DNA of 64,000 nucleotides from an uncultured Chloroflexia bacterium (GTDB lineage Bacteria > Chloroflexota > Anaerolineae > JAAYZQ01). The stretch lies in assembly GCA_963700285.1 (NCBI GenBank), contig CAVOXA010000006.1, forward strand, positions 142,253 through 206,252, in the 5' to 3' direction. Under the pieces are notes generated by a model. The model was not told the origin of the DNA. It did not search any database and worked only from the letters and a program-made list of their open reading frames with translations. The translations under genes were made by a program, and so were the position numbers. Positions 1 to 64,000 of this stretch are shown piece by piece (within the stretch, counting starts at the first letter, position 1; each line of letters opens with the position of its first letter).

Positions 1-347
1 TCACCGCCATCCGGATCCTTCGCCAGAGCCATCCGCAGATCCAGCTCGTGGCCTTGACAAGTTTTGGCGACGAGGAATTCCTGGAGGCAGTAATGAAAGC
101 GGGCGCAGCCAGCTACGTACTCAAGAGCGCCCCAATAGACCAGGTTGCCAGGGCCATCCGCGCCGCCGCTCGCGCTTCGGCCCCCCTTCTGGATATGGTC
201 CCGCAGGGGGCGGCCCCTGCCTCTGTCAGTCACAAGCCAGGCGGCGGCCAGTTCAATGAGCGCAGCAAAGTCCCACAGGTCCGAACGGGCATGGACCGGG
301 GGAGATTTCCCACGCCTTCACTTGAGATCAGTTGGAGGCGAATCTGA
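1..347 (+). CDS. NarL-type response regulator receiver domain (5'-partial)
   Basis: Frame reads AIRILRQSHPQIQLVALTSFGDEEFLEAVMKAGAASYVLK, a typical receiver-domain C-terminal half; no LuxR HTH follows. Confidence 0.75.
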   Translation, partial: TAIRILRQSHPQIQLVALTSFGDEEFLEAVMKAGAASYVLKSAPIDQVARAIRAAARASAPLLDMVPQGAAPASVSHKPGGGQFNERSKVPQVRTGMDRGRFPTPSLEISWRRI

Positions 348-436
348 CCTGGCCGGCAAAGAGGCCAGCGAATCTGTACGCGGCTGTACGATGATGGATC
401 CTTTCAAGAGAAGAGAAGGAAAAAAGGAGAGATGCC

Positions 437-3400
437 ATGCTCACGCGCAAGTTGCTCGACCGATTACTCGTCGTCTTGATGCTCACTTCCCTGGTGCTGA
501 GTGGCAGCGTGCCCGCGCTCGGGCAAGAGCCAGGCCAGGCATCTGGCAGCAAGAAGGAAATCAAACAATGGTACAAACAAAAGATGAAAAAGGAGAAGGA
601 AAAGAAGGAGAAGCGGATCACGCCTGCTGACCGGCAGGCCGCGGCCGAGCGCGCCGCGGCCGGTGGCTTCACGCTTGAAGCGATGTTGGCAGCGGCACCC
701 GCCCTGCCGGGCGAGACGCCCCGCTACTTCAGCCACCCCAACTATGCCAATAGTCCGCTGCCGGCGGTCACCGGGCACTGCTCCGTGACTACCGCTACGG
801 CCTGTAGCGCCTATACGGACTGCCCGGCAGGCGAATCCTGCGTGGTTGATGCCGTCTCCGGCGGCATCCGCAAGTTCGTGGACGGGCTGCCGGGCCTCAA
901 TGCCCCAAACAACCTCGGCCAGTACATCCCGGTCGCCGTCCCCGACACGACCACCTACCCCGGCTCGGATTACTACGAGATCGCGGTCGTCCAGTACCGG
1001 GAGCAGATGCACTCGCGACCTGCCGGGCGACGGGGAACGCTGCTGCGCGGCTACGTGCAGCTCTCGACGAGCGCCTGCGCGCGCGGGAACCGTTCCAGCT
1101 GTCCAACGAGATGCTGGACGGGACATCGGTGCCCACGGGCTACAGCGGCGTGACCGCGCCCCACTACCTGGGGCCGACGATCGTCGCCACCAAGGACCGG
1201 CCCGTGCGCATCCTGTTCCGCAACCTGCTGCCCACGGGCCTGGACGGCAACCTGTTCATCCCGACCGACGTGACGGTCATGGGCTCGGGCATGGGGCCTG
1301 ACGTTGGGCGGCATGATCGAGGACACGGCCGGCCAGGGATCCCATGTGCGGCCAGATCGATCCCGCCACCAGCCTAAAGCCGGTCGGCTGCTTCACCGAG
1401 AACCGCGCCACCCTGCACCTGCACGGCGGCATCTCGCCCTGGATCAGCGACGGCACGCCGCACCAGTGGATCACCCCGGCGGCGAGAGGCCGTACCCCGA
1501 TGCCGCGGCCGGGGAGAACAAGGGCGTCAGCGTGGCCTACGTGCCCGATATGTGGTTCGACGCGCAGCGGCGATACGATTGCCAGTTGCGCGGGCAGCAC
1601 GACCTGCGCGTGGCCGGCGCCACGAACGATCCGGGCGACGGCGCGCAGACCTACTACTACACCAACCAGCAGAGCGCCCGGCTGATGTTCTACCACGACC
1701 ACGCCTGGGGCATCACCCGCCTGAACGTCTATGCCGGCGAGGCCGCGCCCTACGTCATCACCGACGACACCGAGCAGGCGCTGGTCGACCGCGGGGCTCA
1801 TCCCCGGCCCTGCCGACACGATCCCGCTGGTCGTCCAGGACAAGACCTTTGTGCCGAGCGCCGAGCAGCTCGCCGTGTCAGGACTCGACCTGGGACTATA
1901 GCCGCTGGGGCGGCGAGGGCAACCTGTGGCTGCCGCACGTCTACTCGCCGGCGCAGAACCCGGGCGACGCTTCGGGCGTCAACCAGTTCGGCCGCTGGGC
2001 CTACGGGCCGTGGTTCTGGCCGCCTACCCAGAACATCCTCTACCGGGCCGCTCGCCAACCCGTACTATGACCCGAGCTGCGACCCTGACCACGCGATGGT
2101 GCGAGCCGCAGATGATGCCCGGCACGCCCTTCAACTCCATGGGCATGGAGGCCTTCAACGACACGCCGGTCGTCAACGGCACCGCCTACCCGACGATCAC
2201 GCTGGAGCCCGAAGGCGTACCGCCTCCGCATCCTGAACGCGGCCAACGACCGCTTCTTCAACCTCAGCTTCTATCAGGCCGTCGACGCCAACGGCATCCT
2301 GTGCGATGGCACCAACCACTCCGGCGCCGAGAGTCACCGGGGTGGCCTGCACCGAGGTCGCCCTGAATCCCGCCGAGGTGGCGGCAGCGCTGGACGACCC
2401 GCACCGGCGTCTTCCCGACCCCATTGGCCGGCACCGAGGGCCCGAGCTGGATCCAGATCGGCACCGAGGGCGGCTTCCTGCCGGCTCCGGTGGTCATCCC
2501 AGCCCAGCCGACCACCTGGGTCGACCGACCCGACCGTGTTCAACGCCGGCAACGTGGACCAGCACTCGCTGCTGCTCGGCCCGGCCGAGCGGGCGGACGT
2601 GATCGTCGACTTTTCCGCAGTACGCCGGCCAGACGCTGATCCTGTACAACGACGCCCCGGCGGCCTTCCCGGCGCGCGACCCGCGCTACGACTACTACAC
2701 CGGCAACGCCGACCTGACGGACACGGGCGGCGCGCCTCCGACGCTGCCCGGCTACGGCCCGAACACCCGGACCGTCATGCAGATCAAGGTGAGACGCGGC
2801 ACCCAGCCCCTGCCTTCGACCTGGCCACCGCTCGAGGCAGCCTTCGCCCACCAACCCGATGGCTCGGGCGTCTTCGAGTCGGGGCAGCACCCGATCATCG
2901 TCGGGCAGGCCGCCTACAACTCGGCCTATGGCACCACCTTCGATCAGCGGCCGGCAATCCGGATGGGTTCGCGCGGATCACCGACTTTTCGATGACCTTC
3001 AAGACGCTGTCCGGCGCAGCAGATGATCGACTTCCCGTTCCAGCCCAAGGCGATCCAGGACGAGATGGGCGAGGCCTTCGACCGCGAGTACGGCCGCATG
3101 AGCGGCAACCTGGGCCTCGAGGTGCCGCTGACGGGCAGCCGGGGTCGCGCAGAACCTGATCCTGTACCCGTACTCGAACCCGGCCAGCGAGCTGATCGAC
3201 GCGACCAATCTGCCGATGGCGCTGGATCCCGACGACCCGACCGTACAAGGTCCGCCGATCTCCGACGGCCAACGACGGGACGCAGATCTGGAAGATCACG
3301 CACAACGGCGTGGACACGCACCCCATCCACTTCCACCTGTACGACGTGCAGCTGATCAACCGGGTCGGCTGGGACGGGATCATCCGCCCGCCCGACGCCA

Positions 3401-5448
3401 ACGAGCTCGGCTGGAAGGACACGGTGCGCATCAGCCCGCTGGAGGACACCATCGTGGCCCTGCGGCCGGTCAGGCCGGTGCTGCCTTGGGACCTGCCCAA
3501 CAGCGTCCGGCCGCTCAACCCGGCGATGCCGGAGGGCTCGACCGTGGCGTTCAACAGCACGGATGCGAACGCCAACCCGACCGCTGCCCATCATCGAACC
3601 AGATGACGAACTTTGGCTGGGAGTACGTCTGGCACTGCCACATCCTCAGCCACGAAGAGATGGACATGATGCGGCCCCAGATGGTGGCCGAGCCGCCGCC
3701 CGCGGTGACCGACCTGGCGGGGATGTGGGTGAATGACGGTAAAGGCTACCAACGGGAATCGGCTGACTTGGACGGACAATTCGATACACGAGACCGGCTT
3801 TGACGGTCCGGAGAGGGCTATCTGCAAACGTGCGGACGGTCCCTGGACGTGATGCCTTTGGCCACAGTGGGCGCCGACGTCAACGACATACACAGATACG
3901 AGCGCCAAAACAGCCGACCGACGTCTACTTCTATCAGGTATTCGCCATCAACACGGTCGGCTTTACAGGCGTGCCCGGCTACAAGAACTTGACGGCGACG
4001 AGTGTAGGCTCCAACATCGTTGGGATGCCTGGAGGTGTGACTGCCAGCCGTTCCGGCGGCTCCGACCAACCTGACGGCGCGGTTCAGACTGGCCCCCAGG
4101 TCCGGCTGGATTGGACCGATAACGCCAACAACGAGACCAGCTTTGTCATCCAACGGGCGGTCGGCGCGGGCGCGTTCTCCGTCCTGGCCTCAGTCGGTGC
4201 GAATACCACCACCTACACCGACCTGACCGTGGTGCCCGGCAACACCTATAGCTACCGGGTGGCGGCCGTGAATGCGGGGGCCAGTCCGCCTACTCGAACA
4301 CGGCGTCCGTGGCCGTTAACCCGGTTTCGACGGGCCCGAGCGGCCTGGTGGCAGCGATTCAGGCTGGACCCAAAGTCCGGCTGGATTGGACCGACAACTC
4401 CACCAACGAGACCAGCTTCCTCATCCACCGGGATGACAACGGGGGCGGCTTCTTCTTCCTTGCCTCAGTCGGTCCGAACATCACCACCTTCACCGACCTG
4501 ACCGTGGCGCCCGGCAACACCTATACCTACCACGTGGCGGCCGTGAGCTCGGCGGGCCAGTCTGCCTGGTCGAACGATGCGACCGCGGATGTCTTGGTGC
4601 CGGCGGACCCGAGCACCCTGACCGCAACGCTTCAGGCCGGACCCCAGGTCCTGCTGGATTGGACCGATAACGCCACCAACGAGGATAGCTTTGTCATCCA
4701 ACGGTCTGACAACGGGGGCGCCTTCGGCACCCTGGCCACTCTCGGTGCGAATGTCACCACCTACACCGACACGACCGTTGTGGTCGGCAATACCTACGAC
4801 TACCAGGTGGCGGCCGTGAACGTGGTCGGCTCTTCGAACTATGCTGGACCGGCGAACGTGGTCGTGACGGGTGCCCCGCCTGTGCCGGCCGACCCGAGCG
4901 GCCTGGGGACAACGGTTCAGGCTGGACCCCAGGTCCTGCTCAACTGGACCGATAACGCCAACAACGAGGATAGCTTTGTCATCGAACGGGATAGCGGGGT
5001 CGGCTTCTCCGTCCTGACCTCGGTCGGTGCGAATGTCACCACCTACACCGACACCTCCGTAGCGGCTGGCGGTAGCTACAACTACCGCGTAGCGGCCGTG
5101 AACCTGGGGGGTCAGTCCGGCTGGTCGAACGTGGCGAACGCGGTGGTACCGGCGCCCCCGGGCGGCCCGGCCGCCCCGTCGAACGTGACCGCCCAACGCT
5201 CGAATCGCCGTGTCTGGATCCGCTGGACCGACAACGCCAACGATGAGACCGGCTTTGTCATCCAGCGAGCCAACGATGCCGGCTTCACGGTCAACGTGGT
5301 GCCCTACAATGTGCCTGCCAACGACACGAGGTACAGGACGCCCGGCAAGCTGTCGAACGGCGTGTACTACTTTAGGATACAGGCGGTCAACGGCTCCGGT
5401 GCATCTGCATGGGTGACCTCCACGCCGCCCTCCATCACCATAGATTAA
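437..5448 (+). CDS. Large secreted multicopper oxidase with six C-terminal fibronectin type III domains (MofA/OmpB-like); many frameshifts
   Basis: Signal peptide MLTRKLLDRLLVVLMLTSLVLSGSVPALG after AGGAG. All four Cu motifs occur across frames: LHLHGG (~1415), MFYHDHAWG (~1685), THPIHFHL (~3316), WHCHILSHEEMDM (~3630). Six WTDN-containing FN3 units to TAA at 5448. Confidence 0.85.
3750..5445 (+). repeat. Six tandem FN3-coding repeats (~275-340 bp period)
   Basis: tggac(c/g)ga(c/t)aa (WTDN) recurs at ~3769, 4112, 4388, 4660, 4945 and 5224; the central copies are similar at DNA level. Confidence 0.85.
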
Positions 5449-5459
5449 GCTCCACAGTC

Positions 5460-5493
5460 GCAGCGGGGGAGGGAGCCATCCCTCCCCCGCTGC
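5460..5493 (+). terminator. Hairpin terminator after the multicopper oxidase
   Basis: Perfect 15-bp stem gcagcgggggaggga / tccctcccccgctgc with a GCCA loop, just after the stop; weak U-tail. Confidence 0.7.
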
Positions 5494-5719
5494 ATGTTTC
5501 AGACATGCATGCCACTCACTGTCATTCGCTCGGCGCCGCTGCCCCCGGGATAGAGCCACGAAGGATCACTCGCTTTTGAGAACAGAATCCCTGCTACTGC
5601 ACTGTGGACGGACGCCCACAGAGTTCAAGATCCTACGGGTGCAAAGACCCAGGGAGGCGTCTCTGATTGAGTCGCGATATGGGCAGACCTGACAGGTTCT
5701 TGGCTCATGGTTGCGTGAG

Positions 5720-5749
5720 TTGACTCTGATCTCTAATGTGAGGTATAAT
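5720..5749 (+). promoter_or_regulatory. Sigma70-type promoter of the DUF4418/ABC operon
   Basis: TTGACT-18 nt-TATAAT about 70 nt upstream of the AGGAGG/ATG at 5822. Confidence 0.6.
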
Positions 5750-5821
5750 GAAATTCAGCCTAGTCAGCGATCTGTTTCGGAGAGGACACACAAATCCCCT
5801 CCATTCTTGGGCCCAGGAGGC

Positions 5822-7035
5822 ATGATGCTCTCCAGAATCCTGCGAATAGCGGCTCTATTGCTGTTTACGTCCGGCATCTCGTGCGGCTGCGCGGACTCGA
5901 CAGTGCAGGCGCCGCTCCTCACGTCTCCGTCTGTGCCAGTCGCTGTTACCCCGGCGCCGGACGCTACAGCGTCCGCAGGCACCGCCGCGACCGCGACTCC
6001 TACAGACGCAGCGGCGTCCACAAAGGTCGCTGCCGACGCGACTGCAAGTCCGACTTTCACGGACGCAGCGGCGTCGACCGACTCCGGTGCCTCTGAACTG
6101 ACAACAATCGTCGTCTACAGCCAGCCGCCCAGCCCCGATGGTGGATTCCTTCATTCTTCCTTGCGCGACCCGGACGGCAGCGAAACCGACCAGTGGACCT
6201 GGGACAGTTTCGCCTTCGATAGGGCTCGGACCATCACCGAGTTGCGCTGGCAAGGAGGCTACGACCCTGACAGACGCGACTCCGGCGGTCCGGTGCGCGA
6301 TTTCACGGTAGAGATCTATGCTTCCATCCCGTCCGGCATCGAACCGGACATCACCAAGCCCCCTCTGGTGCACTATGAGGTGGAGGGCAACGCCGGCGAG
6401 ACGCCGGCCGACGTGCTGGGCGGCGTGCAGACCTATGATTACCAGTTTGTCCTGCCGGCCCCCTTCGAGGCCGACGCCTGGACGCAGTACTGGATCCAGA
6501 TCGAGGCGCTCCAATCCGGCGCGCCGGACTGGGGGCTGGCCAAAGGCACCAGTGGCGACCTCCAGTATTTCCGCAGAATCCCAGGTCAGGGCTATAATTA
6601 CTGGACGGCTCAAGGCGACGCGGCCTTCGAGATGCTGGGGCCGGGCCTTGAAGCTGACGCGCCTGTCCCTGAGGTCACGAAATCGCCGGAGGAGATCGCC
6701 GCGCTGGTGGAGGAGCTGCCACCGGTCGAGGAGATCCCCGTGAATGCAGAGGGCGTCCAGGAGATCGTCCTGGTCGTCTCGCGCAGCGGCTATACGCCGG
6801 GCCATTTCGCCGTCAAGGCCGGTGTCCCGGTCCGCCTGACCTTCCGGCAACTGGGCTATGTCCCTGGTGGCAACATCCTGCTCATCTACTGGGACTCGCA
6901 GGACAGAGATACCCCTGATCCTCACCTCGCCGGGGGACGCAGAGGTGATCGAATTCACGCCGCACGGAGCCGGGCGATTACCGGTTCAGCTGCCCGCATG
7001 ACTGGTACGAGGGTGTGATGACGGTGCAGGAATGA
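5822..7035 (+). CDS. Putative lipoprotein: Ala/Thr/Pro linker, unknown ~190-aa domain and C-terminal cupredoxin-like domain (frameshifted near the 3' end)
   Basis: Signal ending ISCGC; low-complexity linker; C-terminal SGYTPGHFAVKAGVPVRLTF...EVIEFTP...GDYRFSCPHDWYEGVMTVQE* resembles the CupA/Cupredoxin_1 fold. Confidence 0.65.
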
Positions 7036-7072
7036 CTTCCGGTTACAGCAAGCTTCTTTCCTGGAGGAAAAG

Positions 7073-7507
7073 ATGAAAACGGTTCTGGGTGTCGTCATGA
7101 TCGTCCTGGCGTTGGTTATGGCCATCGCGCCGGTTTTCACCGATTGCGAGTCGCAGGGTAAGATGCTGACGACCGCTGACGGGAGGAGTGTATCCATGAA
7201 GTGCCACTGGGCGGGCATCGCCGAAGTCGCGGCGGCCATCCCCCTGGCCCTGGCAGGCATCTGGGCGCTGCGCAGCCGGCGCAAGGAAACGACGCGCTTT
7301 GCGGCCATTGTCGGCGTGGCGGCCGGAGCGACGGCCATCCTGTTGCCGACCGCGCTGATCGGGACGTGCGGGAATCCCATGATGGTCTGCAACCTGATGA
7401 TGCGGCCGATCCTGCTCGCGTCGGGCATCCTGGCAATTGCGGCCAGCATCGCCCTGTTTGTCATTGCGCGGGAGCATGAGCTCCCGGCCGCCCCGGCTGC
7501 CGCATGA
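7073..7507 (+). CDS. DUF4418-family membrane protein
   Basis: Four hydrophobic segments with the motifs C...MKCHW and IGTCGNPMMVC. Confidence 0.8.
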   Translation: MKTVLGVVMIVLALVMAIAPVFTDCESQGKMLTTADGRSVSMKCHWAGIAEVAAAIPLALAGIWALRSRRKETTRFAAIVGVAAGATAILLPTALIGTCGNPMMVCNLMMRPILLASGILAIAASIALFVIAREHELPAAPAAA

Positions 7508-8702
7508 GCCTGCTGCGGCTTGCCTGGAGGAACATTGCCGGCAACGGGCTGCGCAGTTGGGTCGTGGCGCTCTGCGCCCTGGTGGTGGCTGCCTTTGCGT
7601 TGTTCGCGACGCTTCTCCTGCGCGGGACAGCCACCAGCCTGGAGCTGGCGGCAGACCGGTTGGGCGCCGATATCGTCGTGGTGCCGGAGGGCGCCCAGAC
7701 CGAGATGGAAGGCGCGCTGCTGATGGGCGTCCCGGTCGCAGTTCTGGATGCCGGCGGAGAATGTGGAGAAACTGGCGGCCATCCCCGGCGTCGAGGCCGT
7801 CTCCCCGCAGATCTACCTTGCCACGTTGGTGGACGCCTCGTGCTGTTCGGTCTCTGAGATGTTCATGGTCGCCTACGATCCCCAGACCGACTTTACGGTG
7901 CGGCCCTGGCTGGAGGAAAGGCACTCTCCGCCGGGTTGGGGCTCGGCGAGGTGATCGGCGGCGACTATATCTTTGCCACGGAAGGGCGAGGATGGCATCC
8001 TGGTGTACGGCGACCTGGTGAGGCTCAAGGGCAACCTCGAGCCGACCGGCACCGGGCTGGATCAGAGCCTCTTTTTCACCCTGGATACGGCGCGCGACAT
8101 GGCCCGCGTCTCCGAGACCGAGGCGGAGGAGCCTCTGGTCATCCCGCCGGATCAGGTCTCGGCTGTTCTGCTCAAGACGAAACCAGGCGCGGATACCGAG
8201 CCGATCGCGGTGGAGATCTACCGGACCGTGCCAGGGGTCTATCCCATCCAGAGCGCCAGTCTGTTCCAGTCATCGCGCACGCAGTTGAAGAGCTTGCTCA
8301 ACACGGTGGTGATCGTGATGGCATTGATCTGGCCGCTGGCCGTCGTGCTGATCGGCATGATCTACCTGATGGCCGCCAACGAGCGCCGCCGCGAACTCGG
8401 GGTGTTGCGGGCGCTCGGGCGCCACGCGCCGCTTTGTCGCCGAGTCGTTGCTGGTCGAGGCCAGCCTGCTGGCTCTCTGTGGCGCGTCGGTTGGGGTCTT
8501 TTTGGCGGTGCTGGCGATCTACCTCTTCAGAAGGTTGATCATGGTCTCGCTGGGCGTGCCCTTCCTCTTGCCGTCGCCGGGTTCGCTGGCGCTTCAGATC
8601 GGGATTGGGCTGCTGTTGGCCATGTTCAGCGTTTTCCTGGCCGCCCTGCTGCCGGCCATCAAGATCAGCCGGCAGGATCCGGCCATCGCCATGCGGGAGT
8701 AG
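7504..8702 (+). CDS. ABC transporter permease, MacB/FtsX family (frameshifted)
   Basis: [61 protein letters not shown]. Confidence 0.85.
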
Positions 8703-8707
8703 CGGCC

Positions 8708-9412
8708 ATGATCAAGCTGGAAGACGTAACCAAGGTCTACGACCTGGGAAAAGGGAGTTCCGTCACCGCGGTGCGCGGGGTAAGCCTGGAGATCGGATCG
8801 GGCGAGTTTGCCGCCATCGTCGGTCGCTCGGGATCGGGCAAGACCACGCTCCTCAACCTGGCCGCCGGGTTGACCCGGCCGACGTCGGGCCGGGTGACGC
8901 TCGACGGCGTCGAGCTGTGGAAACTGACGCGACAAGCAGCAGTCACGCTTGCGGAGTCGAAAGATTGGGTTCGTCTTTCAGTTTCCAAGCCTGCTGCCGA
9001 CGCTGACGGTGTACGAAAACGTGATCTTGCCTACCATCTTTGGGTCGGACGGAGCACGGGCCGGATGCGCGCGAGCGGGCCGAAGCCATGCTGCACAAGG
9101 TCGGCCTGTCCGATAAGCTGACCGCCTATCCGCGCCAACTGTCGGCGGGCCAGCAGCAGCGCGTGGTCATCGCTCGATCGCTCATCAACCAACCCCAGTT
9201 GTTGCTGGCCGATGAGCCCACCAGCAATCTGGATGAGAAGACAGAGATGGAGATCATGGGCTTGTTTCGTGATCTTCACGCCAGCCTGGGGCTGACGGTT
9301 GTGCTTGTCACGCACACGCGCCAGCTCATCTCGCCGGGGATGCGCTGCGATCGAAATGGCCGAGGGCCGGATCGTAGGTACGACCACGGCAGGGGCACAG
9401 GGAATCACATGA
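8708..9412 (+). CDS. ABC transporter ATP-binding protein, LolD/MacB type (frameshifted)
   Basis: Walker [10 protein letters not shown], signature LSAGQQQRV, Walker [10 protein letters not shown]-loop VTH; stop overlaps the next ATG (ATGA). Confidence 0.9.
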
Positions 9413-10167
9413 GATCACTTCGGATCTGGATCCTGGTAGTCACGACCTCCCTCCTCTGTGGAGGGGTGACTGCCGGCGCAGGGACTGAGCAGTCGATTCA
9501 TGCAAACCGCAACGCTGTCTCCGCGCCGCCGCTCGTCATCCTCTACAGCCAGGCGCCCAGCCCATCCGGGGGGCTGCTGCAATCTTCCCTGCGCGACCCC
9601 GACGGCAGCGCCAGCGACCAATGGGCCTGGGATGGATTCACACTCGGCTCGACTCACGCTATCAGCGAAGTGCAGTGGCGCGGCGGCTATGACCCTGTCC
9701 GGCTCGGCTCTGGTGGCCCGGTGGCCGATTTCACGGTCTCAATTTACGCTTCCATCCCGTCCGGCATCCAACCGGACATCTCCCAGCCTCCCCTGGTCCA
9801 CTACAAAGTAGGCGGCAACGCCAACGAGGCGCCGGTTGAGGTGCTGGGCGGCGTGCAGACCTACGACTACCGGTATGCCCTGCCAGCTCCCTTCCAGGCC
9901 GCCGCAGGGACCAAGTATTGGATCCAGATCGAAGCCTATCAGCCCGGCGCGCCCGACTGGGGGCTCGCGGCAGCCACCGGGGGGGATGGGCAGTATTTTC
10001 GAAGGCTTGAGGGTGATGGCTTCAACTACCAGATCGCCCGCGGCGACGCAGCTTTTGCGCTGGTAGGGACGGGCGCGGACGGCTATCGGCTGTACCTGCC
10101 AGGTGTGTCACGCACACATACCGCAAACGGTCCGGCGGTGAGCTTAACCGGGCGGACGCGCAGGTGA
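9409..10167 (+). CDS. Secreted protein paralogous to the central domain of 5822-7035, with a Chloroflexi-type C-terminal LYLP motif
   Basis: Signal peptide; shares SSLRDPDGS, W(R/Q)GGYDP, IYASIPSGIxPDI, VLGGVQTYDY and YWIQIEA with the upstream gene; YRLYLPGVSR near the C-terminus. Confidence 0.7.
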   Translation: MRSLRIWILVVTTSLLCGGVTAGAGTEQSIHANRNAVSAPPLVILYSQAPSPSGGLLQSSLRDPDGSASDQWAWDGFTLGSTHAISEVQWRGGYDPVRLGSGGPVADFTVSIYASIPSGIQPDISQPPLVHYKVGGNANEAPVEVLGGVQTYDYRYALPAPFQAAAGTKYWIQIEAYQPGAPDWGLAAATGGDGQYFRRLEGDGFNYQIARGDAAFALVGTGADGYRLYLPGVSRTHTANGPAVSLTGRTRR

Positions 10168-10230
10168 GCGCCAGCGGTGCCCTCTAGCCAGGGCAATCAG
10201 GAACCCCTAAGGAAAGGAAGCCGATTGCGT

Positions 10231-10686
10231 ATGAAAGTCATAGGAGTCATTCTGATCGCCCTGGCCCTGGTTATCGGCATTGTGCCCCAGTTCACCGACT
10301 GTCTGGCCCAGGGCAGCGCCATGAAGATGCCGAATGGCAATCTCGTGCCCATGCGTTGCCATTGGACGCGGCAGGCTGAGGTCGCGGTGGCACTGCCACT
10401 GGCGATCGTGGGCATTCTGGTGTTGCTCAGTCGCCGCAGGCAGACGCTACGTGCCCTTTTGCTGGTCGGCATGGCTCTGGGCCTGGCCGCGATCCTGCTG
10501 CCCACCTACCTGATCGGGGTCTGCGCCAGCGACGACATGATCTGCAGCATGCTCATGAAACCCACCCTACTGTTTGCCGGTGTGCTTACAGTGGCCACCT
10601 GCCTGGTCGGGGTGGTCTACTTGCGCGGCGAGGGTGACGATTACACCGAAACCGATCCGATCGTTGGCGAGGAGGCAGGCACATGA
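10231..10686 (+). CDS. DUF4418-family membrane protein (second copy)
   Basis: FTDC...MRCHW...IGVCASDDMIC, same pattern as 7073-7507. Confidence 0.8.
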   Translation: MKVIGVILIALALVIGIVPQFTDCLAQGSAMKMPNGNLVPMRCHWTRQAEVAVALPLAIVGILVLLSRRRQTLRALLLVGMALGLAAILLPTYLIGVCASDDMICSMLMKPTLLFAGVLTVATCLVGVVYLRGEGDDYTETDPIVGEEAGT

Positions 10687-11294
10687 GAAGAGACAACCAA
10701 ATGGGCACTGGCTCTGCTGGGCCTGGCCTTTGCCGTCGGCTTTGGCCTGTGGGCCCAATCGCTCTTTGTCACGTCCGAGCTGGTACACTTTTCGGTCAAC
10801 TTTCCCTCCGATGGCCGGGCGGAAACGATGTCGTGCTGCGATCTGGGCGGGCCCTGGGCACGAGATCGCGATCCCGAGTGGAATGATTATGCCGCCGGGG
10901 GGTGCTGGTCTACGGCGAGGAGGGCGCCGTCGTGATCGATGCCGGGCGGCAAGGGTTGTTGAAGCGCACCTTGCAGCCCAACTATCTGAGCATTTCCAGC
11001 CACTGGGTGAGGAACGTGGGCACCCAACCCTACCAGATCCGGCTGGACATGGACATGTGCGGCTGGGACCTGAAATGGGTGACCTTTGAGCGGGATTGGG
11101 ACCCCGAGGCCAAGATGACTACCCGGTTCATCGATCCCGGGCAGAGCTTTAACATGGACTGGTTCTTTACCATCCCCACGAAACAACGGGACCAGGCAAC
11201 TATCTGCGAGGGGCAGCTCGACGTCTATGACGCCGAGACCGACGACCTGCTGACCGAACTGCCGATCGTGATCGTCAACTCGAAAGCCAACTGA
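10683..11294 (+). CDS. Hypothetical membrane-anchored protein (frameshifted)
   Basis: ATGA overlap with DUF4418; N-terminal TM KWALALLGLAFAVGFGLWAQS joins the 10902-11294 ORF across a G homopolymer. Confidence 0.55.
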
Positions 11295-11311
11295 AACCCA
11301 GGAGAAGCGCC

Positions 11312-12214
11312 ATGTCCGTGTATCCCACCACCTACCGAACGCTGCGCCGCCATTGGTTCCATCGCTTTCTCTTCTTTCTGCTGGGGATCGTATTGCTGTA
11401 TGCGCCCTTTGCCCTGTTCACGCGTCTCGTCCTGTGGCTGTCAGGCAGCCCCCTGCTGCCGGATGCGCACCGCATCTGTCTGCGCATGCCAATCCAATGG
11501 CTGGCCCAACCCTGGATGTACGGGACCATGATCCAGCAACCGGCCTACTTGGTGGCCATCCTGGTCCTGCCCGGAATCGCCCTATTTGTTGGACCGGTGT
11601 TCTGTGGCTGGATGTGCCCGGCCGGCGGGATGACAGAATACCTGAGCCGGCTGGTTCCCCCGCGCTTTCAGATGGACCTGGGGGGCAAGGTCAACCCGGT
11701 TCCGATCCGCTACGGCTTTACGGTGGGCATGATGGTCGCCTCGTTCATCGGCGGCAACGTCTGCTGCTCGTTCTGCAACTTTACCCACACCCAGAACATC
11801 ATCAGCGCCGTGTTCGGCGACTTTACGGGGATCACCTACTGGGCCTCTTTCATGGTCATCAGCTTTGTGCTGTGGTTCGTTGTCCTGGGACTGTTTACCA
11901 AAGGCGGGCGCGGCTGGTGTAACCTTCTGTGTCCCGCCGGCGCGCTTCAGGGTCTGACCCATTCGCTGGGCCGCTGGCTGCGCCTGGGCCACTCGGTTCA
12001 GATCCAGCAGAACCAGTGCCGCGGCTGCAAGACCTGTGTCTCGACTTGCCCCACCTGGGCCATCTCGGTAAAAGAGGACAGGATGCAGATCAATTCCCAC
12101 GCATGCAACGTCTGCATGGACTGCAGCAAGGTCTGCAGCCGTAATGCCATCGCCTTCCGCCGGAACCGTGGTACCGCTAGTCAAGCCGCGTCAGAGCCAG
12201 TCCAGGCCAGCTAA
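11312..12214 (+). CDS. Membrane polyferredoxin, NapH/MauN/NosH-like 4Fe-4S protein
   Basis: FCGWMCPAG and WCNLLCPAG (CxxxCP) plus two ferredoxin motifs CRGCKTCVSTCP and CNVCMDCSKVC; several TM helices. Confidence 0.85.
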   Translation: MSVYPTTYRTLRRHWFHRFLFFLLGIVLLYAPFALFTRLVLWLSGSPLLPDAHRICLRMPIQWLAQPWMYGTMIQQPAYLVAILVLPGIALFVGPVFCGWMCPAGGMTEYLSRLVPPRFQMDLGGKVNPVPIRYGFTVGMMVASFIGGNVCCSFCNFTHTQNIISAVFGDFTGITYWASFMVISFVLWFVVLGLFTKGGRGWCNLLCPAGALQGLTHSLGRWLRLGHSVQIQQNQCRGCKTCVSTCPTWAISVKEDRMQINSHACNVCMDCSKVCSRNAIAFRRNRGTASQAASEPVQAS

Positions 12215-12251
12215 ACAAGCGCAGAGAACCTGGCCCATCAGGAGGTATAAC

Positions 12252-12497
12252 ATGTTACGTAAACTGAGCGAGAAGCTGCGCAAGCTGAGCAACAGGCTCC
12301 ATTCGTTCACCCTGGGGACGACGACTAGCCCTGTTCGCCGTGCTCTTGAGCCAGGCCGGCCAGAGCTGCGCCCTCACGGGCCAGTGAACGACTTGCGGAG
12401 CCTGCGTGCCCAGGCTGCTGCCCATCCTGGCCCTGCCACTCCTGGCGGATGGCCTATTAACCGTGACCGGCAAGGTATTGAGCACCGTGACCGGTAG
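12252..12497 (+). CDS. Small basic hypothetical protein (81 aa)
   Basis: AGGAGG 6 nt before ATG; MLRKLSEKLRKLSNRLHS amphipathic start; no recognisable family. Confidence 0.4.
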   Translation: MLRKLSEKLRKLSNRLHSFTLGTTTSPVRRALEPGRPELRPHGPVNDLRSLRAQAAAHPGPATPGGWPINRDRQGIEHRDR

Positions 12498-12540
12498 AGA
12501 ATAGAATTAGGACTAGATAGAGCAAATGGACCCCGTGCAT

Positions 12541-12787
12541 GTCGTTGCGAGTTTATCCATGGCGCGGGGCACCACTCTATGTCTCAGAACCTCGTTCCTC
12601 GGGAGGCCGTCATCCTGAGCGCCAGCGAAGGATCTCTTTTATGCATAGCCGAGATTCTTCACTTCGTTCAGAATGACGAACTATCGGCTCCTTGGTCGGA
12701 GCGGAGCGATGAAGCAATCCCCCCTTGTGCCAGGCAGTCGGTTTCTTACGAGTACGTGGAGATTGCTTCGCTGCGCTCGCAATGACA
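12541..12787. repeat. Cluster of REP-like palindromic elements (GTCATCCTGAG..CAGAATGAC and GAAGCAATC..CTCGCAATGAC types)
   Basis: Nested inverted repeats between convergent genes; the first ~40 nt (gtcgttgcgag...ccatggcgcggggcaccactcta) match the unit of the 57.8-kb array. Confidence 0.7.
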
Positions 12788-12815
12788 GATCTGTCATTTC
12801 CGCCTTGAATAGGTA

Positions 12816-13809
12816 CTAGGTTCGGGGCAGTCGCAGCCCCAGGTCCAGCGACAACGCCCGGCGGTAGATCTCGGGCAGGATGGCCGCATATTCGCCCCAG
12901 ATGCCCAAGGCCAGGTAGACGATCACCTCTTCCGCCGACTCGCGGCCCGCCTTTCGCCCGGCAACGATGTCGGGCCACTGGGCATACACGTCCTCGGGGC
13001 CAAACAGCCCCAGTTCGTCGAGCATGCCCAATTCCGGTATGCGGGGCCGGACGTAGCGCCAGTTGTCCACGACGACCTTGTCCGCTTCCGTGAGCACCTC
13101 CAGGGCGATCTCCTGGTAGGAGCCCATGCGACCGACAAAGGCGCCGGGCTTGAGCCAATCCCGCTCAACCAGGGGCTGGTCGCCGGTGGTCACGGTAAAG
13201 ACAATGTCCGAAGCGCGAACAGCCCGCTCGCGTTCCGCCAGCGGCACAGCAGTCACCGGAATGCCCACCTCCGGAGCCAGCTCCTCAGCATAGGCCACCG
13301 CGGCAGCGGGAAGGATGTCGATGATGTAGGCCTGGCGCAGATCAAAGCGGTGGCAAAGGGCGCGCAGATGCATCCGGCCCAGCGTTCCCAGCGCCAAAGA
13401 TGGTGACCACCTCGGCCCCCGGCAGCGCCAGATAGGCCGCCGTCACCGCGCTGGAGGCGCCCGTCTTGAGGGCGGTCACATAGCCGCCCTCCATGATGCA
13501 GGCCGGCAGTCCGGTCTCCGCGTCAAAGAGTAGCACCATGGAGGAGGTGGTCAGGGTTCCAAAGCGTTCAGGGTTGCCAGGAAAGTAGCTAAAGGTCTTG
13601 ACAAAGGCCAGTTCTTCGCCCTGCATATAGCCGGAAAAGGGCTTGACGAAACCGGCCGGGGCGACGTCCATATAGAATTTGTCCCCAGCCACCCGGCCCG
13701 CGGCGTCGGCGCGGATCCCGATCTCGGCCAGATCCACCGTTTCGGCCATGGTGAGGGTCTGCTGCACGTCCGATTCCGTCAGATAGAGAATCGATTCTGG
13801 TACCGGCAT
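12816..13809 (-). CDS. Ornithine cyclodeaminase/mu-crystallin family protein (one frameshift at ~13385)
   Basis: ILYLTESDV, LLFDAETGLP, TALKTGASSAV, Rossmann IFGAG, SDIVFTVT, WLKPGAFV. Confidence 0.85.
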
Positions 13810-13933
13810 GTCGTCTCCTCTTACGCTGAAGACCTGACAGGGCAGATGTGAAACAGCCGTGTCCGATCGGCAGCATGGTGCATTTATGTCACCTTCGGGC
13901 AGCGCAATTCTCGCAACCCAGGCCAGAAACCCG

Positions 13934-15265
13934 TCAGATCTGCAAGCTGGCGTCCGCGATGTCCAGGGCGCCATCGATCACGGCCAAACCTTCGGCAATC
14001 TGATCAGCATCGATGCACAGGGGCGGCACGGCAAAGATCCAGTTCCACTTGACAAAGGTGTAGAGCCCCTTTTCGCAAAGATAGCGCGCGACCTCGGGCA
14101 TGGGGCCGAGCTCAGAGGACTTGGCGTTCCAGGGGGCCAGCGGTTCGCGCGTCTCCCGGTCCTTGACCAGCTCCAGGATCCAAAAGAGCCCGATGCCCCG
14201 CACATCGCCGACACTGGGATGCCGTGCCTTGAGGTCGGCCAGCCCCTCAGCCATCACCGCGCCCATCCGCCGCGCATTCTCCAGCAGATTGTCTTCCTGG
14301 TAGACCTGGAGCGCAGCAATGCCTGCCGCGCAGGACATGGGGTGGCCACTGTAGGTCAGCCCACCCCAGAAGACCTGGTCCTCAAAGTACCGGGCGATCT
14401 TGTCCGAGACGATGACGGCCCCCAGCGGCAGATAGCCCGAGGTGATGCCCTTGGCCGTGGTGATGATGTCGGGCACGACGCCCCAGTTGTCAACGGCGAA
14501 CCACTGGCCGGTCCGCCCAAAGCCGCTCATCACCTCGTCGGCGATGAGCAGGATGCCATAGCGGTCGCAGAGATCGCGCAGGCGAGGCCAATAGTCGTCG
14601 GGCGGCACGATGATGCCGTTGGTGCCGGTCACTCCCTCGGCCAGGATGGCGGCCACGTTCTCTGGTCCTTCAAACTGTACCACCTGCTCGATGTGGCTGA
14701 TGCACTCGCGGGCGCAGGTCTCTGGCTCCTGGCCAAAGACGCAGCGGTAGCAGTGGGGGTCAAAGACACGCACGATGCCGGGGATGCCCGGTTCGATGGG
14801 CAGGCGGCGCGGGTCACCGCTGGCACTCATGGCCCCGTAGGTCGCGCCGTGGTAGGAGCGATAGCGGGTGATGATCTTGTTGCGGCCGGTAGCCAGGCGG
14901 GCGATCTTGATGGCGTTTTCTGTGGCCTCCGCCCCGCCCAGCGTGAAAAAGGTCTTGTTCAGGTCACCGGGCGCGATCTCGGCCAGCATCATGCCCAGCT
15001 CGCCCCGAGGTTGCGTGGCGAAGGACGGCGCCACGTAGGTCAGTTTGTCGGCCTGCGCCTTGATGGCTTCCACCACCCTGGCATTGCCGTGGCCGATGTT
15101 GACGTTCATCAACTGGGCCGAAAAGTCCAGGTAGCGCTTGCCATCGGCATCCCAGAGATAGACGCCCTCCGCCCGGTCAATGGGAATGGGGTTCACCGCC
15201 CCCTGGCTCGCCCAGGCAAAAAACGTGTATTCCCGGTTCATACAAATAATCTCTGCGTTGTCCAT
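13934..15265 (-). CDS. Class-III (omega-amine) PLP aminotransferase
   Basis: YLDFSAQLMNVNIGH, SYHGAT, IADEVMSGFGRTG, TTAKGITSGYLPLG. Confidence 0.93.
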   Translation of the reverse strand: MDNAEIICMNREYTFFAWASQGAVNPIPIDRAEGVYLWDADGKRYLDFSAQLMNVNIGHGNARVVEAIKAQADKLTYVAPSFATQPRGELGMMLAEIAPGDLNKTFFTLGGAEATENAIKIARLATGRNKIITRYRSYHGATYGAMSASGDPRRLPIEPGIPGIVRVFDPHCYRCVFGQEPETCARECISHIEQVVQFEGPENVAAILAEGVTGTNGIIVPPDDYWPRLRDLCDRYGILLIADEVMSGFGRTGQWFAVDNWGVVPDIITTAKGITSGYLPLGAVIVSDKIARYFEDQVFWGGLTYSGHPMSCAAGIAALQVYQEDNLLENARRMGAVMAEGLADLKARHPSVGDVRGIGLFWILELVKDRETREPLAPWNAKSSELGPMPEVARYLCEKGLYTFVKWNWIFAVPPLCIDADQIAEGLAVIDGALDIADASLQI

Positions 15266-15290
15266 TTGTAGCTCTCTTCTAACTCAGTAA

Positions 15291-15386
15291 GATCCTCCCG
15301 CGGGTTGCGTGCATTCGGCTTGGCACAAAATTGTGCGGGATCTGCCCATAGCCACGCAGTTTCCACGGCAAACCCGCGGGAGGATC
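15291..15386. repeat. Intergenic 16-bp perfect inverted repeat enclosing internal hairpins
   Basis: gatcctcccgcgggtt (15291-15306) / aacccgcgggaggatc (15371-15386). Confidence 0.7.
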
Positions 15387-15431
15387 GCTCCTTCATTTGT
15401 CAAGACCACTTGCTGCCGCCTGCCAGCCAGG

Positions 15432-16607
15432 TCACACTTTCCTGGTCACCGAGACCTGGGTCGCGATGCCTCGCGCCTCCAGCTCGGCAAAGAAGGCATT
15501 GGGGTCTACGGACATCTCCGGCGGGAAGACGCCAGGGCCTGGTACGCGGCCGGCTGCCAGCCATTGGGCCACGATGGACGGACCCACGCCCGTAGGCAGC
15601 GAGCCAACCGGCGTCAGCGTGCCCAGCCGGTAGGTCACCTCTTGCCCATCCTTTGTACCGGCTATCTCTGTGACGATTTCTTTGGTCCACCGAGTAGGAT
15701 CCACAGCTTCCTGCAGGAAAGCATCCAGCGGCGGAACATAGTCGGCCATGAGTTCCACCAGCAGCTCGCGCGGGTAGACCGGCGCACCCCGCAGTTGGAC
15801 GGGTTCCGAACTGGCAAAACCCAGATCGGCCAGCAGCCGGACCTTGGCAAAGGCATCGGGGCTCATGCCCCAGTAGTTGATCTTGAAAAAGCACTCGCGC
15901 AGCCCCTTGTCAGCAAAAGAAATCGGCAGGGTGGCCACTTCCGAATGCAGCGAGAGGTGGCAGCGGAGCAGGCCAACCGGAGGCGTAAACCAGTAGTCCT
16001 CTTCGCCGGAGAGGGGCTCCTCCTCTACAAATTCGCCGCCGCGAAAGACCATGGGCGGCATGATCAGCTCGTCGATGATGGTCGGGATGGCATAACCAAA
16101 GCGAATATCATCGCCCGGCGGAGGCAGGATACCATCGTAGATGCGGATAGAATCCACCGTATCCAGGCGGTCGGCGGCATAGCGGGAGTGGACGTTGGGC
16201 ACGCCCGGCGCGCTGCCCATGCCCAGCACCGCCGTCAGCCCCGCCGCAGCAAAGTCGTCGTGCAAGGCCAACTGCTTGCGGGTGTTGAAAAAGAGGCCGC
16301 CCATGTCCGTATAGTGCGTCCCGGCCTCCAGGCACGCTTGCATCACCTCCAGGTTGAAATAGTAGTGCACGGCGTTGAGCACGGCGTCCGCGCCACGCAG
16401 CACCGCGACCAGTCCATCCCGGTCAGTTACGTCAACTTCCTTGACCGACACTTTGCCCCGTCCCACGGGCAGCAACGCCACCACCTTGTTTGCCAGCCCG
16501 GTATCGCGGTCGGCGATGATCACCTGCTCGACGCCATCACTGGCGGCCAGGTCCTTGACGGCGATGCGTCCCATCAGGCCCGCACCACCCAGCACGACGA
16601 TCTTCAT
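15432..16607 (-). CDS. Saccharopine dehydrogenase-family oxidoreductase (lysine 6-DH / carboxyspermidine DH-like), copy 1
   Basis: IVVLGGAGLMG, HYTDMGG, GMGSAPGVPN, HSEVATLP, GVFPPE. Confidence 0.9.
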   Translation of the reverse strand: MKIVVLGGAGLMGRIAVKDLAASDGVEQVIIADRDTGLANKVVALLPVGRGKVSVKEVDVTDRDGLVAVLRGADAVLNAVHYYFNLEVMQACLEAGTHYTDMGGLFFNTRKQLALHDDFAAAGLTAVLGMGSAPGVPNVHSRYAADRLDTVDSIRIYDGILPPPGDDIRFGYAIPTIIDELIMPPMVFRGGEFVEEEPLSGEEDYWFTPPVGLLRCHLSLHSEVATLPISFADKGLRECFFKINYWGMSPDAFAKVRLLADLGFASSEPVQLRGAPVYPRELLVELMADYVPPLDAFLQEAVDPTRWTKEIVTEIAGTKDGQEVTYRLGTLTPVGSLPTGVGPSIVAQWLAAGRVPGPGVFPPEMSVDPNAFFAELEARGIATQVSVTRKV

Positions 16608-16645
16608 GAGTTGTTTCCTCCTTGTCTCATCTGTCTAGTGCTATT

Positions 16646-17557
16646 TCACATCACTTTGTCCTGCAACACACCCCACACCTCATAGATCACCTTCAGCGCC
16701 GCAAACGAGGTGGCGTCCGATTGATCCAGGGGTGGCGATATCTCTACGACGTCCATGGCCCGCACCGGCAGCTCCTGGGTGACGATGCGCATCAGCTCCA
16801 GCAGATCCCTCGTGCTGGGGCCGCCGCCTTCAGGGGTGCCGGTTCCGGGCGCGTAGGCTGGATCCAGACCATCGATGTCCAGCGTCACATAGACAGCCGG
16901 AACACCCCGCAGCCGCGCCACTACCTCTTTGGCAATGGCTTCGATGCCCCGGAGGTAGCACTGGCGGGCGGTATGGTAGGTCATGCCCGGGTACGCGGCC
17001 ATCGACTCGCGGTCCTCCGGGCAGAAGCAGCGCACCCCGACAAAGACCATGCGCCAGGGATCTGACCCGGCAAGTTCCAAGGCTCGCCGCTCCGAACAAG
17101 CGTGGGACCAAGGATTCCCATCATAAGTATCCCACAGGTCAAAGTGAGCGTCAAAATGCAGGATGCCAAAGGGTCCATCGACAACCCGGTCAAAGGCCCG
17201 CATCAGCGGGATGGTCACCGAGTGATCCCCGCCCAGGAACAGGGCAAGGGGGTGCTGCAGCGCCTCCACGGCTCGCTCTTCGACCATCGGCAGGTCCCGG
17301 GGCCAGGCCAGGTCGGACGGCACGTCGCCATAGTCCCGCACCCGTACCCGCAGTGGTTCTCCTTCTTCGGCGCTGGGCGCGAGCTGCAGCGTCAATTCGC
17401 GCAGCTTTGCAGGAGCTTGAGCCGCGCCAAGACGGTGCTGGGCTGCCCCATCGAATGGGATGCCCAGCACGCCGACCTCAGCGCCCGGATCCTCGCTGGC
17501 CAGCCCGCTCCACACGTCGTGGTGGTCATGAGCGACTGGTGCAGTCGCCTCTGTCAT
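16646..17557 (-). CDS. speB: Agmatinase / ureohydrolase family
   Basis: GIPFD, LGGDHSVT, HFDAHFD, TLDIDGLDPAYAPGTGTPEGGG; metal ligands intact. Confidence 0.85.
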   Translation of the reverse strand: MTEATAPVAHDHHDVWSGLASEDPGAEVGVLGIPFDGAAQHRLGAAQAPAKLRELTLQLAPSAEEGEPLRVRVRDYGDVPSDLAWPRDLPMVEERAVEALQHPLALFLGGDHSVTIPLMRAFDRVVDGPFGILHFDAHFDLWDTYDGNPWSHACSERRALELAGSDPWRMVFVGVRCFCPEDRESMAAYPGMTYHTARQCYLRGIEAIAKEVVARLRGVPAVYVTLDIDGLDPAYAPGTGTPEGGGPSTRDLLELMRIVTQELPVRAMDVVEISPPLDQSDATSFAALKVIYEVWGVLQDKVM

Positions 17558-17685
17558 TTGTCCCCCCTTCGCGCAATCCAGACCTCGGAGGTGTGGTTTC
17601 GAGGTCAGGACCGCGACGATGCGCAGGCTCCAACCGGTGCAAGCAAAGCGCCTGCAACAGAGACCTCCGAGGTCTCGGGTTTCGC

Positions 17686-18825
17686 CTACAATTCTTCTAC
17701 CTTCTCATGGATCTGGATCCCGCGCCGGGCCAGTTCCCGAAAAAAGATCTCGGGATCGATGGCCGTCTCTGGCGGGACGACGCCCCGCACCTGGACGTCG
17801 CCGCGGGTGATCATCTGGACGCCGATGCTGAGCGGAATGGCAATGTTCTTGTAGTAGGCCGCCTTGCCGCCCCACTCGTCCATGCCCGGGTGGCGGTTCC
17901 AGTAGGTGTACTTGCGATCGCGCCCATCCACCTTGCCCATGACCTCCACCACGAGGCCGTAGGCCCAGAGCGGCGTCTCTTTGCTGTCAGGGAGCGCCAA
18001 CAGAACCTCGTACATCATCTCAAAGGCCGTGGTCTCTATGCCCTTGACTGTAATCGGCTGCTCGCTGTAGAGGCCCGATTCCAGCATCGACTTGGCCAGC
18101 CGCATGGCGTGGGGCGGGAAGCAGCCGCGCACCGATACCGCGCGGGCGCCCAGGCTCTTGGGCATGGTGCGCACCTCGGGATGGGGGATGTAGCACACCT
18201 CCTGCTCGCCAATGGGGCCAGGAAAGGTCATCTTTTGCACGCCCTCAAAGGGCCCCACCCGGTGGTAGACGCCATCCTCGTAGTAGAGCCGGTCGTCCAG
18301 CTCGGGGTGGAACTCCCACAGGAAGGTGACGAGCAGCCCGGGGGACGGGGCTGGGCAGCGAAAGGCGGCAAAGTAGATCTTGATCTCGTCCACCTCATCC
18401 AGTTGGTCTGCCCCGCGCCGGGCCATGGCATTGGTAATGCCCGGCGTGGCGCCCATACCCGGGATGAACACCATGTCCTTGTCCACCGCTGCGGCGTGAT
18501 AGCTCCACTGATCCTCCTCGGTGGAGACGTCGAGCCCGTTCACGCCGACCTCAACGCAGGCCCTGGTCACGGCCAGATCATACTTCCACGGCAGGCCGTT
18601 GAGGATGACGTCATAGTTGGAAAAGGTCCTCACCAGCTCATCGTGGTCCTCCGCGTTCACCTGGACCACCCGCAGACGTGGATCGCCGATTTCGGCGGCC
18701 AGCTTTTCCGCAGCGGCGACGTCATAGTCGCCGATGACAATCTCGTCAAAGTCCGAGAACTGGGCCAGGTCGCGGGTGGCATGCTGGCAGACGGCGCCCG
18801 CGCCGCCCAAAGATAGTACTTTCAC
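17686..18825 (-). CDS. Saccharopine dehydrogenase-family oxidoreductase, copy 2
   Basis: VLSLGGAGAV, GMGATPGITN, HPEVRTMP, GVVPPE. Confidence 0.9.
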   Translation of the reverse strand: MKVLSLGGAGAVCQHATRDLAQFSDFDEIVIGDYDVAAAEKLAAEIGDPRLRVVQVNAEDHDELVRTFSNYDVILNGLPWKYDLAVTRACVEVGVNGLDVSTEEDQWSYHAAAVDKDMVFIPGMGATPGITNAMARRGADQLDEVDEIKIYFAAFRCPAPSPGLLVTFLWEFHPELDDRLYYEDGVYHRVGPFEGVQKMTFPGPIGEQEVCYIPHPEVRTMPKSLGARAVSVRGCFPPHAMRLAKSMLESGLYSEQPITVKGIETTAFEMMYEVLLALPDSKETPLWAYGLVVEVMGKVDGRDRKYTYWNRHPGMDEWGGKAAYYKNIAIPLSIGVQMITRGDVQVRGVVPPETAIDPEIFFRELARRGIQIHEKVEEL

Positions 18826-19065
18826 GATTGCCCTCCATGATTCTTGGTTTTGATGTCGACACCTGACAGGGCGGAACTTGCGCGCGGCGCATCCGTTGGC
18901 AAATCTGCTCAGGTCTTTTCACTCCACTCCCGCCAGGCCTGTCGCTGAGACTCAGTCGAAGCGTCCGTGACCTGGCGGCTCCGGCTCACGTCGGTGCTCA
19001 TGCCGCTGGTCACGGACCAGCAGCGAGCAACAGAGAGCCAGCGACACTTGGACCAATAGACCGGA

Positions 19066-20377
19066 CTAGCCCTTGGCTTCCTTGACCGATTCCTCAAAGT
19101 AGGTCAATGTGTCGGCCACATCCTGTTCCGACAGCGCGGCGCACAGGAACCAGGGCTCCTCACCGTCGGGCTCAGGCATCGCTCCCCGGACCACCATTCC
19201 GGCGACGACTTTATCGTACAGCTCGGAGTCGACGCGCTGCCAGGAACGAAAGTCGATCGGCTCTTCCTCGCCGAAGGAGATGCCAAACATCGCTGGGACG
19301 CCCAGCATACTGTGGGGGATGTCCTGGTCGGTCAGGATGCCGTGGATGCCCGTCATCAGCGCCTCGCCCCGGGCCTTGACCGTATCCAGTACCCCTACCT
19401 CGGCAATGATCTCCAGGGTGGCGTCAGCCGCGGCGGTGCCCACGACGTTGCCGCAGTAGGTGCCGCCGTGCGCGGTGCGGCCCGGCCCGACGCTGGCCAT
19501 GACCTCCTTCTTGCCGCCAATGGCGGCGATGGGGTAGCCGTTGCCCATGGCCTTGGCGTAGGTGGACCAGGTCGCCCTGGATGCCAAACAACTCCTGCGC
19601 GCCGCCGGGCGCGACCCGGAAGCCGGTCTTGACTTCGTCGATGATCATGACGATGCCATACTCGTCGCAGAGCTCGCGGATCAGCTCCAGCCAGCCCGGC
19701 TGGGGCATGATGCCGCCCAGGTTGCCCATGATCGGCTCGACGATGATGGCCGCCACGTCGCCCCACGCCTGCCTGACCGTGCGCTCCAGCGTCTCAAGGT
19801 CGTTGTAGGGCAGCGAGATCACCAGCTCCTGGATGACCCTGGGAATGCCTGAGGTCATTGTCACCGGGATCGGGCTGCGGCTGTTGCCCATGGCCGAGAC
19901 CGGCGAGGAGGCGGTGGAAAAGAGCATATAGTCGTACATGCCGTGGTACTGGCCCTCGAATTTGATGATCTTTTCCCGGCCCGTGTGGCTACGGGCGATG
20001 CGCAGGGCGTGCATGGTCGCCTCGGTGCCCGAGTTGGCATAGCGTACCATGTCCACGCCGGGGCACATGGCCACGATCCGCTCGGCGACCTTGACCTCCA
20101 GCTCGTGCGTGAGGGCAAAGACCGTGCCGCTGTTGATCGCCTCGGCCACACGCTCGACGACGGTCGGGTGGCCGTGCCCCAGGATGACCGGACCATAGCC
20201 CAGCCGGTAGTCGATGTAGCGGTTGCCGTCGAAATCCCAGATGTAGGTCCCCTGGGCACGGGCCACCCCGATATTCTTCCCTTCGCCATAGTAGCGAAAG
20301 TTCGAGGTTACGCCAAAGGGCATCACCTTTTCGGCGCGCTTTTGAAAAGCATTGTTCTTTTCCATACTGTACGTCAT
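19066..20377 (-). CDS. Class-III aminotransferase, glutamate-1-semialdehyde aminomutase-like (frameshift at ~19570)
   Basis: MPFGVTSNFR, YIDYRLGYGPVILGH, NSGTEATM, FEGQYHG, IDEVKTGFR, TYAKAMGNGYP. Confidence 0.85.
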
Positions 20378-20479
20378 GTTTTCCTCCCTAGTCTTGGTCC
20401 AGTTTTCATTGCGTGCGTCAGCTTGTCTTACTCTCGGGCTTGCAAAGTCTCGGAAGGCTTTGGAAGTCTAGATCCGAGG

Positions 20480-21343
20480 TCACGGAATGTCAACATCTGA
20501 GACCGGCCTGACAAGGCGCCCGTAGGTGTCGGGTCGCCTGCGCCGGTAAAACCCGAATGTACTCCGCCAGCGATGCAAGAGGTCCGCATCGAGGTCAGCC
20601 ACAATGACTTCGGTCTGGTCCCGGCTGGCTTGAGCCAGGATCTTGCCCATGGGATTGCAGATGAAACTGCTGCCATAAAACGTCACGGCCTCCTCGCCAG
20701 TTCGGTTGGCGGCCGCGACGTAGACCTGGCTGGTGACGGCCTGCCCGCACATGGCTGTCCGCCAGGCTTCCATCGAGTCCATCTCTGGCTGGCCCGGCTC
20801 GGAACCGATGGCCGTGGGATAGAAAATAAACTCGGCGCCGTTCAGGGCGCAGATCCTCGACACCTCGGGGAACCATTGGTCGTAGCAGGTGGGCGCCGAG
20901 AGCTTGACCTTGCCCAGGTCGTGGACCGGGTACTCGCCGGCCCCAGAAAAGTAGTAGGTTTCACGGTATCCCTCGCCGTCTGGGATATGCACCTTGCGGC
21001 TGGAACCCGCCAGCGCCCCCCGGGAATCATGGAGTGTGGCCGTGTCGTAATAGCAGCCATCCGCCGCTTTCTCAAAGATGCTGCCCACCAGCCACAGCTC
21101 GTGGTCCCTGGCCAGCGCACCCAGGAACCTGTCCGATGGCCCACCGCGCAGGGGTTCCGCCCAGGTAAAGCCCGCGTCATCCATGGCGCTGGCAAAATAG
21201 GGCGAGAGGGTGAATTCTTGGAGGCAAACCAGCTCAGCGCCGCGGCCGGCCGCCTGGCCCACCAGGTCGCGATAGGTATCCATCATCGCCGTCCGGTCAC
21301 CCGGCCAGTGCGTCTGCGCGACGGCAACCCGTATGGTCTCCAC
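20480..21343 (-). CDS. Nitrilase-superfamily amidase, N-carbamoylputrescine amidase-like, copy 1
   Basis: Catalytic triad CLQE / RKVHIP / TCYDQWFPE, plus YPTAIGSEP. Confidence 0.85.
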   Translation of the reverse strand: METIRVAVAQTHWPGDRTAMMDTYRDLVGQAAGRGAELVCLQEFTLSPYFASAMDDAGFTWAEPLRGGPSDRFLGALARDHELWLVGSIFEKAADGCYYDTATLHDSRGALAGSSRKVHIPDGEGYRETYYFSGAGEYPVHDLGKVKLSAPTCYDQWFPEVSRICALNGAEFIFYPTAIGSEPGQPEMDSMEAWRTAMCGQAVTSQVYVAAANRTGEEAVTFYGSSFICNPMGKILAQASRDQTEVIVADLDADLLHRWRSTFGFYRRRRPDTYGRLVRPVSDVDIP

Positions 21344-21433
21344 ATACCCTCCCTTGAAGCTCGTCCCCTAGACCCCGGAGGTTGCGAACCAATCGGTTCG
21401 TCGAAAACCCCCGAGGTCCATCCCTTCAACCAG

Positions 21434-22012
21434 CTAGGCCCCGGCCGCCAGCTTCCGGCCAAGCTCGTAGGCCTTGGCCATCAGATCCCTGTTTTCCGCA
21501 ACCGCGCCTTCGCCGGAGGCGTAGCCGTAGACCATGCCCACGATCTCTGCCGGGATATAGTTGAAGGTGTCCTGGAACATGCGTATGGCATTGATGGCCC
21601 CCGAATCAAAAGGATCGTCGCCGCCGTAGGTCAGAATCACGCCGACCTTCTTGCCCGCCAGGCCATGCTCTTTGACCGTATCCCCTCCCAACGCGTAGCA
21701 GCGATCCATGAAGGCCTTGAGCTGGGCCGTGATCGTGAACCAGTAGATGGGGCTGGCATAGACGATGCCGTCGGCGTCACGGATGATGGGATAGAGGAGC
21801 TGCATGTCATCCTCGATGACACATCGAGCATCCGACGATCCGCGGCAGACTTCGCAGGCGTCACAGGGCCTGATGTCCATCCCATGCAGGTAGTAGCTCT
21901 CGACCTGCGCGCCGGCTGACTCGGCGCCCGCGGCTACCTGGCCGGCCAGCATCGCGCTGTTGCCAATCTCTCTGGGACTCCCCTTCACGATCAAGACTTT
22001 GGGTTTTGACAT
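21434..22012 (-). CDS. Iron-sulfur flavoprotein / NADPH-dependent FMN reductase (flavodoxin-like)
   Basis: GSPREIGNS, CDACEVC-x7-C cluster motif, ASPIYWF, LKAFMDR. Confidence 0.88.
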   Translation of the reverse strand: MSKPKVLIVKGSPREIGNSAMLAGQVAAGAESAGAQVESYYLHGMDIRPCDACEVCRGSSDARCVIEDDMQLLYPIIRDADGIVYASPIYWFTITAQLKAFMDRCYALGGDTVKEHGLAGKKVGVILTYGGDDPFDSGAINAIRMFQDTFNYIPAEIVGMVYGYASGEGAVAENRDLMAKAYELGRKLAAGA

Positions 22013-22216
22013 TGATAAAATGCCTCCTTGACAAGTTTTTGGTCTCGCCGGGTTCAAAAGTCACCCCCGCTCTAGCCAGGTCCGTAAATTCTCCCCCGCC
22101 CTGGCCAGGTCCGTGACCTGGCGTACTGCGACAGAGTCGCAACCTGACTGCCGGTCGCGGTGCGGCAGCGAGCAGGTGAGATTGTCTCCTGGTGACGAGC
22201 AGGCATCGTCGCCTGC

Positions 22217-23542
22217 TTAGGTACTGGCGGCCCCGGCCTCTCTGGCCGCGAGCCGATGCCTGGGTTCTTCCAGGGTCAGCGACAGCGCAATAGACACCAG
22301 TCCTGCCGCCAGGGCCACGAGGAACAGCGCCACAAAACCCAGGTTGTCCACGATGGCCGCTCCGACAGGCGACATGAAAAAGACCATGCCCAACACGCCA
22401 TGGGCCACCCCGATGTACAGGACGCGCTCGATGGACGCCGTCTGCTCCAGCAAGTAGTTGGTCCCACCGATGACCCGGGCGCTGACCTGTATCCCCTGCA
22501 GGATAAAGACCAGGCCAAAGGCCATGGGCCTGGCCGGACCCAGGCCGGGAGCAAAGGCCACCAACAGGGCCGCGGCCGGTGTCAGCATGGCCGTCAGGGC
22601 GGCCAGGCGCATGACAAGCCGGTTGCCATGGCGGTCGCTGATCCGGGCAAAGACCAGGTTCGACAGCACGCCGGCCAGCGTCATGCCCAGCAGGTAGGTG
22701 CCGACCATGTTCTCTGGCGCATCCAGCACCCGCCGGGCATAGACCGCATAGAAGGGCAGGGCCAGCGCCGCCACGACGATGGCCACCCGCGTTCCCAGAT
22801 AGCGGCCAAAATTGCCGTCCCGGAAAGGGAGCTTGACCGCACGCCGGACCTGCTCCCTGAGCGCGACCCCCCGGGTATCCACTGCCTCCGCCGGCTCGAC
22901 AACCAGGCCAAAGGAGATGACCTGCATGGTCGTGACCGCGGTCCCCAGGACGATGAGCCAGCCATAGTTGTCAGGGAAGCTCAGTCCCGAGTCCGCAGAC
23001 AGGATGGCCCTGACCACAAAGCCAGCCCCAATCCCAAACAGGCCACCGGCGAAGCGGCGCCAGCCAAAATACTGGCCTCGCCGCCCAGGCGGTATCGTCT
23101 TGGCCACGATGTTCATAAAAGGCAGGGCCGCAACGCCGCCCATCAGGGCATTGATGCTAAAGAACAACAGAAAGGCTACGATCAGCACGCGTGGATCGGT
23201 GATGGTGAAAGCCGATACGGCCAGCAGGCCAAGGGCCACGACCCGGATCCCCCCTGTGATCCGGTAGAGCGGCATGGTGAGCGGCTTGCGTTCCACATAG
23301 CCCGACAGCAAAAGCTGCAAAAAGTACCAGCTCCCCATCTCAATGGGTATCAGCAAGCTGATGAGCAGGTTCGAGTCGGTCAGCTCGGTCAAGAACCAGG
23401 TCATCACCAACTCGGTGCTGAGAAAGACGACGTAGAGGTTGTAGCCAATGCCGCTGACGACGCCCAGCCAAAAGTTGCGCTGCAGATGCTCCGTAACCGC
23501 TGGTACGCCCAGCGGCCTCACCGGCTGCGTAGAGACTTTCAT
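22217..23542 (-). CDS. MFS transporter
   Basis: About 12 hydrophobic helices; RRGQYFG and ISDRHGNR motifs. Confidence 0.85.
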   Translation of the reverse strand: MKVSTQPVRPLGVPAVTEHLQRNFWLGVVSGIGYNLYVVFLSTELVMTWFLTELTDSNLLISLLIPIEMGSWYFLQLLLSGYVERKPLTMPLYRITGGIRVVALGLLAVSAFTITDPRVLIVAFLLFFSINALMGGVAALPFMNIVAKTIPPGRRGQYFGWRRFAGGLFGIGAGFVVRAILSADSGLSFPDNYGWLIVLGTAVTTMQVISFGLVVEPAEAVDTRGVALREQVRRAVKLPFRDGNFGRYLGTRVAIVVAALALPFYAVYARRVLDAPENMVGTYLLGMTLAGVLSNLVFARISDRHGNRLVMRLAALTAMLTPAAALLVAFAPGLGPARPMAFGLVFILQGIQVSARVIGGTNYLLEQTASIERVLYIGVAHGVLGMVFFMSPVGAAIVDNLGFVALFLVALAAGLVSIALSLTLEEPRHRLAAREAGAAST

Positions 23543-23580
23543 GTTACGCCCCCGGCCCTGAGGACCTGGCCCCGGCCAGA

Positions 23581-25125
23581 TCAACTAGACAGTTTGTAGA
23601 CAACCTTGCCTCCGATGACCGTCATCTCGACGGGAATCTCTACGATGCGGTCCGGCTCGACGGCAAAGGGGTCTCTGGCCAGGACGACCAGATCTCCCAA
23701 CTTGCCCGGTTCCAGCGAACCCTTTTCCGCTTCCTCAAAGGCGATGCGCGCCGCGTTGATGGTGTACAGCGCCAGGGCATCCTGGACGCCGATCCGCTCC
23801 GCGGGATTGGAATGGTTGACCGCCGCGTGCACCCCGATCATGGGCCCCAAAGGCGTGACCGTGCTGTCGGAGCCACCGGCCAGCAATAGGCCCGGGCGCA
23901 ACAGGCTGCGCACGGGGTCGGCCTTCGAGGCCCGCTCCTCACCCAGGGTCGGGACATACTCGTCGTGGGGCCAGTAATAGTTAAAGGGCGGCTGGATGGC
24001 CAGCGCCACGCCCAGGCGCTGGGCGCGTTGGATCTGCTCCTCGCGGATCACCTCGCAGTGCTCGATGCGATGGCGGTGGTCCTCGCGGGGTGAATCGGTC
24101 AGGGCCGCCTCATAGGCATCCAGGGCCTGCTCCACCGCGGCATCGCCGACGGCGTGCATGGCCACCTGCAGGCCGGCCTTGTGCGCCTTGAGCACAAAGG
24201 CGTCGATCTGCTCCTGGCTGTAATAGAGCGTGCCGCAGCTACCAGGCTGGTCCACGTAGGGCTCGGACAGGGCCGCGGTATGAGGGCCCACGTCGCCATC
24301 CAGGAGGATACAACCACCAATGCGGGGCAGGTCCAGGCCCAGCACGCGATCCACGTCGAGGATCTGAAAGTAGAGCACAAAGCGCAGGGGAAGCTCGGGA
24401 ATGGCCTCCAGAAGCCGCTCCACGGCGGCATTGTCGCTGATGGAGCCACCTTCCAGCGCGTGTAGCGTGGTGATGCCGACTGAATGGGCTTTCTCGATGG
24501 CGCCGGCGACCAGCTCGCCGGCCCTTTCATCGGCGCCAAACAGTTTCCCAAAGTGGTCCATTGCCCGGGTATTGGCCGCATCCGCCAGCAGGCCAAGGGG
24601 CTTGCCATTCGCATCGGCCATCACACCCGGTGTGCCCTCGGCCAACGCCAGCGACTCCAGGGCAAGGCTGTTGACGGCCGAACTGTGGCCGGTGATACCG
24701 GTCAGGTAGACCGGATTCTCCGGGGCCGCCGCGTCCAGCGCCTCGATGATGGGGCCGTGCGTCGCGGTGTCCAGGGCGTACTCGCTGTAGCCCATGCCAA
24801 AGATCAGATCCCCCGGCGCGGCCACGGCCGCCGCCTGGCGAACGATGTCCTGCAGCGCCTCGTGGTCGTCGGCGCCGCTGGCGTCCAGCGCCGCCAGGCT
24901 CAGGGCTGTCCACAGGAAATGGGCGTGGGTGTCGATCAGGCCGGGCAGCACCGTCTTGCCCGCCAGATCCAGCACGGCCAGATCCCGGGCAGCGGGCGCC
25001 ACGTCTTCCCAGGCTCCCAGTGCAGCAATTCGCCCTCCGCGCACGACCAGGGCATCGGCCCGGGGCTGGTCCGGGTTCATGGTGATGATGTTGGCGTTGC
25101 GTATTGCAAGATCGCTTTGGAACAT
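23581..25125 (-). CDS. Metal-dependent amidohydrolase (YtcJ/Amidohydro_3 type)
   Basis: LPGLIDTHAH, MHAVGDAA, HRIEHC, GGSDS, YTINAA, KGSLEPGKLGDLVVL. Confidence 0.92.
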   Translation of the reverse strand: MFQSDLAIRNANIITMNPDQPRADALVVRGGRIAALGAWEDVAPAARDLAVLDLAGKTVLPGLIDTHAHFLWTALSLAALDASGADDHEALQDIVRQAAAVAAPGDLIFGMGYSEYALDTATHGPIIEALDAAAPENPVYLTGITGHSSAVNSLALESLALAEGTPGVMADANGKPLGLLADAANTRAMDHFGKLFGADERAGELVAGAIEKAHSVGITTLHALEGGSISDNAAVERLLEAIPELPLRFVLYFQILDVDRVLGLDLPRIGGCILLDGDVGPHTAALSEPYVDQPGSCGTLYYSQEQIDAFVLKAHKAGLQVAMHAVGDAAVEQALDAYEAALTDSPREDHRHRIEHCEVIREEQIQRAQRLGVALAIQPPFNYYWPHDEYVPTLGEERASKADPVRSLLRPGLLLAGGSDSTVTPLGPMIGVHAAVNHSNPAERIGVQDALALYTINAARIAFEEAEKGSLEPGKLGDLVVLARDPFAVEPDRIVEIPVEMTVIGGKVVYKLSS

Positions 25126-25242
25126 GGTTCCTCCCCAGACGTCAGTATATCCAGACTCGCTCTAGCCTGGCTCTAAACCGTCTCCAGACCTCGGAGGCAA
25201 CGAACCTTCGGTCCGTTGAAAACCCGCGAGGTCAGACTGGTG

Positions 25243-25518
25243 TTAGCCCCAGCGGTAGCGGACGCCGTAGCCACCGCGTGGATAGCGCCAGGTGATGGCC
25301 TCCCGGTCGCAGACGACTTTGCACGTGCCGCACTCCAGGCAGCCTTCGCAGTTAAAGACCATCTGGCCCCCCTCCCAGATAAAGAGCCGGGCAGGGCACG
25401 ACACGATGCAGGGCCGCACGGCACACTGGGTGCAGAGTTCGGCCTGAAGGACGATATGTGGCTCCGGATCGGCATTGAAGGCCAGCGTTGCCAGTTTCAG
25501 GTCCAGTTGGTTTTCCAT
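25243..25518 (-). CDS. fixX: FixX-like ferredoxin
   Basis: CTQC..RPCIVSCPA, CEGCLECGTC, WRYPRGGYGVRYRWG. Confidence 0.88.
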   Translation of the reverse strand: MENQLDLKLATLAFNADPEPHIVLQAELCTQCAVRPCIVSCPARLFIWEGGQMVFNCEGCLECGTCKVVCDREAITWRYPRGGYGVRYRWG

Positions 25519-25520
25519 TG

Positions 25521-26885
25521 CTAGTCCCCTCCTGCGCCGCGCTTGCGTGCCTGCCTGCGCTGCCAGCGGCGGTTGTCGACCCAGGCAGCCAGCCCCAGCG
25601 GCCAGCGCAGGTACCAGGGATCCGCTGGCCTGACCAACTCATGGTATGCTTCGCTCAGGAGCGAGCGATCATAGGTCTGCCGTTCGGGCAGCCAGCCCTC
25701 ATAGTAACGCTTGGCCAGGCGGACGATGCCCTTGGGGTTCCGCGACAGGAAGTCCGGACTGCGGCCGCGCTCGCTCCAATCCTCCCGCGCCTCGCGCTGC
25801 GTGTCGGCCAAACCCTCTTCTGCCAAATAGTCCTGATAGACGGCCAGAACCGGCTTGCTGCTGTCTCCCTCCTCGCAGGCACGTTTCACGGCCCGGGCCG
25901 CGGCCACACCGCTGGCCATCGCCGGCCAGGAGCCAACTCCATCCACCGTCGTGAACCAACCGGCGTCACCGGCCAGCAACACACCATCGCCAAACAGCCT
26001 GTCCAGATTCCCAACACCGCCGTAGGGGATCAGGTGCGCCTGGTACTCGCGCAGGGTCGTCCCCTCCAGCAGCCGCGAAATGTAGGGGTGGTGCTCGCGC
26101 TCTGCCAGCACGTCATAGACCGGCACACCCGAGGCCTGCAGCGAGTCCAACTGGATCTCTACCGTAAAGGAGAGAGAATCCTGGTTGGTGTACAGCTCCG
26201 AATAATACATGCCACTGCTCTCCAACGCACCGGACGCCGTCCCGTAAAAGAGGCACAGGACCCCCTCGCCCGGGCGCAGGGCAAAGCGCTCCTCGATGCG
26301 CTCAGCAGGCAGGTCCAGTATCTCGCGCACGATGAGCGAGACGTTGTCTGGCTCAGCCTCCCGGCCCAGCCCGGCCTTTTCGGCCACGGTAGAGTTCACG
26401 CCGTCCGCCCCCACGACCACCCGCGCCCGCAGGTCGCCGCGTTGGGTATGGACGCCGGCCACGCGGCCCTCCTCCCAGATCAGATCCTCGACCAGGGTCT
26501 CGGTGAACATCTCCGCGCCGGCCGCTTCCGCCTCGGCGGCGAACCAGGCATCGAATTTGGAGCGAAAGACGGTAAAGGGCGGATCAAGCTGGTCACCCCG
26601 GCTAAAGTCGCGTAGCGATGGCAGCCGCAGCAGCTCGTTCTCGCCGAGGACATACAGCTCGTAGCCGCCGGTGATGCAGCGCTCCAGGGGCGCCCGCCGG
26701 CGGTAGTCGGGGACCAAGGAGGCCAGCCTGAAGGTGGGCAGCACGCCGCTCATCACATTCTTTTCGCCGGGCACACGCCCCCGCTCCAACAGCACGACGT
26801 CCAGCCCGTCCCGCGCCATCTGCAGCGCGGCCGCCGAGCCGGCCGGGCCCGCGCCTACGACAATGCAGTCGTGGACATGCTCCAC
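25521..26885 (-). CDS. fixC: FixC-like FAD-dependent oxidoreductase (ETF:quinone oxidoreductase family)
   Basis: IVVGAGPAG, ERGRVPGEKNVMSG, FRSKFDAWFA, GADGVNS, EYQAHLIP, LAGDAG; directly upstream of fixX. Confidence 0.85.
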   Translation of the reverse strand: MEHVHDCIVVGAGPAGSAAALQMARDGLDVVLLERGRVPGEKNVMSGVLPTFRLASLVPDYRRRAPLERCITGGYELYVLGENELLRLPSLRDFSRGDQLDPPFTVFRSKFDAWFAAEAEAAGAEMFTETLVEDLIWEEGRVAGVHTQRGDLRARVVVGADGVNSTVAEKAGLGREAEPDNVSLIVREILDLPAERIEERFALRPGEGVLCLFYGTASGALESSGMYYSELYTNQDSLSFTVEIQLDSLQASGVPVYDVLAEREHHPYISRLLEGTTLREYQAHLIPYGGVGNLDRLFGDGVLLAGDAGWFTTVDGVGSWPAMASGVAAARAVKRACEEGDSSKPVLAVYQDYLAEEGLADTQREAREDWSERGRSPDFLSRNPKGIVRLAKRYYEGWLPERQTYDRSLLSEAYHELVRPADPWYLRWPLGLAAWVDNRRWQRRQARKRGAGGD

Positions 26886-26888
26886 GGC

Positions 26889-28322
26889 CTAAGCCTCCTC
26901 GCCCGCCCGCTGCTGGATGCGGTCCAGCTCGCGCTCCGCGTCCTGGCCCAGGGGCAGGGGCTCGTGGGTCGCCAGGATCTCGTCGACCTTCTGGCGCATC
27001 TCCTCCAGGAGATGGGGCCGGCCGCTGGCCTCCCAGGCTTCAAAGGTATCGTGCAGGCCGATCTGGGGCAAGTACCACTCGCCGCCGCGGATGCCGGCCA
27101 CCGTGGAACGGTCGTCCAGAAAGCCACCGCCGGGGCCGATGCGCTGGATCACCTCATCCAGCCACAGGCCATCTTTGACGTCGATGCCCTGCCGTGCCCG
27201 CTTGAACATGCAAAAGACCTCGGCGTCGATGAGCAACTGCTCCAGGCAGAGGATCATCGACCCGCCCAGCAGTCCGGGGCCGACCAGGATGTCGGGCCAG
27301 GAAAGGGCCGGCAGCATGCCGCCTGCAGCGCGCTCGTAGGCGGTTTGGATGCCGGGCACGTGGTGGTCGGTGCCCATGCCCGAGGCCTCCACGGGCAGGC
27401 CATAATAGCGGCCCATCTCGGTCACCGCCGCCCCCAGCAGCGCGTGCTCGATGGCGCCGGCGCCGTAGCGGCCGGAGCGAGGGTCGATGACGGCCAGGGC
27501 CGGGGCATAGATCAAGGGCGTCCCCGGCGCCGCCGCCTGTAGCAGGCAGAGCATGGCCAGCACCTCGCAGTTGCCCACCACCGCGGTGGCGATCAGGCTG
27601 CCGGGGGCCGTGGCCCCCATGAGCGGCATGGGCATGACCGCCAGGGGGATGTCCCAGCCCAGGAGCGACAGGTAGGCATCCGTATACGGTCCCTCGATGA
27701 CCAGCGGCGACTGGGGGCAGAGTAGGAAGGACAGGGGGTGCTTTTCGCGCAGCGCCTGCCTGTCGCCAAAGATGACCTGCAGAACTTCCAGGAGCCAGGG
27801 CGCTTGCTCGGGGCTGGAAATACCGTCCTGTACGTGTTTGGAAAAGTTGCCGAAAAGGGCCCGCAGGTAGCCGACATAGTCGGCCATCGTCTCGCCGCGG
27901 TCGCTGGCCTCCAGCATGGCCCAATACAGGCCGACCTCGTCCACGGCGTCGATGAGCCGGGTTGCCTCCAGCCAGTCCTGCACCGTCCCCAGGCGGCGCT
28001 CGCCCGTGTTCCGGTCCAGGACAAACATCGCCTCGCCGTCCATGAGCAGCGTGCAGTCGCCGCCATTCATGAGCAGGTCCCAACCCGGCCGCCGGGCGCC
28101 CAGCGAGAACTCTTGTGGTGCCAGCCGCAGCGACTCTTCCACCAGCCGTCGTGGAAAGCGGACAATGCGGCTGCCCTCGTCCACCTCTGCCCCGGCGTTC
28201 TCGAGGTAGCGCCGCCCCTGGGCCGTGTCAACCCGCACCCCGGTCTTGGCCAGAATGTCCAGGCTATGCTCGTGGATCTGGTCGCGCTCCTCCTCTGAAA
28301 GCACCTGTACCAGCGTCTGCAT
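26889..28322 (-). CDS. MttB-superfamily (trimethylamine methyltransferase family) corrinoid methyltransferase 1, non-Pyl
   Basis: ILAKTGV, QSPLVI, MGATAPGSL, GLPVEASGMGTD, IGPGGGFL. Confidence 0.92.
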   Translation of the reverse strand: MQTLVQVLSEEERDQIHEHSLDILAKTGVRVDTAQGRRYLENAGAEVDEGSRIVRFPRRLVEESLRLAPQEFSLGARRPGWDLLMNGGDCTLLMDGEAMFVLDRNTGERRLGTVQDWLEATRLIDAVDEVGLYWAMLEASDRGETMADYVGYLRALFGNFSKHVQDGISSPEQAPWLLEVLQVIFGDRQALREKHPLSFLLCPQSPLVIEGPYTDAYLSLLGWDIPLAVMPMPLMGATAPGSLIATAVVGNCEVLAMLCLLQAAAPGTPLIYAPALAVIDPRSGRYGAGAIEHALLGAAVTEMGRYYGLPVEASGMGTDHHVPGIQTAYERAAGGMLPALSWPDILVGPGLLGGSMILCLEQLLIDAEVFCMFKRARQGIDVKDGLWLDEVIQRIGPGGGFLDDRSTVAGIRGGEWYLPQIGLHDTFEAWEASGRPHLLEEMRQKVDEILATHEPLPLGQDAERELDRIQQRAGEEA

Positions 28323-28332
28323 GTTTGCTCCT

Positions 28333-29781
28333 CTATTCGAACTCCCTGTCCGCCGCTCGCAGGATGCGGGCCAGCTCCGCCCTCTGTTCGTCCGGCAGCG
28401 GCTCGGGCTGATGGTTCGCCAGGATCCAATCGGTCTTCTCCCGGGCGACCTCGATGGGGTCGCGAAAGCCCCCGCCCTCCTTGGGCTGGCCGCTCAGCTC
28501 CGACCACTCCAGCTCGCGGAACTTTTGGCGGGTGTGCTCCTGGAACAAAAAGTGCCCCCGAGGCCCCACGGCCTTGATGACGTCCAGGGCCATCGCCTCC
28601 CGGCTGGTGTCGAGGGCGGCCACCTCCGCGCGTACGGTGTGGTAGATCTCGGAATCCAGGACCAATGCCTCCGGCGTGAGCAGCGTACAGACCTCCCGCA
28701 GGCCCAGGCCGCTGGCGGTCTCTGCCCCACAGAGCGCGCACAGGAGCATGCTGGAGGCGATGCCATGCGCCGACTCCCAACCCGAGGTCGCCGCCTCGGT
28801 GCCGGCGCCGGCCAGCGTGGGCACGCCCCACATGTGGGCCAGTTCTACGCCGCCCGAGAAAAAGATGTCGGCCTGCCGGGCCGAGCCCACAAAGTCGCCG
28901 GTACGGGGATGCATGATGCCCGGCATCAACGAGTGGTAGGTCGGCGCGCCGGGATAGGCCATCTGAATGAGGACCATGGCGGCCACGATCTCGGCGTCGC
29001 CGATGACCATGGTGCCGGCGATGGTGGCCGGCGCTGTCAGGGCGGTGGCGGCCATGGACATGAAACCCACGGGCAGCCCTGCCTCGGCAAAGACCAGGGC
29101 CGACTCCATGCCCCCATCGTCCAGAACCAGGGGCGCGATGGTGCATACCAGCAGCGACAATGGCGGTCGCTGGACCATGGTCGCCTCGTCACCGGCGATG
29201 ACCCTGGCCATCTCGACGGCATAGCGCCCCATTCTGTCGCCCATGACCGTCTCGGACTGGACGTGCTTGATGGTGTTGTTGAAAGAGGCGTCGATCTCGT
29301 GCAAGGGCGCGGTACGCGGATGGTCCGTAGCGCTGACCATGGGCCAGTAGAAGGCTATCGACGACATATAGTCCGCCAGGCGCGCCGTCCTGGCCACGTC
29401 CTCCTTGACCGACTTGCGACGCTGGCCGGTCTGCAAGTCGATGGTCGTCAGCCCACAGCCGTCGGTCGCCATGTACATCGCCGTGCCATCCAGCACCAGG
29501 TCAAAGGCCGGAGAGCGCGCGCCCATGGTATAGTAGCGCGGCGCGTGGGACATGGCCTCCACCACGACCTCGGGTGGAATGCGAACGATCTGGCTGGCCT
29601 CGTCCACCATGGCCCCGTGCTCGGAATAGATCTTGCGTGCCTTGTCCGAAGGGCAGTGAACGCCCACCTCCTCCAGGATCTCGAGCGTCGCCGACTTGAA
29701 GTCGGACAACTGCTCGTCGGTCAGAATACGAAGGTGGAAGGCCGGTCTGATGGGCTGCAAAGGTGCAGTCTCAGTAATCAT
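28333..29781 (-). CDS. MttB-superfamily methyltransferase 2, non-Pyl
   Basis: EILEEVGV, TDGCG, KHVQSETVMG, CTIAPL, TAPATIAG, VGPRGHFL. Confidence 0.92.
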   Translation of the reverse strand: MITETAPLQPIRPAFHLRILTDEQLSDFKSATLEILEEVGVHCPSDKARKIYSEHGAMVDEASQIVRIPPEVVVEAMSHAPRYYTMGARSPAFDLVLDGTAMYMATDGCGLTTIDLQTGQRRKSVKEDVARTARLADYMSSIAFYWPMVSATDHPRTAPLHEIDASFNNTIKHVQSETVMGDRMGRYAVEMARVIAGDEATMVQRPPLSLLVCTIAPLVLDDGGMESALVFAEAGLPVGFMSMAATALTAPATIAGTMVIGDAEIVAAMVLIQMAYPGAPTYHSLMPGIMHPRTGDFVGSARQADIFFSGGVELAHMWGVPTLAGAGTEAATSGWESAHGIASSMLLCALCGAETASGLGLREVCTLLTPEALVLDSEIYHTVRAEVAALDTSREAMALDVIKAVGPRGHFLFQEHTRQKFRELEWSELSGQPKEGGGFRDPIEVAREKTDWILANHQPEPLPDEQRAELARILRAADREFE

Positions 29782-29884
29782 TCTCAGCTCCCCTCTTTGG
29801 CCGGATCAGGTTGGCCACGCTGCTCCGGCCGGTCCGTCCTACCCAATCGCCGATGGGTTCCGTCAGAGAGCATCTTGCCTGCCG

Positions 29885-31336
29885 CTACGCAAACTCTCCC
29901 TCCGCTGCCGCGAGGATGCGCGCCAGTTCCGCTGTCTGCTCCTCCTCCAGCGGCTGCGGATGATGGTTCTCCAGGATCCAGTCCGCCTTTTCTCTGGCCA
30001 CCTGAATGGGATCCCGGATGCCGCCCCCTGGCGCGGGTTGCCGCGTGATGTCTGAGAACTGGCGCTGGCGCAGGTTGCGGCGCGTGTGCCGGTGCCCAAG
30101 AAAGTGCCCTCGCGGCCCGATCTCCTTGATCACGTCCAGGGCCAGCGCCTCGCGACTGGTATCCAGTCCCGCGGCATTGATGCGGATCTGGTGATAGATG
30201 TCGGTGTCCAGCAGCAGCGCCTCCGGGTACAGTACCGTGCAACCCTCCAGCAAGCCCATGCCGCTGCCGGTCTCGGCCCCACATAGCGCGCACATCAACA
30301 GGTTGGAGGCGCTGGCCTTGGCTGACTCCCAGCCGGGGGCCTCGGCGTCGGGGCCATAGATGCCGGCCAGGGTGGGCACGCCCCACATGTGGGCCAGCTC
30401 GACGCCCACCGGGTAGGGCAGCTCGGCCTCCCACACCTGGCCGAGGTAGCCGCCCGTGCGAGGGTGCATGATGCCCGGCATCAGGGAGTGAAAGACCGCC
30501 GCGCCGGGGTGGGCCATCTGGACAAGAACCAGGGCCGCCACGATCTCGGCGTCGGCCAGGACCACCGTCCCACCGATGGTTGCCGGCGCCGTCGACCCGG
30601 TATTGGCCATAGACATGAAGCCAACCGGCAGCCCCGCCCCGGCAAAGACCAGGGCCGCCTCCATGCCGCCCTTGTCCAGAGCCAGAGGCGCGATGCAGCA
30701 CACCAGCAGGGACAGGGGCGGCCGGTCGTGGAGAATGCCCCCATCCCCGGCCACTACCTGGGCCATCTCGAGGGCATAGCGCGCCATTCCTTCGTCCATC
30801 ACCGTCTCGGACTGGACGTGCTTGACCGTATTGGCAAAGGATGCCTCCAGCTCGTGCAAGGGCGCCGTGGCCGGATGGTCGTGGGCGGTCACCATGGGCC
30901 AATAAAAGCCGATCGAGCTGAGATAGTCGGAGACACGCGCCATCTTGCCCACGTCCTCCTTGACGCTGTGGCGCCGCTCTCGCGTGTGAAAATCTACCGT
31001 CTCGGTGCCGCAGCCGTCGGTGGCACAGTACATGGCCGTTCCGTCGAGGTTGAGATCAAAGGCCCCATCCCGCGCGCCCATGGTGTAAAAGCGCGGCGCG
31101 CGCGACATCGCTTCCAGGACAACAGCCGGCGGCAGCTTGACCGCGCGGCGCTCAAAATCTACCAGCGCGCCATGCTCGGCATAGATGGCCAGCGCCTTCT
31201 CGGAGGGACAATGAACACCGACCTCCTCCAGGATCTCCAGGGTCGCCGCCTTGAGCTGGAGCAGTTGCTCATCGCCGAGAATGCGAAGGCGGTAGGCGGG
31301 TTTGATAGGCTGTAACTGCTGCGTTTGGCTATTCAT
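29885..31336 (-). CDS. MttB-superfamily methyltransferase 3, non-Pyl
   Basis: Close paralogue of 28333-29781: TDGCG, FYWPMV, KHVQSETVM, IGPRGHFL. Confidence 0.92.
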   Translation of the reverse strand: MNSQTQQLQPIKPAYRLRILGDEQLLQLKAATLEILEEVGVHCPSEKALAIYAEHGALVDFERRAVKLPPAVVLEAMSRAPRFYTMGARDGAFDLNLDGTAMYCATDGCGTETVDFHTRERRHSVKEDVGKMARVSDYLSSIGFYWPMVTAHDHPATAPLHELEASFANTVKHVQSETVMDEGMARYALEMAQVVAGDGGILHDRPPLSLLVCCIAPLALDKGGMEAALVFAGAGLPVGFMSMANTGSTAPATIGGTVVLADAEIVAALVLVQMAHPGAAVFHSLMPGIMHPRTGGYLGQVWEAELPYPVGVELAHMWGVPTLAGIYGPDAEAPGWESAKASASNLLMCALCGAETGSGMGLLEGCTVLYPEALLLDTDIYHQIRINAAGLDTSREALALDVIKEIGPRGHFLGHRHTRRNLRQRQFSDITRQPAPGGGIRDPIQVAREKADWILENHHPQPLEEEQTAELARILAAAEGEFA

Positions 31337-31466
31337 ACGCTACCTCTTTTTTGAGCTTGGGCACCCTCTCCACATCTGCTCCCGGCAGGTCCGTGACCTG
31401 CCGGTCCTTGAACAGGTGTAGCCCCGGACTCAGGCCCGGCTGGTCGCTGGTCGCGGTTCGGCCTGG

Positions 31467-32291
31467 TCATGGACCAGGCCGGAGCAGGGAATCTTGGCTC
31501 CCTTCGCCGAACAGGTCACGCTGTCGAAAGCGGGCGGTCAGAAAGCGGCCCATAATCTTGGAACGGCTCAGCCAGGCGATGCGCGCCCCGTTCTTGTCGT
31601 TGGCCAGCACCTGCTCGACCAGCCAGGGCGCGACCGTCTCGACCCGGTCGGCCAAGATGCTAAAGATTTTTTTGGCGTCCTCCCAGTCCTCCTGGCGATC
31701 CCGGTACTGGTCGGTGATAAGACCGGTGATGAGCATGCCCGGCGCGATGGCGCCGACAATCAAGCCGCTGCCCTCCACCTCCTTGGCCAGCGACTCGTCC
31801 AGGTAGCGGAGCGCGTACTTGGTCGTGGCATAGAGCGTCAAGCCCTCGACCCAACGCCCATCGCTCCCCAGCCCCTCCATGTTGTACACGGCGCCAGAGC
31901 CCTGGCCCCTCATCCCTCGCAGGGCCACCTGGCAGCCGTACATGGTCCCCACCAAGTTGGTATCAACCACAGCCTCTGTCGCTCCGGGTGTGTGGTTCCA
32001 GAAGTCCATTTGCGGCTGGCTGATACCGGCGTTGTTGATCCAGATATCGACCCGGCCAAAGCGCGCCACCGCCGCGTCCCACAGCGCCTGCACCTGGGCA
32101 AAGACGGTCACGTCGCAGGGCTGGCCGGACACGCGGGAGGCCCCGTGCAGTTCCGCCAGTTCGCCTGCGACCTCGTCGACGCTCTCCCGAACGCGCCCAC
32201 TGACCATCACCGCGCAGCCATTGGCCAAAAACGAAGCAGCCAACCCCCGGCCAATGCCACGCGTGCTGCCCGTTATGACAACTATCTTCAT
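31467..32291 (-). CDS. Short-chain dehydrogenase/reductase
   Basis: VITGSTRGIG, WINNAG, YATTK catalytic motif. Confidence 0.9.
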   Translation of the reverse strand: MKIVVITGSTRGIGRGLAASFLANGCAVMVSGRVRESVDEVAGELAELHGASRVSGQPCDVTVFAQVQALWDAAVARFGRVDIWINNAGISQPQMDFWNHTPGATEAVVDTNLVGTMYGCQVALRGMRGQGSGAVYNMEGLGSDGRWVEGLTLYATTKYALRYLDESLAKEVEGSGLIVGAIAPGMLITGLITDQYRDRQEDWEDAKKIFSILADRVETVAPWLVEQVLANDKNGARIAWLSRSKIMGRFLTARFRQRDLFGEGSQDSLLRPGP

Positions 32292-32367
32292 GAACCCTCC
32301 CCAACGAGATCCGCGATCTAGGCTTCCTGGACTTCCAAAGTCTTCTGAGACTTCGGAAGTCCCCCCC

Positions 32368-33265
32368 TCAATCCAAATACAGCCTTGCCAGCCCTCCATA
32401 GGCGTCCACCCTTCTGTCACGGAAGGGGAAGGACCAACCATTTCTCATTTCGCTGACCTGGTCCAGGTCGATCTGGCAGACAAGCACTTCCTCCTGATCT
32501 GGCGCGGCCTGGGCCACCACCCGGCCAAAGGGATCGGCCACAAAGCTCTGTCCCCAGAAGTTGATGCCGTCCACACCATTGGGGCTCTGTTCCACACCAA
32601 CGCGGTTGACAGCCGCATAGAAGCAGGCATTGGCCACCGCGTGTCCGAACTGGACCGTCTGCCAGGCGTGGCTGTAGCCGGAATCGCGCATCGCCACGTC
32701 CTCTGGCAGCTTGTGACCGATGGCCGTTGGCACCAAGATCAGCTCAGCGCCGGCCAGGGCCAGGAGCCGGGCCGATTCGGGAAACCACTGATCCCAACAG
32801 ATCAGAACGCCGATAGCGGCAAACTTGGTCCGGAATACCCGAAACCCCAGGTCGCCGGGCGTAAAATAGAACTTTTCATAGTATCCCGGATCATCGGGGA
32901 TGTGCATCTTGCGGTACTTGCCGAGATAGCTGCCATCGGCGTCAAAGACGGCGGCAACATTGTGGTACAAGACCCATCGCCCGCTTCTCGAACAGACCGG
33001 CCACCAGAACCACCCCAAGCTCCGCCGCCAGGAGCCCCAGATCGCGCATGGTTCCTTTGCTCGCGTCCAGCTCTTCGGCCAGGCCGAAGCGCGTGTGGTC
33101 TTCGACCTGTGGAAAATACCTGGACTTGAACAGCTCCTGCAGGCAGATGATGTTGGCCCCCTGGGCCGCCGCCTGCCGGACATGCCCTATTGCTTTGTCA
33201 TCGTTCTCGGCGACGTCGTCGCCGCAGCTCATCTGAACCAGGCCAAGTTTTACCTCTTTCACCAT
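32368..33265 (-). CDS. aguB: N-carbamoylputrescine amidase, copy 2 (frameshift at ~32980)
   Basis: IICLQELF, YRKMHIPDDPGYYEKFYFTPGD, LICWDQWFPE. Confidence 0.85.
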
Positions 33266-33328
33266 GACAAACTCCTCTCACTCCAGCCCGGAGGTCTTCC
33301 GAAACCTCCGAGGTCGGGGTGTTGGCGC

Positions 33329-34789
33329 TCAGCTTGCGATCCCTCGGGCTTGACGTTCGGCGGCGGCGAGCAAACGATCGAGCTCGGCCAGAACCGGATC
33401 CGGCAGTGGCTGGGGCCGGTGCGTATCATAGATGCGCTTGAACTCCTCCAGGGCCACCTCACGCGGGTCGCGTACCGCGTTGTCCGCCGCCCGCTGGCGC
33501 AGGATGCGGGACAGGCGAAAGTCGCGGATGTGCTGGCGGGTATGGCGCTGCCTCAGAAAATGGCTGCCCGGTCCCACGTCGGCGATTACGTCCAGGGCCA
33601 TGTCCGCCTCGTCGAACTCGAAGGCATGCAGCACCTCGTAGGCATGCAGGCAGACCTCGTGCTCCAGGATCAGTTGTTCCGGATAGAGTATCATCGAGCC
33701 GCCCACCAGACCGAGGTAACCACAGACCTCGCCGCCGTAGGCCGAAGTCAGGGCCGAGCCAAAACCGGCATCCACGCCCGACTCCCAGCCGACGTGATCC
33801 GCGTCGCTGGACACGCTGCTTCCGCCCAGGCTGGGCACCCCCCAGGCGTGGGCCATTTCTACGGCCATTTTCGACACGGGTGCCGGGCCATGGCTGATAT
33901 AGCCGCCCGTCCGCGGGTCCATCAGCGAAACGAGGACCGAATGAAAGACCGGCGCACCGGGGAAGGCCAGTTGGATCAGAACCATGCCGCTGACCACCTC
34001 CGCGTCGCCCTGAACCAGGGCGCCCAATACTGTCGCCGGGGCCGTGGAGCCCATGGTGGTCATGGCCATAAAGCTCATTGGGATGCCAGCCTCGGCATAG
34101 ACCAGCGCCGTGTCGATGCTGTGCCCGTCCTGGGCCAGGGGCGCGATGGTACAAAAGTTGGCGCAGATGGGAGAGCGTCGCCGCAGTTCTGCCGCCCCCC
34201 CTGCCACGGTGGTGGCCATATCGACCACGTAGGGTGCCAGCTCGGGGTAGACCGTCATCCCGCCACGCACATGCTTGAGGGTGTTCGTCAACCCGGCATG
34301 GCATTGGTGCAGCGGCGCCGTGAGGCCATAGTCCTGGGCGCTGACCGGCGGCCAAAAGAAGCCAATGAGCGGCAGCGCGTCGGAAACTCGGGCCATCATG
34401 GCCACGTCCTCCTTACGCGAGGGGCGCATCTGGCGGGTCTCCAGGTCCACCACGTGCACGCCGGTCCCGTCCGTGCAGAGGTATGAGCGCGCGCCATCCA
34501 GGACCAGGTCCAGGCGCTCTTCCCGCCCGCCCAGCGTGAAAGAGCGGGGGGCCGCGGACATGGCCCTGAGTACCAGGTCCGGCGGCAAACGCACAATCTG
34601 GGTCCCGTGGTCCACCCTTGCCCCGTGATCGGCAAAGATGGCCAGGGCCCTGCGTGACGGAAAGTGGACCCCCACCTCGTCCAGCAACTGCAGCGTGCCG
34701 CCCTTGAGCGTCGCAAGCTGCGCCGGTGTCAGGAACTCTTGCTTGAGGGTCGTGGGAAAAGGTATGATATCAGGCGTAATGCTATGCAT
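33329..34789 (-). CDS. MttB-superfamily methyltransferase 4, non-Pyl
   Basis: LLDEVGV, TDGTG, FFWPPVSA, CTIAPL, MGSTAPATV, VGPGSHFL. Confidence 0.92.
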   Translation of the reverse strand: MHSITPDIIPFPTTLKQEFLTPAQLATLKGGTLQLLDEVGVHFPSRRALAIFADHGARVDHGTQIVRLPPDLVLRAMSAAPRSFTLGGREERLDLVLDGARSYLCTDGTGVHVVDLETRQMRPSRKEDVAMMARVSDALPLIGFFWPPVSAQDYGLTAPLHQCHAGLTNTLKHVRGGMTVYPELAPYVVDMATTVAGGAAELRRRSPICANFCTIAPLAQDGHSIDTALVYAEAGIPMSFMAMTTMGSTAPATVLGALVQGDAEVVSGMVLIQLAFPGAPVFHSVLVSLMDPRTGGYISHGPAPVSKMAVEMAHAWGVPSLGGSSVSSDADHVGWESGVDAGFGSALTSAYGGEVCGYLGLVGGSMILYPEQLILEHEVCLHAYEVLHAFEFDEADMALDVIADVGPGSHFLRQRHTRQHIRDFRLSRILRQRAADNAVRDPREVALEEFKRIYDTHRPQPLPDPVLAELDRLLAAAERQARGIAS

Positions 34790-34854
34790 AGATCTCCTGG
34801 CTCCTTGCTCGCGATAATGGACAAAGGTCTCCTGACCGAGCCCAAGGCGTGCGG

Positions 34855-35937
34855 CTATCGAACCGCGGGTTGCTGCTGGGTGACACAGTGCATCATGCCC
34901 CCCAGTTCGGCCACCACCTGCACAGGGATACTAACGATCTCCCGGCCCGGGTAGTGCTCGGCGATGATGCCCTTTGCCACCGCATCGTTGGCATCGCCAT
35001 AGACCGGCACCAGGACTACCCCGTTGGCCACGTAATAGTTGGCATAGACCGCCACCGCAAGTTTGGACAAAAAAGGTGGCCTCGTAGCTGGGTCCTCGGT
35101 CGAGTACAGCATCTTGTCCGGGATGGGCAGCGGAATCACCGTGAGCGATTTGCCCGATTCCGTCGTCGCGGCTTCAAGCTCGTGGCGGTGGCGCTCCAGG
35201 TAGGAAAAGGCCGGGTTGGCCCTGTCTGGCGTCCAACTATGCAGCACCGTGGCGTCGCCCACAAAACGCGTGTCACCGTCGACGTGCAGGTCGGTATCAT
35301 CCCCGATATAGTCGCAGTACTCACGTCCCGCGCCCGTGAGCCAGATGATCTGCTGCAATCCCAGATAGGCCTTCATCGCCGCTTCGACCTCGTCCTGGCC
35401 TACCCCCCGATTCCGGTTGTCGTTGAGGATGGAGCTGCGCGTGGCGATGAGCGTCCCCTGGCCGTTGACCTCGATGCCACCGCCCTCCAGCGTGATGGGC
35501 GCCTGGTAGAATGGGACCCCCAGCAGTTCCGAGATCCTGGCCGGGACCATCCGGTCCACCTTGTAGGGATAGCGCTGGCCCCACCCGTTAAAGTTCCAGC
35601 CCGTGACGGCCAGGTTGCCCTGGCCATCCACCACAAAGATGGGACCGTTGTCCCTGGCCCAGACGTCGTCGGTGGGGATGAGCTGCAGGTCAATGTTGCC
35701 AAGGTCAAAGCCATAGTAGGCCAGGAGGTGCTGGACGTGCTCGGCCCGGCGCTCGTCCTGGACGGCAATGTGCAGCACCTCGTGCTGGTGCAGCGGCATG
35801 GCCATGGCCAGCCAGAAATGCTCGATGCGCATCTGGTGGTCGGGAAAGGTATCGTCGTGGGGCCATTGGAGCCACGTCCCTTCGTGCTCTTCCCACTCGG
35901 CGGGCATGTGGAATCCGTCTTCGACTGGTGATGTCAT
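34855..35937 (-). CDS. aguA: Agmatine deiminase family protein
   Basis: MPAEWEEH, WARDNGP, FNGWG, LEGGGIEVNG, DTDLHVD, catalytic GGMMHCVTQQQP. Confidence 0.9.
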   Translation of the reverse strand: MTSPVEDGFHMPAEWEEHEGTWLQWPHDDTFPDHQMRIEHFWLAMAMPLHQHEVLHIAVQDERRAEHVQHLLAYYGFDLGNIDLQLIPTDDVWARDNGPIFVVDGQGNLAVTGWNFNGWGQRYPYKVDRMVPARISELLGVPFYQAPITLEGGGIEVNGQGTLIATRSSILNDNRNRGVGQDEVEAAMKAYLGLQQIIWLTGAGREYCDYIGDDTDLHVDGDTRFVGDATVLHSWTPDRANPAFSYLERHRHELEAATTESGKSLTVIPLPIPDKMLYSTEDPATRPPFLSKLAVAVYANYYVANGVVLVPVYGDANDAVAKGIIAEHYPGREIVSIPVQVVAELGGMMHCVTQQQPAVR

Positions 35938-35992
35938 GGTACGGCCTCGTTCTCCAGGCCAGACTTCCGAAGTTTCGGAAAGCTTCGGAAGG

Positions 35993-37387
35993 CTAGTGCA
36001 TTAGCGCTCGATCCGCGGCGGCGACGATGGATGCGACCTTGGCAGCGGCTCCGGCGGGCAGGGCGGGCGGCTGGTGGTTGTGCAGGATGTCCAGGGCCTC
36101 TTGGTGGACGGTTTCCAGCAGTGAGTCGTGTACGGCCGGCCAGACGGGCACATACTCTTGCCGGGTGAAGGCACGCGTCTCCCGCTGCCCCAGGTAGTGC
36201 CCGCCGATGCCCACCCGCTCGATCAGATCCGCCTGCAGGTGCTCCTCGTCCACCAGGATGGGCCGGACCATCAGGTCGATCTGGCGGGCCAGATGGTTGT
36301 CCAGCACCATCTTGTCCAGGGAAAGGATCTGGGCGCTGCCCAGCAGGCCCATGCTATAGATTTCGTCGGCGCCCGCCAGCCGGGCCAGCAGGCCCTGCAC
36401 CGTGGCTTCGTAGCCATACAGCGCGTCCAGGCTCTCCGACTGCGGTCGACAGGCCCCACAGATTGACCGGCAGATGGTAGAAGCGGGCCAGATCACACAG
36501 CGCCAGCCTCATGCCGTGCCCGTCGGCGCTGCCCCCAAAGCGGCCGGTCTGCATGTCCAACTGCGAGGCGCCGGTGCCATAGATGATGGGCGTGCCGGGA
36601 TTGACCACCTGATACAGGACCAGCCCGCTGAGGAACTCGACGTTGTGCAGCAGGATCGTGCCGGCCAGCGTCACCGGCGAGGTGCCGCCCGCCAGCGGCA
36701 TGGGATAGACCATGATCGGCACGCCCAGCCGGGCCAGCTCGATGCAGGCTTCGGTCATCGGCCCATCGTGCATCAGCGGCGAGATGGTGCAGTCGACCAC
36801 CGAAAAGATGGGGCGAAACTCGTCCGCCGCGGTGACGGCCTTGACCATCTCGACCAGAAAGGGCACTTCGCCGGCGTGCAATACGCCGGTGCGGACGTGC
36901 TTGCTGGTCTGGGAAAAGGCCAGGGCAAAGTGCTGGATGGTACGCAGGTGGGCGGGCACGTCGCGTAGCGGCCGACCATCACGTTGACGATCTCGATCTG
37001 GTCCAGGGCATCGGCAAAGAGCAGGCCGCGCCGCAGATCCTCGGCCGTCAGAATCGCGCCGCTCGCCGCTCTCCAGGTCGATGGCCTCGGTGCCCTGGCT
37101 GTCGCAGGTGTGGTGCGAGCGGCGGCCGTCCAGCACCACGTCGCGGGCCGGGTCGCGGGCGCAGAGCCGCACGACGCGCGGCGCCTGCTCCAGGGCCCAC
37201 TCGACCAGGTCCCGCGGCAGGCTGGCCCAGGTACGCTCATAGTCCACCGGGCAGCCGGCCTCCTCGAGCACGTCCAGCGCCCGCGGCGTCTTGAAATCGA
37301 TCCCCACCCGCTCCAGCAGGTCCAGGCTCTGTTCGTGGATCTCTCGATATCATCCTGCGCAAGCGCAGGCTCAAGCGTCAGTGACAT
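35993..37387 (-). CDS. MttB-superfamily methyltransferase 5, non-Pyl (frameshifted)
   Basis: CTISPLMHD, LAGGTSPVTLAG, PGTPIIYG, VGIGGHYL across frames. Confidence 0.85.
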
Positions 37388-37480
37388 GCGTCCTCTTGTT
37401 CACAAATTGCCAGGTCGCGGACCTGGCTCGAGCGGCGAAAGGTTAAGGTTGAGTTGCAGGTCCTGGCCCTTCCCTAGGCC

Positions 37481-38943
37481 TTAGCCTCTCTCCAATTCGC
37501 CATCGGCGGCGGCGAGGATCCTGGTCAGCTCGGCCCGCTTGGCTTCTTCCAGCGGCTCCGGCCGGTAGTTCTCCAGGATCCAGGCCACCTTCTCGCGGGC
37601 CACATCCAGCGGATCGCGGTAGTTGCCGGCCGTCGTCCCGGTTGTGGGTGATGGCCGGCACCATGGCCGTGCGCATGTGCTTGCGGGTGTGCTTCTGGCG
37701 CAGGAAATGGCCGCCAGGCCCCACGGCCGCGATGGCGTCCAGGGCCAGGGTCTCGGGACTGACCTCCATGGCCGACAGCGCGTACCGCGCCCGGTGGTAT
37801 AGGTCGTCGTCCAGGATGATGGCCTCGGGGTAGAGCAGAGTAAAGGTCCGGTTCAGCCCCATGCCGGTCACCCACTCGGCCCCGGCCAGCCCGATCAGGA
37901 GCGGGTCCAGCGCCACATCGGCGGCCGCCTGCCAGGTGCCCGGCACGGGGCTTTCGGTGCCAAAGGCGCCGCCAAAGGAGGACATGCCCCAGTGGTGGGC
38001 CATGGTCACCGACGCATAGCGGCAGCGGGCATCCAGGGGATAGGGCACATACTCGCCGGTGCGCGGGTCGGCCCAGGCGTGCATGACCGAGTGGGACACC
38101 GGCGCGCCGGGGCTGGCCAGTTGCAGCAGCACGGTACCGCTGATGATCTCGGCGTCGGCCACGGCCAGCGCCCCGGCCAGGGTGGCCGGGGCGGTGGTGC
38201 CCAACGTGGGCATGGCCAGGAATACCGACCGGGATGCCAGCCTCGGCCAGGACCAGCGCGCCCTCGATGCCCTCCTTGTCCTGAACCAGCGGGGCGATGG
38301 TACACAGCACCAGCGAAAAGAGGGGGCGCCGGCGCAGCTCCTCGCGGCTGCCGGCCATCACCGTCGCCATCTCGACGGCGTAGCGGGCGGGCGCCTCACC
38401 CATCAGCGTCTCAGCTCTGGACGTGCTTGACGGTATTGTTCCACGAGGCGTCCAGTTCGTGGAGCGGCGCGGTCTCGCCATAGTCCTGGGCGCTGACCAT
38501 GGGCCAGTAGAAGGCCATGGACGACAAATAGTCAGCCACGCGGGCCATATGGCCCACGTCCGCCTTGCACGAGGGGCGGAGCTGGCGCGTCTCGGCGTCG
38601 ATGGTCTCCACGCCACAGCCGTCGGTGGTAAAGTAGGTGACGCCCTCTTGCAAGGTGAAAATCGCAGGCCGGATCGCGGGCTCCCACGTCAAAATAGCGG
38701 GGCACGGTGGACATGGCCTTGAACACCAGGTCCCTGGGAATCCTGACGATCTGGCTCTGCTGGTCCACCTGGGCGCCGTGGTCGGCAAAGATGGCCAGCG
38801 CCTTTTCCGAAGGGAACTTGACGCCCACCGTCTCCAGGATCTGGAGCGTGGCCTCCTGCATGTCGGTCCAGTTGCGGATCGCTCAGGTACTGGACGCGAA
38901 AAGCGGAACGGATAGGCTCGATTGCGGGTCGTTCGGTGGTCAT
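37481..38943 (-). CDS. MttB-superfamily methyltransferase 6, non-Pyl (frameshifted)
   Basis: QILETVGV, TDGCG, FYWPMVSAQD, CTIAPL, TAPATLAG, VGPGGHFL. Confidence 0.85.
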
Positions 38944-39028
38944 GGGTATTCTTCCCTTTCCGGTATCAGGCATTGGAGGCAACGAACCGTTCGGTCCGTT
39001 GAAAACCTCCGAGGTCTTGTTCTAATGC

Positions 39029-39978
39029 TCAAGTGGTCCTGGGCTCTCCGGCCCCCTCCAGGACCTTGTAGGGGTCAAAGGCGTCGCGGAGCCCATCGCC
39101 GATATAGTTGATGGAGATGATGGTCAGAAAAATCATCAGTCCCGGGAAAATGGCCAGCCACGGGTGCTTGAGCATGTGCTCCAGCGCGTTGCTAAGCAGG
39201 TTGCCCCAACTCGGCGTGGGAGGCTGGATGCCAAAACCCAGAAAAGAGAGGCCCGCCTCCTCCATGATGGCGTATCCCATCTCCAGCGTGGCCTCGACGA
39301 TGATGGGACCAATGGCCATGGGCAGGATGTGGCGGCTCATGATGCGCAGGTTGCCCGCCCCCACACAGTTGGCCGCGGTCACAAACTCCTTCTCGCGGAT
39401 CGTCAGGTAGGTGGCCCGTACCAGGCGCGCGACCGACATCCAGGAGAGGATGCCGATGACCAGGGCAATGGTCAGCACGTTGTTGTTTTCGAACAAGGGC
39501 ACCTCGACCTCGCGCAGGATCGCGCTGAGCAGGATAAGCACCAGGAGCGACGGCAGGGCCAGCATGGCATCGGTGATGCGCATCAGCACATTGTCGATCC
39601 AGCCCCCAAAATAGCCTGCCACCGACCCCAATGGGGATGCCAATGACCATGGTGATCATCACCACCAGAAAGCCAACCGTCAGGGAGACCCGCCCACCAT
39701 AGAGGCAGCGGGTCAGCAGGTCGCGGCCCAATTGATCGGTACCAAAGGGATGCTGCAGGGAGGGTGGCTGCAGCGTCTCCGACATGTTGGACGCCACGGG
39801 GCTATAGGGTGACAAGGGAGCCAGGAGAACAGCCAGCAGGATGAGTCCCAGAATGATCATGCCGGCGATGGCGCCGGGATGGCGCCGGAAGCGGCGCCAG
39901 ACCAGGCTGGTCATGGTCTCGTGCTCCCGCGCAATGTCTTCCCACTGGGCAACTTTTGGTTCTGCTGGTGTCGGTCAT
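39029..39978 (-). CDS. Opp/Dpp ABC permease, OppC/DppC-type (frameshifted)
   Basis: [47 protein letters not shown]. Confidence 0.9.
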
Positions 39979-39991
39979 GATTGGCCCCTGA

Positions 39992-41029
39992 CTAACTGTA
40001 GCGGACCCGCGGGTCCAAGAGCCCGTAGGCAATGTCGGCCAACAGGTTGGCCGAGACGGTGAAAACGGAGGCAATGATCAGAATAGCCATCAACAAGGGA
40101 TAGTCCCGCCCCGTCGCGGCCTGGTAGTAGAGGCGGCCCATCCCCGGCCAGGAGAACATCAGTTCGACGTACAGCGAGCCGGCAAAGATATAGGGGATGT
40201 CCAGGGCAAAGATGGTCACCAAGGGGATCAGGGCATTCTTGAGCGCGTGCCTGAACATCACCGCCCTTTCCGAAAAGCCCTTGGCCCGCGCCGTGCGGAT
40301 ATAGTCCTGGTGGATCACGTCCAGCATGCCGGCTCGCAAGAAGCGCGAATACCAGGCTACCCAGCCCACGGCGCCCATCGTCACGGGCAGGATCAGGTAC
40401 TTGAGCCGGTCCCGGATGGAAAAGCCAGCCCCCAGCGTTTTCATGCCCCCGGCGGGCAGCAGCGGTTCGCCGGTGACAGGGTTGTTGAGCAGGGAATAGA
40501 AAACGATGATCAGGATCATGCCCAGCCAGAATTCGGGGATCGCTTGGCCCATGAAAGACAGGGTGGTTACGGTGATGTCAAATAGGGAGTACTGTTTGAC
40601 GGCGGAGAGGACGCCGATAGGGATGGCAATGATAAAAACGATGACCAGGGTGATGCTCATCAAGTAGACGGTGTTGCCCAGGCGGTCCAGGATCTCGTCT
40701 AGCACCGGCTTGCGCGTCTTGTAGGAGAAGCCAAAATCACCCCGCAGGATGCCCTTGCGCTCGCCGCGGCTCTCGGTGATCCCATCGCCATCGGCGTCGA
40801 TCTTCATCCAGTCGTTGCCGATGAGCCAGACCACGTACTGGACGGGAAGGGATTGGTCCAGGCCAAGCTGGCGCCTGAGTCTCTCGCGCACCTGAGGCCT
40901 GGGACGCTGCCCGCTCATTGCCGCCACCGGATCTCCCGGGGCAACGCTGACCAACACGAACAGCCCCACACTCAGCAGCAGCAACATTGGAATGGCTTGA
41001 AGCAAGCGTCTAGCTATGTAGCGGCCCAC
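39992..41029 (-). CDS. Opp/Dpp ABC permease, OppB/DppB-type
   Basis: YIARRLLQAIP, APGDP, GDFGFS, QDYIRTARAKG, FSWPGMG, LDPRVRY. Confidence 0.93.
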   Translation of the reverse strand: MGRYIARRLLQAIPMLLLLSVGLFVLVSVAPGDPVAAMSGQRPRPQVRERLRRQLGLDQSLPVQYVVWLIGNDWMKIDADGDGITESRGERKGILRGDFGFSYKTRKPVLDEILDRLGNTVYLMSITLVIVFIIAIPIGVLSAVKQYSLFDITVTTLSFMGQAIPEFWLGMILIIVFYSLLNNPVTGEPLLPAGGMKTLGAGFSIRDRLKYLILPVTMGAVGWVAWYSRFLRAGMLDVIHQDYIRTARAKGFSERAVMFRHALKNALIPLVTIFALDIPYIFAGSLYVELMFSWPGMGRLYYQAATGRDYPLLMAILIIASVFTVSANLLADIAYGLLDPRVRYS

Positions 41030-41320
41030 GTTGCCCACCCTCCTCGAAAACCTTCAGTGCAGCAGGCATTCTCACCAGTCCTTGCCTCCCTCGCTCGAGA
41101 TCGTGCGAAAGAGCTCGTGCTGGACCCGATCCCCGCACTTTGGGGACACAGCCCAGCACCTGCGCGCACAGACCGGCGGACTGTGGTCCGCCTGGAGCTG
41201 TTTGGCAAGTTTTGACACAGTCTTGCTCCTGGCAGTTCCGACCCAACAGACGCCGGCCCCTTCCAGGTATCGTACCATCTCCGACGACCGGTTTCGGAAA
41301 ATCTGTCAGGTCTGGTCTTG

Positions 41321-42748
41321 TCACAACGACGGGCGCCAGGTCGGATCGCCGAACCAGGGACGGACGCGCTCCAACGCCGCGGCCACCCGGAACACACGCT
41401 CATCGTCATAGGTGGGTCCCACGATCTGCACCCCGGTCGGCAGCCCACCACTGGCCAGCCCCGAGGGCACGGCCAGCACCGGACAGCGGCTGGCTATGTT
41501 AAAGGGAATGGTCAGAATCGTATCAAAGTAGTCATCCAGCACCACACCGTCGACCATGACCTTGGTCTCCACATAGTCGTCACCGGCCAGCAGCGCCGGG
41601 ATTCCCGCTGTCGGGCAGATCAGGGCGTCGTAGCGTTCCAGGATCTGACCCAGCTCGGCATAAAGCCGGCCCTCGATCTCCAGGCCCTCCAGGAAGCTGA
41701 TCTCGCGACTGGCCGCCTCAGCGCCGTCGATAAAGGCCCGGGTATAGGGCATGAGCAGATCCGTGTGTTCACCCGAGCTGTCCCCACTCGCGGCCGCAAA
41801 GATGGCGCCATAGTGGGCCCAGCTCGCCCGGGAGATGTCCGCGCGCTTCCAGGAAAACTCGACCTCCTCGACCACGGCGCCCGCCTCGCAAAGCGCCTCG
41901 GCTGCGGCCCGGGTATTGGACTCGACCTCCGCCCCAATGGCATAGTCGCCCAGGTGGATGGACAGCGCTATCTTGCTCCCGTCAATGCCACCCAGCTCCT
42001 GCGGGATCCGCACCGCCGGGCGCAGCGAGACCACGTCCAGGGGATGAGGCCCTGCGATCACATTCTGCAGCAGTGCGCAGTCGGCTACCGTTCGAGCCAG
42101 CGGCCCGTCGTGGCAATAGTGGTCCAGGTTAAAGGGCGGCAGGGCCGGCACCCGGCCGTAGGGCGGCTTGAAACCCACCACCCCACTGAAGGATGCCGGG
42201 ATGCGGATCGAGCCGCCGATGTCCGAGCCGGTGGCCAGGACCGCCGTTCCGGCCGCCAGTGCGGCCCCCGAGCCCCCCGAAGACCCTCCGGGAGAGTATT
42301 CCAGGTTCCACGGATTGCGGGTCACGCCCCACAGCCTGGTGTGGGTAAAGCCGGCGCAGCAGAACTCGGGCGTGGTCGTGCGGGCATGGACGATGCCGCC
42401 AGCAGCGACGATCCGTTCGACGATGGGGTGCGTGATTTCGGCCACGTTGTCCTTGTACAGCAGCGAGCCCTCAGTCGCGGTATGCCCGGCGATGGGATGT
42501 TCCTCCTTGATCGCGACGGGCAGGCCTTCCAGCGCCCGGGGAGGCGCGCCGCTCCCGGCATAGCGGGCCTCCGCGGCGCGGGCCTGCTCCAGCGCCTCAT
42601 CGAACAGCCGCTCGGCGAAGGCATTGATCTTGGGCTCGACAGCTTCGGCCCGCTCAATCACCGCTACCATCAGCTCGACGGGCGACAACTGGCGCGCGCG
42701 AAACAGCCGCAGTAGTTCCGTCGCCGGTAGATAGATCAAATCCTGCAT
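41321..42748 (-). CDS. Amidase-signature family amidase
   Basis: GLPVAIKE, PGGSSGGS, GSDIGGSIRIPAS, GLPTGVQIVG. Confidence 0.92.
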   Translation of the reverse strand: MQDLIYLPATELLRLFRARQLSPVELMVAVIERAEAVEPKINAFAERLFDEALEQARAAEARYAGSGAPPRALEGLPVAIKEEHPIAGHTATEGSLLYKDNVAEITHPIVERIVAAGGIVHARTTTPEFCCAGFTHTRLWGVTRNPWNLEYSPGGSSGGSGAALAAGTAVLATGSDIGGSIRIPASFSGVVGFKPPYGRVPALPPFNLDHYCHDGPLARTVADCALLQNVIAGPHPLDVVSLRPAVRIPQELGGIDGSKIALSIHLGDYAIGAEVESNTRAAAEALCEAGAVVEEVEFSWKRADISRASWAHYGAIFAAASGDSSGEHTDLLMPYTRAFIDGAEAASREISFLEGLEIEGRLYAELGQILERYDALICPTAGIPALLAGDDYVETKVMVDGVVLDDYFDTILTIPFNIASRCPVLAVPSGLASGGLPTGVQIVGPTYDDERVFRVAAALERVRPWFGDPTWRPSL

Positions 42749-42923
42749 GAGCATCCTCCTCGGGCCGCCAGGCTCACGGGCCCGATTCCTTTTCCGCAGG
42801 CCGCAGGATCCTCGCGGCTTCGGCTTTCTGTTGAACCTCCGGTGGCAGGACAGACTTCCAAAGCCAGGGACGAACCTCAGGTTCACGACTTTGGAAGTCT
42901 GGTTGCCGGCGATTCACAGGCGG

Positions 42924-44717
42924 TTATTCTGCGATCTCCCAGTCCGCGATGTTCCAGGTGATCATATCATTGGCATTGTCGACAATGCCCTTGATCCGCG
43001 GGTTATAGCCCGCAGCTTCGATGGAGACAAACAGCGGGATATTGGACAGGTCTTTATCCAGGATCTCGGCGATCTGGCAAAAGACCTCTTTCCGGTACTC
43101 TTCGTCCAGCGTATAGGTCTCGTCCAGCAAGGCATCAAAGTCCTCGTTCGACCAGCGGGTTACGTTCCAGCCCATGTCTGGTTCCATGGCGTCGGTGTGG
43201 TAGTAGACCCACAGGAAATCGGTGAGCTGGTTGCCGGCGTAGCCGTCGTCCCACAGGTCAAGGTCAAAGTTACCGTTCTGCTCGATACCCCCGTCGTCGT
43301 AGGTGCCCCATAGCTGGCTGCCCTCGACCATGCCCAGCTCGGTGCCCATGCCGAGATCATTCAGATCCTCGGCGATGAGCTGGTGGGCCAGCTCCAGCGT
43401 CTCACCCCATTCCGAGTAGACCAGGAACTCGGTCACCATCTCATAGCCCTCGGGCGCGCCGGTGGTGCAGCCGTGGCACTCACGAATGCCGTCCCCGTCG
43501 GTGTCGGTCCAGCCGGCCTCCTCCAGCAGCGCCTTGGCGCCTTCGAGGTCGTATTCCGGCTTGGGGACGTCGCACGTATAGGGCTCGCGGTAGAACTCGG
43601 TCCACTGCACGGTCATCATACCTGTGTCGCCCCAGACCCCCGCCAGGATCTCGTCGGCGTTGACGGCCATGCGCATGGCCTGGCGGACGCGCAGGTCACT
43701 AAAGATGGGGTGCGGATCGGCCTCCGCATCGATAGAGCCCCTGGCCGCCAGGTTGGGCCACATACGCACCAGCCAGCGGCCAAACTCGGCCCTACTGACC
43801 TCCACGGCATCCGTCTCGTTGTAGGCGTTCATAACGGTCTCTATGATCCAGAAATCCACGTCGCCATCGCCGCCCAACATCATCTCCTGGCGGACCGTCG
43901 CCTCGGGTACAATCTGGACAAAGACCTTGTCGATGCTGGGTTTGCCTTCTTCATAGTAGTTGGGATTGCGGACAAAGGTCAGGTGATCGCCAGAGTCCCA
44001 CTCTTCGAGAAGGTAGGGACCACTGCTCAGCGGATCCCGGTTGCAGTCCCACGAGCCGATGCCCCCATCCCCGGTGCAATAGTGCTCGGGCCAGATGGCG
44101 CCATAGAATCCGCCGAGCTGCTCCAGGTAATCGGGGTAAACGCCGTTATAGTGGACCACAAAGGTATAGTCGTCTATCTTTTCAATACTGTCCGTATAGT
44201 CCATACCCGGCACCCACATGCCGGTCTCGGGATCGGCGAGGGCGTCCCAGGTAAAGATCACGTCGTCGGCCGTAACCGGCTCGCCATCCGACCAAAAGAC
44301 GTCGTCCCGCATCGTCCAGGTGACGTCCATAGTCCACGCATCCTCGTCGATGACCACACCACCGTTTTCGATGGTGGGCAGCTCTGCGGCCAACTCGGGA
44401 AAGATCTCGCTGTTCGGGCCGATGTCAGCCATGGCCAGCAGGGTCATCTCGGCCACGAGGTTCTCGTAGCCGGTATCGGTCAAAAAGTGGTTAAAGCTGG
44501 GCGGATCCTCCATGGAGAGGATGACGACGCTCGTTTCCTCAGCTTCAGACTCCTCAGGCTCGGGCGCCATGGTCGGTTCAGCCTCAGCCGCCATGGTCGG
44601 CTCGGCCTGGGCAGGCGGCGCCGGCTCCTGGGTGGCCCCACAACTCAGCAAGCCGGCCACAAGGACCGCGCACACCAATGCCAGCGCCAACAGCTTGATC
44701 GTTCGCTTTTCCATCAT
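42924..44717 (-). CDS. Opp/Dpp ABC substrate-binding lipoprotein (SBP family 5)
   Basis: Lipobox LLSC, WSDGEPVTADDV, SSGPY, RNPNYY, VRQAM. Confidence 0.92.
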   Translation of the reverse strand: MMEKRTIKLLALALVCAVLVAGLLSCGATQEPAPPAQAEPTMAAEAEPTMAPEPEESEAEETSVVILSMEDPPSFNHFLTDTGYENLVAEMTLLAMADIGPNSEIFPELAAELPTIENGGVVIDEDAWTMDVTWTMRDDVFWSDGEPVTADDVIFTWDALADPETGMWVPGMDYTDSIEKIDDYTFVVHYNGVYPDYLEQLGGFYGAIWPEHYCTGDGGIGSWDCNRDPLSSGPYLLEEWDSGDHLTFVRNPNYYEEGKPSIDKVFVQIVPEATVRQEMMLGGDGDVDFWIIETVMNAYNETDAVEVSRAEFGRWLVRMWPNLAARGSIDAEADPHPIFSDLRVRQAMRMAVNADEILAGVWGDTGMMTVQWTEFYREPYTCDVPKPEYDLEGAKALLEEAGWTDTDGDGIRECHGCTTGAPEGYEMVTEFLVYSEWGETLELAHQLIAEDLNDLGMGTELGMVEGSQLWGTYDDGGIEQNGNFDLDLWDDGYAGNQLTDFLWVYYHTDAMEPDMGWNVTRWSNEDFDALLDETYTLDEEYRKEVFCQIAEILDKDLSNIPLFVSIEAAGYNPRIKGIVDNANDMITWNIADWEIAE

Positions 44718-44836
44718 TCTCTTCCTCCCTTTCTTCGGTGAGACAAATTTCGCCTTCCTTCAACGTTCGCCCGCATGGAAACCGTGTGGAGAGCCGTCTT
44801 GACAGGCTTCTGACCACCCCCTTTCAGCTCGCTCGG

Positions 44837-45481
44837 CTAAAGGCTGGCCAACCTCTTGGCCTCGGCCACCGCTGAGATGGCGTCCTCCGCATAACCATCG
44901 GCCCCAATCTGTTCGGCCCAGGTTTCGGTCACCGGTGCGCCGCCGATCAAAACCTTGACCTGGTCGCGCAGGCCAGCTTCTTCCAGCGCATCGATGATCT
45001 TTTGCTGCTGCAGCATGGTCGTCGTCAGCAGCGCCGAAGCGCCGATCAGGGTCGCGCCCGCCTCTCTTACCGCGTCGATGAACTCGGCCGCCGTCTTGTC
45101 CACGCCGATATCGGTGACCTGAAACCCGTTGGCCGTGAGCATGGTGCCCACCAACGTCTTGCCGATCTCGTGCAGGTCGCCCTCCACCGTGCCCAGCACC
45201 ACCCGGCCCAGGATCTCGCGCTCCTGGCCAGCGGCCAGGGCCGGCTCCAGGATGGTCAGCGCCGCCTTCATGGCATCACCGCCCATGATCAGGTCGGGCA
45301 AAAAGTACTCGCCCGTGGCGAAAAGCTCGCCCACGCGGTCAATGCCCGGGCTGAGCCCCTCGTTGATGCAGGCCAGGGGATCGAGGCCCTGCTCCAGCGC
45401 TTCCCTGGCCGCCTCCTCCGCGTCCTCAGGCTCGCCATCGACTACTGCCTGTGCCAACCTGCCATAGATCTCCTCCGACAT
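44837..45481 (-). CDS. Methyltransferase cognate corrinoid protein (MttC/MtbC family)
   Basis: GEYFLPDL, GTVEGDLHEIGK (DxHxxG), SALLTTTM, IGGAPV, IGADGY. Confidence 0.93.
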   Translation of the reverse strand: MSEEIYGRLAQAVVDGEPEDAEEAAREALEQGLDPLACINEGLSPGIDRVGELFATGEYFLPDLIMGGDAMKAALTILEPALAAGQEREILGRVVLGTVEGDLHEIGKTLVGTMLTANGFQVTDIGVDKTAAEFIDAVREAGATLIGASALLTTTMLQQQKIIDALEEAGLRDQVKVLIGGAPVTETWAEQIGADGYAEDAISAVAEAKRLASL

Positions 45482-45683
45482 TGGTGCCTCCTTCAGGTTA
45501 TTCTGGATGTACCGAATTTCGGGGTAAGCCGCGGCCTGTGCGAAAAACGCCAAGCGCCTCGCTGGCGCATTATGCCACAGAACGCACTAGTACGCAACTC
45601 CCCCAATTCTGCCCTGGCGATTGCCACGGCGCAAACAGCGCGCCTCGCAATGACAGAGACCCAAGAGCAGGTCTTCCCCAGGT

Positions 45684-47137
45684 CTATCCAAACTGTACCT
45701 CAGCCGCAGCTATGATGGCCTGCAACTCAGCCCGCTGCGCAGCCTCCAACGGCTCAGGTTCGTGCTCGGCCAGTATCCGGCCAAGCTCCATTCTCGCTCG
45801 CTGCCGGATCTCGGGCAGGCGGCTGCCGTCCAGCGGCGGCCGCGGATGTGAAAGCTCGGGGATCCAGATATCCCGCAGGTGCTGCCGGCTGTGCTCCTGG
45901 GCCAGGTAGTGACCCCTGGGTCCCACGGCTGCGATGACGTCCAGGGCCAGCGCATCTGCCCTCGTGTCCAGACCCTCGGCCAGGATCCGGTTGATGTGGT
46001 AGATCTCGTCGTCATAGATGATCTGCTCTGGGGCCAGCAGTGTTGAAGCCGCGCAGCATGCCGCCGCCGGTAGCGATATCGGCGCCGGCCAGCGGCACCA
46101 TCAGGGCCGTATAGACGTGATCGCGGCCCATGCGCCACGTGTCCGGGTTGGTCGCCGTCCATGCCAAAGGCCCCGGCCAGGATGGGCACACCCCAGTCAT
46201 GGGCGATCTGGACCGCCGCCGCGTTGCACAGGAACTTTTCGGGGATACTGACGATATAGTCGGCGGTACGGGGATCCATCACCGAGCCCAGCAGGGAATA
46301 GAAAACGCTGGCCCCGGGTGCCACCAACTGCATCAGCACCAGAGCGCTGACCACCTCGGCGCTGCCCACGACCAACGCCCCACCGGGCGCGGCCGGCGCG
46401 GTGGCCCCCATGTTGGGCATGGCCATAAAGCCCACGGGAATGCCCGCCTCGGCGTAGACCATGCCGGCCTCGATGCCCTCCGGGTCCTGGCCCAGCGGCG
46501 CGATGGTACAGATCAGCACCGACATGGGCGGATTGGCCCTCATCCTCTCCCGATCTCCGGCGATCACCTCCGCCATGCGGACCGCGTACCGGGCCGGCTC
46601 GCCGCCCATCACCGTCTCTGTCTGCACGTGCTTGACGGTATTGTTAAAGCTGGCGTCCAGCTCGTGCAATGGGGCCAGGCGGCCATAGTCCTGGGCGCTG
46701 ACCATCGGCCAGTAGAAAGAGACGGAGGACAAATAGTCGGCCACCCGCGCCATCATGGCCACGTCCTCCTTGCACGACCGCCGCTCCTCGTCCCGTGTCT
46801 GAAATCGAGGGTCCGCGTCCCGCAGCCATCGGTGCCAAAGTAGGTGGCCGTCCCGTCGAGCAGCAGGCCGGTCCCAGCCGATCTGCCCGGCGAGGGTGTA
46901 GGTGCGCGGGGCGTGGCTCATGGCCTCGACGACCAGGTCCGGCGTCAAGCGCACAACCTCGGTCTCCCAGTCCACCCGGGCGCCGTGCTCGGCAAAGACG
47001 CTCAGTGCACGCTGCGATGGAAAGTGTACGCCCACGTGCTCCAGCACGTGCAGCGTGGCGGCCTTGATCTCGCTCACCTGCCCCGCGCTCAATACCTCAC
47101 AACGGCGGTTGGGCCGGATGGGCTTGATGTCTGGCAT
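45684..47137 (-). CDS. MttB-superfamily methyltransferase 7, non-Pyl (frameshifted)
   Basis: HVLEHVGV, FYWPMVSAQD, KHVQTETVMG, CTIAPL, MGATAP, VGPRGHYL. Confidence 0.85.
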
Positions 47138-47202
47138 ATTCTTCCTCCCCTCATCCAGACGTCCGAAGTTTCGGAAAACTTTGGAAGTCAACCCCAGTGT
47201 GT

Positions 47203-48646
47203 CTAGAGCGGCTCAAAGTGGAACTCGGGTCCCAGGTAGCGGCGCACGATGCGCTCCAGCTCGGCCTCGACGCCAGCAGGCAGCGGCGGCGGGCTGTGCT
47301 GGGCCAGCAGGTCCTGGGCCCGTTCGCCGGCAGACATCCTCGATGGTCTCACCTCTGGCCAGCCAGGCGTCATAGGCTTCGCGGTTGAGGATATCTGGCA
47401 GCCAGTGCTGGCGAAAGGTGCGGCGCGTGTGTTTGGTCCGAAGAAAGTCACCGCGTGGCGTGTTGGCCTTGATCAGCGCCACCTCCTCATCCACGTCCGT
47501 GCAGCGGTGATGCCCTCCATCATGCGCCGCAGCCCGGCGATAAACTCATTGTCCAGTACCATCTGCGTGTACGAGATGGACGCCCCGGCGTCGGTCGTGC
47601 CCACGCCATAGATGATGTCCGCACCCTCCAGCAGCAGGGGCACGGCCGTGACCGCCTTCTCAAAACCAGCCTGGGCGTCCAGCTCCTTGGCGTCGGAGGA
47701 GAGCCCGCCGCACATGGATGGCATGCCATAATAGCGCCCCATCAGCGCCGCACCGGCGTTGATCATGCCTCGTCTCCGGCGCGCCGAGCGGCAGCATCCC
47801 GGTGCGCATGTCCAGTACCGCCGAAACGCTGCCATAGAGCAGGGGCAGCCCCGGATACAGGATCTGGAGGACGACGATCCAGGCCAGGATGTCGGCGTTG
47901 ATGACGACCAGCTCGCCCAGGAGCGTGGCCGGGGCCGAGGCGCCGCCCATGGCCATGCTCAGCAGGGTGATGGGCACGCCGTGGGCCGGCCCAGCGCATC
48001 ATGCAGCGCACGTTCTCTGGGGTAAAGTAGCCAGGGCTGATGGGGCAGTAGAGCGGTGGCAAAGTTGGGACGGGCACGAAAGGCGTCCTCGCCACCGGCC
48101 ACGGCGGCCAGCATCTCAAAGGCAGCGTCCACCCGGTCGGGCGACAGGGTGCGGTGGACCACCGGCTTGCCGGTGCCGCGCAGCAGTTCTGCGATCTCGA
48201 CCAGGTCGGAGCATTCCCCCTGGTCGGTGGCGGTGACGGTCGGCCGGACAATGTCCACCTGGGGCAACGCATCCTGCAGGCGTCACCAGGTCGCGGACGT
48301 CCTGCCGGGTGGCCGGCCGCCGCCGGCCCGTCTCCAGATCAAGGACGTTGACCGGGGTCCCGGCGCCCATAAAGCTGGGCCTCTCATAGAAGGTCGCCGG
48401 TGTACCGCCTGCCCGGTCATACAGGCGCATGCGGCGCGGGAGGGTTCGCAGCGCTTCCCACACCAGTTCCGGGCTGGCGCGCACCATCTGCGCGTCCCAA
48501 TCGACCTGGAAACCCGCTGCCTCCAGGCGGGCCAGGGCCTCGGCCTCGGGCACGCAAAAGCCCACTTCAGCCAAGATCTCCACAGTCTTGACGTGGATCC
48601 GTTCTGCAACTGATTCAGAAAGATAGCGTCCGGGCATCGTTTCCAT
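47203..48646 (-). CDS. MttB-superfamily methyltransferase 8, non-Pyl (frameshifted)
   Basis: EILAEVG, CPISP, MGGASAPATLLG, GAPET, GMPSMCGGLSSDAKELDAQAGFEK. Confidence 0.85.
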
Positions 48647-48711
48647 CCTTGATGGTCCAGTCCTTGCCGGCTCCTGCACGGACCTTCGACCCCAGGCCTT
48701 CAGTTCAGAAC

Positions 48712-49237
48712 CTATCGGGCTCGCCCTGCACTCGCTGGCACAGCCTCTGCCGTCACAGGCTCAAGGGGCGCTGGCCTGGGCGCTTCCGCCTCGCCCCAGC
48801 GGTACGACAGCTTGTACATCTTTAGGATCATAAAGGTCTCGGTCCGCTCCACGCCGGGGACCCGCTGCAATCTGTCGCTGAGAAAGGTAACAAAATGATC
48901 CCTGTCGCGGCAATAGACCTCGACAAACAGGTCAAAACCGCCGGAGGCCATGAACAGGTAGGTGACTTCGGGGAACTGGGCAATGGCATCAGCCGCGGCC
49001 TGCAACCTGCCCGGCCTGGACCGTGACCCCGATCATGCCCGCCGAATTCCATTCCAGAAGCTGGGGCTCCACCACACCGACGATCTGGAGCACTCCCGCG
49101 TCGGTCATACGCTTGACGCGGCGGCGTACCGCGCCTTCCGTGAGGCCCAACTCGGCCGCGATCTCGGTATAGGGCATCCGCCCATCGTACTGCAGGTGGC
49201 CGACAATGGCCCGGTCGGTGTCATCCAGTTGCTTCAT
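48712..49237 (-). CDS. Lrp/AsnC-family transcriptional regulator (frameshift at ~49000)
   Basis: MKQLDDTDRAIVGHLQYDGRMPYTEIAAELGLTEGAVRRRV HTH, then SGGFDLF...VPGVERTET RAM domain. Confidence 0.9.
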
Positions 49238-49274
49238 CCGTACCCGCCTCCAGTCTTGCCTGGGGCACAGCCAA

Positions 49275-49367
49275 TTCGGAAACATGACGCGTTCAGGAAC
49301 AAAGCGTGTTCAGGAACATGGCGTGTTAGGAACACTGGCGTTGACAATCCTGACATGTCCAAGAACA
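49275..49367. repeat. Short direct-repeat array in the leader of the Lrp/MttB cluster
   Basis: gcgttcaggaaca (49289), gcgtgttcaggaaca (49304), gcgtgttaggaaca (49321) plus degenerate flanking copies; ~16-17 nt period. Confidence 0.6.
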
Positions 49368-49390
49368 CCGCGTGGTGTAGATTGCACGGC

Positions 49391-49419
49391 ATTATATACG
49401 AATTTCGTAGGAATGTCAA
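49391..49419 (-). promoter_or_regulatory. Consensus sigma70 promoter at the head of the 29-gene cluster, with a palindrome in the spacer
   Basis: Minus strand TTGACA-17-TATAAT; spacer contains the TACGAA-N-TTCGTA inverted repeat (49397-49409). Confidence 0.8.
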
Positions 49420-49539
49420 GTTTTAGATCCGAAAATCGCATAGTGGCCGTGGGGTTTTCAGAGCACAGAAAAGACCTGGCAGGGTGGATGCCGCACATCC
49501 TTCGGACACCCTGTCAGGTCTGGCCAGTAGTTGGAGTTG

Positions 49540-49956
49540 TCAGCGTCGGGCAAGGTACCTTTTCGTCTCGACGGCGGCCATCGCCCCCACGCCGGCCATG
49601 ACGCAAAAGATTATGAATCTAGGGAAGGACTGCTGAAAAGCATAGAGGAAGGCGAAATCTAAACCGAGGCTCAGGATCTCGGGTGCGGCGGACAGCAAAA
49701 CGCCGCTAACAATCATCATCGCGACCAGGGCGGCCAGCCCGACGGCATAGAGAATCCACTTGAGCCCATCCAGGATCACTGCCAGGGCAAAGCCGCACAG
49801 CAGGGCCGCCACGTAGGACCAGGTCGGGCTCAACGGTAGGGGGGCATATTCAAAGAGCAGCCTATCGGCGGCAATCGCAAAGCCAGCCAGGATGATGCCA
49901 CAAAATAGGGCATTGGCGGTCGCAATCAGACCCTCGCGAGCTAGGAACCGTTCCAC
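49540..49956 (-). CDS. Hypothetical 4-TM membrane protein
   Basis: Hydrophobic ORF ERFLAREGLIATANALFCGII...; GTG start overlaps the upstream gene's stop. Confidence 0.55.
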   Translation of the reverse strand: MERFLAREGLIATANALFCGIILAGFAIAADRLLFEYAPLPLSPTWSYVAALLCGFALAVILDGLKWILYAVGLAALVAMMIVSGVLLSAAPEILSLGLDFAFLYAFQQSFPRFIIFCVMAGVGAMAAVETKRYLARR

Positions 49957-50170
49957 CGACTTGACAGATCCAACCAAATCGCTTTCTCCTTGAAAGGCAG
50001 CAGGATCTTGTACCTGCCCTTTATGGACCAAGCGTATTCATCGTTCTCCGCGGCCTGGTCCAGGAATTGCCGGTAAAACGGATCGATGGGGATGACAAAA
50101 CCCAGGATTTGTTCCTGGTGGCCAGCCACGGTCCTGAGGGGAAAGGGCTCATAGTTGCTGCCCATGAACT
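49941..50170 (-). CDS. 3' fragment of a hypothetical protein, truncated at the ~50170 junction
   Basis: QFMGSNYEPFPLRTVAGHQEQILGFVIPIDPFYRQF...WLDLSSRWNGS*; upstream of ~50170 the frame is antisense to an SBP gene. Confidence 0.4.
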
Positions 50171-50174
50171 GCGG

Positions 50175-51736
50175 CAAGCCGGGCGGGGACGTGGTCTGGG
50201 GATCTGCGATCACCGAAACCTCGACTGCTGCAACTCGACCCCGATATCCACGCGTCCTATACCACCGGCATTCTGTCAGATCATGCTCACCGACCCCTTG
50301 ATCTGGCAGTACGAGGCCAACGACTTTCGTCCGGGCCTGGCCAAGAGCTGGGAGATCTCGGACAACTGGGACGAATTCACGCTCCATCTGCGCGATGACG
50401 TCGTGTATCACGACGGCACGCCCATGAACGCCGAAACGATCAAGGCCAACCTGGATCGGATCGTCGACCCCGACGCCGCGTCGCTGCAGGCGGCTGCCCT
50501 GGCCAACTATGACCATGCCGAGGTGATAGACGACTACACGGTCAAGATCGTTCTTACCAAGAAAGACGCCGCTCTTCATGGACACGCTGTCCAACATGCG
50601 GCCCACTTCGCCAACCGCCTGGGAGGAATACGGCGACCAGGCCGGCATCAATGTCAAGGCCACCGGGCCGTTCCGCATCCGCGAGTGGCCTGGACGCGGG
50701 GACGGTGGTGTTTGAACGCAACCCGGACTACAACTGGGCGCCGGAGTTTGCCAACCATCAGGGACCGGCCTACCTCGACACCCTCACCTTCAAGTCGATC
50801 ATGGATGCAAGGCACGCGCCTCATCGCGCTGGAGACGGGCGAGATCCAGATCATGGACGAGCTGCCGCATGGAAGAGTACCAGCGCCTGATCGCCGATCC
50901 GGCATTCGTCGTCAAGGCTCACCCGGTCGGCGGTCTGCCGCAGGTGCTGAACATCAACATGGCGCGTGCCGCCCACCAATCAGACAGGTCGTGCGCGAGG
51001 CATGATCATGGCCGTGGACACGCAGACCATGATCGATCTGCTCTTCTTTGGCTCCTTTCCACGGGCATACGGCGGGACCCTTTGGTGAGCGGCTCCTGGG
51101 CCTACTGGGAGGGCGTGGAGGACTACTGACAACTACGATCCCGAGGCGGCCAAGCAGACTCCTGGAAGACGCGGCTGGCGAGACGAAGACGGCGACGGCA
51201 TCCGCGAGGCCCACGGCATCGAGGGCATCGAGGACGGCACGCCGCTGCGGATCCGCCACGTCACATCCACCGGCTACTGCAGCGTAAAACCGGCCGAGTT
51301 TGTTCAGGCTGCGTTAAAAGAGATCGGCATCGACGACGAGGTGAAGGCGATGGCCTACGAGTCATCGGCCAAAGGTCTACGCCGACAACGACTATGAGAT
51401 GGCCCGCCTGGGCTGGAGCGCGTTCGATCCCGGTTCCGGCAGCGCGCCTCTTCCACACCGATTCGATCACGACGGGTGGCCTCTTCAACCGCTGGAAACT
51501 CTCCGATCCCGAAATCGACGCCCTCATCGAAGCGGGGGACGAAGAGGTAGATCCGGAGAAACGGAAAGAGATCTACCAAGAGTTCCAGCAAGAAGATCGT
51601 CGAGCTGGCGCCGCACATCCCCATCTACGACCAGTTGCGCTACAGGGTGTTCAAGCCCTACACTGAAGGGCTACCACGTGCTCTCACGTGGGTGCGACGC
51701 CGTTGATGCATGAAGTCTGGCTGGAAAAGAGAATAG
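50175..51736 (+). CDS. Opp/Dpp ABC substrate-binding protein (5'-truncated, heavily frameshifted)
   Basis: KPGGDVVWG, PGLAKSWEISD, LRDDVVYHDGTPMNA, TGPF, RNPDYNW, YDPEAAK, EIDALIE; no signal peptide. Confidence 0.75.
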
Positions 51737-51750
51737 CAGTGCCTGGAACT

Positions 51751-51781
51751 CATTGGGTGGGGGTGCGTCCCCCACCCAATG
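51751..51781 (+). terminator. Intergenic hairpin after the SBP gene
   Basis: 13-bp stem cattgggtggggg / cccccacccaatg. Confidence 0.55.
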
Positions 51782-51815
51782 GGCTCGGCTATCAAGGCAA
51801 TCAGTGAGGTGCGAG

Positions 51816-52790
51816 ATGACGAGATACATTCTGCGCCGGGGGATTCTGGCCGTCCCGACGCTCTTTGGGGTCAGCCTGGCGGTCTTCCTGATGCTCCACT
51901 TTCTGCCCGGGGATCCGGTTTTGATGATGCTCACCGAGCATGCTGGACAGCAGGCGCCCACTTCGAACACGGACATCACCCCGGAACAGTACGACAACAT
52001 GCGGCACGCGCTGGGTCTCGATCGGCCCCTGTACGTCCAGTACGGCAGCTTTGTCTGGAGGGCACTGCAGGGCGACCTCGGCAAATCGTTTCGCACCCAG
52101 GCGCCGTCACCGACATGATCCTGGCAGAACCTGCCCTACACCATTCGTGCTGGCCGTGTTCGGCCTGGGCCGTGTCGATGGTGCTCGGCCTCGTACTGGG
52201 CATCATTGCCGCAGTAAACCAGGGCGGCTGGATCGACAGCGCGACCATGACGCTGGCTGTGGCCAGCATTTCGATGCCCAATTTCTGGTTCGGCATCATG
52301 CTCCTGCTCGTCTTCTCCCTGCAACTGAGGCTTCTGCCGGCGGTCGGGCCGCCCATGTCAGCTCAAGTCGCTGATCCTGCCGGCTGTTGCGCTGGGATTC
52401 CGCTCCTCGGCAACCATCGCCCGGCTGGTGCGCTCCAGCCTGGTCGAGACGATCCACGAGGACTACGTGCGGACTGCCCGCGCCAAGGGGCTGGGCGAGC
52501 GAACGGTGATCACGCGCCACGCGCTGAGGAACGCGCTGATCCCCACGGTGACCATCGTCGGTCTGCAGTTTGGCAGCATGCTGGCCGGCGCGGTCGTCAT
52601 CGAGACAGTTTTCGCCCGGCCAGGCATCGGCAAGCTGGCTGTGTCGGCCGTCGTGCGAGAAGGACTTTCCGTTGATCCAGGGGGTTATGCTGTTTACCGC
52701 GATCATCTATGTGGTCGCGAATTTCCTGGTGGATCATGTCCTACGCCTGGCTCGATCCGCGCATCCGCTACGCATCGGGCAAAGCGCTAG
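51816..52790 (+). CDS. Opp/Dpp ABC permease, OppB/DppB-type (frameshifted)
   Basis: MTRYILRR, LPGDP, GDLGKSF, EDYVRTARAKG, IETVFARPGIG, LDPRIRY. Confidence 0.85.
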
Positions 52791-52814
52791 GCAGTGAAAG
52801 GAACAGATTGGCCG

Positions 52815-53730
52815 ATGGTTGCCAAAACTTCAGGTGCTACTGATCGCCAGGCAATCCAGGGTCAGGACCCGGAACACAGGCAAGAGTCATGAATCGCCCT
52901 GGCTATGCGCAGCCTGCGCGCAAGCCCGGTTCCGATGGTAGGCCTCGTGGTGCTGGTAATGATCGCGCATGCTGGTCGATCCTGGCGCCGTTGATCAGCA
53001 CCTTACGATCCCGCCAAGCTAAACCCGCCGGATGCGCTGCAAGGCCCTTACGCTGCGCCATCTCTTTGGCACGGACCAATTCGGCCGCGATCAACTCACC
53101 CGCATCATGTACGGCGGGCGGCTCTCGCTCATGGTAGGCTGCTCAGCGTGGCGATCGGCCTGGGCGTCGGGCGTGCTTGCTGGGCTCTGCGGCCGGCTAC
53201 TTTGGCGGCTGGATCGATGAGTTGCATCGGCCGCGTGGTCGACGTCATGATGGCTTTCCCAGGCATCCTGCTGGCCATGGCCATCGTGGCTATGCTCGGG
53301 ATCAGCGCCACGAACCTGATGATCGCCATCGGCATCTCCTCCATACCCGCCTTCACCCGTCTGATCCGCGGCGGCGTGCTGGGCGCCAAGGAAAACGACT
53401 ACGTGCTGGCGCCCGCTCTATCGGCTGTAAGGATCAGTCCATCATCCGCGGTCACATCATCCCCAACATCATGGCCCCGATCCTGGTCTATGCCACCCTC
53501 GGCATCGCCACGGCCATCCTGGCCAGCGCCAGCCTGAACTTTCTGGGCATGGGCGCCAAGCCGCCCACACCCGAGTGGGGTCTGATGCTGTCCGAGTCGC
53601 GGTCCTTCATCCGCACGCCTGGTGGCTGGCCGCTTTCCCCGGCCTGGCCATCATGGCCGTCGTGATCTCGATCAACCTGCTGGGCGACGGGCTGCGGGAT
53701 GCGTTTGATCCGTGGATGAAGGGCAAGTAA
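52815..53730 (+). CDS. Opp/Dpp ABC permease, OppC/DppC-type (frameshifted)
   Basis: [57 protein letters not shown]. Confidence 0.85.
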
Positions 53731-53789
53731 CGCGCGGCGCAGAAGGCAGTACTGGTACAACTCACCGAAGAGAGGAAGGAGGCAGCCAG

Positions 53790-55081
53790 GTGGCCGCACA
53801 GAACCACTACCGCGCTTCTGATCAGCGCCAGCTATTCTGTTTGACGGCAGAGCTCAATGTCCGGAAGGAAGGCGGCGTCGTCGTGGCCGCGGACCGGATC
53901 GACGGCGGCCGGGCCGCGCGACGGCGTTGCGCCAGCAGTTCGGCTCCGATGACTCGCTCGTCGGCAGCATTTTGAGGGCTGCACGCTCCTGCCAGGGCTC
54001 GATCGACGCCCACACCCATCTGGTCCTGCCCGGCGACGGGACCGCATCCTGGAAGTACGTCGAGCATCCCTGACGAGATCTTGCTGCTGACCGCCGCCCG
54101 CAACGCCTGGTTGTGCCTGCAGGCTGGCTTTACCACGGTTGGCGATATGGGCGGCAAAGGCCTCGATCACCTTCCGGCTGCGAGAAGCTATTGCAGCAGG
54201 GAATTGTGAATGGCCCACGCCTCTTACCTCAGCGGCCGTCCTCTGACCATCACCGGCGGCCACGGCTGGCGGCTGGGAGGCGAAACGGATGGCGACGACG
54301 GCGTGCGCGAGGCGATACGCCAGCTCTGCAAGGAAGGCGCCGATCTGATCAAGGTCATGGGCACGGGCGGCGGCACACCCGGCACCGACACGCCGCCGGC
54401 CAGCCTATTCCCTGCCCGAGTTGCGGCGCCATTGCGCAGCGAGGCGCACGCGCGCAACCGCAAGGTCTTTGGCCATTCTGGAGCGATCCAGGCTACTGAT
54501 GGGCGATGGAGGCAGGCTTTGACGGGATCCTGCACGGCCACTTTCAGACGCCCGATGGCCGGAACGACTTTGACGAGCGATTGGCACGCCGCCTCCTGGA
54601 TCATGGCGCTTATGTCAATCCCACCTTGCAGACCAACCGCAATCGGGGCGACGCGCAGGTCATCGGACAACTGCCTGCCGGCGCGCAGGAGGAGGCGCTG
54701 GCAACCTGGCGGGCGCGCTATGCACGGGTCGCGGCCAATTTCGGCCGACTGTACCAGTCTGGGCGTGCCGCTGGTCTGTGGCTCGGACTCGGGCTGGGGA
54801 TACACGGCATTCGGTGACGAATTACCTGGAACTGGAGGCCATGGTAGCCGCGGGCATGAGCACCTCTGAGGCGCTGGTGTCCGCTACCAGCACCGCCGCC
54901 GACGGCCCTGGGCTGGCAGGACAGCGTTGGCAGTCTTGACCCGGACAAGCTGGCCGATCTGTTGGTGGTGGGCGGCAATCCAGTAGATGATATCCATGCG
55001 CTACGAGATGTGCGCGCGGTGTGGCTGGCGGGGCAGCGTGTCAGCGATAGATGCGCGTTCGGTGGCCAGCGTCCGAGCTGA
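53790..55081 (+). CDS. Amidohydrolase (Xaa-Pro dipeptidase-like Amidohydro_1), copy A, heavily frameshifted
   Basis: IDAHTHL, TITGGHG, GADLIKVMGTGG, CGSDSG, PDKLADLLVVGGNP. Confidence 0.75.
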
Positions 55082-55109
55082 GCCCAACAAACCCAAAGGG
55101 AGAAAGAGC

Positions 55110-56362
55110 ATGATCGCTATCAAAGCAGGCACGTTGATCGATGGAACCGGAACCACGCCGCTGTCAGACGCGGTGATCCTGGTCGACGGGGAAAAGATCA
55201 TTCAGGTAGGCCCGGCGGCAGCCGTGGCGATCCCGCCTGATGCCGAGGTCATTGACGCTTCAACCAAGGTTGTGCTGCCCGGCATGATCGATGGCCATGT
55301 CCACGTCCAGGGCCAGGGCGGGGTCATCGACCGGGCAACCAGCCAGCTGTCTCAGGTCACCGAGTTGACCGAGACCACCACCCTGAAGAGCTACGTCTAT
55401 GCCAAAGCAGGACCTGGCGGCGGGCTTTACCACCATCGCCGACATGAGTTCGCGGAGCTGGTGGGCATTGCGCTGCGCGATGCGATCAACGACGGGCTGG
55501 TCGATGGGTCCGCGCATGCGGGCCTGCGGGCAGGGACTGTGCATCACGGGCGGGCACATGGATGGTACCCGCTGGCGCCCGGAGGTACGATCGCTGGCCG
55601 CACCGGTGTGGCCGATTCGCCCTGGGCATTCCGCCAGGCACGCGGCACCAGATCAAGATGGGCGCCGACTGCATCAAGATCAACATCTGCAGCGGCGCCC
55701 ACGCCAACCGACACACGCCTGAGGCAACCGTTCTGGCAGGAGATGACCTTCGAAGAGATGGAGGCCGTGTGCGAGGAAGCGCACAAGGCCTACCTGCGCG
55801 TCTTTTGCCACAGTTCCGGCGGGCAGGGGATCACCGATGGCATTCTGGCCGGCGTGGATTCGCTGGAGCACGCGCACTGGATCACGGACGGAGCAGGCCG
55901 ACCTGATGGCCGAGCACGGCACGTTACTATGTGCCGACCTTCACCGTGGTCATCCGAGGCCTGGAGACTGAGGCAGGCCCAGGGGATCACGGGCGAGCGA
56001 GGCTACCTGGAAAAGGCCATCGACGTCAAGTACAAGAGCCTGGAGACGCGTGCACAAGGCCGGCGCCAAGATAGCGCTGGGAACCGATGCCGGGTTTGTG
56101 GTCTGTCATGGAGAGAACGCCCGCGAGCTGGAGGCATTTGTGGAAGGTGGCATGACGCCGATGGAGGCCATCCTGGCCGCCACCAGCGTGGGCGCCGACC
56201 ACCTCGACATGGCCGACCTGGTGGGCACGATAGAAGCGGGCAAGTATCGCCGATCTGGTGGTCGTCGACGGCGACCCGCTGCAGGACGTCCGCATCCTGC
56301 AGGACCTGAATCGCATCAAGACCGTCATGAAAGGCGGCAAGGTCGTCGCCCAGCGCGGCATC
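55110..56362 (+). CDS. Amidohydrolase (Amidohydro_1), copy B, frameshifted; 3' end approximate
   Basis: LPGMIDGHVH, ITGGHMDG, GADCIKIN, VDSLEHA, GTDAG, DGDPLQD. Confidence 0.8.
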
Positions 56363-56416
56363 AGGCCCGGACAGCGCAGGCCGACGCAGAAGACCACGTG
56401 GCAGAGGCAAGGTACC

Positions 56417-57672
56417 ATGATCGCTATCAAAGCAGGCAAGTTGATCGATGGAACCGGCAATGCGCCGTTGGAGAACGCGGTGGTCCTGGTGGATGGCGAA
56501 AAGATCATCCAGGTGGGCGAGACCGGGCGGCCGTTCCCATTCCGCCCGATGCCAGGTCCTGGACGCCTCGGACAAGACGGTCATGCCAGGCATGATCGAC
56601 GGCCACGTGCACGTCCGAACCAGCGGCGGAAAGGTGAACCCCGCTGCCTCGAGGCTGGCAGGGGTGACGGAGCTGATCGAGACGACCACGCTGAGAAGCT
56701 ACGTCCACGCCAAGCAGGACCTGGCGGCGGGCTTTACGACCATCGCCGACATGAGTTCGCCCGGGCTATGTGGGCATCGCCCTGCGCGATGCCATCAACG
56801 AGGGGCTGGTGACGGGCCCGCGCATGCGGGCCTGCGGCCAGGGCCTGTGCATCACCGGTGGGCACATGGACGGCACTCGCTACCGCCCGGAAGTTTCCAT
56901 CGCCGGCCGCACCGGGGTGGCCGACTCGCCCTGGGCCTTCCGCCAGGCGGCGCGGCACCAGATCAAGATGGGGGCAGACTGCATCAAGATCAATATCTGC
57001 AGCAGCTCGCACAAGGACCGGCACAACCCTGACGAACCCTATTACCAGGAAATGACCTTCGAAGAGATGGAGGCCGTCTGCGATGAAGCGCACAAGGCCT
57101 ACCTGCGCGTCTTTGCCCACGCGGCCGGCGGGCAGGGCATCACCGATGCGATCCTGGCCGGCGTCGACTCGCTGGAACACGCCCACTGGATCACGGAGGA
57201 GCAGGCTGACCTGATGGCCGAGCACGGCACCTACTATGTGCCCACCTTTGTGGTCATGACCAGCGCGCTGGGCATGGGCCAGGAGGCATTGGGTGTTTCG
57301 GATCACTCCTGGAACTATCTGAACCGGGGCATGGAGGCCAAGTGGCGCAGCCTGGAGCGGGTACACAGGGCCGGAGCCAAGATCGCCGTCGGCACCGACG
57401 CCGGATTCCGAGTCGCCCATGGAGAGAATGCCGGGGAGCTGGAAATGCTGGCCAGGGGCGGCCTGACGCCCATGGAGGCGATCCTGTCCGCCACCAGCGT
57501 GGCGGCCGATCATCTCGACATGGGAGACCTGGTGGGTACGGTAGAAGCGGGCAAACTTGCCGATATCCTGATCGTCGACGGCGATCCCCTGGACGACATC
57601 ACCATCCTGCAGGATCTCGACCGGGTCAAAGTCGTGATAAAGGGCGGCCAGATCGCCAAGGAGCGCGGCTAG
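56417..57672 (+). CDS. Amidohydrolase (Amidohydro_1), copy C, close paralogue of copy B (frameshifted in the 5' part)
   Basis: Same start MIAIKAG and same motifs as copy B; intact 56770-57672 ORF. Confidence 0.85.
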
Positions 57673-57753
57673 CCCCTGCGCACAGCGTCCCAAGTCCACA
57701 CACAACCGCACGCCCAGGCCCAGTGAGCACCCATGGCCGCCTGGGCGTGCTCG

Positions 57754-58668
57754 ATCCTCCCGGCGCGCTCTCTAATGATACCAGCACTGTCATTGCGAGC
57801 GCGTTTTGGCGCTGATACCAGCACTGTCACTGCGAACACTGTCATTGCGAGCACTGTCATTGCGAGCACTGTCATTGCGAGTGTTCCATGGCGCGGGGCG
57901 CCACTCTAAATGGAATGACACCTGACCTCGTCATTGCGAGCGGAGGCGCTTTTTGCCGGAGTGAAGCAATCCCCAACTACACAAGTGGAGACTGTCACTG
58001 CGAGGTCGTCTGGCGGTGCCTCGGCCCAAACGGCGGGCCTCGCAGTGACAGAAGATGCGCTGGTGTCATTAGTATCCTCCCAGCGCGTCTCTAATGATAC
58101 CAGCACTGTCACTGCGAACACTGTCATTGCGAGCACTGTCATTGCGAGCACTGTCATTGCGAGTGTTCCATGGCGCGGGGCGGCACTCTAAATGGAATGA
58201 CACCTGACGCTCGTCATTGCGAGCGGAGGCGCTTTTTGCCGGAGTGAAGCAATCCCCAACTACACAAGTGGAGACTGTCACTGCGAGGTCTCGTGGCGGT
58301 GCCTCGGCCCAAACGGCGGGCCTCGCAGTGACAGGATCGGTGTCATTAGTAGCACTGTCATTGCGAGTGTTCCATGGCGCGGGGCGCCACTCTAAATGGA
58401 ATGACACCTGACCTCGTCATTGCGAGCGGAGGCGCTTTTTGCCGGAGTGAAGCAATCCCCAACTACACAAGTGGAGACTGTCACTGCGAGGTCTCGTGGC
58501 GGTGCCTCGGCCCAAACGGCGGGCCTCGCAGTGACAGGATCGGTGTCATTAAGCCGCGCCTTTTGCGGCGAAGCAATCTCCACCGGCGCCCGAGGAGACC
58601 GCTTTCCCTCGGTAGATCCTTCGCGGACTCGGGACATGCTCGGGACAGGCGCTGACGCTCGCGATGAC
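57754..58668. repeat. Nested tandem array: three ~185-300 bp palindromic units with internal 15-bp GCACTGTCATTGCGA repeats
   Basis: Core gtgttccatggcgcgggg...cctcgcagtgacag at 57881, 58163 and 58367, preceded by 4, 4 and 1 copies of the 15-mer; units bounded by CTAATGATAC/GTGTCATTAG. Confidence 0.9.
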
Positions 58669-58705
58669 GACTTTGCAACAGCCCTACTCCCGCCCTGAAC
58701 TGCAC

Positions 58706-58734
58706 TTGTCGTAATTGTCAAAAGATGCTATACT
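58706..58734 (+). promoter_or_regulatory. Probable sigma70 promoter of the GntR gene
   Basis: TTGTCG-17-TATACT with an extended -10 TG. Confidence 0.5.
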
Positions 58735-58818
58735 GTGCTCCATGCTCCCTCCAGGCGCGAGCAGCGCCAGGGAGCAACCCTTACCGCTTCAAAACAGACA
58801 ACGAATAGAAGAGGCACC

Positions 58819-59523
58819 ATGACCAACAACAACACATCCCAACTAGCCGGCATCCAGAGAATCCCCAGAGGCCCGCTGCGAGAGCAGGTTCGGGTCCAGA
58901 TCAAGAATCTCATTCTGGCCAACAAACTGCGTCCCGGCCAGCCCGTCGTCATCGACCACCTGGCCAGCGAGCTGGGAGTCAGCCATACCCCGGTGCGCGA
59001 GGCTCTGGCCATGCTGGGGCACGATGGCTGGGTAACCATGAGGCCCTACGAGAACCCACGAGTGGCCCAGGTGGATGCCAGGTACGTGCGCGAGGCATGG
59101 GACATGCGAGTCCTGCTGGAGGGCTGGGGCATCAAGAGGGCGGCGCTGGCGCTGACAGACGAAGCCCTGGACGAGATGGACCGCAAACTGGATGCGGCCC
59201 GTCAGGAGGCGCAGCAGTCGCGCTTTGACGCCCACCTACAAAGCGATATGGACCTGCACGAGATGATCCTGCGGGCGGCCGGTAACAGCCTCTACGAGCG
59301 CCTGGCCCAGTTGGTCAGCGACCAATCGATCCGCGCCCGCTCCCTGGTGGAAGCCATCGCCTCTGCCCCAGAAGTGCTGCAGATCATTGACGAACACGCT
59401 GCGCTGGTGGGGGCGCTGCGTTCTCGTGACCCCGAACTGGCCCATGAACGCCTGATCGAACATCTGGAGGCGGGCAGGCAGCGCACGCTGGCCGCTTTGC
59501 AGAGGATGCAGAGCGAAGCATGA
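58819..59523 (+). CDS. GntR-family regulator (FCD domain)
   Basis: LRPGQP...LASELGVSHTPVREAL wHTH; R-x2-LE, D-x2-LH and EH FCD motifs. Confidence 0.92.
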   Translation: MTNNNTSQLAGIQRIPRGPLREQVRVQIKNLILANKLRPGQPVVIDHLASELGVSHTPVREALAMLGHDGWVTMRPYENPRVAQVDARYVREAWDMRVLLEGWGIKRAALALTDEALDEMDRKLDAARQEAQQSRFDAHLQSDMDLHEMILRAAGNSLYERLAQLVSDQSIRARSLVEAIASAPEVLQIIDEHAALVGALRSRDPELAHERLIEHLEAGRQRTLAALQRMQSEA

Positions 59524-59553
59524 TCGCTCCGCCGCAATCCTGCGGCCTGTAGA

Positions 59554-60747
59554 TCAGTCGGAGAGAGACAGGTCCTCGACGTCGCCTGCCCGCGGCACGG
59601 GCAAGGCCAAGAGCCCGCCAAGCAGCAGGGGGATGGCCGGCAGGGCCATGACCAGCCCCGGATCGGCAAACTGGAACAGGGCGCCCATGACCGGCGGCGC
59701 AACCACACAGCCCAAAGCGCCAATGGCCACCGTGACGCCCACCACGGTGCTTGCGCGCCGGCGGTGGCGCGCGCCGGTCAGAGCGACCGTCGTGGGCCAG
59801 GCCCCCCCCATCAAAAAGGCCGCCGCCACAAAACAAAGAAGCGCGTAGCGCCAGTCGCCAGCCAGCAAAGAGAGGGCGACCGCCGCCGCACCCAGGGCCA
59901 TGGTGAGAAAGATCAGCCCGCGGTCCGACCAGCGGCCGGGCAGCAGCCCGCAAAGCAGCCGCCCCACCAGCATCGCCGCCCAAAAGAAGGCGATGGACTG
60001 GATGGCTATCGGTTCGGGCGCCGAGCTGAACTGAAAGAGATAGATATTCAAAAAGCCGACCAGGGCCGACTCGGCGAGCACATAGAGGAAAAGGACGAGG
60101 CAGAGCTGAGCCACGGACCACTGCCTCAAGGCGGTTGCGGCCTCCCTGGGGCTGAAGCCCTGGTCCTGTCCCGTGGCCTCGAAGCGGCTGATGGCATACA
60201 GTGCCAGATTCGCAGCAGCCAGCACCACCACCCCCAGAAAAAAGACCCGCCAGTCCACACCCCGCGGCAGCAAGAAACCCATCAGCAGGGGGCCCACGAT
60301 GGCCCCCAGACAGTACGCGGCCTGCGACAGGTTGACGGCATGCCGCTCCTGGTCTGGATAGAGCTGGACCAGCAGTGCCGAAGACATCCCCTCCAGAATG
60401 CCGCCGCCCAGCCCCATGGCCACCACCGCCGGAATGAGCGCCGCCGGCCGGGAGCTGAAACCAATGAGCAGAGCGCCGGCAAGCAGTGCGACGCAACCCG
60501 CCATCAGCACGGTCCTGGTGTCGTACCGGTCCGCCAGATAGCCGGCCAGGATCGAGACGCAGAAAAAGGCGGCAAAGTAGGCCGAAGAGACAGAAGCCAG
60601 CAGCTCGGGCCGGACGTTCATCTCGTTGCCGATCCTGACGATGGCCGCGAAAAACAGGTTGATGGACGCGGCAAAGGAGATCAGAGAGAGAAAGGCGGCC
60701 AGCGTCAGCCTGCCCCGCGGTTGGCTTGGACTCCATTGTAGCGCCAT
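59554..60747 (-). CDS. MFS transporter (FucP/TsgA-like)
   Basis: About 12 TM helices; GYLADRYD, GAIVGP, FLYVLAES. Confidence 0.88.
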   Translation of the reverse strand: MALQWSPSQPRGRLTLAAFLSLISFAASINLFFAAIVRIGNEMNVRPELLASVSSAYFAAFFCVSILAGYLADRYDTRTVLMAGCVALLAGALLIGFSSRPAALIPAVVAMGLGGGILEGMSSALLVQLYPDQERHAVNLSQAAYCLGAIVGPLLMGFLLPRGVDWRVFFLGVVVLAAANLALYAISRFEATGQDQGFSPREAATALRQWSVAQLCLVLFLYVLAESALVGFLNIYLFQFSSAPEPIAIQSIAFFWAAMLVGRLLCGLLPGRWSDRGLIFLTMALGAAAVALSLLAGDWRYALLCFVAAAFLMGGAWPTTVALTGARHRRRASTVVGVTVAIGALGCVVAPPVMGALFQFADPGLVMALPAIPLLLGGLLALPVPRAGDVEDLSLSD

Positions 60748-60913
60748 GCGTACACAACCTCAGACAACGAGTTGGTCCCGGCGCTGAGTATAACACAGCC
60801 GGCCAACCGCCTCAAATCTGAAAGCACGATCGGAAAGATCTTTGCAAATTTCGCCAAGTCTGCGCACGAATAGCCCGGATCTGAAATCGCTTTCGAAAAA
60901 ATCATTTCAAGTC

Positions 60914-60942
60914 TTGACAAATCTGCGCAGGTGTGGTATAAT
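60914..60942 (+). promoter_or_regulatory. Consensus sigma70 promoter of the DeoR gene
   Basis: TTGACA-17-TATAAT with an extended -10 TG. Confidence 0.75.
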
Positions 60943-61069
60943 AGGCGGGCAATTCATCCGCGATCCAGACCTGGTGCACTGGCTTTTGTTCGGTGTTGAC
61001 AGAATATCGATTCCTCCTTCAGAGAACACCGCATCCCGGTGCGAGCCGGGAGCAAGCTGGAGAGACCAC

Positions 61070-61942
61070 ATGCTGGCTGTTAAAAGGCTAGAGCGTATTG
61101 TAGACCTCGTCCACCAGCGGCGAACAGCCTCCATCGTTGAGCTGAGCGAGATGCTGGGCACTTCTGAGGCCACGATCCGTCGCGACCTCGACAAGCTGGA
61201 ACGACAGGGGCTGCTGAGACGGGTGCGCGGCGGCGCGGTGGCCCGCGCCCTACCTTTCCCCGAAATCCCCTTTGACGTGCGCGTCCAGCGGATGGTCGCC
61301 GAAAAACAGGCCATCGCCAGGGCCGCGGCCGCGCTGGTCTCGAACGGCGATACCATCGCTGTCGATTCGGGCTCAACGGCGGCTTGGTTTGCCAGAGCGC
61401 TCAGAAGCCACCGCGCTCTCACCGTCGTCACCAATTCGGAACGCGTAGCCCACGAGCTGTACGGCAGCCCCGACGTGGCGGTCATTGCCACCGGCGGACT
61501 TTACCTCGACATCTCCCGCGATAGCGAGGGCCGGCCTCAGCGGGGTGACGTCGTCATGGGCGGGCCGGTTGCCCTGGGGACCTTGCGGCAGTTTCGCCCG
61601 CACAAGACCTTCCTGGGGACTTCCGGCATCACGATGGCGGATGGCATGTCCAACCGCCATCTGGCTCAAGTAGAAGTCAAAAAGCTGATGGCCGAGATTG
61701 CCAGAGAAGTGATCCTGCTTTCCGATCACACCAAATTCGGCCATACCACGGCCTATCTGGTGGCCCCAGTTGATGTATTGGACAAAGTCGTCACCGATAG
61801 CGGCCTGGACCCGGAGTATCGGGCCGCCCTGGAGGAGCGGGGTGTCGAGGTGTTAGTAGCCGAACCGGAGCCGCAGTTAGAACTCGAGTCCGGCGGTCGC
61901 CCCCGGCTTTCTGAGAACACCTCAGAAGAGTCCTGGCGATAA
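61070..61942 (+). CDS. DeoR/GlpR-family transcriptional regulator
   Basis: SEATIRRDL...RVRGGA, EKQAIA, DSGST, VVTNS, DHTKFG. Confidence 0.93.
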   Translation: MLAVKRLERIVDLVHQRRTASIVELSEMLGTSEATIRRDLDKLERQGLLRRVRGGAVARALPFPEIPFDVRVQRMVAEKQAIARAAAALVSNGDTIAVDSGSTAAWFARALRSHRALTVVTNSERVAHELYGSPDVAVIATGGLYLDISRDSEGRPQRGDVVMGGPVALGTLRQFRPHKTFLGTSGITMADGMSNRHLAQVEVKKLMAEIAREVILLSDHTKFGHTTAYLVAPVDVLDKVVTDSGLDPEYRAALEERGVEVLVAEPEPQLELESGGRPRLSENTSEESWR

Positions 61943-62645
61943 AACCAAGAGCACGCTGCCTCCTGTTTCTCATTTTGCCCCTGGTCCTGGCCGGCTGCGG
62001 GGGCCCGGCGCCGGCAGCGGATACGCAAGCGACCTCAATAGCCGCTGGCGTTGCGGCGACACTCACGGCCCAGGCGCCTCCGCCGTAGCCGGTGCTCGTC
62101 GTCACCCCTTCGCCGCCAACCGGCGCCGCTACCGAACCACCGCCCACCATCGACCTATCGAACCTTCGCCTGGAAGCTGACGGCAGCGGTGATCTGCCCA
62201 GCCTGGAGGAAGCGCTGGTGCAATCTGAGCCCGGCGCCACCATCACCCTGGGTCCGGGCACTTTTCGTCTGGAACGCGCCCTCATCGTCGGGGGCGCCCT
62301 AATTCTCGAGGGAGCGGGCCGCGACCAGACCGAGATCGTATCCGGCGTTCCTGATTGGGTACTGCGCTTTGAGGGCGACGGCCCGTTCGTTGGACGTGGC
62401 ATCAAGTTTCGCCACGAGGGGGGATGCCCCCGCCGACGTGGTAGCCGTCACAAAGGGGGAAGTGAGCTTCCAGGACTGCCGCTTCACCGGCGGCGTTTGG
62501 GGTGAGGAGACGGGTGTAGCAGAACCGGGACGCCGAGCTCGCTTACTTTGGCCACTCGGGGGGCAAGGCGCTCCAGAACAAGGTGCACAACAACGGCCGC
62601 TACGGCATCTATGTAGACGACCGGGCGGCGCCAACACTGGGCCGG
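61939..62645 (+). pseudogene. Degraded lipoprotein with a right-handed beta-helix/pectin-lyase-like domain
   Basis: ATA in place of ATG, lipobox LAGC, in-frame TAG at 62086, ITLGPGTFRL...LEGAGRDQTEI, frameshifts, then NNGRYGIYV. Confidence 0.55.
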
Positions 62646-62801
62646 TCGCCCTTTTCGCTCGCCGCAGGTCGCCTTCTTTGCTCGGCGCAGGTCCGTGACC
62701 TGCGGCACAGGCGTCGCCCCAAGCAAAGAGCGTCTGGTCGCGGACCAGACGAGAGCAGGCGGATCCATTATGGTAATATTCTCATTGCGCCAGATCCTCA
62801 C

Positions 62802-62888
62802 TTGACAAACCATCACCAATCCTGTATAATTAGTGCAAAGGCTTGCAGTAAAGCATTTGCACGATAACGGTTGCTGATAAGCGCTTGC
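62802..62888 (+). promoter_or_regulatory. Consensus promoter followed by LacI-type operator-like palindromes
   Basis: TTGACA(62802)-17-TATAAT(62825), then TGCAAAGGCTTGCA, GTAAAGCATTTGCA, GATAACGGTTGC and TGATAAGCGCTTGC back to back. Confidence 0.7.
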
Positions 62889-62969
62889 TTTCAGGTAACC
62901 TTGATACCAGGGTGAGCTTCTGAAGAGTAGTAGATCCGTGAATGAGCATCCTGGTAGAGGGAAAAGGCA

Positions 62970-64000
62970 TTGAACGGCAGAACCATCACAATCCGCGACG
63001 TGGCTGAGCAGGCAGGAGTGTCTCAGAGCACAGTCTCACGTGTACTGAACAGCAAGGACACTCAAATTCCCATCAGCGATGAAACCCGCCAACGCGTGCT
63101 GAGGGCCGCCGAGGAGATGGGATATCGGCCCCACCCTGGCGCGCGTTCGTTGAGTGGAAGGAGTACCGGGCTCATTGGTATCATCACGCGCGAGATCAAC
63201 GATCCCTTTTTCGCCGAACTCATTGACGTGATCAGCAACGTGGCCAAAGAGAAAGGCTACGACCTGGTACTGGGTAATGCCAGACGCGAGCCCGAGAATG
63301 CACTAGCTCTCAGGGACAGGATGCTCGATCCCAGGCACTGTGACGGTCTACTGCTCTGCGGTGACCTTCGCGAATCAGCCGAGGATCACAGTTTCCTGGA
63401 TAGGATGGGCCGCGATCACCCCCTAGTGTCTGTGTCGCGGGGCCACCGGCACCTGGTACGTAGTACGCCATCCGTAGATATCGACAATCGCAAGGGAGCC
63501 CGTCTGGCCCTTGATCATTTGGCCCGGCTGGGCCACCAACGGATCGCCTGCATGGATGTGGGGCGATTGGGCGATCTGTGGGAGCGCCTGGAAGCCTATC
63601 GCGAGTTTATGGAGGTTAGTGTCCATGGGGTGCTGGAAGACTATATCCAACCGACCGAGAACAGCTACGAGGGCGGGTACAGGGCAACTAGGCGTCTTCT
63701 CTCGCTACCCACGCCCCCGACAGCGATCTTTGCGATGGACGACACGATGGCCATTGGTGTGCTAGGTGGGGCCTATGACATGGGCTGGGCAGTACCAGCG
63801 GATCTATCCATCGTCGGCTTTGATGACATGGGGGCTGCGGCCTACGCCCGGCCGGCACTGACCACTATCCGCCAGCCGATGGCGGAACTTGGCAGCAAAG
63901 CCGTGGAGTTGCTCCTGGCGATGATTGAGAGAGGAGCTTTGCGAGCCTTGTCCCCGGCTGGTTCTGGAACCAGAGCTTATCGTCCGAGATTCCTGTGGTC
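62970..64000 (+). CDS. LacI-family transcriptional regulator (runs off the window end)
   Basis: TTG start, TIRDVAEQAGVSQSTVSRVLN HTH, MGYRP, PTAIFAMDDTMA, SIVGFDD, PALTTIRQP; missed by the ORF track. Confidence 0.92.
   Translation, partial: MNGRTITIRDVAEQAGVSQSTVSRVLNSKDTQIPISDETRQRVLRAAEEMGYRPHPGARSLSGRSTGLIGIITREINDPFFAELIDVISNVAKEKGYDLVLGNARREPENALALRDRMLDPRHCDGLLLCGDLRESAEDHSFLDRMGRDHPLVSVSRGHRHLVRSTPSVDIDNRKGARLALDHLARLGHQRIACMDVGRLGDLWERLEAYREFMEVSVHGVLEDYIQPTENSYEGGYRATRRLLSLPTPPTAIFAMDDTMAIGVLGGAYDMGWAVPADLSIVGFDDMGAAAYARPALTTIRQPMAELGSKAVELLLAMIERGALRALSPAGSGTRAYRPRFLW

Follow-up and report, generated by a model that had tools for sequence, protein, structure and literature searches.

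What does a bacterium do with eight methyltransferases of one family set among enzymes for basic amines? This question is raised by a locus from an uncultured Chloroflexia bacterium of the Anaerolineae, contained in a 64,000-nt stretch of DNA (the window). Enzymes of the MttB family move a methyl group from an amine to a Co(I) corrinoid protein. To our knowledge, pyrrolysine is missing from most MttB homologues, and the few whose substrates are known all act on acidic quaternary amines. We propose, with a probability of roughly 0.55, that the cluster demethylates N-methylated polyamines or diamines anaerobically and then degrades the backbone, as a conserved operon joining seven kinds of MttB and a corrinoid protein to a polyamine module.

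Pfam searches, and tblastn with intact orthologues, confirmed 29 consecutive, co-oriented minus-strand genes between positions 12816 and 49237, with eight MttB genes and one corrinoid protein gene, as the initial annotation had stated. The other genes encode one Lrp/AsnC regulator, two class-III aminotransferases, two saccharopine-dehydrogenase-like enzymes (SDH1 and SDH2), two CN-hydrolases, and one each of a family-5 solute-binding protein (SBP), amidase, OppB, OppC, PAD_porph deiminase, short-chain dehydrogenase (SDR), FixC, FixX, amidohydrolase-3, MFS, flavodoxin-like, arginase-family and OCD/mu-crystallin protein. From the promoter downstream, the features are:

49391..49419, minus strand: sigma70-type promoter TTGACA-17-TATAAT, 12/12 (motif scan)
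49397..49409, no strand: 13-bp palindrome in the promoter spacer, candidate Lrp/AsnC operator (sequence)
48712..49237, minus strand: Lrp/AsnC regulator, frameshifted (Pfam, tblastn)
47213..48679, minus strand: MttB1, orthologue group A, frameshifted; no beta1 Asp, Tyr at the MttB Y364 column (Pfam, tblastn, alignment)
45684..47137, minus strand: MttB2, group B, frameshifted (Pfam, tblastn)
44837..45481, minus strand: corrinoid protein (Pfam; TIGR02370 over cut-off)
42924..44717, minus strand: family-5 solute-binding lipoprotein (Pfam)
41321..42751, minus strand: amidase-signature enzyme, accessory (Pfam)
39029..41038, minus strand: OppB- and OppC-like permeases, OppC frameshifted; copy without ATPase genes (Pfam, tblastn)
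37478..38950, minus strand: MttB3, group C, frameshifted (Pfam, tblastn)
35993..37387, minus strand: MttB4, group D, frameshifted (Pfam, tblastn)
34855..35937, minus strand: agmatine-deiminase-family enzyme; D96, H218, D220 and C351 present (Pfam, alignment)
33329..34789, minus strand: MttB5, group E (Pfam)
32368..33265, minus strand: CN-hydrolase 2, N-carbamoylputrescine-amidase-like, frameshifted (Pfam, tblastn)
31467..32291, minus strand: short-chain dehydrogenase, accessory (Pfam)
29885..31336, minus strand: MttB6, group F (Pfam)
28333..29781, minus strand: MttB7, group F, paralogue of MttB6, 67% identical (sequence comparison)
26889..28322, minus strand: MttB8, group G; Asp95, and Glu312 at the MtgB R312 column (alignment)
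25243..26885, minus strand: FixC-like flavoprotein and FixX ferredoxin (Pfam)
23581..25125, minus strand: amidohydrolase-3 family enzyme (Pfam)
22217..23542, minus strand: MFS transporter (Pfam)
21434..22012, minus strand: flavodoxin-like FMN protein (Pfam)
20480..21343, minus strand: CN-hydrolase 1 (Pfam)
19066..20377, minus strand: GSA-aminomutase/GntE-like class-III aminotransferase, frameshifted; constant SDH2 partner (profile match, neighbourhood)
17686..18825, minus strand: SDH2, carboxyspermidine-dehydrogenase-like; catalytic His/Glu kept, Asp33 replacing NADP-binding Ser34 (alignment)
16646..17557, minus strand: agmatinase-like ureohydrolase (Pfam)
15432..16607, minus strand: SDH1, second carboxyspermidine-dehydrogenase-like enzyme, Asp33 as in SDH2 (Pfam, alignment)
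13934..15265, minus strand: class-III omega-aminotransferase, PRK06062 subfamily (profile match)
12816..13809, minus strand: OCD/mu-crystallin family protein, frameshifted; best model archaeal alanine dehydrogenase, below cut-off (profile match)

Intergenic gaps, computed with manually adjusted gene starts, were 2-282 nt. Frameshifts split nine cluster genes (AsnC, MttB1-4, OppC, CN-hydrolase 2, one aminotransferase and OCD). In the same-genus genome G001, OppC, CN-hydrolase 2 and OCD were unbroken, and seven genes broken there were whole in the source cluster; a break in MttB4 near residue 310 was common to both. Because G001 breaks different genes than the source genome, the nine frameshifts are probably long-read assembly errors. 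The locus had also been called an island, a term that fails in its compositional sense: GC content was flat (0.62-0.68 inside the cluster vs 0.61-0.67 outside), and no integrase or transposase was found among the flanking ORFs scanned, leaving neither compositional anomaly nor mobility genes as signs of a mobile genomic island.

The perfect TTGACA-17-TATAAT promoter was recovered at 49419-49391. The source genome (G000) contains 119 perfect matches to this consensus, and therefore such a promoter is not rare there; relatives have a similar promoter upstream of the Lrp/AsnC gene. The spacer palindrome is the only exact copy in the 7.05-Mb genome, and 15 related loci have an ACGAA half-site at the corresponding point of the spacer. 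Autoregulation by the Lrp/AsnC protein through this palindrome is likely. Inside the cluster, no strong terminator and no promoter exceeded chance expectation, terminator scans being at shuffle level. A promoter-like site at 20493-20465 (10/12) was at chance level, overlapped a palindromic intergenic repeat and was not counted. One metatranscriptome (0.06 share) gave short contigs only, mostly <90% alike. The cluster is conserved in Anaerolineae and is a putative operon.

Four intact MttB genes matched PF06253 (MttB superfamily) over cut-off at 187-220 bits, and the four others matched in pieces. The eight enzymes form seven positional orthologue groups (A-G) that keep their place in the gene order among relatives. 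Six groups received SH-aLRT support of 100 in a tree built without the characterised MtcB, MtpB, MtyB and MthB, in which group B was one row. The enzymes had been described as non-pyrrolysine, and this was borne out: none of the eight genes had an in-frame TAG at the pyrrolysine position (Pyl334), the source genome gave no PylS match over cut-off, and the four intact genes reached 289-348 bits against a cut-off of 525 for TIGR02369 (pyrrolysine MttB). Because the source genome has 59 PF06253 matches, pieces included, MttB neighbours alone mean little, and conservation in relatives carries the claim.

Characterised non-pyrrolysine MttBs use acidic quaternary amines (PMC13080624, PMC12155760), and the carboxylate clamp of MtgB consists of R312 and H348 (PMC13080624). 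We compared 276 distinct intact sequences of groups A-G, chosen at ≥55% identity to group representatives; this selection inflates apparent conservation, and kin are not independent. Arg at R312, a column anchored by pairwise alignments to MtgB, and His at H348 each occurred in 0/276. The Y97 column was T, C, Q, S or E in the cluster groups, and the F356 column was non-aromatic except in group C, with a gap in the alignment there. The MttB F109 column was Asp in 262/262 group B-G sequences, with group A lacking it, and the R312 column was Glu in 98/103 group G sequences. This Asp column directly precedes G110-T111, located at the pyrrolysine site of MttB (PMC9842639). Strand beta3 or beta2 of groups A, D and E carries an Arg able in principle to bind a carboxylate, a feature compatible with methylated amino acids. 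MttB7 and MttB8 scored 158-163 bits against MtgB, compared to 270 bits for an R312-bearing control MttB from the source genome; together with the absent clamp, this argues against clustering with betaine demethylases. Loss of R312 was rejected as a marker specific to this cluster (R312 was present in only 1/24 other intact G000 MttBs). An AlphaFold model of MttB8 (12-sequence alignment) had a pLDDT of 36 and was unused, so the active-site positions come from sequence alignment alone. The ESM Atlas returned matches to known families only.

Like the MtgB, MtcB, MtpB, MtyB and MthB systems (PMC13080624, PMC12155760), the cluster combines pyrrolysine-free PF06253 enzymes and a corrinoid protein with an MT2 and an activator in the genome. 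Unlike them, it lacks R312/H348 and the Y97/F356 cage, has an invariant Asp near the active site, sets seven paralogue groups on one corrinoid protein, and adjoins polyamine enzymes. The pyrrolysine MttB of Methanosarcina barkeri (7XCL, PMC9842639) was the best PDB match of MttB7 and MttB8 (185-186 bits). Groups B, C, E and F have G-T/C-G where it has the G110-T111-G112 loop, and its Y364 is kept as Tyr in groups A and D, whereas the cluster genes have no amber codon, no PylS match passes the cut-off and F109 is replaced by Asp.

We also assessed the amine enzymes. The closest solved relative of SDH1/2 was carboxyspermidine dehydrogenase (CASDH, 8DEB; E = 1e-47, vs 6e-22 for lysine dehydrogenase 3ABI). 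Both keep H228 and E230 of the CASDH His228-Glu229-Glu230 triad, which reads H-P-E in SDH2 and H-S-E in SDH1. An invariant Asp33 lies at NADP-binding Ser34, so the NADP pocket (Ser34, Arg35, Thr36) is not retained, and the Asp appears to be an NAD-type motif. Thus SDH1/2 resemble carboxyspermidine/carboxyaminopropylagmatine dehydrogenase (PMC10413350, PMC13683441) in sequence and in His228 and Glu230, but differ at Glu229, in the NADP pocket, in lacking a partner decarboxylase, and in their catabolic context. Carboxyspermidine decarboxylase (NspC) gave no match in G000 or five other cluster genomes, which are incomplete MAGs or of unstated quality.

The agmatine labels given at first stand in part. 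The agmatinase passed its NCBIfam cut-off barely (174.6 vs 174.3), but the deiminase (243 bits vs 382 for TIGR03380, AguA) and both CN-hydrolases, labelled N-carbamoylputrescine amidases, fell below the AguA and AguB cut-offs. The deiminase has all four catalytic residues (Asp/His/Asp/Cys) and resembles agmatine deiminases, not PPAD; relatives often carry a second deiminase with Gly replacing the His before the catalytic Cys. Compared to the AguAB route and SpeB agmatinase, the families are the same and the deiminase catalytic residues are kept, but the cluster deiminase is optional and belongs to a distinct Anaerolineae clade below curated cut-offs. The "cyclodeaminase" does belong to the OCD/mu-crystallin family, but may be an alanine dehydrogenase. 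An intact orthologue of the GntE-like aminotransferase exceeded the NCBIfam cut-off (562 vs 525); because no other guanitoxin gene was among the annotated neighbours, we read this label as family resemblance.

MttB genes were present in 26/26 Anaerolineae loci of the deiminase clade and in 0/54 other loci, so the linkage to agmatine-type genes is conserved in relatives. A core role for the deiminase was rejected: a match (E ≤ 1e-40) occurred in 0/7 class genomes with MttB8 and in 2/7 such family genomes, and some contigs have the MttB array and no deiminase at the usual place (L103, L105, L111-L113). Among 33 MttB8-seeded metagenome loci of ≥8 kb, the deiminase was found in 7, SDH1/2 in 21 and class-III aminotransferases in 19; 9 had no amine enzyme at ≥50% identity. 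Several MttB8-seeded loci instead adjoin an amino-acid permease and a DAO-family oxidase. The steadier MttB partners are thus the SDH-type enzyme and class-III aminotransferases, and the deiminase is optional. The link between MttB and guanidine/polyamine catabolism that was first suggested is conserved, but its agmatine/guanidine genes are an optional cassette and not its core. Close SDH2 genes were present in 6/7 family genomes with MttB8. The SDH2 module occurred in 40/250 class genomes, MttB8 in 7, and SDH2 in 0/300 other genomes of the phylum (E ≤ 1e-90). The uncharacterised MttB clade comprised 4140 proteins at E ≤ 1e-50 among 8000 scored.

Gene content differs widely between loci, and the MttB arrays L107-L110 lack most amine enzymes. 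In a satellite copy in G000 (C10), groups E and F are once more found with SDH2 and a dimethylglycine-dehydrogenase-like N-demethylase; this copy also encodes a kinase-aminotransferase fusion, which we take to resemble hydroxylysine kinase/phospholyase. Related clusters add a GABA-aminotransferase-like enzyme, aldehyde ferredoxin oxidoreductases, an aldehyde dehydrogenase, putrescine-carbamoyltransferase-like genes and a dimethylglycine-dehydrogenase-like N-demethylase; one locus has an MT2-type pterin protein.

The importer first described as Opp/Dpp is present as family-5 SBP, OppB and OppC, but the cluster has no Opp ATPase gene. We inspected 15 SDH2 loci whose genomes gave no MttB8 match, hand-picked from ~43 matches with long contigs preferred. 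A GntE-like aminotransferase was found in 14, a PotD-like protein in 9 and PotB/PotC in one more, with Pot labels below curated cut-offs; the same PotD query gave no match in G000. Presence of the MttB array goes with a switch from Pot-type to family-5 SBP/OppBC transporters. The best reading is that the module is a polyamine-catabolic unit, to which a demethylase array and another type of importer seem to have been added. Because the polyamine module stands beside Pot transporters elsewhere, N-methylated polyamines or diamines are favoured over methylguanidines or methyl-arginines. The suggested pathway for methylated basic compounds thus survives, with its emphasis moved from methylguanidines and methyl-arginines to polyamines and diamines.

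Guilt by association and alignment suggest the following chemistry. The family-5 SBP/OppBC system would import the methylated amine, replacing the Pot transporter of the MttB-free module. The MttBs would each transfer an N-methyl to the Co(I) state of their common corrinoid protein, with the invariant Asp and the group G Glu, at the MtgB Arg position, binding a cationic, carboxylate-free substrate. The source genome has Fhs, ACS, RACo and pterin-binding genes; with the corrinoid protein inside the cluster and MT2-type and RACo genes elsewhere, the MT1-corrinoid-MT2 gene set is present at the genome level. MT2 and RACo could hand the methyl group to tetrahydrofolate and the Wood-Ljungdahl pathway. 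Where present, the deiminase and carbamoylase, or the ureohydrolase, would turn guanidino ends into amines. With NAD+ as acceptor, SDH1/2 may oxidatively split or deaminate the demethylated polyamine, running the carboxyspermidine dehydrogenase reaction backwards, and the aminotransferases and relatives' aldehyde oxidoreductases may convert the resulting pieces to GABA/beta-alanine-type acids. Pyruvate is possibly recycled from alanine by the OCD-like enzyme.

Methylated polyamines in nature are mostly tertiary or secondary amines, whereas known MttB substrates are acidic quaternary amines, and this counts against the polyamine reading. We consider it unlikely that the cluster instead degrades N-methylated lysine or arginine, free or in short peptides, from eukaryotic and algal proteins, with the MttBs removing methyl groups from the side chains, SDH1/2 as lysine-6-dehydrogenase-like enzymes and the deiminase and amidase acting on arginine derivatives. 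The peptide-type SBP, the barrel Arg of groups A, D and E, and the hydroxylysine-kinase-like fusion would fit such substrates, as would the DAO-family neighbours, for which pipecolate oxidase is one of the two best-scoring models, though far under the cut-off. Yet SDH1/2 are far nearer CASDH than 3ABI and retain a His-x-Glu pair absent from lysine dehydrogenase (PMC10413350), the MttB-free module adjoins Pot transporters, and the deiminase is agmatine-deiminase-like and not PPAD-like.

Less probable still is that the cluster serves as a jointly regulated set for scavenging nitrogen and C1 units, in which MttBs act on assorted quaternary amines and polyamine enzymes on ordinary spermidine, putrescine or agmatine, with no shared intermediate. 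The dozens of MttBs in the genome, the excess of SDH2 modules over MttB8 among class genomes, and the variable gene content, with arrays lacking most amine enzymes, are consistent with it. Against this, the order in which amine enzymes and MttBs are interleaved is stable, the pairing recurs in the satellite copy, a close SDH2 is present in most family genomes with MttB8, and the transporter type shifts with the array. CASDH/CAPADH, deiminase, carbamoylase and ureohydrolase are also known from spermidine biosynthetic routes (PMC13683441), and the cluster might make methylated or elongated polyamines from a methyl-corrinoid donor with SDH1/2 condensing reductively. This is very improbable, given that no carboxyspermidine decarboxylase was found, that SDH1/2 have the NAD-type motif, and that importers, aldehyde oxidases and GABA-aminotransferase-like genes indicate catabolism.

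For demethylation of N-methylated polyamines, a bolder and doubtful extension is that groups B-G form a third MttB mechanistic class, with the Asp activating non-quaternary N-methyl amines and the methyl groups of methylated polyamines (e.g. diatom long-chain polyamines) removed step by step, coupled to an undescribed NAD-dependent reverse-CASDH polyamine cleavage common in Anaerolineae. An aerobic methylguanidine route (PMC12508155) likewise removes N-methyl from a basic nitrogen compound, but with an oxygen-dependent dioxygenase and a lyase unrelated to MttB. Our literature search, which left most subscription journals outside, found no report linking MttB to polyamine or agmatine catabolism; demethylation of N-methylated polyamines, predicted here, is likely not yet described for the family.

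These data provide an assayable lead for a large uncharacterised MttB clade, namely seven orthologue groups with a single corrinoid partner, an Asp that may be catalytic and a candidate class of substrates. They also reveal a predicted anaerobic polyamine-catabolic module in 40/250 class genomes. If the proposal is true, methylated polyamines would find a sink in sediment Anaerolineae, with the methyl groups feeding the Wood-Ljungdahl pathway.

ORF listing and Pfam matches confirmed the gene content given in the initial annotation: 29 minus-strand genes run from 49237 to 12816, including eight MttB genes (MttB1-8) and one corrinoid protein. Frameshifts split nine genes (MttB1-4 and five others), which we positioned by tblastn using intact orthologues as queries; the remaining four MttBs are intact. 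A same-genus genome (G001) also has the cluster. Because it is broken there at largely different places, most of the breaks in the source genome (G000) are probably assembly errors; the MttB4 break lies at about the same position in both. GC was flat across the cluster and its flanks, so the region's description as an island was not supported. An imperfect palindromic intergenic repeat occurs four times within the cluster (20434-20471, 32327-32362, 35959-35996 and 47155-47189), with few close copies in the rest of the genome. Upstream (50067-57672) lie divergent family-5 SBP/Opp genes and amidohydrolases, many of them frameshifted.

The promoter first described for the cluster is present at 49419-49391 but is not rare, with 119 perfect matches to the same consensus genome-wide. 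Its spacer contains a perfect 13-bp palindrome that has no second exact copy in the genome and whose half-site is found, identically placed, in 15 related loci. We consider this palindrome a candidate autoregulatory operator. At seven related loci (L017, L024, L025, L027, L033, L035 and L037), the Lrp start codon is only ~8 nt below the −10 box, which suggests leaderless transcripts; in contrast, the leader in the window is ~150 nt.

We assessed conservation using the agmatine-deiminase-family enzyme as seed and examined the DNA of the best 80 of 308 loci. Within this DNA, MttB genes were present in 26/26 Anaerolineae/Chloroflexota loci (57-90% identity) and in 0/54 of the others. Two of these others, one in an Aerophobetes MAG and one in a Clostridia MAG, have ~50% identity; the Clostridia locus has putrescine-carbamoyltransferase-like genes and a Pot-like transporter. 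The named relatives of the cluster are Anaerolineae/Chloroflexota MAGs. The usual order is Lrp, MttB A, corrinoid protein, SBP/OppBC, MttB C, D and E, deiminase(s), carbamoylase, MttB F and G, then SDH (saccharopine-dehydrogenase-like), aminotransferase and oxidase genes. In a quick tree of 117 intact MttBs, supported by SH-aLRT only, positional orthologue groups A and C-G each received 100; group B was one row. Some relatives have a second deiminase (e.g., L038:11217-12296, L024:11117-12202), absent from the window, in which Gly replaces the His before the catalytic Cys; this exchange might make room in the pocket for a guanidine that carries a substituent.

We then compared active-site motifs, with MtgB and MttB column numbering transferred through pairwise alignments. 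PMC13080624 defines residues Y97/F356 and R312/H348 in MtgB and reports R312 as kept in every characterised quaternary-amine MttB. Among 276 distinct intact cluster sequences, none had Arg at the R312 column or His at the H348 column, and group G had Glu at the former in 98 of 103. Asp filled the F109 column in 262/262 group B-G sequences, directly preceding G110-T111, which PMC9842639 locates at the pyrrolysine site. G000 has 24 further intact MttBs, of which one had this Asp and one had R312; the R312-bearing protein scored 270 bits to MtgB vs 158-163 for MttB7/8. Judged by sequence, the cluster MttBs are thus not MtgB-type betaine enzymes: they lack R312/H348, and MttB7/8 score lower to MtgB. 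R312 loss is common among uncharacterised MttBs. Two more large arrays of MttB and corrinoid genes in G000, at C14:389-430 kb and C1:297-326 kb, differ in their active-site motifs; the C1 array adjoins a RACo gene and a pterin-binding gene.

The reverse search gave a different emphasis. MttB8 matched in 7/250 class genomes, with a deiminase match in 0/7 of these. Within the family, where many MAGs are fragmented, MttB8 was found in 7/22 genomes, six of which had a close SDH2 and two the deiminase clade. Of 80 MttB8-seeded metagenome loci, 33 were at least 8 kb; these carried MttB F (23), SDH1/2 (21), a class-III aminotransferase (19), a guanidino/carbamoyl enzyme of any kind (11) and the deiminase (7), and nine had no amine enzymes. 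The link between MttBs and the deiminase held from the deiminase side but in only 7/33 loci from the MttB8 side. The guanidino/agmatine cassette is an optional part of the cluster, and these counts move the emphasis to a polyamine module.

SDH2 matched in 40/250 class genomes. At 15 SDH2 loci hand-picked for long contigs from genomes without an MttB8 match, we observed a GntE-like aminotransferase in 14, a PotD-like protein in nine and PotB/PotC in one more; MttB groups C, E, F and G were absent from all 15. PotD occurred with an MttB of the cluster set (group A) at only one locus, and G000 had no PotD match. Because SDH2 keeps GntE-like and Pot partners without these MttBs, the backbone looks like a polyamine module to which an MttB array and a different importer were added. 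The MttB-free module (L207-L221) comprises SDH2, the GntE-like aminotransferase and, often, SDH1, GABA-aminotransferase-like and AFOR/ALDH genes and PotABCD. It is a candidate for an anaerobic route of polyamine catabolism that has not been described before and is common among Anaerolineae.

The nearest relative of SDH1 and SDH2 is carboxyspermidine dehydrogenase. An acidic residue at its Ser34-type position generally selects NAD. Compared with the residues described in the accessible text of PMC10413350, SDH1/2 share His228 and Glu230, have lost Glu229 and carry Asp for NADP-binding Ser34, invariant in 15/15 aligned sequences. The top model for the OCD-like protein was archaeal alanine dehydrogenase, with a score below the cut-off. 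Relatives' clusters also carry GABA-aminotransferase-like, aldehyde-oxidising and dimethylglycine-dehydrogenase-like genes, and G000 encodes Wood-Ljungdahl, RACo and pterin-binding genes. A satellite cluster lies elsewhere in the genome:

G000, contig C10, 1269700-1278900 (1.270-1.279 Mb; L204:5022-14890), satellite cluster

It contains GntR, MttB E, an APH-kinase/class-III aminotransferase fusion, an SDH2 paralogue, MttB F and a dimethylglycine-dehydrogenase-like demethylase, and is also present in G001 (C9).

We favour, at a probability of about 55%, an operon for the breakdown of N-methylated polyamines or diamines: methyl groups would be removed before the backbone is degraded, and the optional cassette would process guanidino ends. 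Catabolism of methylated Lys/Arg is an unlikely alternative; the Arg present in groups A, D and E would allow for amino-acid substrates there. The MttB substrates known so far are acidic quaternary amines, each losing a single methyl group (PMC12155760). G000 has 59 PF06253 matches, which makes closeness on the DNA a weak argument by itself. A co-regulated regulon with no intermediates in common is distinctly unlikely given the conserved gene order. Biosynthesis is very improbable: the SDH relationship would suit it, but searches of G000 and five other cluster genomes gave no NspC decarboxylase, unlike the biosynthetic routes in PMC13683441.

Diatom methylated long-chain polyamines are a known sediment component (PMC12206195, accessible text); nothing in our analysis points to them specifically. 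We found no description of an MttB-polyamine/agmatine gene linkage in the literature searched. All cluster parts belong to known families; what is new is how they are combined, the changed motif and the class of substrate predicted, N-methylated polyamines or diamines. At seven loci (L159, L165, L167, L169, L173, L177 and L178), an APC amino-acid permease comes after a lone group G MttB, in many cases together with a DAO-family oxidase. These loci represent a minimal version, in which substrate identification may become easier.
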